35,519 nucleotides of DNA from Reclinomonas americana ATCC 50394 (lineage: Eukaryota). Under the pieces are notes generated by a model. The model did no database searches. It was not told the DNA's origin and worked only from the letters and a program-made list of their open reading frames with translations. The position numbers were made by a program, and so were the translations under genes. Location of the stretch: positions 80,073 to 115,591 of the forward strand of contig PS015286.1 in the NCBI GenBank assembly GCA_048213135.1. Reading direction: 5' to 3'. This document shows, piece after piece, positions 1 through 35,519 of this stretch. The first letter of the stretch is position 1, and each line of letters starts with the position of its first letter.

Positions 1-191
1 GTTAGGTTGGGGGTAGGGTTGGTCGGTACGTTAGGTTTGGTCCGTTCCTTACCTAACTAGGTCGTTCGTCGTCTTTCTTCCTTCCCCTTCCTTCTCTCTT
101 CGTTCTCTCCGTCGTCTCTCTCTCGCCTCCTCTCTCTCTCTCTCTCTCTCTCCACTCACTTGCCCTTTTTCTCCTCCTTCCCCGTTCTCAG

Positions 192-1405
192 TCACAAACG
201 GCAACTGCTGGACACGGGCTCGCCTCGCTCCGCTACTACCACCAGTTTGGTATCACCCTGGGCCTCCCGTGCACCTACATTTGCATGGGCCTGGCCCTGA
301 CACCTTCTATTACCAACGGGCTCATCCAAGCGGCTTTTGCCTTCTCGCTGGTGGTCTACATCTTTGGCATGTCGTCGCTGTGGCTATCGACAGCGGACAT
401 GGACCGACTCAGTTGCGCTTGTTTCTCATTTCCTCCACTGTGCTTCTCTCTCTAGCTCACCTCGCAGCAGACAACGAGAGTGAGCCTGTGCAGTCGCGTT
501 TGACGTTTCGTTTTGCCTTGTTTGTGGACTGCATTCCACTGTTTTGTGAGTCGCACCGTGTTCTCTCTGTGTTCGCACGCCTGCCCTCTGACTGGCGCAA
601 ACACCACAGTGTGCTGCGTCTTGCATTATGCGCTGGCCTCGATGGCCTACGGATTGGGCAGTTGCGTGTGAGAGTTGGCTTGCCTTAATGGTCCATCTGT
701 TGCTGATGATGTGTTCTATGCAGCCGCGTGGAGTTTTGGCGCTATTGAGGTGCGACCATATGTTCTCAATGGTTCGCCATTAATGCGCGTCACTCACTCT
801 CCTCCGCCGTGGCAGGCTGTGGCGTACGCCGTGGTGACAATCATTTTGCTCATGTTCGTTCGCTGTTGCGGTGGCGCGGCGGGACGCATGTCTTTTTGTG
901 ACTGGGTGGCGGTTGCCTCCATGCTCATTGGTCTGGCGTACATGGTGGCACTGACGGGCGCCTGCTTCACGTTGGTGGGAACCGTGTTTATGGTGCGTTG
1001 CTGTGCTTGAAAGAATATCGTTTGTCGTCCTTGGCTCGTGGATGTTCCTCCCTTACTTTGAAGTGCATCGTCTGTCACGTCATTTTGCTTATGGGTGTTT
1101 CTTGTGCGCTGCTGTTTCTCACTTACTTTGAAGTGTGTCATCTGTTCCTCCATCTTGCTTGGTTGTTTTGTCATGTGTTGTTGTTCTACTTTGAAGTGCA
1201 TCATCTGTCACTTCCTCTTGCTTGGTTGTTTTGTTTGCAGTGCGAAGGGTGTCTGTCAACAATCTCTTCATTTCTCTGGGGTGTGCCATACTCTGCTTGT
1301 GGGTGTTTGAGGGTATCATGTGCCACCCTATCTTGCTCTCCTCTGCTTTTCCAGAGCTCCCCTTTCTTGGGTCTCCGTGGCGCGTTGTTTCTATCTCTCT
1401 CTCTT

Positions 1406-1491
<86 letters not shown>

Positions 1492-2462
1492 NNNNNNNNN
1501 NNNNNNNNNNNNNNNNNNNNNNNNNNNNNNNNNNNNNNNNNNNNNNNNNNNNNNNNNNNNNNNNNNNNNNNNNNNNNNNNNNNNNNNNNNNNNNNNNNNN
1601 NNNNNNNNNNNNNNNNNNNNNNNNNNNNNNNNNNNNNNNNNNNNNNNNNNNNNNNNNNNNNNNNNNNNNNNNNNNNNNNNNNNNNNNNNNNNNNNNNNNN
1701 NNNNNNNNNNNNNNNNNNNNNNNNNNNNNNNNNNNNNNNNNNNNNNNNNNNNNNNNNNNNNNNNNNNNNNNNNNNNNNNNNNNNNNNNNNNNNNNNNNNN
1801 NNNNNNNNNNNNNNNNNNNNNNNNNNNNNNNNNNNNNNNNNNNNNNNNNNNNNNNNNNNNNNNNNNNNNNNNNNNNNNNNNNNNNNNNNNNNNNNNNNNN
1901 NNNNNNNNNNNNNNNNNNNNNNNNNNNNNNNNNNNNNNNNNNNNNNNNNNNNNNNNNNNNNNNNNNNNNNNNNNNNNNNNNNNNNNNNNNNNNNNNNNNN
2001 NNNNNNNNNNNNNNNNNNNNNNNNNNNNNNNNNNNNNNNNNNNNNNNNNNNNNNNNNNNNNNNNNNNNNNNNNNNNCCTGCCCGTGTCTATTTTCGCTTG
2101 AGTTTGTTCGTGGAGCCAGACATCATTCGCTTCTCCTTGTCCTTGTGCCTCATACTTCCCACCTTGCAGATGCGACTCTCCGCCATCACGCAGCGCGCAT
2201 CCGTTGCGGTGGGGGCAATCACCGGCGTGCTGATGGCGGGCTGGTGGGCCGTGATCTCTGTCATCAGCCTCACCACGCCAACTCTAGGCGTCATGCCCAA
2301 GACGGTGGCGATTGCGGTGCGCAGTCCTCGCATTTTGTCAATAGTGTCTCATCATCACCTCATTCTCGTGTCAAACAGGTCACTGCCGCGTGTTTTGCAC
2401 TGCTCCCCATCTCCTTCTTCCGCCTGATTCGGCATTTGCTGCGTTCTCAAGCCAACATGTGA
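192..2462 (+). CDS. 3' portion of an intron-containing multi-pass membrane protein gene (5' end outside the window; family not identified)
   Basis: Phase-consistent exons 192-411, about 467/470-545, 610-660, 724-749, 816-992, then (after gap 1492-2076) 2170-2316 and 2379-2462 (TGA). Spliced translation ...LRYYHQFGITLGLPCTYICMGLALTPSITNGLIQAAFAFSLVVYIFGMSSLWL...LFLCCVLHYALASMAYGLGTAWSFGAIEAVAYAVVTIILLMFV...WVAVASMLIGLAYMVALTGACFTLVGTVFM...VAVGAITGVLMAGWWAVISVISL...VTAACFALLPISFFRLIRHLLRSQANM* contains many consecutive hydrophobic helices. Confidence 0.75.
995..1345. repeat. Degenerate intronic tandem repeat, unit about 60-70 bp, 3 clear plus about 3 decayed copies
   Basis: Core tactttgaagtg(c/t)(a/g)tc(g/a)tctgt...ttgctt recurs at about 1054, 1124 and 1187. 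Confidence 0.75.
1395..1491. repeat. (TC)n microsatellite running into a gap
   Basis: Read directly from the sequence. Confidence 0.95.
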
Positions 2463-2512
2463 GCGCACGGGACACGCACGTTATCTCGGACAAGGTCGCG
2501 TTCACTGCGATA

Positions 2513-2518
2513 TTTATT
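2513..2518 (-). promoter_or_regulatory. Putative polyadenylation signal AATAAA of the HECT gene
   Basis: TTTATT on + (AATAAA on -) about 40 nt downstream of the inferred stop at 2557-2559. Confidence 0.45.
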
Positions 2519-2556
2519 GTCGAGATGCTGGCGGTACACAGCGGAGCTGGCCGCCC

Positions 2557-3709
2557 TCATTCCCATCTGCACACACACGCCAGAGTCAGTGGGTGCCGAG
2601 AACGCTGCTGATCTGAAATGAAAGGGAGCAGACGTAACTCGAATCGTTGCACGGCAAAGTCGCCTGCACACGGGAAGACACATGGTTAAGAGAGAAATCG
2701 CACATGCAAGTGCAGTGACGGGTTACTTACCATCAATGGTGACACAATTGGTGATGGCGTACTGCACAACACAAGCATTCAGGGGTCAGCACCCAGCACC
2801 ATCACGACAAACAGCAACGGCAGACTGACCAAAATGCGTTCCCGCATAATCTCAAACGTCGTATATCGCGGAAGCTCCATGGAGAAGAAACTAACACGCA
2901 AGGCGACACCGAGTGAGTGCTTCAAGCGTGGCTTACTAAAAGCAATAAGCGAGAGCTCACCAAGTATGCGAGATGGGGAGCCAGCGATCTGGGTCCGGCT
3001 TGGGCAGCAGAATGAGACGCATTTTCTCGGTCAGCACTGCCGTGTTGCTCGGCAAGCGAGAGCGGCCGTAGAGGAAGCGCAGGAATGCACTCCGTTCTGC
3101 AAGCATACAGTAAGCAACTGTCTCCTTTGCCTCTTCATCTTCTCCTACGCCAACTCACCCTCGGGAGAGAACGACTCGAGTGTGCGCCAGAACATGCGCA
3201 CCAAGTCGGAATCTTCATCAATGTTCTGGTACTGCGTGTTGCGCATGAGCACACCCACGTCAATGTCGGGCGCACCGACCACCAGCAGCTCCAACTCCTC
3301 CCACGTGAAGAGGCTCAGAAGGGCCAGAGGGCACACGGTGCCGAGGCCATCTCTGTGCACACACACAAAGTTAGTAGCAGAGAAAGATAATCTTCCTTGT
3401 CTTGATGTGACGCAACTGAATGGCCTTGACTTGCGCAGCCGACTCGCCCAGTCGTCTGGCCAGCGCGAGCTCCACATACTCGAGACGATTGGCGTACGTC
3501 ACCACGATGGAGTTGCCGCCATCTTTCAGCTCCACCACCTCGCCATTGCTGAGGGTGACGGTGAAGGTTTGCTCCACGGTGGACTGTTGAAAGGGGAAAG
3601 GGATGTGAGCTAAACTATCAATGAACAATGCTGCCACGCTCTCTGTTGGTCACAACGTGTTGGCGACAAGAAATCGACTTGTCCACCTCGCCTCACATCT
3701 CCCTCTCTC

Positions 3710-3794
<85 letters not shown>

Positions 3795-6700
3795 TTCTCA
3801 CACCCACTGTTTGACACCTCATCGTGTACGATTACGCGTAATGTGATTCAATTTTCGTATCTCCCTATGTGCGTGCGTGGGTGCGTGCCAGCTGCTATTC
3901 AACACTGATTGTGCACGGCACAGCGTTTCTCAGGCGTTCTCTTCCTTTCTACATCTCTCACACACTTCTGCTTTCTCTTCGTGTTGTGACAATCAGTGCT
4001 CTAAATAATTCTTTCCACCAGTCTCCTCTCTCTCTCCTCACAGCAAATACTCTTGTTCTGCTCGCTGGTAAGAAGTGCCAACAATGACAATTACGTGCCG
4101 GGCGAGGGACGAACACACACACAAACACACACACACACACACACGCACACATACACACACGCACACACACACATACAAAGAAACAAAAGAGGTACCGTAC
4201 GTGATAGAGCTGCAGAGCATAACGCGACGAACAACAACAGCCACCCTTTCCCTTTTTCCCCTCCCTTTCCCTCCATAGACTCACCGAGAACGCCTCGGGC
4301 GACACCGCATCTGGTCCCTCATTGCGCAGCATCTTCAAATATCGTGAGAAATTCGTGTCCACGGCCTCCACATCGCCCTGATCCACCGGCTGCTCCACCA
4401 GTGGCTTCCACACAAGCGACGGCAAGTCGAGGTTGAGGGTGTGGTTGCTGCGAATCGCCAGTCCCATGAGCATGCCGACCACGCGGTACATCTGTGGGCA
4501 GGCGTCAGTGACACGTAATATCGAAAAAGGAAGAGAGGACAAAAGCGCAACATCCAGGTGTCTGTGGAGGGCACAAGAAGCATCAGCATATGTTATTAAG
4601 GTGATACGCAACTCACACGAATTACGCACCGTTCACTCGAGCACGCCGGATTGATGATCCACTTGTCGCGGTTCACGCTGCCGTGCAGCGCATTGGGGCA
4701 CTGAATGAACAGCGGCACCGACGACGATTGCAGATCCTACACAGCGCAGGGTGAGTCACTCACTCGCAGTTATCAAGCGCTGTGGACTTCTTGCACGCAA
4801 CTGCACACATCTGGCTGATGCTCTCGCGATACAGGCCACCATAGTCGGAGCCACCTTCGCCCTCGAACTCGACGCTGCAGTCAATAAAAGCGATGAGCGA
4901 TAAAGCACATCCACTCACGCCTTGCCATTCACGAGCTCAACCCTTCGACAACAACACACCAACAAACGCACCCACACATGAAGTGCATCCATTGTTCACG
5001 AAGGATCACGCACACAGACATGCAAGCAACAACGCATAACAAAAGAATTCATAATGTATCGCGCACACGCGCGACGACAGTTACACGCATGCAGTTGCTT
5101 AGAGAAACAGAAGAAAGGCAGGCGAGCACAAGAGAGAGAGAGGAGTAAAGAAGAGACAGGGAGATAGTCGCGAGAGCGCGAGTGCAAGGTGAGCCAACAG
5201 CATCTCGGTCAGTTCTCCATCCGCTCACCAGCACCTTGCTTCACCTCAATTTCTCCTCCTCCCGTCCTCGCTCCCTTTCCCTTCCTCACTCTCCCTCCCT
5301 TCCCCCTTCCCCTCCCCTTCCCCCTTTCCCTCCCCCTTCCCCATATTCCCTCTTCCACCCACCGCCAAGCACGTCCAGTGGTATTCAGCGCAGCTGGGGG
5401 AATTGCGCGCAGCTGCGTGTACGCCTGACCAAAGATCGACATGAGGCCGTCGGGGTCTTGCTCCCGATCTGCAAAAAACCAAGTCACTAAACCACCAATC
5501 AACCGCTGCCCATCTGCAACACACGCGCGCACCATTCTTGTGCTTCAAGGCACGTGGTCTGTTGAGCTTCAAATGCACATGCCCCTCATCGCCACCCTCA
5601 CCACGACCCTCGTTGAGCAGGTGCATCTTGATCTCGCGGAAAATGAGACCGCGTAACCTCGAAACTGTCCGCACTTCGAGTCAGCACACGAGAATCACCA
5701 TCTACTCTGCACCCACAACACGCAACTCGTGTGCGACAACGATCCAGGAGGAGAACTGAGTTGCGGCCGCGCCGTACGAAGCAGCGGCATCATGCTCTCA
5801 TTGATGCGCTTCAGCAGCGCGAAATTGCGTTGCATGGTTGCCAGTGTGCACTGTGCATCGCGCCCCACTCACCATATGAGTCACACAGCTCCTTCCTCTC
5901 TCTCTCTCTCACACCAACACGAATGAACAAACCTCCTGCAGCGACGGGTACTTGGTATAATCGGAGCGCGGTACCGACAAGCTGACTGGCAACTGCGACA
6001 CGGTCAGCTCGACCGACTCGGCGAGACTGGCGTAGACGGCGTTGAGATCTTGCAGCGCGCGCACTGGCAGATTGCTGCCCTGACGGCACTCGGCGGTGCC
6101 GAAAACGCGCAGAGTCTCGTCGACAAAGTCGTCAGGGAAGCGGTCGTGGTCCACCAGCGAGAAGAGGACGTCGACCACTTGCAGCATCGGGCCGAGCCAG
6201 TTGGCGCCATCGGCCGACAGCGTCAGCACATGGTCGGCATTCGAGTGACGATCCAGACGCTTCGCTGCCAAGGCCAACTCCAGAAGCAGCGAGTAGCCGG
6301 GTGACGACAGAGCTCCCTCGTCCAGTCCCTCCACCGGCATCGACACGAATCCGTTGAAGAATGGGCGCAGGAGGGCCAGATTGATGGGCAGTGGTGTTCG
6401 CGAGGTCACTAGAGAGAGAGAGAGAGAGAGAGAGGAGGAGAGAGAGAGAGAGAAGAAGAGAGTANNNNNNNNNNNNNNNNNNNNNNNNNNNNNNNNNNNN
6501 NNNNNNNNNNNNNNNNNNNNNNNNNNNNNNNNNNNNNNNNNNNNNNNNNNNNNNNNNNNNNNNNNNNNNNNNNNNTCTCACATTCACCCATGCTCCTCGA
6601 CGGACCACACAGAAGCAAGGCCTTGCGTGTGCTCCTTCTCTCTTGCTCTCTCTCTTGCTCTCACACACACACGAACACGAACTATGCTCCTCGTTGGACC

Positions 6701-9700
6701 AACCAGTAGTGAAGTATATGCAAGCTCGTTCCTTTCTATCTCTCCACACTCTTCTTTCTCACCGTCTTACACACTCGTTGCTCTCTATCTCTCACTCACT
6801 CACTCACTCTTTCTCTCACTCACTCACTCACTCTTTCTCTCATTCACACACACACACACATAAACACACACGCGCTCTCTCTGTCTGTCTGTCTGCCTGT
6901 TGTCTCTTCCCGCACACGAATCACGCTCCTTGTCGGACTGCAGTGGCGAGACCTGATACACGTTCTCCTCTCTCTCTCTCTCTCTCTCTCTTTGTCTCTA
7001 TGCTTGTCTGCCTGTCTGTGTCTCTGCCTCACACAATGCTCTTCGTTGCTCAACGCAGTAGTAAGGCCTTACATGCCGCTCTTCTCCCCAGTTGCTCTCT
7101 CCCTCCCTCCCTCTCTCCTTTCCCTCCGCCTCTCTCTGTCCCTCTCCCTTCGCCCTCCCTCTCCCCCTCCCTCTCCCTCTCCCTCACTCCCCTATTTTCC
7201 CTTCCCGCACCATGCTCCTCATCAGACCACACAGTGGTGAGACCCTGCACCAACTGCAGCAGCATTCGCGTGGTCTCCATCAGGGCGAACCCGCGCGAGC
7301 GCTTGGCGGCCAGCACCAACGCCGCAAACAGGTCGCCGAGCGCGTCGGGGTCGTCGCTGGCCAGCACGCTGCGAACAATGTGCGGAGCTGGGAAGCTAAA
7401 CAGCGTTTCCACCGAGGCCAGCGCGAGGTCCACATCCGCCATTGTGAGCACCTGTGCCAACCACATGCGTTAGTATTGTGATAACCACAGAGGAGTGGAA
7501 CAGCATCATTACCAACCTCTGCATCCGACGCCGCCACCTTGCCAATCTCAAACACGGCAACTCGCAGAGTGGGAGGAGCATCCGCGGCTGCTGCCACCGC
7601 AGCACCTGCCGCACCCGCAGAGCCCTCAGCGTCAGATCCAGATCCCTCTGCGCTAACCTCGGCAGCCGGCGCTGGACTTGACTCGGCAGCCGCTGGGATC
7701 ACCGCACACCTGCAAATGCTTCGCATGAGGCACGGGTGTCAAACTGCCTCCAAATTCAATGAATGAAACGCAACGAGCACTTTTCACCCGGCACCGAAAA
7801 TGAAATCAGCGGATGCTTGGAGTCGAACTCGCGATACGGCCCTCCATCGACGCTCACAATCACTTTGACGTCCTTTGGCAACACATAATTGGCTGGCGTG
7901 TCAAACACAAGCAACAGCGCCACGGTCGCCTTGTCTGCCGACACCAACTCCACCACATGCGGCTCTTGCACCTGCGAGGATGAGAGAGCTGTCAGGTGAC
8001 ACACACACACACGCAGACTTTCTTTCCCCTAAAAAACACGCAACATGCAACGGCAGCACGCATGTTGTCAGCGCCGAAGGAGCGGACACTGGCGGCGCAA
8101 AGTACAACTGCAAATTGCTCGATGCCAGTCGCATCAACGACGACGCCGTGGCAGAGGCGGCCGGCGAGCCTCCCGGTGACGTTGCCAGCGACACTGAGGA
8201 GGAGGAGGAGGACACCGAGCTGCTCATGCGACCTGCGCGCAGTTCCGCATCCAGCTTCTTTCGCAGCTTGAGCAGCGCAAAGTCACGACACCGGAATTGT
8301 CTGCTCCATCGGGAAGAGTTAGGCTTGGCACCAATGCAAACGGTCTCGGCAATGACGCAACCCTGCTCCGCGGCTGATCTTTCTCGCATTCACAGTCAGT
8401 CGAGCCCACTTGCTCAAGTCGTCGAACGATCCGAAAAAGTCGTGCAACAGCTGATCGTGATCGCGCGGCCACGCCGACAGCAGCACGCCGATGAGTGCCC
8501 GACTTGCCAGCACCACTCCAGACGACGACAGCTCCGATGCTGGAGGAGGAAAAGTGAGCAGCGCGAAATGGAAGGAACGGGATGACTGACAAACGCACCG
8601 CGAGTGAGAGCGCGTCCGAGTGCCAGTCGCGAGGTCTTGGACACCACTGTGGTCCAGAGAGCCGCCGCACGACGCTGCAATCGCGCCCATATAAGAACAA
8701 GTCACATAACCAAAGGGAGCCTGCTCTCTCCACACAACTGCAGTTCCCACAATCGGCTGCCGCCTCTTGTTGTTGCCGGCATCGTAGCGCAGAACGCGCA
8801 TCGCCATTTGCTCCCATTCGAACGGCTCCGGATCCTCCACCGGGTCTTCTGCGGGTGCGGCACCTGCCCCTGCTTCCGCGCCATCGGCGTCACCCTCTCC
8901 GGAAGCTAACACGAGCTTGTCAGCAGCAGCAGCAGCAGCAGTAACGGGAATCATTCCACAGAACAAAACAAACCAGCTCGCTCAGCGTCCATCTGCCGCT
9001 GCACTTCCGGACCGTACTCCAGGATCCAGTTGACGGCCTCGTCCAGGTTGCGCGTCTGTTGGATGGCACGCTCCGACAACTCGGCCGAGTAGCCGAGCGA
9101 CATGAGCATCGCCAGACCGTGCTGTGATGGCACAGTGAGACGCAAGAAACAGGCAAGCGACCTGCACGAGACACACCTCTCGCTGCTCGTCTCGCACCGC
9201 CTCCTGTTGCTGCTGCGTGAACAGCCACTCCACAGCTGCCTCGGGACTGCCGCCAGAGCGCGCCAGTGCCTCAAGCACCCGCTGTCGCGAAAAGTCACCA
9301 AACGCCTGCAGTTGTGCCACGAGTGCCTCGCTGTGCGACACACAATGACAAGACATGAGAGAGGGAGCACTGCGACTGTGATCTCGCAACACGTCACGCA
9401 ACTCGACAGGTGGAGCAGGCCGTGCCTCTGGAGCGGGAACATTGCGACCCTACGTGGAGGCCAAAGTCAGAGATGCAAGGAGATGCAGAAACAGTCAACA
9501 CGACAACAAACCCCAGGAGCACCAGCCGCGCCAGCAGCCGCAGCCGCAGCAGCAGCAGCAGCACGGGCGTGCTCACGCTCATCACGCTGTCGCAGTGCAT
9601 CCGCATGAGTTGTCAACCACATGGCGGCGGCTTCGGAGTTTCCGCGCTCCTTCTTCAACGCCTGCGAAACTCACATTTAGTCTGCTGTCATGCAAAGGAG

Positions 9701-12700
9701 ATAATCATGCTTTCCCGAGATTACCTCGGAGCACCACTCGAACTTGAAGCCGAGGTGGACAAGCTCAGCCGCCTTTCTGTCTTCGGCCCTGGCTGACTCG
9801 ATATCACCAGACAGCTCCAGAAGAGTGCCCTGCATGCAAAGTTTAAGCAGGACAGGCATGATTCTGCCTCTCGCGAACAAGTAACTTACCAGCGTGTCTC
9901 GCGTCTCTGGCGTCACAAAGAGCACAGGGCACGTAAAGTCTGCAGAGCCCACATCACCACCTCGTGACCGCTCTGTAGGCATCTCCATGACGACGGCGGC
10001 AGCTCTGGGTATTAAACAAAATGAGTGACGCAGGTGCGACAACGAATCCTTTCTCTTCAAAACAACGCACCCCGAACTGACAGCGTACTGGATGCGATCG
10101 CGAAGTGCCGTTGCGTTGGAGAACGAGGCGTCAACGAGAACAATTTGCCCCGCGCAGTCGGCGGCGTTCGTCAGTGGCTGTCATTGAAGAGTGGGAATGA
10201 GTGAAACTGCCTCCATTGCAATGGAAGGATGTCGTGCAGTGCACCTTTTCGGCACATCGAGGTACGGCATGCACCAGATCCGCGGTAATCGCTGTCTTGA
10301 GTGGATGCAGTGCTGTGGCAGGCAACTCGAGTGGAGGCGAGTCGGCAAAGAGGTAGGACAGTTGCCCGTCTGCGTACAGCTAAATGAGTGCACAATTGCT
10401 TAACGTGTTGCAGACAAGCTGACGAACCAGGGTCGATGCGGAAGACAGAAGCCGCGCTAATGCCAGTCACCAGGTCACGCACGCGCTGCAGGGAACTGAT
10501 TCCACCAAAACAATGTGAGGACAAGGGTCTCTCGTGCACAGTCAACGACTAAGGAAAAAGGCGGCCGAACCAAACGCGCTCGAACTCGACATAGGTTGAT
10601 CCAGGAACGACTCCCACACCCCATGGTGGAGTCGAGCAGAGCGCCAGCTGCATGAGCTCACGACGGGGGACTGCGTAGTTGGGAAAAAGAGGAGTAAGGG
10701 GGAAGAAGGAGGGGAAGCAGGACAAGGGAAGCAGGAGGAGGGAAGGGCGGAGAGGGAAGAGGGGAAGGGGGGAAGGGAAAGAAGGGCGGAGAGGGAAGGG
10801 GAAGGCAGAGGGGGTTCTGTCGCTGGTCTGTCTCTCGCGCCTATCCCACTATCTTCGTCTTCATTTTCAGCGTTTCTTTGTACTGTCGTCATTGTTGTGT
10901 GCACAGTGTCTGCCACTCGCTCACTCTCTTCTTAACTGCTGACGAGAGAGGGGAAAGGGGGAATGAAGAAGGGGAAGCGAGGAAGACGGAAACGGGGAAG
11001 AGGGAAGGGAGAAGAGGAGAGATGGGGAGAAAAAGGAGGGAGAACGAGGGAAATACGGAAACATGAATATGGGAAGGGGAGAAGAATGAGGGTGGATCGT
11101 CGTTGGCTCTTCTGTCGCCCCTGCTCATTCTCTTTTTCTCTCTTCGTCTTCCTTCAGCGTCTCTTGTTTGTGTGTGCAGTGTCTGCCACTCACACACTCT
11201 CTTCCCACTTGCTGATGCGAGAAAGAAAGGACGGAAGGGGAAGATGGAAGGGGGGAGAGAAGGGGGAATGAAGAAAATGGAATTGTCGAAGAAGGAATGA
11301 GGAAGACGGACGGGGGAGGGGGAAGAATGAGGGTGGACTGTCGTTGGCCTCTCTTTCGCGCCTGTCTCTCTCTTCGTCTTCCTTTCAACGTCTCTTTGTA
11401 CTCCTGCTATTGTTTGTGTGCAATGCTCACTCTCTTCTCAACTGCTAGGAAGAGAAGGAGAGGTCGGAAGGTGGAAGAGAGGGTAGATCTATGTCTCTCT
11501 CCGTCTTCTTTCAGCGTCTCTTGTTTGTTTGTGCAATGTCTGCCACTCACACACTCTCTTCTCACATGCTGACGAGAGAGGGGAAAAGGACGGAAGGAGG
11601 AAGATGGACGGGGGAAGTGTCAAGCAAACCATTGGCAAACTTGGCATCGCCCTTGCAGTCGGCGTGGTTGATGACGGTCGCCGCCGCGGCGAGGAACAGG
11701 CGCTCCAGTTCAGAGAGCAACAGTTGAGTGCGCACTGCACCGAGAGAACCGTCAGATTAGCACTGTCGACAACAATTCTGCCAGTGAAGTCTCACCAGCA
11801 GGAGTCAGCGCTTCGACCACTTCAACGCTTGCCGCGTCGCTGGCCTGGCGATGACGCAAGACATTGGCAGCCACCGCCGGCACACTGTGCTCACACAGCA
11901 AGTGAGAAAATGGCACACCAGCACATTATGCGGAGCACACGCACCAGTCGAGAATGACATTGATAATCGGGCCGAGTGCACGAGAAACCTCCACCAGGCT
12001 CTGCAACCGCAGTGAGACAACGGGCAAGACAATAAAGATCACCAACACATGCGACCAACCAACTCGGCCACTTCGGCACCCTCGCACTTGACCGACTTCG
12101 TGGCCAGCTTGCCCTGCTTGTCGACACAGCGGAAGACACCACGGTTCCAGTCCACGTGCAACACGGTGCGTGCATCAGTGGAAAACACCGTGGCGCCGAC
12201 TCGCAGCACCTCAAACTCGCCACCCAGCACCAGCAGCAGGCCGGCCAGCACACAATAGTCCTCCAGCAGCGCATCCGTAGCCTCGACTGCCGGCGCGGCC
12301 ATCAGTCGCTCCTGCAGTGTCGGCACGCCACCGACGAGCGAGGCCATCATCGAGGCCAGACGGGCACCCTTTTTGCAGCAATGTGAGATGATGAGCTGGC
12401 TAGGGAAATGATGGGGAGGGACAAACCGACGACGTCAGGAGCATGGCGCGGACGACTGGCGCCACCATGCGTGACACGGTGCCGAGAGTGTTGGCGTCGA
12501 TTGCTCCGTCGGCATCTGCAAAGATAAAGTGAGAATCCGGAGACTTACGCACTCTAATCTTGTGCAAAAGCGCACCCTTCCTGCGCTGTTCACGGAGGAG
12601 GTGGGGATCGGCGAGCGGCGCAATGCCGAGTCCACACAGGCGAAGGAGGGTGCGCAGATCACGCTCTCCGTCCGACATTGTTTGTGCTTGCGTGGCGAAG

Positions 12701-15700
12701 CGAGCCATCAGGCCGGCGGCGAGGGCCGGGATGCGGGGGTTCTTCCACCACTGGGAAAGAGGGGAAGGGTGAGGACAAGGGGAAGGGAGAGGGAGAGGGA
12801 AAGGGAGAGGACAAGGAGAAGGGAGAGGGAGAGGGAAAGGGAGAGGGAAAGGGAGAGGGAGAAGAGAGGGAGAAGAGAGTGGGAGAAGAGAGTGGGAGAA
12901 GAGTGGCAGAAGAGATGAGGGGATGGAGAGAGGGGAAGAGGGGAAGAGGGCAGAGGGAAAGAGGGGGAAAGAGGGGGAAAAAGCGGAGAAGTTCATAGGA
13001 AGTGGAAGAGCGACCATAACCGGGAGAGAAATCAAGGAAAAGCGAATGAGAGAAGAGAGGAACCGGATACAAGAGAACACAGATGGAGAGGGGGAGGCAC
13101 GGGCGAAAACAAGAAGGAGGGTGACAGAGACAAAATAAAAAGAGGATGACAATAATCGAGAAGAGTGCCCAAGGAATACCACAAGGAAAGACGTGCGGTA
13201 TCCACAGGAGGTAAGATGTGCTCATTCACTCTTCTGCTGAGGAAGTGGGCTTGACGGATCGAGGGAGGAGGAAATGTGCGAGATGAATGAACGCAGAGAG
13301 AGGACGGACGAGCGTAAAACAGAGAATGAACGAACACACAGTAAGTCGACGAAGATGTTGTCGTGTCTCCCTTTGTCCCACACACTCACCTCCGCTCGCT
13401 GCAGAATCTGCTGGCACGCGGCACGCAGAATGCTGTTGACAGTGTGCTGCTCCGAGAACGCACTCCAGTGCTCCGCAAACTCAGCGAGCAGAGTAAGGGA
13501 GCGCAAAACGCAGTTCTCGTCTGCATGTTGGCAAGAAGGCTTAGTCTATCAGGCCTCCAATTACAAGTGCGCCACAGTCATCCACTCACCAGTCGCCGCC
13601 ACGGGACCGGTCTTGGCGATGACAGCATCGTTCACCCACAACACTAGTGTCTCGAACAGCACCGAACACGACTCGAGCTCTGCGCCACATTGTCAGAGAC
13701 AATGACAAGACTCTCGCTTCCCATCGTCGTTCACACTCAACGTTTGCTCACTGAATTGGCCTTGGCGGACAGGCACCAGCCAATCACCGTGTGGCCAATG
13801 TACTCGACCGTGTCCAACAGCGCCTCGCGCAACACGGCGAGCACCTCGGCCGCCGCGTTCTCCGTGGTCTTGTGTTGGCTGTGGAGAATTATTGAGTGCA
13901 AGGCACGAAAGCGACAAAGAGCATGACAACTGCGCAACATGGCGGCGACCGTATCCCTGACCAACGCAAACTCATCGGCAATGGTTCGCACCAGTCCGCC
14001 CGACGACAGCAACGCATCGTCAATGTCGGCGTAGTGCATGCAGAAGCAGCCGAGGACGTACAGGGCGCGCAAGGTGTCGGACAGCGGCGCGTCTGCGGGA
14101 ATGCAAAAATGAGAAAAACATTCGCATGCCTATTTTGCTTTCCCGGCACGCGCACCAACGAGCAGACGTCCGTTGATGTGCGACGGCAAGAGCGCGGTCA
14201 TTTCGCGGAAGAGCGACTGGAAGGCGAACTGGGCGCGCAGACGTCGCATGTTCTCGCACCCACGAATCCAGTCGAGGTAGTGTNNNNNNNNNNNNNNNNN
14301 NNNNNNNNNNNNNNNNNNNNNNNNNNNNNNNNNNNNNNNNNNNNNNNNNNNNNNNNNNNNNNNNNNNNNNNNNNNNNNNNNNNNNNNNNNNNNNNNNNNN
14401 NNNNNNNNNNNNNNNNNNNNNNNNNNNNNNNNNNNNNNNNNNNNNNNNNNNNNNNNNNNNNNNNNNNNNNNNNNNNNNNNNNNNNNNNNNNNNNNNNNNN
14501 NNNNNNNNNNNNNNNNNNNNNNNNNNNNNNNNNNNNNNNNNNNNNNNNNNNNNNNNNNNNNNNNNNNNNNNNNNNNNNNNNNNNNNNNNNNNNNNNNNNN
14601 NNNNNNNNNNNNNNNNNNNNNNNNNNNNNNNNNNNNNNNNNNNNNNNNNNNNNNNNNNNNNNNNNNNNNNNNNNNNNNNNNNNNNNNNNNNNNNNNNNNN
14701 NNNNNNNNNNNNNNNNNNNNNNNNNNNNNNNNNNNNNNNNNNNNNNNNNNNNNNNNNNNNNNNNNNNNNNNNNNNNNNNNNNNNGGGAGGAACAGGGGGA
14801 GGGAACAGGGGGAGGGAACAGGGGGAAGGAACAGGGAGAAGGAATGGGGAAAGGAAAAAGGAAATGAAATGGGAGATGGGAGAAGGTGAAAAGATAGAAG
14901 AAAGGAAGAATCAGCAGGAAAGGAAGTGGAGATCGGAGAGAGAACATGAAACAAGAGTGGTGAAAGAGGAAGGAAAAGAGAGAAGTGGAGATGGGTTGGA
15001 AGGGAGACGAGCAAGGAGAAGAAAAGTCAGAAGAAGGATGACGTAGGGCGAGACAAGTGAAAGAATGAAGATTGATCCCATCAATCTGACACGTCGACGA
15101 TATAAAGAAAAGCATTGATCACTGCAACGCGAGCTGATAGTCAATCGGAGTTGAGACATAGAGTCGAAAGGAAACGCATGGCAGGGCAAAGCGAGTGCTG
15201 CAGCATTCGAGATAAAAGACATGAAGAAGATCACTGACTGGGAATCCTCACCTGTTTGGCAATCTCCTCGCACAGGGCGAGAGGGTCTTGGTTGCCCATG
15301 CCGCCGAAGAAGGAACCAGGCATTGGCGATGCGCTCCCTGCAGGAGAGTGAGTGAGTGAGGAAGAGGGGATAATGGAGACGGACATAGAAACAAACCTGG
15401 TGTCATCGCTTCGCTCTTCACCGCTGTGAGGCTTTCGCGCCACTCTTGCAGCTGTTTGGAAGACACAATGAGCACGCGGGCACATGCAGCCAGGCAGCAA
15501 TCTTGCATACCTCCTCACTCTCCTGCTGCTCCACGACTTCCGGCAGGTCGTTGACGGAGAAGCCGCTCGAATGCACGGCACTGTTGAGGTGCAACAAAAA
15601 GTACAATCGCTCTTGCATGCTTTCAGCGATCGATTGCACCGACAGGCTGTGTGGGGGAGAGAATGAGGCACAGGAGAGAGGGAAAGGACATCAAAGATGG

Positions 15701-18700
15701 GAGAGGGGGCGTTCATGGTAGAGTCGATGCGAGACGGGAACGTCCAACAAGAACTGAGACTAGAGGAAGAATGCAAGTGCTGTTGCGTGAAAATGATTTG
15801 AGAGAATGCCAGAGAACGTCGAAAAATGCAAGGAAAGCAGAGGATGGAAGTGAAGATTGAGAACGACCGTGAACGTCGAGAATGGAAGAGTGAACATATG
15901 AGGGAACTGAGTGTGCGCTGCTGCGAAGAACAAAACTGACTCCGTCTCCATGGCCCGAGAGAAAGGAAGCCATCAAGCGATGCAATGCGCAAGTGCTGGT
16001 AATCAAGTTGAATGAATAGACACTCGCGAAAGTGAATGCTAGCTATGGAACACGGGAAGGACGAAGAAGGCGAGAAACACACTGCTGCAAGAGAAGACTG
16101 GTGGTCACAACAGGCAAGTTACGCACTGCGATGACTCGTCGCCATCGCTGACACCAATGGCCTTGCCGAGGAGCTCCTGTCGACATTGCTGCACGATGCG
16201 CACCAACTGCACACCAACAGCAAGTGTGAGTGAAAACAACGCGACCTGCAGCGAAGCAACAATGTGACCTTGCTGGCCGATGTCCAGGCACGAGTCAAAA
16301 TAGCAGGAATTGCCTTGGCATCCACGTGGGCGCTGAACTTGCGCGCAACCTCCACCTTGTTCCAGTGATACAGCAGAACCGCGGCACAAGTGTGCACGAG
16401 ACGACGCACTGACGAAAGGGATATGAGAAGAGGAGACAATCACGCCGTCTCACACAATGAGGACGCACATGCTGGAGTTTTTGGCAGTCGGTGCTTGGTG
16501 TCCAGTGTCTCTGTCAGCGCCGCAGCCTCTTCACGCCCTTCCATCTGCGATTTCCCACCAGGGTGAGCACCATGGACAATCACCTGCTGTCTTCCTAGTA
16601 TCAACGAACCAAGTTCAACAAGAATGCGTCCTCACGCTCAGCTCCCGGTGCGTCGTCGGCATCCGAGGTCGTCAGCGTCAGCGCCGTCAGATCCGTCACA
16701 TTGTCCGGTGTGATGACCGAGGAGCCGTCGGCTTGCACCTGACAGAACTCTCAATCAGCTTCCACTCTGACTACCACTATCGCAATGTCACAAAGACCTG
16801 TCGCCGCAGTCCACCGGTAAACAAGTCACTCGACAGAAGGCCGCCGAGTTCGCCATCAATGATCGGCCCCGATGTCGCATCGTCCATGAACGACCGGGCA
16901 ATCTACAATCACCCTTTAGCATACCGCGCGTGTGTAACACGCTGTATCGACAAGAGAAACGCAACATCACCGCATCGCTGACACACGTGCGCAATGACAC
17001 CACGGAGGCCGAGCTGTGTGGCCTCATCCAGCGACTGGCCACTGGCTCGCAGCTTCTCGGCGGCGACCAGCAGCGGATAGAGTGCGTTGAAGCAGGCGAA
17101 ACGACCACGCAGGGCAATCACCTTGCGCACTTGCGTCACCGCAATGTGCAACAGGGCGAGGAGCACGCTGTGACCGCTGCGGGGATCATCCTGCAGACTG
17201 CACGCGGTCGGCGAGCCCTCTTGCGCGAGCAACATTTGCTGGCACACGCGCTCCACGAGTCGGTTGAGGATGGCAAAGGCTGCCGACCTCTCGAATGCCT
17301 GATCGTCGACGGCCGAGAACCGTGCGCGCTCAAATGCCCAGACCACGCATCGTGAAGTCACCGCGTGTGCCAGTTGTGAAAGGGCGCGATCTGAAGTGCA
17401 GCAAAGTGTGAGGGAAGGGGGAAGGGGAAAGGGGGAAGAGAAGGGGGAAGAGCAAAGGGGGAAGAACAAAGGGGGAAGAGCAAAGGGGGAAGAGGAGGGG
17501 GAGAGAGAGGGGAGAGCAAGGGAGAGCGAGGGAGAGCAAGGGAGAGAGAGGAGAGCGAGGGAGAGCGAAGGGACGAGACGAAGGGGAAGAGGACGAAAGG
17601 GAGANNNNNNNNNNNNNNNNNNNNNNNNNNNNNNNNNNNNNNNNNNNNNNNNNNNNNNNNNNNNNNNNNNNNNNNNNNNNNNNNNNNNNNNNNNNNNNNN
17701 NNNNNNNNNNNNNNNNNNNNNNNNNNNNNNNNNNNNNNNNNNNNNNNNNNNNNNNNNNNNNNNNNNNNNNNNNNNNNNNNNNNNNNNNNNNNNNNNNNNN
17801 NNNNNNNNNNNNNNNNNNNNNNNNNNNNNNNNNNNNNNNNNNNNNNNNNNNNNNNNNNNNNNNNNNNNNNNNNNNNNNNNNNNNNNNNNNNNNNNNNNNN
17901 NNNNNNNNNNNNNNNNNNNNNNNNNNNNNNNNNNNNNNNNNNNNNNNNNNNNNNNNNNNNNNNNNNNNNNNNNNNNNNNNNNNNNNNNNNNNNNNNNNNN
18001 NNNNNNNNNNNNNNNNNNNNNNNNNNNNNNNNNNNNNNNNNNNNNNNNNNNNNNNNNNNNNNNNNNNNNNNNNNNNNNNNNNNNNNNNNNNNNNNNNNNN
18101 NNNNNNNNNNNNNNNNNNNNNNNNNNNNNNNNNNNNNNNNNNNNNNNNNNNNNNNNNNNNNNNNNNNNNNNNNNNNNNNNNNNNNNNNNNNNNNNNNNNN
18201 NNNNNNNNNNNNNNNNNNNNNNNNNNNNNNGAACAAAGGGGGAAGAGCAAAGGGGGAAGAGGAGGGGGGAGAGAGAAGGGGGAAGAGCAAAGGGGGAAGA
18301 GCGAAGGGGGAAGAGCAAAGGGGGAAGAGCAACGGGGAAAGAGCGAAGGGGGAAGAGCAAAGGGGGACGAGCAAAGGGGAAGAGCAAAGGGGGAAGAGCG
18401 AATGGGGAAGAGCAAAGGGGGAGAACAAGGGGGAAGAGCATGGGGGCAGGGTAAAGAGGACGAGCATGGGGGCAGGGTAAAGAGGACGAGCATGGGGGAA
18501 GAGCATGGGGAAAGAGGGAAGGAGGAAGAGCGAAGAGCAAAGAGCGACGGGGGGAGAGTGAAGAGGAACACGAAGAGGGAATATTGAAGGGGGAGAGAAA
18601 GGGGAAAAGCGAAGGGGGACGACGAACAGGAGGAGGGAAGAGGAACAGGAAGAGGGAACAGCGAAGGGCGGAGATTGAAGAGGAAAGGGCAAGAAAATGA

Positions 18701-21700
18701 AGGAAGGAAAAGAAAGAGGAAAAGGAGACAGATACAAAGAACTTAAAGAGTTGGAGAAAGAGACAGTGGAAAAGAGATATGCGATAGGCAGTGACACAGA
18801 GCGCACAGCAACTGCAGAGACAGGAAAGACATCGGGATCGATTTGCACTCAACTCAGTTCAGCTCGCGAGCTAGACGACTTGGGGACGGCAGTCGCGCCG
18901 GTCGGCAGCGGAGCGAGTGTGTGAATCAAGTCAAAGAGTTGCATCAGTATTGGACCCAGCGAGTTCGGTTCGACGCCTATCACGCATGGAGAGGCAGGCT
19001 GTCAGAGTAAAATCCTCAAAACAGGTCACGAAACCACATCAGTGACGCACCAAATGCGACATCCGCCAGCCGTGTTTCCGCAGTGACACTCAAGTAGACG
19101 ACGGTGAGGAACAACTCGGTGTCGTCGGCAGAGCCCGATGCAATGCGCTCCAACAGGTATTGCATGCGGTCTGTGAAGAGGGATTGAGACTCTTCTCGCG
19201 GAAGCAATGCTCTCTCCGTTCAAAACTCACCAAGCAGAATCAACGGGTCGCCGCCCACTTGCGACACAATGACCTTCCACAGACGCTGCGTTTCACGACA
19301 CAGGGCCACTGGTGCGTCACCGATGGAGCAGAGTGCCGTGTGCAAGTCCCACACGCGTGTGATGTAGGCTGCAGGGCAGGGGAAGACAAGGGAGAAGGGG
19401 GGAGAAGAGGTCAACAGAGGGAAGAAGAGGACAAGAGGGGAAGTAGGAACAGAGAGGAGAAAGGCAAGAATAGATAGTGATAACAAATAGAACGTGTGGG
19501 AGTACAGAGTGTGCACCAGGTGCGCTGAAGGGAGTGAGAAGACGAAAACACAACGAGACAGAGGAGGAGTTGAGCAATATGGAGTGAGAAGAGGACAAGA
19601 CAGCAGCGGATGCGAAGAGTGGAATAAGGGGACGAGGAGAACGAGGGGAGAGCGCAGCGTAGAAACGCGAAGTGAACAAACAAGAGAGGAGAGAAATGAG
19701 GACAAGAAGACTGCAGATACAGAGCGAGGATGGGAGAGGGATGCTCTCTTGCAGCAACTCACCAACGTCATCTGGCGCACTCCAATCAACACTCGTCGCA
19801 GCTCGCTTCGTCATCAACTGTGCAGTCGCCGGCACCAACAGCGACAACCAGTACGTGAAGGTCTCCAGGCGGCGCTGGTTCACGGGAGCCGACTCCTCCG
19901 GCATGGGTGTGCACCAGTGGCACAGGCGCAACACGAGCGCGCGGAATACTGCCAGGTCGGCATCGGCGGTGGCGGTGCCGAGATGGCTGCGCGTCCAGTC
20001 GGCCAGCGGTGCGAGGAGGTCGCCGAGGAGCGGGCGGATGATGAAGGGGCGCGATTGGGCGGTGACCACGCTGCGTGCGAAAGGGAAGGGGAAAAGAGAG
20101 GGGAAGTGAGAGGAAAGAGAGCATTAAGTGGGGGAGAGAGGAGAGAAGAGGCAGGATGCATTCAAGATATGGAAAGCATGGATAGGATGGGAAAGAACTG
20201 ACTGCGAGACAAAGAGGGGAAGAGAACGAGAGAGAGAGAGAAAGAGAGATGGAAAAAGAAAGCATGAGCGAGAAAAGGGAGAGAATGAGGCAGGGAGTAA
20301 CGAATGAGAAGGGCAAGGAGACGTGGGCAACAAGAATGAGAGGGAGAGAGGCAGAGAGAGAACGGGTGAGCGAGAAGTGGGCGACGGAATGAGGGCTGTG
20401 AGGAAAAAAAGGAACAACCAACGAGAAGGGCAAGGAGACGCGGGCAACAGGAATGAGAGAGGGAGAGAGGTAAAGAGAGAACGTGTGAGCGGGAAGGGGA
20501 GACGAAAAAAGGGTCGCGAACAAGAACGGGACAACGAGCATGAAGTGAGGCGAAGAGAAGTGAGCAACAAAAGGACTGAGATAGAAAAACAAGAAAGCGA
20601 ACGAGAAATACAAAGAGACGCAAGCAAATGTTCCCTTTCCTACTGCACCGGTCATTCATGGACGCAACTCATTCTCGCACTCGCCAACCATCTTCTCCAC
20701 CAATTGCGCCATCTCCTTGAACGAGTCCGGCGATTGAATGGCATTGCGGAAGACCACAAGCGTGCGATGCACCACTGAGAGACACACGACGGTGTTTTGT
20801 CGGGGATTGTAGGTGCAGGTGATATATGGCCGGCGAGGGCTCACTACGCACGACGAGGGGAAGAGTGAGAGCGGGAAAGGGAAAGCAGGGGGAAATCAAA
20901 AATACCCACCAAACATGTCCATGTGAACCGTCTCGGCAGCCACCGCCTCGCCACCCTGCTGCGCAGCATCGTCGGAGAGCAAGAACGAGTCCAGCGTGGC
21001 GACGGGCGGCGGCACCATGTCGTCGTCGTCTTTGCGACTCATGTCGCTCTCCAGGAGGATACGCGTCAACACATCGCCGTTGGTGAAGAACGACATGCGC
21101 GTCTTGCCGGCGGTGACGTGAGCCGAGTCTGAAAGGAGAAAGGGAGAAAGGATGGCGAAGGATGGGTGAAGTGAGAAGGGACGGGTAAGGGTGGGTGGAG
21201 TGAGAAGGGGCGGGCAAGGATGTGGAGAAAGGAAGGATGGCGGAGCGGATGTGGAGAAAGCGAAGATGGCGGGGCGGGAGTGGGGAAAGGCAGCGACAAA
21301 GAGGTATACCTCGATAAACCAGCGTTCGCACCACCTCCTGCGTGAGCGGCTTGACCACGGTGACGTGCAAATGTGCGTGTCCACCTGTCGCAGAGAGTCA
21401 GAGGGAGATAAGCCTCGTTGACTGAGGATTTCGTCACGCACCGCTCTCGTCCTCCACACGCGAAATAAAATAGAGAAGGCGACCGTCGGTGATCATGCTG
21501 CGGAAATTCTGCGGCGAGTGCACACGCGGAAGGTGCGCCACCTCCAGCACATTTTGATCCTGCGCGCAAGCGTAAGCTCCCAGCAGTAGAACATGAACCA
21601 CAATGTCCGCGACATGCCTCTCCCGTTTGCGGGTCGGATTGCACCATCGTGGCGACATTGTTCTCCATCACTTGCCACAAAACACCGCCCGCAAATGCCA

Positions 21701-22739
21701 CGTGCACGCGTGCTTCTTGGCGGGGTCTACGAAGGAGAAGTGAGACTCTCTTTTCAACACGCAACAGAGAGACGACATCACGCACGACTGAATGCGACGG
21801 ATTGTCGGCTTGTCCGGATTTGAAATGTCCACCGTCCACAGACCTCCTGAAGGAGTGTACAGAATCACCACGTTGTTGTCCGTCACCGTGCAGCTCATGT
21901 TCTCGTCGAGCTTGATGGACGGGTATTGCGGGAGTTGAATGCCTGCACAGAAGTGAGCGAGTGCGCGGGAGCAACAGGTCGCCAGTGCGCGATTACAACT
22001 CAACGACGATGCTCGCTGAGAGCAAAGAAGCGCGGCGGTGGTGGGTCCTTGCACAACGACAGGGCGTGAATCTCGGGCGGCGTAATCACCGCTGAGTCCA
22101 AGGTGGCGCGCACGACGTGCGCCATGGTCAGCGGGTCGCGCATCAACCAGGCGAGGCGGGCGAGTGCGTCCAGCACGATGCCACTTGGCAGATCGCTGCG
22201 ATGGTGTGAGCGACACGGAAGGGGGGAGAGAAGGAGACGCTGTCTGACGACTGACCAATTATTCACTTGCGCCAGCAGCTGCTCGCGCGTCTTCTCGACT
22301 AGGGCGTGCACGTCGGCTCTGTGTACCACCAGGAAGGAGCGTTGTGCACTCACGGCGCGCAGGCCGGCGACGAGGTCTGCTTATTGCGTGAGAGGGCCGC
22401 GAATTAAATAAAGAAAGCTTGCTGGTGTCTCACCAGCGTGATCGCCCGAGGCAGAGAACTTGTTGAGGCACTCCACCAACATGGCGATCAGCTCGTCGGG
22501 TGACTCGCGTGCTCCGGATGATGAGGCAGGTGATGATGATGATGATGATGCTTCGCTGGCAGCGGTCTGCGGGGGAAGGTAAGAGGCACAGAGAGGAGGA
22601 AAGGGAGAGTGCGAGGGAGGGAGAGACAGGCAGGCAGAGAGAGAGAGAGGGAGACAGGCAAAGAGAGAGAGAGAGAGGAGGGCAGACATAGAAAGTGAGA
22701 GAGTGAGACACAGCGTGTGTGCGCGAGTGTGTGCGTGCA

Positions 22740-22786
<47 letters not shown>

Positions 22787-23110
22787 CGGGAGAGAGAAGG
22801 CGAGCCAGAAACCAGAGACGAAAGCAGAGAGCAAGGCAGGAAGACGCGCAGCAAGACGGATAAAGAAAGAGAGAGGGGAAAGGAAGGAGAGGCGAGTGAG
22901 AGAGAGCGAGGGTCGACAGAGATAAAACCGCCGGCCAAGACACAGACGTAGACAGGAAAGCAGAAAGACACCCACGAGTTTGATTCGCACTCAATTGATA
23001 GAACCCCGGCGCACCGCCAACAACTCCAGCTTGCTTGCACGTTGTACTGGGGTCTGTCGCAGCGATCCACGGAATGCGGGAATCTGAGCCTCCGCAAAAC
23101 TGCATGCGCA

Positions 23111-23149
<39 letters not shown>

Positions 23150-24104
23150 GAGGAGAGTAGAGAGGAGGAGGGAGGGAAGGGAGAGGAGGAGGAGAGGAGG
23201 AGGAGGAGGAGGAGGAGGAGGAGGGAAGAAGACGACGAACGGACGGACGTACGAATAAATTAGTTCGTTTACGTTTTAACTACGTTCGTCGGTCGTGNNN
23301 NNNNNNNNNNNNNNNNNNNNNNNNNNNNNNNNNNNNNNNNNNNNNNNNNNNNNNNNNNNNNNNNNNNNNNNNNNNNNNNNNNNNNNNNNNNNNNNNNNNN
23401 NNNNNNNNNNNNNNNNNNNNNNNNNNNNNNNNNNNNNNNNNNNNNNNNNNNNNNNNNNNNNNNNNNNNNNNNNNNNNNNNNNNNNNNNNNNNNNNNNNNN
23501 NNNNNNNNNNNNNNNNNNNNNNNNNNNNNNNNNNNNNNNNNNNNNNNNNNNNNNNNNNNNNNNNNNNNNNNNNNNNNNNNNNNNNNNNNNNNNNNNNNNN
23601 NNNNNNNNNNNNNNNNNNNNNNNNNNNNNNNNNNNNNNNNNNNNNNNNNNNNNNNNNNNNNNNNNNNNNNNNNNNNNNNNNNNNNNNNNNNNNNNNNNNN
23701 NNNNNNNNNNNNNNNNNNNNNNNNNNNNNNNNNNNNNNNNNNNNNNNNNNNNNNNNNNNNNNNNNNNNNNNNNNNNNNNNNNNNNNNNNNNNNNNNNNNN
23801 NNNNNNNNNNNNNNNNNNNNNNNNNNNNNNNNNNNNNNNNNNNNNNNNNNNNNNNNNNNNNNNNNNNNNNNNNNNNNNNNNNNNNNNNNNNNNNNNNNNN
23901 NNNNNNNNNNNNNNNNNNNNNNNNNNNNNNNNNNNNNNNNNNNNNNNNNNNNNNNNNNNNNNNNNNNNNNNNNNNNNNNNNNNNNNNNNNNNNNNNNNNN
24001 NNNNNNNNNNNNNNNNNNNNNNNNNNNNNNNNNNNNNNNNNNNNNNNNNNNNNNNNNNAGACGTACGTCGACGTACGTCGAGTACGTACGTCTAGTAGTA
24101 GACG

Positions 24105-24158
<54 letters not shown>

Positions 24159-25276
24159 ATGTGAGAGAGTGGGAGGGAGGAAAGGGGAGAGAGAGGGAGG
24201 GAGAGGAGAGGGGAGAGAGAGGGGACTGGGGAGAAGAGCAAGACGGACTAGCAATATGTCTTTTGCAATTCTGCGTGTGCACAAAGGGAATGCCGACAAC
24301 ACTCTGCATACGAATATTTTGAGAAACAGAGAGCGAGAGAGAGGAAAGGAACAGGCACTAGCAAGTGAGGTGAGAGCTTAAGAAATGGAAAGAAAGGGAC
24401 GAGTGACGATGAGCAAGCATTCTCTCTCCCGAGGCCTCGCGCACGTGTAATTGAGGGCATGCCAACAATCGCAGTGTACACGAACGAAATAGAAAGGGGA
24501 CAGGCAACGAGAGAGTGCAGAAGAGAAACGGAGAAACAGAACCGAGACGGACAAGGGCGATGAGCATGCCGAGCATTTCTCTCTAAACACGTGCAAATGA
24601 GAGAGAGAGAGAGAGAGAAAGAGAGAGGAAAGGGGGTGGGGGAGGGAGGAAAGGGGCGAGAGAGGGGACCCAAGGGACACGAGACAACAAGCAGCCTGTA
24701 GTACAAGGGAGTGAAATGCAAGATACGGACAAGTGACAAGGACAAGATCTCTCTTCCTCCTTTACACAAGCCCTGCCTCTCTCTCTCTCTCTCGTTNNNN
24801 NNNNNNNNNNNNNNNNNNNNNNNNNNNNNNNNNNNNNNNNNNNNNNNNNNNNNNNNNNNNNNNNNNNNNNNNNNNNNNNNNNNNNNNNNNNNNNNNNNNN
24901 NNNNNNNNNNNNNNNNNNNNNNNNNNNNNNNNNNNNNNNNNNNNNNNNNNNNNNNNNNNNNNNNNNNNNNNNNNNNNNNNNNNNNNNNNNNNNNNNNNNN
25001 NNNNNNNNNNNNNNNNNNNNNNNNNNNNNNNNNNNNNNNNNNNNNNNNNNNNNNNNNNNNNNNNNNNNNNNNNNNNNNNNNNNNNNNNNNNNNNNNNNNN
25101 NNNNNNNNNNNNNNNNNNNNNNNNNNNNNNNNNNNNNNNNNNNNNNNNNNNNNNNNNNNNNNNNNNNNNNNNNNNNNNNNNNNNNNNNNNNNNNNNNNNN
25201 NNNNNNNNNNNNNNNNNNNNNNNNNNNNNNNNNNNNNNNNNNNNNACACCCCACCTACCCTCGTTGTCTCTCACAC

Positions 25277-25329
<53 letters not shown>

Positions 25330-25863
25330 TATCACCACTCACCCCAACGACGCATCGGCACCCAGCGCCACCTCTCTCGCCCACTCCGGAGTCACCGCCG
25401 CCACCGTGCTCAACACACTCACAGACGACGACGACGACGACGAAGCAGACAATGCCACTGAGGAGACAGCAGCAGCGACCTTTTTCTGCGCAGCAACCAC
25501 CCTCGCCTTGAGCGCCGCCTGCACTTGCACCACCACATCATCGCCGGCCTGAGAGGCAGCAGGCGGAGGCGGTTGTGACGGGCCACTGGGGCCTTCGTTA
25601 TCTTCGGCAGAAGGTGGTGCGGCGTACACTGTGGATTCGCTTGTGGGTTGCGGCTGCGCCGCGGCGGCGGTGGATGTGGTTGAAGATGAGTTGGAACCGA
25701 GACGGTGGTAGAGCGACGGCATCATGAGGACGCCGCGCATCCATGTCAGACTGGTGGCGTCGTCTTCTGGTTGGTTGGCTGAAGCGGCGGTGGAGGAGGA
25801 GGAGCTGCCGCCGCCACTGCCGCTGGCTGCGGATGACAACTCGGTCACCGAGGAGCGACGCAT
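2557..25863 (-). CDS. Giant multi-exon HECT-domain E3 ubiquitin-protein ligase (HECTD4/HERC-like large HECT; no RCC1 repeats recognised), about 3,100 aa
   Basis: Exons in transcript order: 25501-25863 (ATG; putative first exon, link across gaps unproven), 23015-23099, 22434-22566, 22256-22376, 22005-22195, 21786-21942, 21618-21726, 21442-21559, 21310-21384, 20910-21128, 20669-20843, 19763-20070, 19231-19368, 19051-19170, 18854-18976, 16966-17390, 16798-16902, 16610-16738, 16469-16544, 16269-16408, 16127-16206, 15511-15646, 15397-15451, 15252-15337, [gap], 14156-14283, 13939-14092, 13742-13878, 13590-13679, 13390-13520, 12576-12750, 12427-12515, 12060-12368, 11945-12000, 11796-11884, 11630-11734, 10576-10670, 10428-10485, 10245-10369, 10071-10177, 9890-10004, 9725-9829, 9512-9661, 9403-9449, 9177-9330, 8974-9121, 8739-8905, 8599-8674, 8362-8539, 8045-8300, 7775-7971, 7517-7709, 7211-7451, 5933-6408, 5727-5850, 5533-5664, 5363-5468, 4802-4874, 4630-4736, 4552-4561, 4285-4491, 3417-3583, 3159-3352, 2961-3096, 2830-2890, 2731-2761, 2639-2663, 2557-2566. 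Phases match at every non-gap junction. The C-terminus is a clear HECT domain. Confidence 0.88.
2639..5468 (-). CDS. HECT catalytic domain exons of the E3 ligase
   Basis: Spliced motifs: SIFGQAYTQL...RAWRVEFEGEGGSDYGGLYRESISQMCADLQSSSVPLFIQCPN...RDKWIINP...MYRVVGMLMGLAIRS...LDLPSLVWKPLV...VELKDGGNSIVVTYANRLEYV...LLSLFTWEELELLVVGAPDIDVGVL...FWRTLESFSPEERSAFLRFLYGRSRLP...LPISHTCFFSMELPRYTTFEIMRERILYAITNCVTIDGDF. LPxSHTCF is the HECT catalytic-cysteine motif. Confidence 0.97.
3703..3790. repeat. Compound (TATC)n/(TC)n microsatellite in an intron
   Basis: Read directly from the sequence. Confidence 0.95.
4113..4172. repeat. Imperfect (CA)n microsatellite in an intron
   Basis: Read directly from the sequence. 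Confidence 0.9.
6588..7250 (-). repeat. Five degenerate copies of a 40-bp exon-end/5' splice-site segment
   Basis: Copies at 7211-7250 (true exon end), 7035-7074, 6922-6960, 6683-6722 and 6588-6627, separated by TC/CA-rich spacers. Confidence 0.75.
8974..9775 (-). CDS. Three tandem UBA(-like) ubiquitin-binding domains within the E3 ligase
   Basis: AELVHLGFKFEWCSE|ALKKERGNSEAAAMWL (9775 to about 9615, spliced); LVAQLQAFGDFSRQRVLEALARSGGSPEAAVEWLF (9177-9330); LAMLMSLGYSAELSERAIQQTRNLDEAVNWILEY (8974-9121). Each fits the L-x-x-(M/L)G(F/Y)...AL.....(N).E.A..WL UBA pattern. Confidence 0.85.
9890..10369 (-). CDS. PA (protease-associated)-like domain within the E3 ligase
   Basis: Spliced: ITADLVHAVPRCAEK|PLTNAADCAGQIVLVDASFSNATALRDRIQYAVSSG|AAAVVMEMP...FTCPVLFVTPETRDTL. 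By eye this follows the PA pattern (L.N.....G.IVLV......F..K...A...GA.AV.......IP.V.I....G..L). Confidence 0.6.
10810..11615. repeat. Degenerate intronic tandem repeat, about 4 copies of a 150-270 bp unit
   Basis: ttcagcgtctcttgtttg..tgcagtgtctgccactcacacactctctt...tgctga.gagaga recurs at about 10866, 11154, 11384 and 11510. Confidence 0.8.
17420..18510. repeat. Purine-rich minisatellite (about 14-bp unit ggggaagagcaaag) flanking an assembly gap
   Basis: Many imperfect copies at 17430-17490 and 18231-18440. Confidence 0.8.
20305..20570. repeat. Intronic tandem duplication, period about 117 bp
   Basis: gagaagggcaaggagacg(t/c)gggcaaca(a/g)gaatgagagggagagagg at about 20306 and 20423, plus a decayed third copy. 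Confidence 0.75.
23115..23225. repeat. (GA)n/(GGA)n microsatellite; further GA/TC tracts at about 22741-22781, 24109-24152 and 25281-25324
   Basis: Read directly from the sequence. Confidence 0.9.
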
Positions 25864-26425
25864 GTGTGTGGGGGAGAGTGTGTGAGCAAAAAAGCGCGTG
25901 GCCAAATTTGGTTTGGGACGCGGACACGAGGACGAATCGATTGAAGTTGCTTTATCCTGGTTGAGTTGTATGCGATGACGGGTGGCTGGAGGTGTGCTGA
26001 AAGCGGCGGTTGGATAATGCGGATCTGCGCCTTGTCCTACTCAGGGTAAGGGTCGAGGGAAAGCCTGGTGGACTTGCAAATTTCTTGGCAATAATATAGA
26101 AACTTCACTGATCCATACACACCAGTGATCGCCAACAAATCTCGCGTGCTTTCCTTCTACAACTAACACTGTTTTAAGTGTGTTGTCGATCGATGTTGAG
26201 AATAAAGCCCTATTCAGGAATGCTACTGCAAACAGCGCGATTGGTTTGTCGCCAGGCTCACAAGAAACAGCACAGAGGCTTGACCTTACATGCATCGTAG
26301 CAATGTCGGCGCGCATGATTGGCGACGAGTCATCGACTTCACAAGGACTCGGAGAGAACCACATCACAAGAGTAAACAATTTCACAAATCCCTCCCCTCT
26401 CTCCGCCCCCTCCCTCACTATTCTA

Positions 26426-29400
26426 TCACCTCCCGTTGCCCGAGTTGCGCATCACATTGCCGCCACTCGAACGCAGTGCGCCAGTCGACGGCCGTCCAGC
26501 CGGCGTGGAGTTGCGACGGTCGGCCGACGCGCGGGCGACCAGTGCTCCGGCACTGCGGTGCAACCCGGCACTGTTGGCCGTGCGATTCCTGCGCGCAGAG
26601 GTGAGTAAACTTGACCACACACGCATGAACGACATCAAGGAGAAGAACGCACGATGAGCTGGTTCCCGGACGACCCGACGCGGCGGCGGCTCGTGAGGCG
26701 GCCGTGCCTGGACGCGACCCGAGCGCCGAACCGCCACGCTGCAGCAGCTGCTGCAGGCTGCCGAGCGCCACCGACGACACCGGCGCGGCGTTGGTCGACA
26801 GCGCCGTCGCCTGCGGCTCCGGCACCTCAAAGTCAATGATGTGGTCGTCGGGCTCCAGAATCGTCGGCGGCGGCTCGACACCAGCGTCCGCAAAGGCATT
26901 GCGCAGCACCTCGATCTGCGGGTGCGCACAAAGTGAGCAAAGATCTTGGCCGGGAAGAAGAAATGGAGATCAACTAACCTCCTCGAGTGACGCCTGCAAC
27001 TCGTCGGCCGTCTCGTAGAACGCCTTTTGCCACTGCGACGGCAGCACGTCGCCCTCCACGCCGAGCTCGTCGCGAATGGCACCCAACTTCATGTGGGCGT
27101 CCATCTTGAGGCGGCGCTCGAAGGCGAGGCGTGCTTGCAGACGTTTCAGTTCCTACATAAAGGAAGTGAGAAAGGTGTAAAAAACACAAGAGGCACAAGT
27201 CGCTGATTCGCTCTCACTTTTCGGTGTCATCAAGTCATGGATTCGCTCTCTCTCTCTGCATTCTATCTTGAAACTTTTCTCTCAGTCCATAACGCGCACA
27301 TGCAATCATTCCTCGCTCTCGGACTTCTCGCATTGTCGAATCAGATAATCTCTATTGCAGCCTATTTGTTCACGCGAATACTAGCACTGCACACTCCCTC
27401 GCCCCACTCCCTTGATCACTTCACGCCCTAACGCGCCTCTTCTCTCTATCTTTCTTTTCTTACGATACTAGAATCTGCCACTCCAGTTCACATCTCTCGT
27501 TTACACGAGCAGACCCTGCAGCCTAATCCTAATGCTCATTCCCCGTGACGCACTCTATTTCTTCCTCCCTCGCCTCTCTCTCTCTCTCTCGCAGACGCAC
27601 ATGGCTGTTCACTCATACGTCACCCTCACCCCCACGATATGTCATTCACAGCCCTTTTTCGCTTTCGATCTAGGTCAAACAATGCACTTCAAACTAGCGC
27701 TATATCCGTCCACTTTCTGTCATGTCTTATCCCTCTCACCTCACAAACACATAAGAAACACAAGCACACTTTCCCACACTCCCTTCTCCCACCCCACCCC
27801 TTCCCCTTCACCCCCTTCCCCCACATCCCCCCACTCACCCTCTCCCTCTTGCCCTCGGCCAACTCATTCCGCTTATTGTACTTTTGCTCCGCCGCCATCA
27901 GCTTCCGCAGCTGCTTGTCCTTCCGATCAATCTCGAACGCCAGCTGATCCACATCGACCGAAGTCCACCGCTCATACCGATGCACCTTCTCCTCCAGCTC
28001 CGCCAACACCTCCGTGTTGCGCTGCTTCCACTCCACCAACGTCTGCTTCGTCTTCAACTGCAACTCCAGCTCCTTCTTCAGCTGGCTGACCTGCGACTCG
28101 GCCGACGACAGCGCGCCCTGCGTGTTCATCAGATTCTGGCGCAGAATGCTCTCCTTTTCCTCCAGGCGCTGCAGGTTGCTCCAGTACGATTTTTGCACTT
28201 CGCGGCGGAAGTTTTGCGCGGCGCGGAGCTTGGGGAGGGAAGGGTGAGGAGGAGGTGGGGGGGATGGGAGGGGGAAAGGAGGTGGAATGGCGCACCCTCT
28301 TCTCGTAGGTGTGGCGGATCTTGGCGATTTGGAGGTTTTGGAACATTTGCATGAGCGCGTGCTGGGCGGAGAAGGGTGAGAGGGAGATAGAGAGGGGGCA
28401 TTTGCAGGACAGGGTGGAAATGCATACCGTTCGCTGGAACGACAAGTTCTCGCGCTTGACCTTGTTCAGCTCGTCGTCGAGTCGAGCGATCTTGAGGGCG
28501 GTGCGTTTGAGCTCCATTGGTGCGGTCTCGCTGTCCAGGATTTGCAGTGTGGCGTTTTGCTTGACCTGAGGAGGGGGGAGGGAGTGAGAGGGGGAAGGAG
28601 GGGGGAAAGGAGGAGGGAGGGAGGGAAGGAGGGGGAAGAGAGGGAAAGAGAGGGAAGAGAGGGAAAGAGAGGGAAGGAGAGGGAAGGAGAGGGAATGAGA
28701 GGGAGAGAGAGGGAAAGAGAGGGAGAGAGAGGGAAGAGAGGGAAGGAGAGGAATGAGGGGGAGGGAGGGGTGAAGGAGGGAGAAGCAGGGAGAAGCAGGG
28801 AGAAGCAGGGAGAAGCAGGGAGAAGCAGGGAGAAGCAGGGGTGAAGAGAGTGAGAATCTTCGTCTTCTTCGCGCCCTTGTGACACATTTTTCTTGTCTTT
28901 CTCATTCTTCCTTTGTCTGTTTTCAGCTTTCTTCTTGTCTTCCTCAACTCTCTCCTCGTGCGTCATTCTTCCTATTCCTCTTCTCCTAGTCTTCTCCTCT
29001 CCCTTTCTCCTTCTGCAGCAACTCCATTTTCTTCTCGTGCATTATCTCCGTGTCTTACACTTCTCCTCATTCTTCTTCTCCCTCTCCATTGTCTACTCCC
29101 TTCTTCTCGCATTCCTTCTCTCTGTTATCTTCTTCTCGCACTTCGTCTTGAACTCTTCTTCGTCTTGCCGTTCTTCTCCTCCGCATCGCTCTCCTCTACT
29201 CCCACTTCCTCTCCTTCTTATGGCTCTTTCTCCCCTTGTAGCATCTTCGTCTTCACGAACATAGTGTCACTGTCCTTCTCCATCTCGGCTTTCTTCTTCT
29301 CAGATTTCTTCTTGTTGTCCCTCTTCTTTGTCACCTCTCTTACTCAGCCCTCTCCTCGGTGTCTTTCGCCTCCTGCGTCATCCCTTCCTATTCTTCCTCT

Positions 29401-32400
29401 CCTCCTTCTGCGAGCCCTTATACTCCTGCCTTTCTTCTCCTCCGCATCACTCTCTTCAGCGCCAACTCAACAGTCTCTTCTTCTCTTTTTTTGTTTTGGT
29501 TCTCTCTTGTGCAGCATGCTCTTCTTTCAGTAAATCGCCTGCTCCGCATCAATTTTTTCAGCGCCAAGTCAATTTTCTTCTCTTTCTTCTTATGGTTCTC
29601 TCTTGTGCAGCATCCTCTTCTTTCAGTAAATCGCCTGCTGGCTTTTCTTTCTCGCATCCCTCTTCTTCATTCATCGGATTCCTCTTCCATTATTCTTTCT
29701 CTCAGTTTCTTATTCTCTCTCCATATCTGTGTTCTTCTTCTTCTTCATTTCTCGCCCTCCGTCTCCCTCTGTAAGTTCCTCACTCCTCACTTCTCTCTCC
29801 CACTTTCCCTTCTCTCCCTCCCTCCCTCTCGCTCACCCTCCCTCTCCCTTCGATTGACAACTCACCTCATCCAAGTACGTCTGCAAGTCCTTGTACACAT
29901 GCGCCTTGTACTCGCGGAACTTGGCCTGCTCAATCGTCAGCTCGCGACTCAGCGACTGAATCTGGTCCTCGTACTCCTCCTTGACCCTGCCGCGAATGTC
30001 TTCGGCGGCGCCAGCAAGAGCGGCCTACCCGAAAAAGGAAGTGAGTCACGAAGAAGATTCGAAGAGCTGGCGCCCCTTCAAGACACCATGCCTCCAGTTC
30101 CGCCTTGCGCTTGCGCAGACTTTCGACCTCGAACAGCAAGTCGTAGCTGCGCTCGGCCAGCTCCGTGTGTACTCTCCTGTCGGTGGCCTTGCGCTCCAGG
30201 CCTCGCTGGTACTCGCGGTGCGATGATTTGCGCTCGTACTTGGTGACGTCGGAGGTGACCTCGTCGAGGATCGCGCGGACGTTGCGGTCGCGCTCGGTGA
30301 GGGTGAAGGAGCGCCAGGTGGAGACGCGGTAGAGAAGGGCGTCAAGCTGGAAAGAGGGAAAGGGGAAAGGGTGGTGAGGGAAGGGGGAAAAGGGAAAGGA
30401 AGAGAGGGAGGGGAGGGCAGGGGACGGATGGAGGGAATGGCAAAGGAGGGGAAGGAAAGAAACGTGAGATGAAGAGAATGATCAACAGGGTGAGAAACCA
30501 GACAGCGATCGCAAGATTGTCTGGGAAGCAGCAGATGACTGGTTGTCACAACAACCAAGAGGGAAGTCGGAAGAGAGGGAGAGACGGATTACAGAACGAC
30601 AACGCAAAGCGAAGACGCACACTAACAGGAATAGAGACAAAGTGTGAGAATCACGAGAAGCATCGGACAGATGGAATGTCGACGAGCAGCAGACAGCGTG
30701 AGAGAGGGTTTGAGTGAGGGAAAGTGAAGGAAGGAAGGAGAGAGAGAGTGTGTGTACGTGAGAGAAGAGCGAAAGAGAGACTCACCGAGTCTTGGAAATG
30801 GTCGACAGGGAACTGAAGAACCTCGTCGCCAGTATCGTTCTGGCTCAGCTCGCCATTGCGCTGTTCAATTTCGATGAATCAGCAATGCGAACAGAGAACA
30901 AAATGCCCTTCACAGATCTCACCATGAGTCGATCCAACATCCACTCCACCAGGCCACCGTCTTCATTGCGGAATGCCTCCTGCAAGATCAAAGGTGGTGA
31001 GAGACTGACTGAGAGATGAACTTAATGACACTTCACACCTTGCCACCGCGCTTGCTTACGGCATGACCGTACAGTGCCACATAATCGTGGTGCAAGGCGA
31101 GCAGTCGCTGGTAGTCGTCCTTGATGAGCATGAGATCGTACTGCTGCTCCAGGACCACGTGCTCGGCAAGCTTGAGGGTCTGCGATTTGGGGGAAGGAGA
31201 GAGTGAGAGGGAGGACAATAAAAGAGGGAAAGACAAAAGAATGGAATCGGAGAGTAGAGAGAGGGAGAGGAGGGGGAGGAGCGAGAGGAGAGCGAGAGGA
31301 GGGAGAGGGAGAGGAAGGAGAGGGAGAGGAGGGAGAGGGAGAGGAGGGAGAGGAGGGAGAGGAGGGAGAGGAGGGAATGGGAGAGGAGGGAGAGGAGGGA
31401 ATGGGAGAGGAGGGAGAAAGAGAGGAAAGAGAGCGAGAGAAGGGAGAGGAAGAGCAAAAGTGCGCAGAGAAAGGGAGAGAGGGATAAAGAGACAACGAGA
31501 GAGACAAAGAGAGACAGGGAAAAGGGAGACAACAATTATCTCTCTCTCTCTTCTCTCTCAGTTTCTCTCTCAGTCTCTCTCTCTCTCTCTCATTGTCTCT
31601 CTCTCAGTCTCTCTGTCAGTCTCTCTCTCTCTCTCTCTCTCGGTCTCTCTCAGCCTCTCACGAGAGGGCATGAGGACGAAGGAGTGCAGAAAGATCGAAA
31701 ATAGAGAGGCAAGGAGGGCGGCTGCAACTCTCGCTTTCTGCCACGTGAAGGGGACGGGAGAAAGGAATGAAGAAAACACGGAAAAGAAGAGAAGGAGGTA
31801 CAGCTCTCTTTCTCCCTTCCCGAGGCTGCTTCTCCGAGATTGGACAGAGGAAGTGATTATAAGTCAGGCGGAGGATGACGATCAAGAACGTGGAAGGGGT
31901 CAAGAGAGAAGGACGAGAAGACTTCAGAGCACAGCTGGCACACGAAGATATCTCGATTCACGACTGCGATCCACAAACGAGAAAAACCCCGCGAGCACGA
32001 CGAAGAAAAGAACCCGCAGAATCTGTGAGAGAGAGCTGATGTGGCCTGCCCTCCTTGCCCTTTTTCTATCCCTTCCCCTTGCCCTTTTCCCGCCACTCAC
32101 CCAATCCGTCAACTCGGAGCTCCGATGCAGCATGCCATACGACACGTTCTTCGTGTGCGGATCCAGCGCCGAGTTGCTGGCCACACACTTCTCGGCCAGC
32201 AACTGTGCGCGATCGAGCACCAGGCTCTCCAGCGCACGCAGCAGTCGGCACGATTCCGAGTCGGCATTCTCCACCGGCACAATCAGCTTGAGGTGCGGAA
32301 TCAGCGCCGCACGCAGCCCGTTGACGCTGAGGCACACGCGCAGCACCTCCAGCGTGAGGTTCAGCATCGATTCGGCATCATTCGCGCGACTCGACATGAG

Positions 32401-32821
32401 CGCTGAGTTGATGAGCAAATCGACCTGTTTCGCGTGTGAGATGGGGACAGTTGATGTGCTGTTTTTGCTCGCTGAACTCACCGCTTGCTGTCGCTCGGCA
32501 AACCACTGTCGACGCTCCGGAGGCAACTCCGTCAACGCCAGTCGCAACATACGCAGCGGAGACGGCAGGCGCGCGCCCACAAACGGTCCCGACACTGGCA
32601 GCAGCGAGTATTCCTCGCTCCAGACTTGCGGGAGGAAGGGCATGTCCTGCGGGATGGAGAGGAAAAGGAGGTGAGGATGGGGAGGATGGGGAGCGTGGCC
32701 TCGAGTCGGTGCTCACCTGCAACCGCGGCACTTGCAGCTCAAACATGAACGGCACGTCCTCGCGCTGGCGTGTAATGTCGGCCAGCAGAGCGGAGATGCT
32801 GCGGCGGGCCTGGTCGTCGTT
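26426..32821 (-). CDS. 3' portion of a long coiled-coil protein gene (loosely reminiscent of CCDC162-like proteins; not confirmed)
   Basis: Phase-consistent exons 32717-32821, 32482-32646, 32101-32424, 31039-31179, 30923-30979, 30786-30860, 30092-30346, 29866-30024, 28428-28565, 28296-28361, 27839-28228, 26979-27152, 26653-26915, 26426-26588 (TGA; exact 3' end uncertain). Heptad-rich E/K/Q/L segments such as LQRLEEKESILRQNLMNTQGALSSAESQVSQLKKELELQLKTKQTLVEWKQRNTEVLAELEEKVHRYERW, followed by a low-complexity S/A/G/R tail. Confidence 0.85.
28781..28840. repeat. Perfect 10-bp tandem repeat (AGAAGCAGGG)x6
   Basis: Read directly from the sequence. Confidence 0.95.
29170..29640. repeat. Intronic tandem duplication, unit about 100 bp
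   Basis: tggttctctcttgtgcagcat(g/c)ctcttctttcagtaaatcgcctgct at about 29496 and 29592, with a decayed copy near 29170-29260. Confidence 0.75.
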
Positions 32822-33964
32822 CTGGTGATGATGAATGAGCAGGGAGTGAAAGGGAAAGTAAGCACGCGAAGATGAAATAATCACTTTTGTCGCACAGCGC
32901 AACAGATCCAAAGAGAGGGGGGAGGAATAGGAGGAGGAAGGAGGAGAGGGATGAAATGAACTGCGCAGCACGTATTGGATAGGCAAGAGCGTGGCAGAAC
33001 AGTCACAAATGCAACCAATTCACACACAGCAGAATTCGCATGCTGCCGNNNNNNNNNNNNNNNNNNNNNNNNNNNNNNNNNNNNNNNNNNNNNNNNNNNN
33101 NNNNNNNNNNNNNNNNNNNNNNNNNNNNNNNNNNNNNNNNNNNNNNNNNNNNNNNNNNNNNNNNNNNNNNNNNNNNNNNNNNNNNNNNNNNNNNNNNNNN
33201 NNNNNNNNNNNNNNNNNNNNNNNNNNNNNNNNNNNNNNNNNNNNNNNNNNNNNNNNNNNNNNNNNNNNNNNNNNNNNNNNNNNNNNNNNNNNNNNNNNNN
33301 NNNNNNNNNNNNNNNNNNNNNNNNNNNNNNNNNNNNNNNNNNNNNNNNNNNNNNNNNNNNNNNNNNNNNNNNNNNNNNNNNNNNNNNNNNNNNNNNNNNN
33401 NNNNNNNNNNNNNNNNNNNNNNNNNNNNNNNNNNNNNNNNNNNNNNNNNNNNNNNNNNNNNNNNNNNNNNNNNNNNNNNNNNNNNNNNNNNNNNNNNNNN
33501 NNNNNNNNNNNNNNNNNNNNNNNNNNNNNNNNNNNNNNNNNNNNNNNNNNNNNNNNNNNNNNNNNNNNNNNNNNNNNNNNNNNNNNNNNNNNNNNNNNNN
33601 NNNNNNNNNNNNNNNNNNNNNNNNNNNNNNNNNNNNNNNNNNNNNNNNNNNNNNNNNNNNNNNNNNNNNNNNNNNNNNNNNNNNNNNNNNNNNNNNNNNN
33701 NNNNNNNNNNNNNNNNNNNNNNNNNNNNNNNNNNNNNNNNNNNNNNNNNNNNNNNNNNNNNNNNNNNNNNNNNNNNNNNNNNNNNNNNNNNNNNNNNNNN
33801 NNNNNNNNNNNNNNNNNNNNNNNNNNNNNNNNNNNNNNNNNNNNNNNNNNNNNNNNNNNNNNNNNNNNNNNNNNNNNNNNNNNNNNNNNNNNNNNNNNNN
33901 NNNNNNNNNNNNNNNNNNNNNNNNNNNNNNNNNNNNNNNNNNNNNNNNNNNNNNNNNNNNNNNN

Positions 33965-35519
33965 GAAGAGGAGAGAGAGCGAGAGCGAGAGGAGAGAGAG
34001 CGAGAGGAAGGAGAGGGAGAGGAGGGAGAAAGAGAGGAAAGAGAACGAGAGAAGGGAGAGGGAGAGGAAAAGGCCGCAGAGAAAGGGAGCGAGGGATAAA
34101 GAGACAATGGGAAGAGGGAGGCTACAATTCTCTCTCTCTTTCTCACGAGAGGGCAAGAGGACAAAGGAGTGCAGAAAGATGGAAAATAGAGACGCAAGGA
34201 GGGAGGCTGCAACTCTCACTTTCTGCCTGGAGGCTGCCACATGAAGGGGACGGGGACAAAGGAATGAAGAAAGACGGAAAAGAAGAAAAGGAGGGAGGTT
34301 ACAGCTCTCTTTCTCCCTTCCCGAGGCTGCTTCTCCGAGATTGGACAGAGGAAGTAAATTATAAGTCAGGCGGGGGATGACGACCAAGAACGAGGAAGAC
34401 GCCAACATTAAAAAAGGACGAGAAGACTTTAGAGCACAGCTGGCACACGAAGATATCTCGAATCACGACTACGATCCACAAAGCGAGAAACACCCCACGA
34501 GCACGACGAAGAAAGAACCCGCAGCATCTCAGAGAGAGCTGATGTAGCCTGCCCTCACTCCGTTCCCTTCCCCCTATTCTCCCATCTGTCCCCCTTCCCT
34601 CCCCGCGCCACACACCCAATCCGTCAACTCGGAGCTCCGATGCAGCATTCCGTAGGAGACATTCTTCGTGTGCGGATCCAGCGCCGAGTTGCTGGCCACA
34701 CACTTCTCGGCCAACAACTGTGCGCGATCGAGCACCAGGCTCTCCAGCGCACGCAGCAGTCGGCACGATTCCGAGTCGGCATTCTCCACCGGCACAGTCA
34801 GCTTGAGGTGCGGGATCAGCGCCGCACGCAGCCCGTTGACGCTGAGGCACACGCGCAGCACCTCCAGCGTGAGGTTTAGCATCGATTCGGCATCATTCGC
34901 GCGACTCGACATGAGCGCCGAGTTGATGAGCAGATCGACCTGTTTCGCGTGTGAGATGGGGACAATTGGTGTGCTGTCTTTGCTCGCTGAACTCACCGCT
35001 TGCTGTCGCTCGGCAAACCACTGTCGACGCTCCGGAGGCAACTCCGTCAACGCGAGTCGCAACATGCGCAGCGGGGACGGCAGGCGCGCGCCCACAAAGG
35101 GTCCCGACACAGGCAGCAGCGAGTATTCCTCGCTCCAGACTTGCGGGAGGAAGGGCATGTCCTGCGGGATGGAGAGGAAAAGGAGGTGAGGATGGGGAGG
35201 ATGGGGAGCGTGGCCTCGTGGCGGTGCTCACCTGCAATCGCGGCACTTGCAGCTCAAACATGAACGGCACGTCCTCGCGCTGGCGTGTAATGTCGGCCAG
35301 CAGAGCGGAGATGCTGCGGCGGGCCTGGTCGTCGTTCTGGTGATGATGAATGAGCAGATAGGACAGATGAAATAATCACTTTTGTCGCACAGCAACACAT
35401 CCAGAGAGAGGAAGGAGGACGGGAGAGAGAGCAGCACAGCACATACTGGATAGGCAAGAGCATGGCAGAACAGTCACAGATGCAACCCATTCACACACAG
35501 CAGCAGTCACATGCTGCCA
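33965..35519. repeat. Direct repeat (about 1.6-1.8 kb) of region about 31250-33048
   Basis: Colinear similarity through both introns and exons, e.g. cagctctcttttctcccttcccgaggctgcttctccgagattggacagaggaagt at about 31801 and about 34302. The two copies flank gap 33049-33964. Confidence 0.92.
34616..35336 (-). CDS. Second copy of three exons of the coiled-coil gene (allelic haplotype or duplicate)
   Basis: Exons 35232-35336, 34997-35161 and 34616-34939 match 32717-32821, 32482-32646 and 32101-32424 at a constant offset of 2515. The peptide is identical except LKLIVP vs LKLTVP, and the splice sites are intact. Confidence 0.85.

What the first reader, a model, noticed from the sequence alone, without database searches (positions are those of the whole stretch)
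412..22004. Abundant second class of 5' splice site: '+1-shifted' GTTGCGT/GTTGAGT donors that lack the exonic -1 G
Seen: 18 inferred introns start with the local consensus plus one extra T. First intron base on -: 2638 GTTACGT; 3416, 4801, 5726, 7774, 8044, 8361, 9402, 16965 and 20668 GTTGCGT; 4551 and 13938 GTTGCGC; 8738 GTTGTGT; 13741, 18853 and 22004 GTTGAGT. On +: 412 GTTGCGC and 661 GTTGCGT. That is about a quarter of the HECT-gene introns, and several are fixed by conserved HECT sequence (KAIQ|DGLG, QMCA|DLQS, RHLD|MYRV). In 17 of 18 the last exon base is A, C or T, whereas roughly 9 in 10 ordinary donors here are G|GT. Both classes therefore fit one motif, G-[G/T]-T-R-M-G-T, with the cut 1 nt apart. 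Known: shifted U1 pairing to GUURAGU-type sites was described by Roca and Krainer as a rare atypical class in mammals. Inference: this lineage uses the shifted/bulged register routinely, possibly through a variant U1 or U6 snRNA or a dedicated factor, to offset weak exon-side pairing.
Basis: partly seen in the sequence, partly recalled or inferred. Interest (0 to 1): 0.85.

Follow-up and report, generated by a model that had tools for sequence, protein, structure and literature searches.

The report
One-base-shifted intron start motif
About one in five introns in this protist-like gene region seem to start with GTTGCGT or GTTGAGT, which is the ordinary start signal moved by one base; the mechanism is known but rare in mammals, and no RNA data were available to confirm the cut sites.

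Summary
All 18 heptamers are at the stated places, and 17 of 18 have a non-G last exon base. GTTGMGT occurs 20 times against 8.7 expected. In the HECT gene, GTTGCGT is 11:2 in favour of the coding strand.

Five sites (5726, 4801, 4551, 3416, 2638) are fixed to the residue by alignment to homologous HECT proteins. A gene model given no donor motif accepts 12 of the 16 minus-strand sites as exon ends, against 10 of 170 random GTs.

In a table of 78 donors, 17 start GTTG. All 17 fit the ordinary donor matrix better when slid by one base. Only 2 of 17 have G at -1, against 54 of 61 other donors.

The best reading is one recognition motif used in two registers: the U1 shifted or bulged-U register, common here but rare in mammals.

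The following remain untested, because no RNA run was listed and no genome is held:
- the exact cut positions at 13 of the 18 sites
- the genome-wide frequency
- any variant U1 or U6

Three sites (7774, 16965, 9402) are ambiguous. A neighbouring gene has 0 of 15 such donors.

The parts
412..418 (+). A|GTTGCGC donor in the plus-strand membrane-protein gene
   Evidence: String confirmed. It is in the best parse without any donor motif, score difference +2.0. Chosen. No homologue available.
661..667 (+). A|GTTGCGT donor in the plus-strand gene
   Evidence: String confirmed. Score difference -0.66. Chosen by the mixture parse only. Ab initio support only.
2632..2638 (-). A|GTTACGT donor of the last HECT intron (72 nt, ends at 2567)
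   Evidence: Splicing gives the C-terminus ...DFAVQRFEWE*. The W-E lines up with the conserved ...NWEED ends of homologues P0013, P0151, P0119 and P0071. Read-through gives 28 unrelated residues. Score difference -0.23.
3410..3416 (-). A|GTTGCGT donor (KAIQ|DGLG)
   Evidence: Gap-free in alignments to 6 homologues. Residue count exact against P0010. A GC cut 3 nt downstream costs 8-11 score units in 7 of 7 homologues, and retention hits a stop. Score difference +5.1.
4545..4551 (-). T|GTTGCGC donor after a 10-nt micro-exon (RHLD|MYRV)
   Evidence: The residue count between flanking blocks matches P0010 (5 residues) and P0151 (6 residues) exactly. No gap. The GC cut costs 9-11 units. Score difference -2.6.
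4552..4561 (-). 10-nt micro-exon between a G|GTGCGT intron and the GTTGCGC intron
   Evidence: Needed to supply residues R-H-L-D, which align to homologues without a gap.
4795..4801 (-). A|GTTGCGT donor (QMCA|DLQS)
   Evidence: Consecutive homologue residues 1918/1919 of P0010 span the junction. The GC cut costs 11 units in 7 of 7 homologues, and retention hits a stop. Score difference +4.1.
5720..5726 (-). A|GTTGCGT donor (SHT|I-SRLRG)
   Evidence: The split codon A+TT gives Ile, matching Ile in P0151 and P0005. No gap within 5 residues in 5 of 6 homologues. The GC cut costs 5-15 units. Score difference -4.8.
7768..7774 (-). C|GTTGCGT candidate donor, ambiguous
   Evidence: Frame-compatible with acceptor CATTTGCAG, giving a 65-nt intron. 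The rival pair 7787 G|GTGAAA with acceptor 7692 is also frame-compatible. Score difference -2.2.
8038..8044 (-). T|GTTGCGT donor
   Evidence: Chosen by the single-matrix and mixture parses. Score difference -0.2. 73-nt intron.
8355..8361 (-). G|GTTGCGT donor, the only one of the 18 with G at -1
   Evidence: Chosen in all three parses. Score difference +1.7. 61-nt intron.
8732..8738 (-). A|GTTGTGT donor
   Evidence: Chosen by the mixture parse. Score difference -0.56. 207-nt intron.
9396..9402 (-). A|GTTGCGT candidate donor of a 72-nt in-frame intron before the UBA exon
   Evidence: Read by eye. The acceptor is TGTGTCGCACAG with a pyrimidine-rich tract, and the UBA domain lies in the next exon. 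The stretch is open in frame, so splicing is optional for the frame. Score difference -10.5.
13735..13741 (-). C|GTTGAGT donor
   Evidence: Chosen in all three parses. Score difference +2.8. 62-nt intron.
13932..13938 (-). T|GTTGCGC donor
   Evidence: Chosen in all three parses. Score difference +3.0. 60-nt intron.
16959..16965 (-). T|GTTGCGT candidate donor, ambiguous
   Evidence: In frame with acceptor GATTGTAG, giving a 63-nt intron. The rival donor 16986 C|GTGTGT lies 21 nt upstream in the same frame. Score difference -0.61.
18847..18853 (-). A|GTTGAGT donor; the intron runs into an N gap
   Evidence: Chosen. Score difference -0.67. No acceptor can be seen because of the gap at 17605-18230.
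20662..20668 (-). A|GTTGCGT donor
   Evidence: Chosen. One search preferred A|GTGCGA at 20680. Score difference +0.84. Predicted intron of 598 nt.
21998..22004 (-). C|GTTGAGT donor
   Evidence: Chosen. Score difference -0.27. 62-nt intron.

Best explanation
Most of these sites are genuine GT-AG 5' splice sites of ordinary short introns (mostly 60-73 nt) in an intron-rich eukaryotic HECT/UBA ubiquitin-ligase gene and its neighbour.

They carry the organism's normal donor signal, G-G-T-G-(A/C)-G-T, with the second G replaced by T. The only GT then lies one base further 5', and the cut falls one base upstream relative to the signal.

Inferred mechanism:
- U1 snRNA binds the GMGT core and the leading G in a register shifted by one base. 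The first intron G takes the place of the usual exonic -1 G. An equivalent picture has one of the two U's bulged.
- The later steps (U5/U6) then cut at the only available GU.
- This is why the exonic -1 G is dispensable in this class and only in this class.

Shown: the sites exist, the motif is enriched and strand-specific, five junctions are placed by homology, the class is linked to the -1 base, and the motif fits in the +1 register.

Inferred: the cut positions at the other sites, the role of U1, and the genome-wide frequency.
For: - Strings and -1 bases confirmed.
- Enrichment: 20 against 8.7 expected.
- Coding-strand bias: GTTGCGT 11:2, but 5:5 without the leading G.
- Five junctions are fixed by alignment to homologous HECT proteins, with no gap at the junctions.
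- A gene model without a donor motif accepts 12 of 16 sites, against 10 of 170 random GTs and 7 of 14 canonical GGTGMGT.
- An unsupervised three-component mixture over donors recovered a component A|GTTGCGT with weight 0.20.
- In 78 donors, +4 G follows +3 T in 17 of 25 cases but follows other +3 bases in 2 of 53. Independence predicts 6.1 GTTG donors; 17 are seen.
- G+6 T+7 is present in 12 of 17 GTTG donors and 0 of 61 others.
- -1 G is present in 2 of 17 against 54 of 61.
- All 17 score better in the +1 register under the ordinary donor matrix. The controls are G|GTTTGT-type donors 0 of 8 and ordinary donors (leave-one-out) 4 of 53.
- Possible U1 pairs: 7.06 shifted against 4.76 canonical (13 of 17 higher when shifted). 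Ordinary donors have 7.3 canonical.
- Intron length, 3' CAG and lack of shared sequence match ordinary introns.
- The shifted and the +2/+3 bulged registers are established for human 5' splice sites (PMC4856993: introduction read in full, plus matched passages from the melting-experiment and discussion sections).
Against: - No RNA evidence. Cut positions at 13 of 18 sites rest on an ab initio model.
- The 78-donor table comes from a parse whose donor model was trained on the same data, so the counts are partly circular. The independent supports are the motif-free test and the homology-anchored subset.
- Three sites have equally legal alternatives: 7774, 16965 and 9402.
- With the standard U1 5' end (an assumption; the organism's U1 is unknown), free-energy duplexes are weak: mean -2.9 kcal/mol against -6.6 for ordinary donors. 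Only 6 of 17 put U1 C4 on +6.
- 11 of 17 have C at the position that would face U1 psi-5.
- On the exon side the match between registers is imperfect. -1 is A in 10 of 17, whereas -2 of ordinary donors is T in 23 and A in 13 of 53.
- The class is absent from the neighbouring coiled-coil gene: 0 of 15, against 15 of 58 in the HECT gene (p = 0.03).
- Two further coding-strand GTTGCGT copies (4612, 21765) lie about 20 nt inside introns that start with ordinary donors.
Confidence: 0.6

Rival explanations
1. This is a separate second donor consensus read in the normal register by a second recognition component. Candidates are a U1 paralogue with an altered 5' end, an altered U6, or a protein factor.
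For: - Standard-U1 duplexes with GTTGCGT are weak in any register.
- C predominates at +5, 11 of 17.
- Lineages with changed donors and a co-evolved U1 exist: Entamoeba, and Mastigamoeba balamuthi with ACGUAC matching GUGCGC-type donors (bioRxiv 10.1101/2022.06.08.495308; abstract and sections 15-16 read).
- Putting G at U1 position 5 raises the shifted-register minimum-energy duplexes from 6 to 11 of 17, and the mean from -2.9 to -5.6 kcal/mol.
Against: - The class is exactly the ordinary motif displaced by one base (17 of 17). A shifted register explains this without any new component.
- The G-at-5 variant would help both classes and still needs the shift.
- No snRNA gene is in the window, so nothing supports a paralogue.
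Confidence: 0.15
2. This is a gene-model artefact. The true donors are other nearby GT or GC sites, and GTTGCGT is a coding or intronic word that happens to lie near exon ends.
For: - Sites 7774, 16965 and 9402 have legal alternatives.
- 4612 and 21765 are GTTGCGT copies inside introns.
- Most of the gene has no homologue to anchor it.
Against: - Five sites are fixed by homology.
- 12 of 16 pass a test that ignores the motif, against 5.9% of random GTs.
- The strand bias needs the leading G.
- The motif was recovered without supervision.
Confidence: 0.1
3. These are GC-AG introns cut three bases downstream (GTT|GCGT). That cut keeps the frame and adds one residue.
For: The cut is always in frame, and GC-AG introns exist in most eukaryotes (recalled, not checked in any call).
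Against: - At 5726, 4801, 4551 and 3416 the extra residue lowers the alignment score by 5-15 units in 7 of 7 homologues.
- The residue counts fit the GT cut exactly.
- TT before the cut and GCGTNN after it do not resemble the strong consensus that GC donors usually need (recalled).
Confidence: 0.03
4. This is a family of recently inserted mobile introns (introner-like) that carry their own GTTGCGT start.
For: Many members have a uniform 5' heptamer and a uniform length of about 60-73 nt.
Against: - An all-against-all blastn-short search of 72 introns gave 1 cross hit, and it does not involve the class.
- The length distribution equals that of ordinary introns: median 64.5 against 67, Mann-Whitney p = 0.71.
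- Sequences beyond the seventh base differ.
Confidence: 0.02

Closest known systems
Shifted (+1) U1 base-pairing register at atypical human 5' splice sites (Roca and Krainer 2009, as described and re-tested in PMC4856993)
   Same: The intron starts GU, followed by the rest of the consensus one base late. There is no need for the exonic -1 G. More U1 pairs are possible when all pairs are moved by one position. The cleavage stays at the GU.
   Different: In human it is described as an atypical minority class (my recollection is a few dozen sites; the 2009 paper was not held). Here it is 17 of 78 donors in one window. The core is GCGU/GAGU rather than AAGU. Nothing here has been tested with suppressor U1s.
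Bulged-nucleotide registers, bulge at +2/+3 U (Roca et al. 2012, as cited in PMC4856993, Figure 1C legend)
   Same: GUU followed by the consensus can be drawn with one U bulged, which gives the same number of pairs.
   Different: The bulge register profits from a -1 G pairing with U1 C9, whereas 15 of 17 donors here lack it. Sequence alone cannot separate the bulged from the shifted picture. The 2012 paper was not held.
Lineage-wide transformed donor sites with or without a co-evolved U1: Entamoeba GUUUGU with U1 AACAAAC; Mastigamoeba balamuthi GUGCGC with U1 ACGUAC; Thecamonas and Mamiellales with +4 C and a standard U1 (bioRxiv 10.1101/2022.06.08.495308)
   Same: The ordinary donors here also prefer C at +4 (GTGCGT/GTGCGC), and a G|GTTTGT class is present. 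This shows that donor signals and U1 can change together in protists.
   Different: Those cases concern one consensus in the normal register. They do not involve two registers of one motif side by side. The organism of this window and its U1 are unknown.
Tandem donors and non-canonical U1/U6 registers (STAT3 exon 21, PMC11162779; only the search listing and the start of the abstract were seen)
   Same: It raises the same question: which snRNA register sets the cut when the motif and the GU are offset.
   Different: It concerns two competing GUs 3 nt apart in one human exon. The sites here have a single GU.

Membership tests
+1 shifted-register U2-type 5' splice sites | Cleavage occurs at a GU that lies one base 5' of where the consensus would put it | tested here: inconclusive
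   Protein alignment places the junction at the GT for 5 of 18 sites. The other 13 rest on ab initio modelling. No transcript data are available.
+1 shifted-register U2-type 5' splice sites | More base pairs to the U1 5' end in the +1 register than in the canonical one | tested here: met
   13 of 17 sites; mean 7.06 against 4.76 pairs with the usual U1 5' end. The organism's own U1 is unknown, so the usual sequence was assumed. The free-energy duplex picks the shifted register in only 6 of 17.
+1 shifted-register U2-type 5' splice sites | Rescue by U1 mutants that restore pairing in the shifted register but not in the canonical one | not testable with these tools
   This is an experiment.
Bulge +2/+3 register 5' splice sites | The canonical pairs at -1 and +1 are kept and one U is looped out | tested here: inconclusive
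   -1 is G in only 2 of 17, so the pair at -1 is mostly missing. The remaining pairs are identical to those of the shifted picture.
GC-AG introns | The intron starts with GC at the position that fits the protein | tested here: not met
   The GC cut adds a residue and lowers the score by 5-15 units at 4 of 4 tested sites in 7 of 7 homologues.
U12-type (minor) introns | The donor is /RTATCCTY | tested here: not met
   There is one match in the window (21055-21062). That is the chance level (mean 1.08 in shuffles), and it is not at any of the 18 sites.
Introner-like mobile introns | Members share sequence along the intron | tested here: not met
   1 cross hit among 72 introns, none within the class.
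HECT-domain ubiquitin ligase with UBA domain (the host gene) | Pfam HECT and UBA matches above the curated cut-offs | tested here: met
   PF00632 scored 39.7 and 53.0 bits on two exons (cut-off 23.9). PF00627 scored 37.2 bits on exon 9329-9177 (cut-off 22.4).

The most novel reading that the evidence does not exclude
In this unidentified protist lineage, about a fifth of all introns are defined with U1 bound one base out of register. That U1 may carry G at position 5, as reported for Mastigamoeba. The cut site would then be set by the GU and by U5/U6 rather than by where U1 sits. This would be a natural, genome-scale system that uncouples 5' splice-site recognition from cleavage-site choice.
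Probability: 0.35. Interest if true: 0.7.

Novelty: new variant of a known kind. Interest (0 to 1): 0.55.

Why it matters
Shifted and bulged U1 registers were worked out on a small minority of human splice sites and matter for predicting splicing mutations.

An organism that uses the shifted register for a large share of its introns would show that the register is an ordinary, evolvable part of splice-site recognition. It would give hundreds of natural test cases for how the cut site is fixed after U1 leaves.

It would also explain why standard gene finders, which use one donor matrix, would mis-annotate a fifth of the introns. My single-matrix parse recovered only 8 of the 16 minus-strand sites.

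If genome-wide counts do not bear it out, it stays a local curiosity of one large gene.

Tried and rejected
- RNA evidence: no RNA holder was listed for window:6576-14283.
- Whole genome: none is held. Genome-wide logos and snRNA searches were therefore impossible.
- Rfam scan of the window at gathering thresholds: 0 matches.
- Finding the gene's own annotated protein or a close relative:
  - Exon 6406-5933 against longer proteins found nothing; only proteins up to 2000 aa were searched.
  - Exon 32646-32101 found nothing.
  - The representative search gave at best 62% identity to a 153-aa fragment.
  - The metagenome scan gave 493 pattern matches but no relative.
- Organism identity was not established. 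Named homologues are scattered: Reticulomyxa, Amorphochlora, Pharyngomonas, Echinamoeba.
- Literature:
  - A whole-word search for GUUGCGU/GTTGCGT/GUUGAGU/GTTGAGT gave one irrelevant paper.
  - A search for the TSA prefix of P0010 gave nothing.
  - A search on Mastigamoeba intron density gave nothing decisive.
  - I found no report of an abundant shifted-register class in a protist. That is four word searches, not proof of absence.
  - Supplements were not consulted.
- Rejected readings: GC-AG cut, U12-type, introner family.
- GT-N-GMGT with N other than T as donors: the 7 GTCGMGT and 3 GTGGMGT copies on the coding strand were not chosen as donors by any parse, and those checked (for example 4873 and 13808) lie inside predicted exons.
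- N-terminal parts of the long homologues gave no tblastn hits below E = 1 outside the HECT region.

Full report
**What the window is.** The window is eukaryotic, intron-rich DNA with seven runs of N. On the minus strand, from about 22500 to 2560, lies one very large gene. Its exons match Pfam HECT (two exons, 39.7 and 53.0 bits) and UBA (37.2 bits). A membrane-protein-like gene lies on the plus strand at 190-2320. A coiled-coil gene lies on the minus strand at 33000-25300. No whole genome is held, and the window holds no Rfam family at gathering thresholds. The gene's own protein is not in the protein libraries. The best hit to a 69-residue HECT exon is 62% identical, and named homologues are scattered over eukaryotes. 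The organism stays unknown.

**Are the strings there, and are they more than chance?** All 18 heptamers are at the stated coordinates and strands. The preceding base is G only at 8361. GTTGMGT occurs 20 times in the window, against 8.72 +/- 2.66 in 100 shuffles, none of which reaches 20. Inside the HECT gene region, GTTGCGT occurs 11 times on the coding strand and 2 on the other. That is more than the canonical GGTGCGT (7 and 4). TTGCGT preceded by A, C or T is 5 and 5, so the strand bias needs the leading G.

**Are they splice donors? Homology.** Seven to eight tblastn blocks of homologues P0010, P0151 and P0005 cover the HECT region. I assembled 14 exons from 6408 to 2560 inside a script. 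The translation aligns over about 450-475 residues to five of the six homologues tried, and over about 300 to the sixth.
- There is no gap within five residues of the junctions at 4801, 4551 and 3416 in any of the six. At 5726 this holds in five of six.
- Residue counts across the junctions match exactly. P0010 residues 1918/1919 span 4801. Two residues span 3416. Five (P0010) or six (P0151) residues span the 10-nt micro-exon that ends at 4551.
- At 5726 the split codon A+TT gives Ile, as in P0151.
- Moving the cut three bases downstream to the GC lowers the alignment score by 5 to 15 units at each of the four sites in all seven homologues tried. Retaining the intron hits a stop at three of the four.
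Read-through gives 28 unrelated residues.

Five of the 18 sites are therefore anchored.

**Are they splice donors? A test that ignores the motif.** I wrote an exon-chaining model with these parts: codon log-odds trained on the gene itself, an acceptor matrix, a fixed intron penalty, and donors scored only as GT. For a given GT I compared the best parse that must use it with the best parse that may not.
- The difference is above -1 for 12 of the 16 minus-strand sites and for both plus-strand sites.
- It is above -1 for 10 of 170 randomly drawn GTs on the coding strand (Fisher p = 3.8e-10).
- It is above -1 for 7 of 14 canonical GGTGMGT sites.
- The four failures are 4551 and 5726 (both rescued by homology), 7774 and 9402.

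The motif-free parse itself used six of the sites. A parse with one self-trained donor matrix used eight. A parse with an unsupervised three-component donor mixture used 13 of the 18 and produced a component 'A|GTTGCGT' of weight 0.20. The other two components were G|GTGAGT at 0.43 and G|GTGCGT at 0.36.

**Weak sites.**
- 7774 competes with G|GTGAAA at 7787. Each pairs with its own acceptor and keeps the frame.
- 16965 competes with C|GTGTGT 21 nt upstream in the same frame.
- 9402 starts a 72-nt stretch with a good pyrimidine tract and CAG. The stretch is open in frame, so the frame does not demand splicing.
- Two more coding-strand copies of GTTGCGT (4612, 21765) lie about 20 nt inside introns that begin with ordinary donors. 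At 21765 the frames fit the ordinary donor.

**The donor table.** I combined three sources:
- the mixture parse for all segments except the HECT-domain one
- the 13 homology-curated donors of that segment, which replaced the parse rows there
- three donors read by eye in 10200-8700

This gives 78 donors. Sites 2638, 7774 and 16965 are not in the table. For the last two, the rival donors are.
- 53 donors start GT followed by A, C or G. Of these, 46 have G at -1.
- 8 start GTT not followed by G, mostly G|GTTTGT. All 8 have G at -1.
Of these, 2 have G at -1 and 10 have A.

Fisher's test for -1 G in the GTTG class against the rest gives p = 4e-9. In the homology-anchored part alone it is 0 of 4 against 9 of 9, p = 0.0014.

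T at +3 is followed by G at +4 in 17 of 25 donors, against 2 of 53 after other bases. Independence predicts 6.1 GTTG donors and 17 are seen. G+6 T+7 occurs in 12 of 17 GTTG donors and 0 of 61 others.

The table comes from a model trained on the same sequence, so these numbers are partly circular. The motif-free test and the anchored subset are the independent supports.

**One motif in two registers.** I scored positions -3 to -1 and +3 to +8 with the matrix of the 53 ordinary donors.
- The 17 GTTG donors average -14.4 bits in the normal register and +4.5 bits when slid by one base. All 17 are higher when slid.
- None of the 8 GTTTGT-type donors is higher when slid.
- 4 of 53 ordinary donors (leave-one-out) are higher when slid.

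I then counted possible pairs to the usual U1 5' end, taken from the table in PMC4856993. That this organism has the same U1 5' end is an assumption. The class has 7.06 pairs shifted against 4.76 canonical, and 13 of 17 are higher shifted. Ordinary donors have 7.3 canonical against 5.2 shifted.

This is the picture described for atypical human sites as the shifted register, with the +2/+3 bulge register as its near twin (PMC4856993: introduction read in full, plus matched passages from the melting-experiment and discussion sections).

**What does not fit neatly.**
- Minimum-energy duplexes with the standard U1 are weak for the class (-2.9 against -6.6 kcal/mol). They pick the shifted register in only 6 of 17.
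- The position facing U1 psi-5 is C in 11 of 17.
- A U1 with G at that position is reported for Mastigamoeba balamuthi together with GUGCGC donors (bioRxiv 10.1101/2022.06.08.495308, section 15). It would raise this to 11 of 17 and -5.6 kcal/mol. That is a what-if calculation, not a finding.
- The -1 base of the class is mostly A. The -2 base of ordinary donors is mostly T.
- The coiled-coil gene has 0 of 15 such donors, against 15 of 58 in the HECT gene (p = 0.03).

**Other readings.**
- The introns of the class have the same lengths as the others: median 64.5 against 67 nt, p = 0.71. They end in CAG in 14 of 16. They share no sequence: 1 cross hit among 72 introns, outside the class. They are therefore not a mobile-intron family.
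- They are not U12-type.
- They are not GC-AG.

**Verdict.** The mechanism is known; its frequency here would be new. The step from one window to 'this lineage' is open. So is any variant snRNA or factor. Both need transcripts and the genome.

Noticed in passing
window 4552-4561 (-): There is a 10-nt micro-exon (coding R-H-L-D with the flanking split codon) between a 68-nt and a 60-nt intron. It is required by the gap-free alignment to homologues.
   Followed up: partly
window 15396, 12426, 11629, 9511, 8973, 5932 (-), first intron bases: There is a third donor class, G|GTTTGT (one is GTTTGC), always with G at -1. It resembles the Entamoeba-type GUUUGU donor. It shows that +3 T alone is not tied to a non-G -1.
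   Followed up: partly
window 32074-32373 and 34589-34888: A direct repeat of at least 300 nt at 95% identity, 2515 nt apart, duplicates two exons of the coiled-coil gene (32821-32101 and 35336-34616). An N gap lies between the copies. It could be a real tandem duplication or an assembly artefact.
   Followed up: partly
window 10070-9331 (-): This stretch has a run of short introns whose lengths are multiples of three and which contain no stop (66, 60 and 72 nt). Retention would keep the frame, and a penalised gene model skips them.
   Followed up: no
window 4606-4612 and 21759-21765 (-): GTTGCGT copies lie 17-20 nt downstream of ordinary GTGCGT donors, inside the introns. They could be reserve donors, U1 landing sites, or chance.
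   Followed up: no
introns of the GTTG class, last 45 nt: A YTRAY branch-like word with its A 14-21 nt from the 3' end is found in 10 of 16 introns of the class, against 15 of 48 ordinary introns (p = 0.04). This could be compensation for a weak 5' end.
   Followed up: partly
window 5532 (-), junction at residue 243 of the HECT-region model: Four of six homologues show a 2-residue gap exactly at this ordinary G|GTGCGC junction. The donor or acceptor chosen there may be off by 6 nt.
   Followed up: no
window 1-60 (+): The first bases look like degenerate TTAGGG-type repeats (GTTAGG, TAGGGTT, GTTAGGTTT), followed by CT-rich low-complexity sequence. This may be a subtelomeric position.
   Followed up: no
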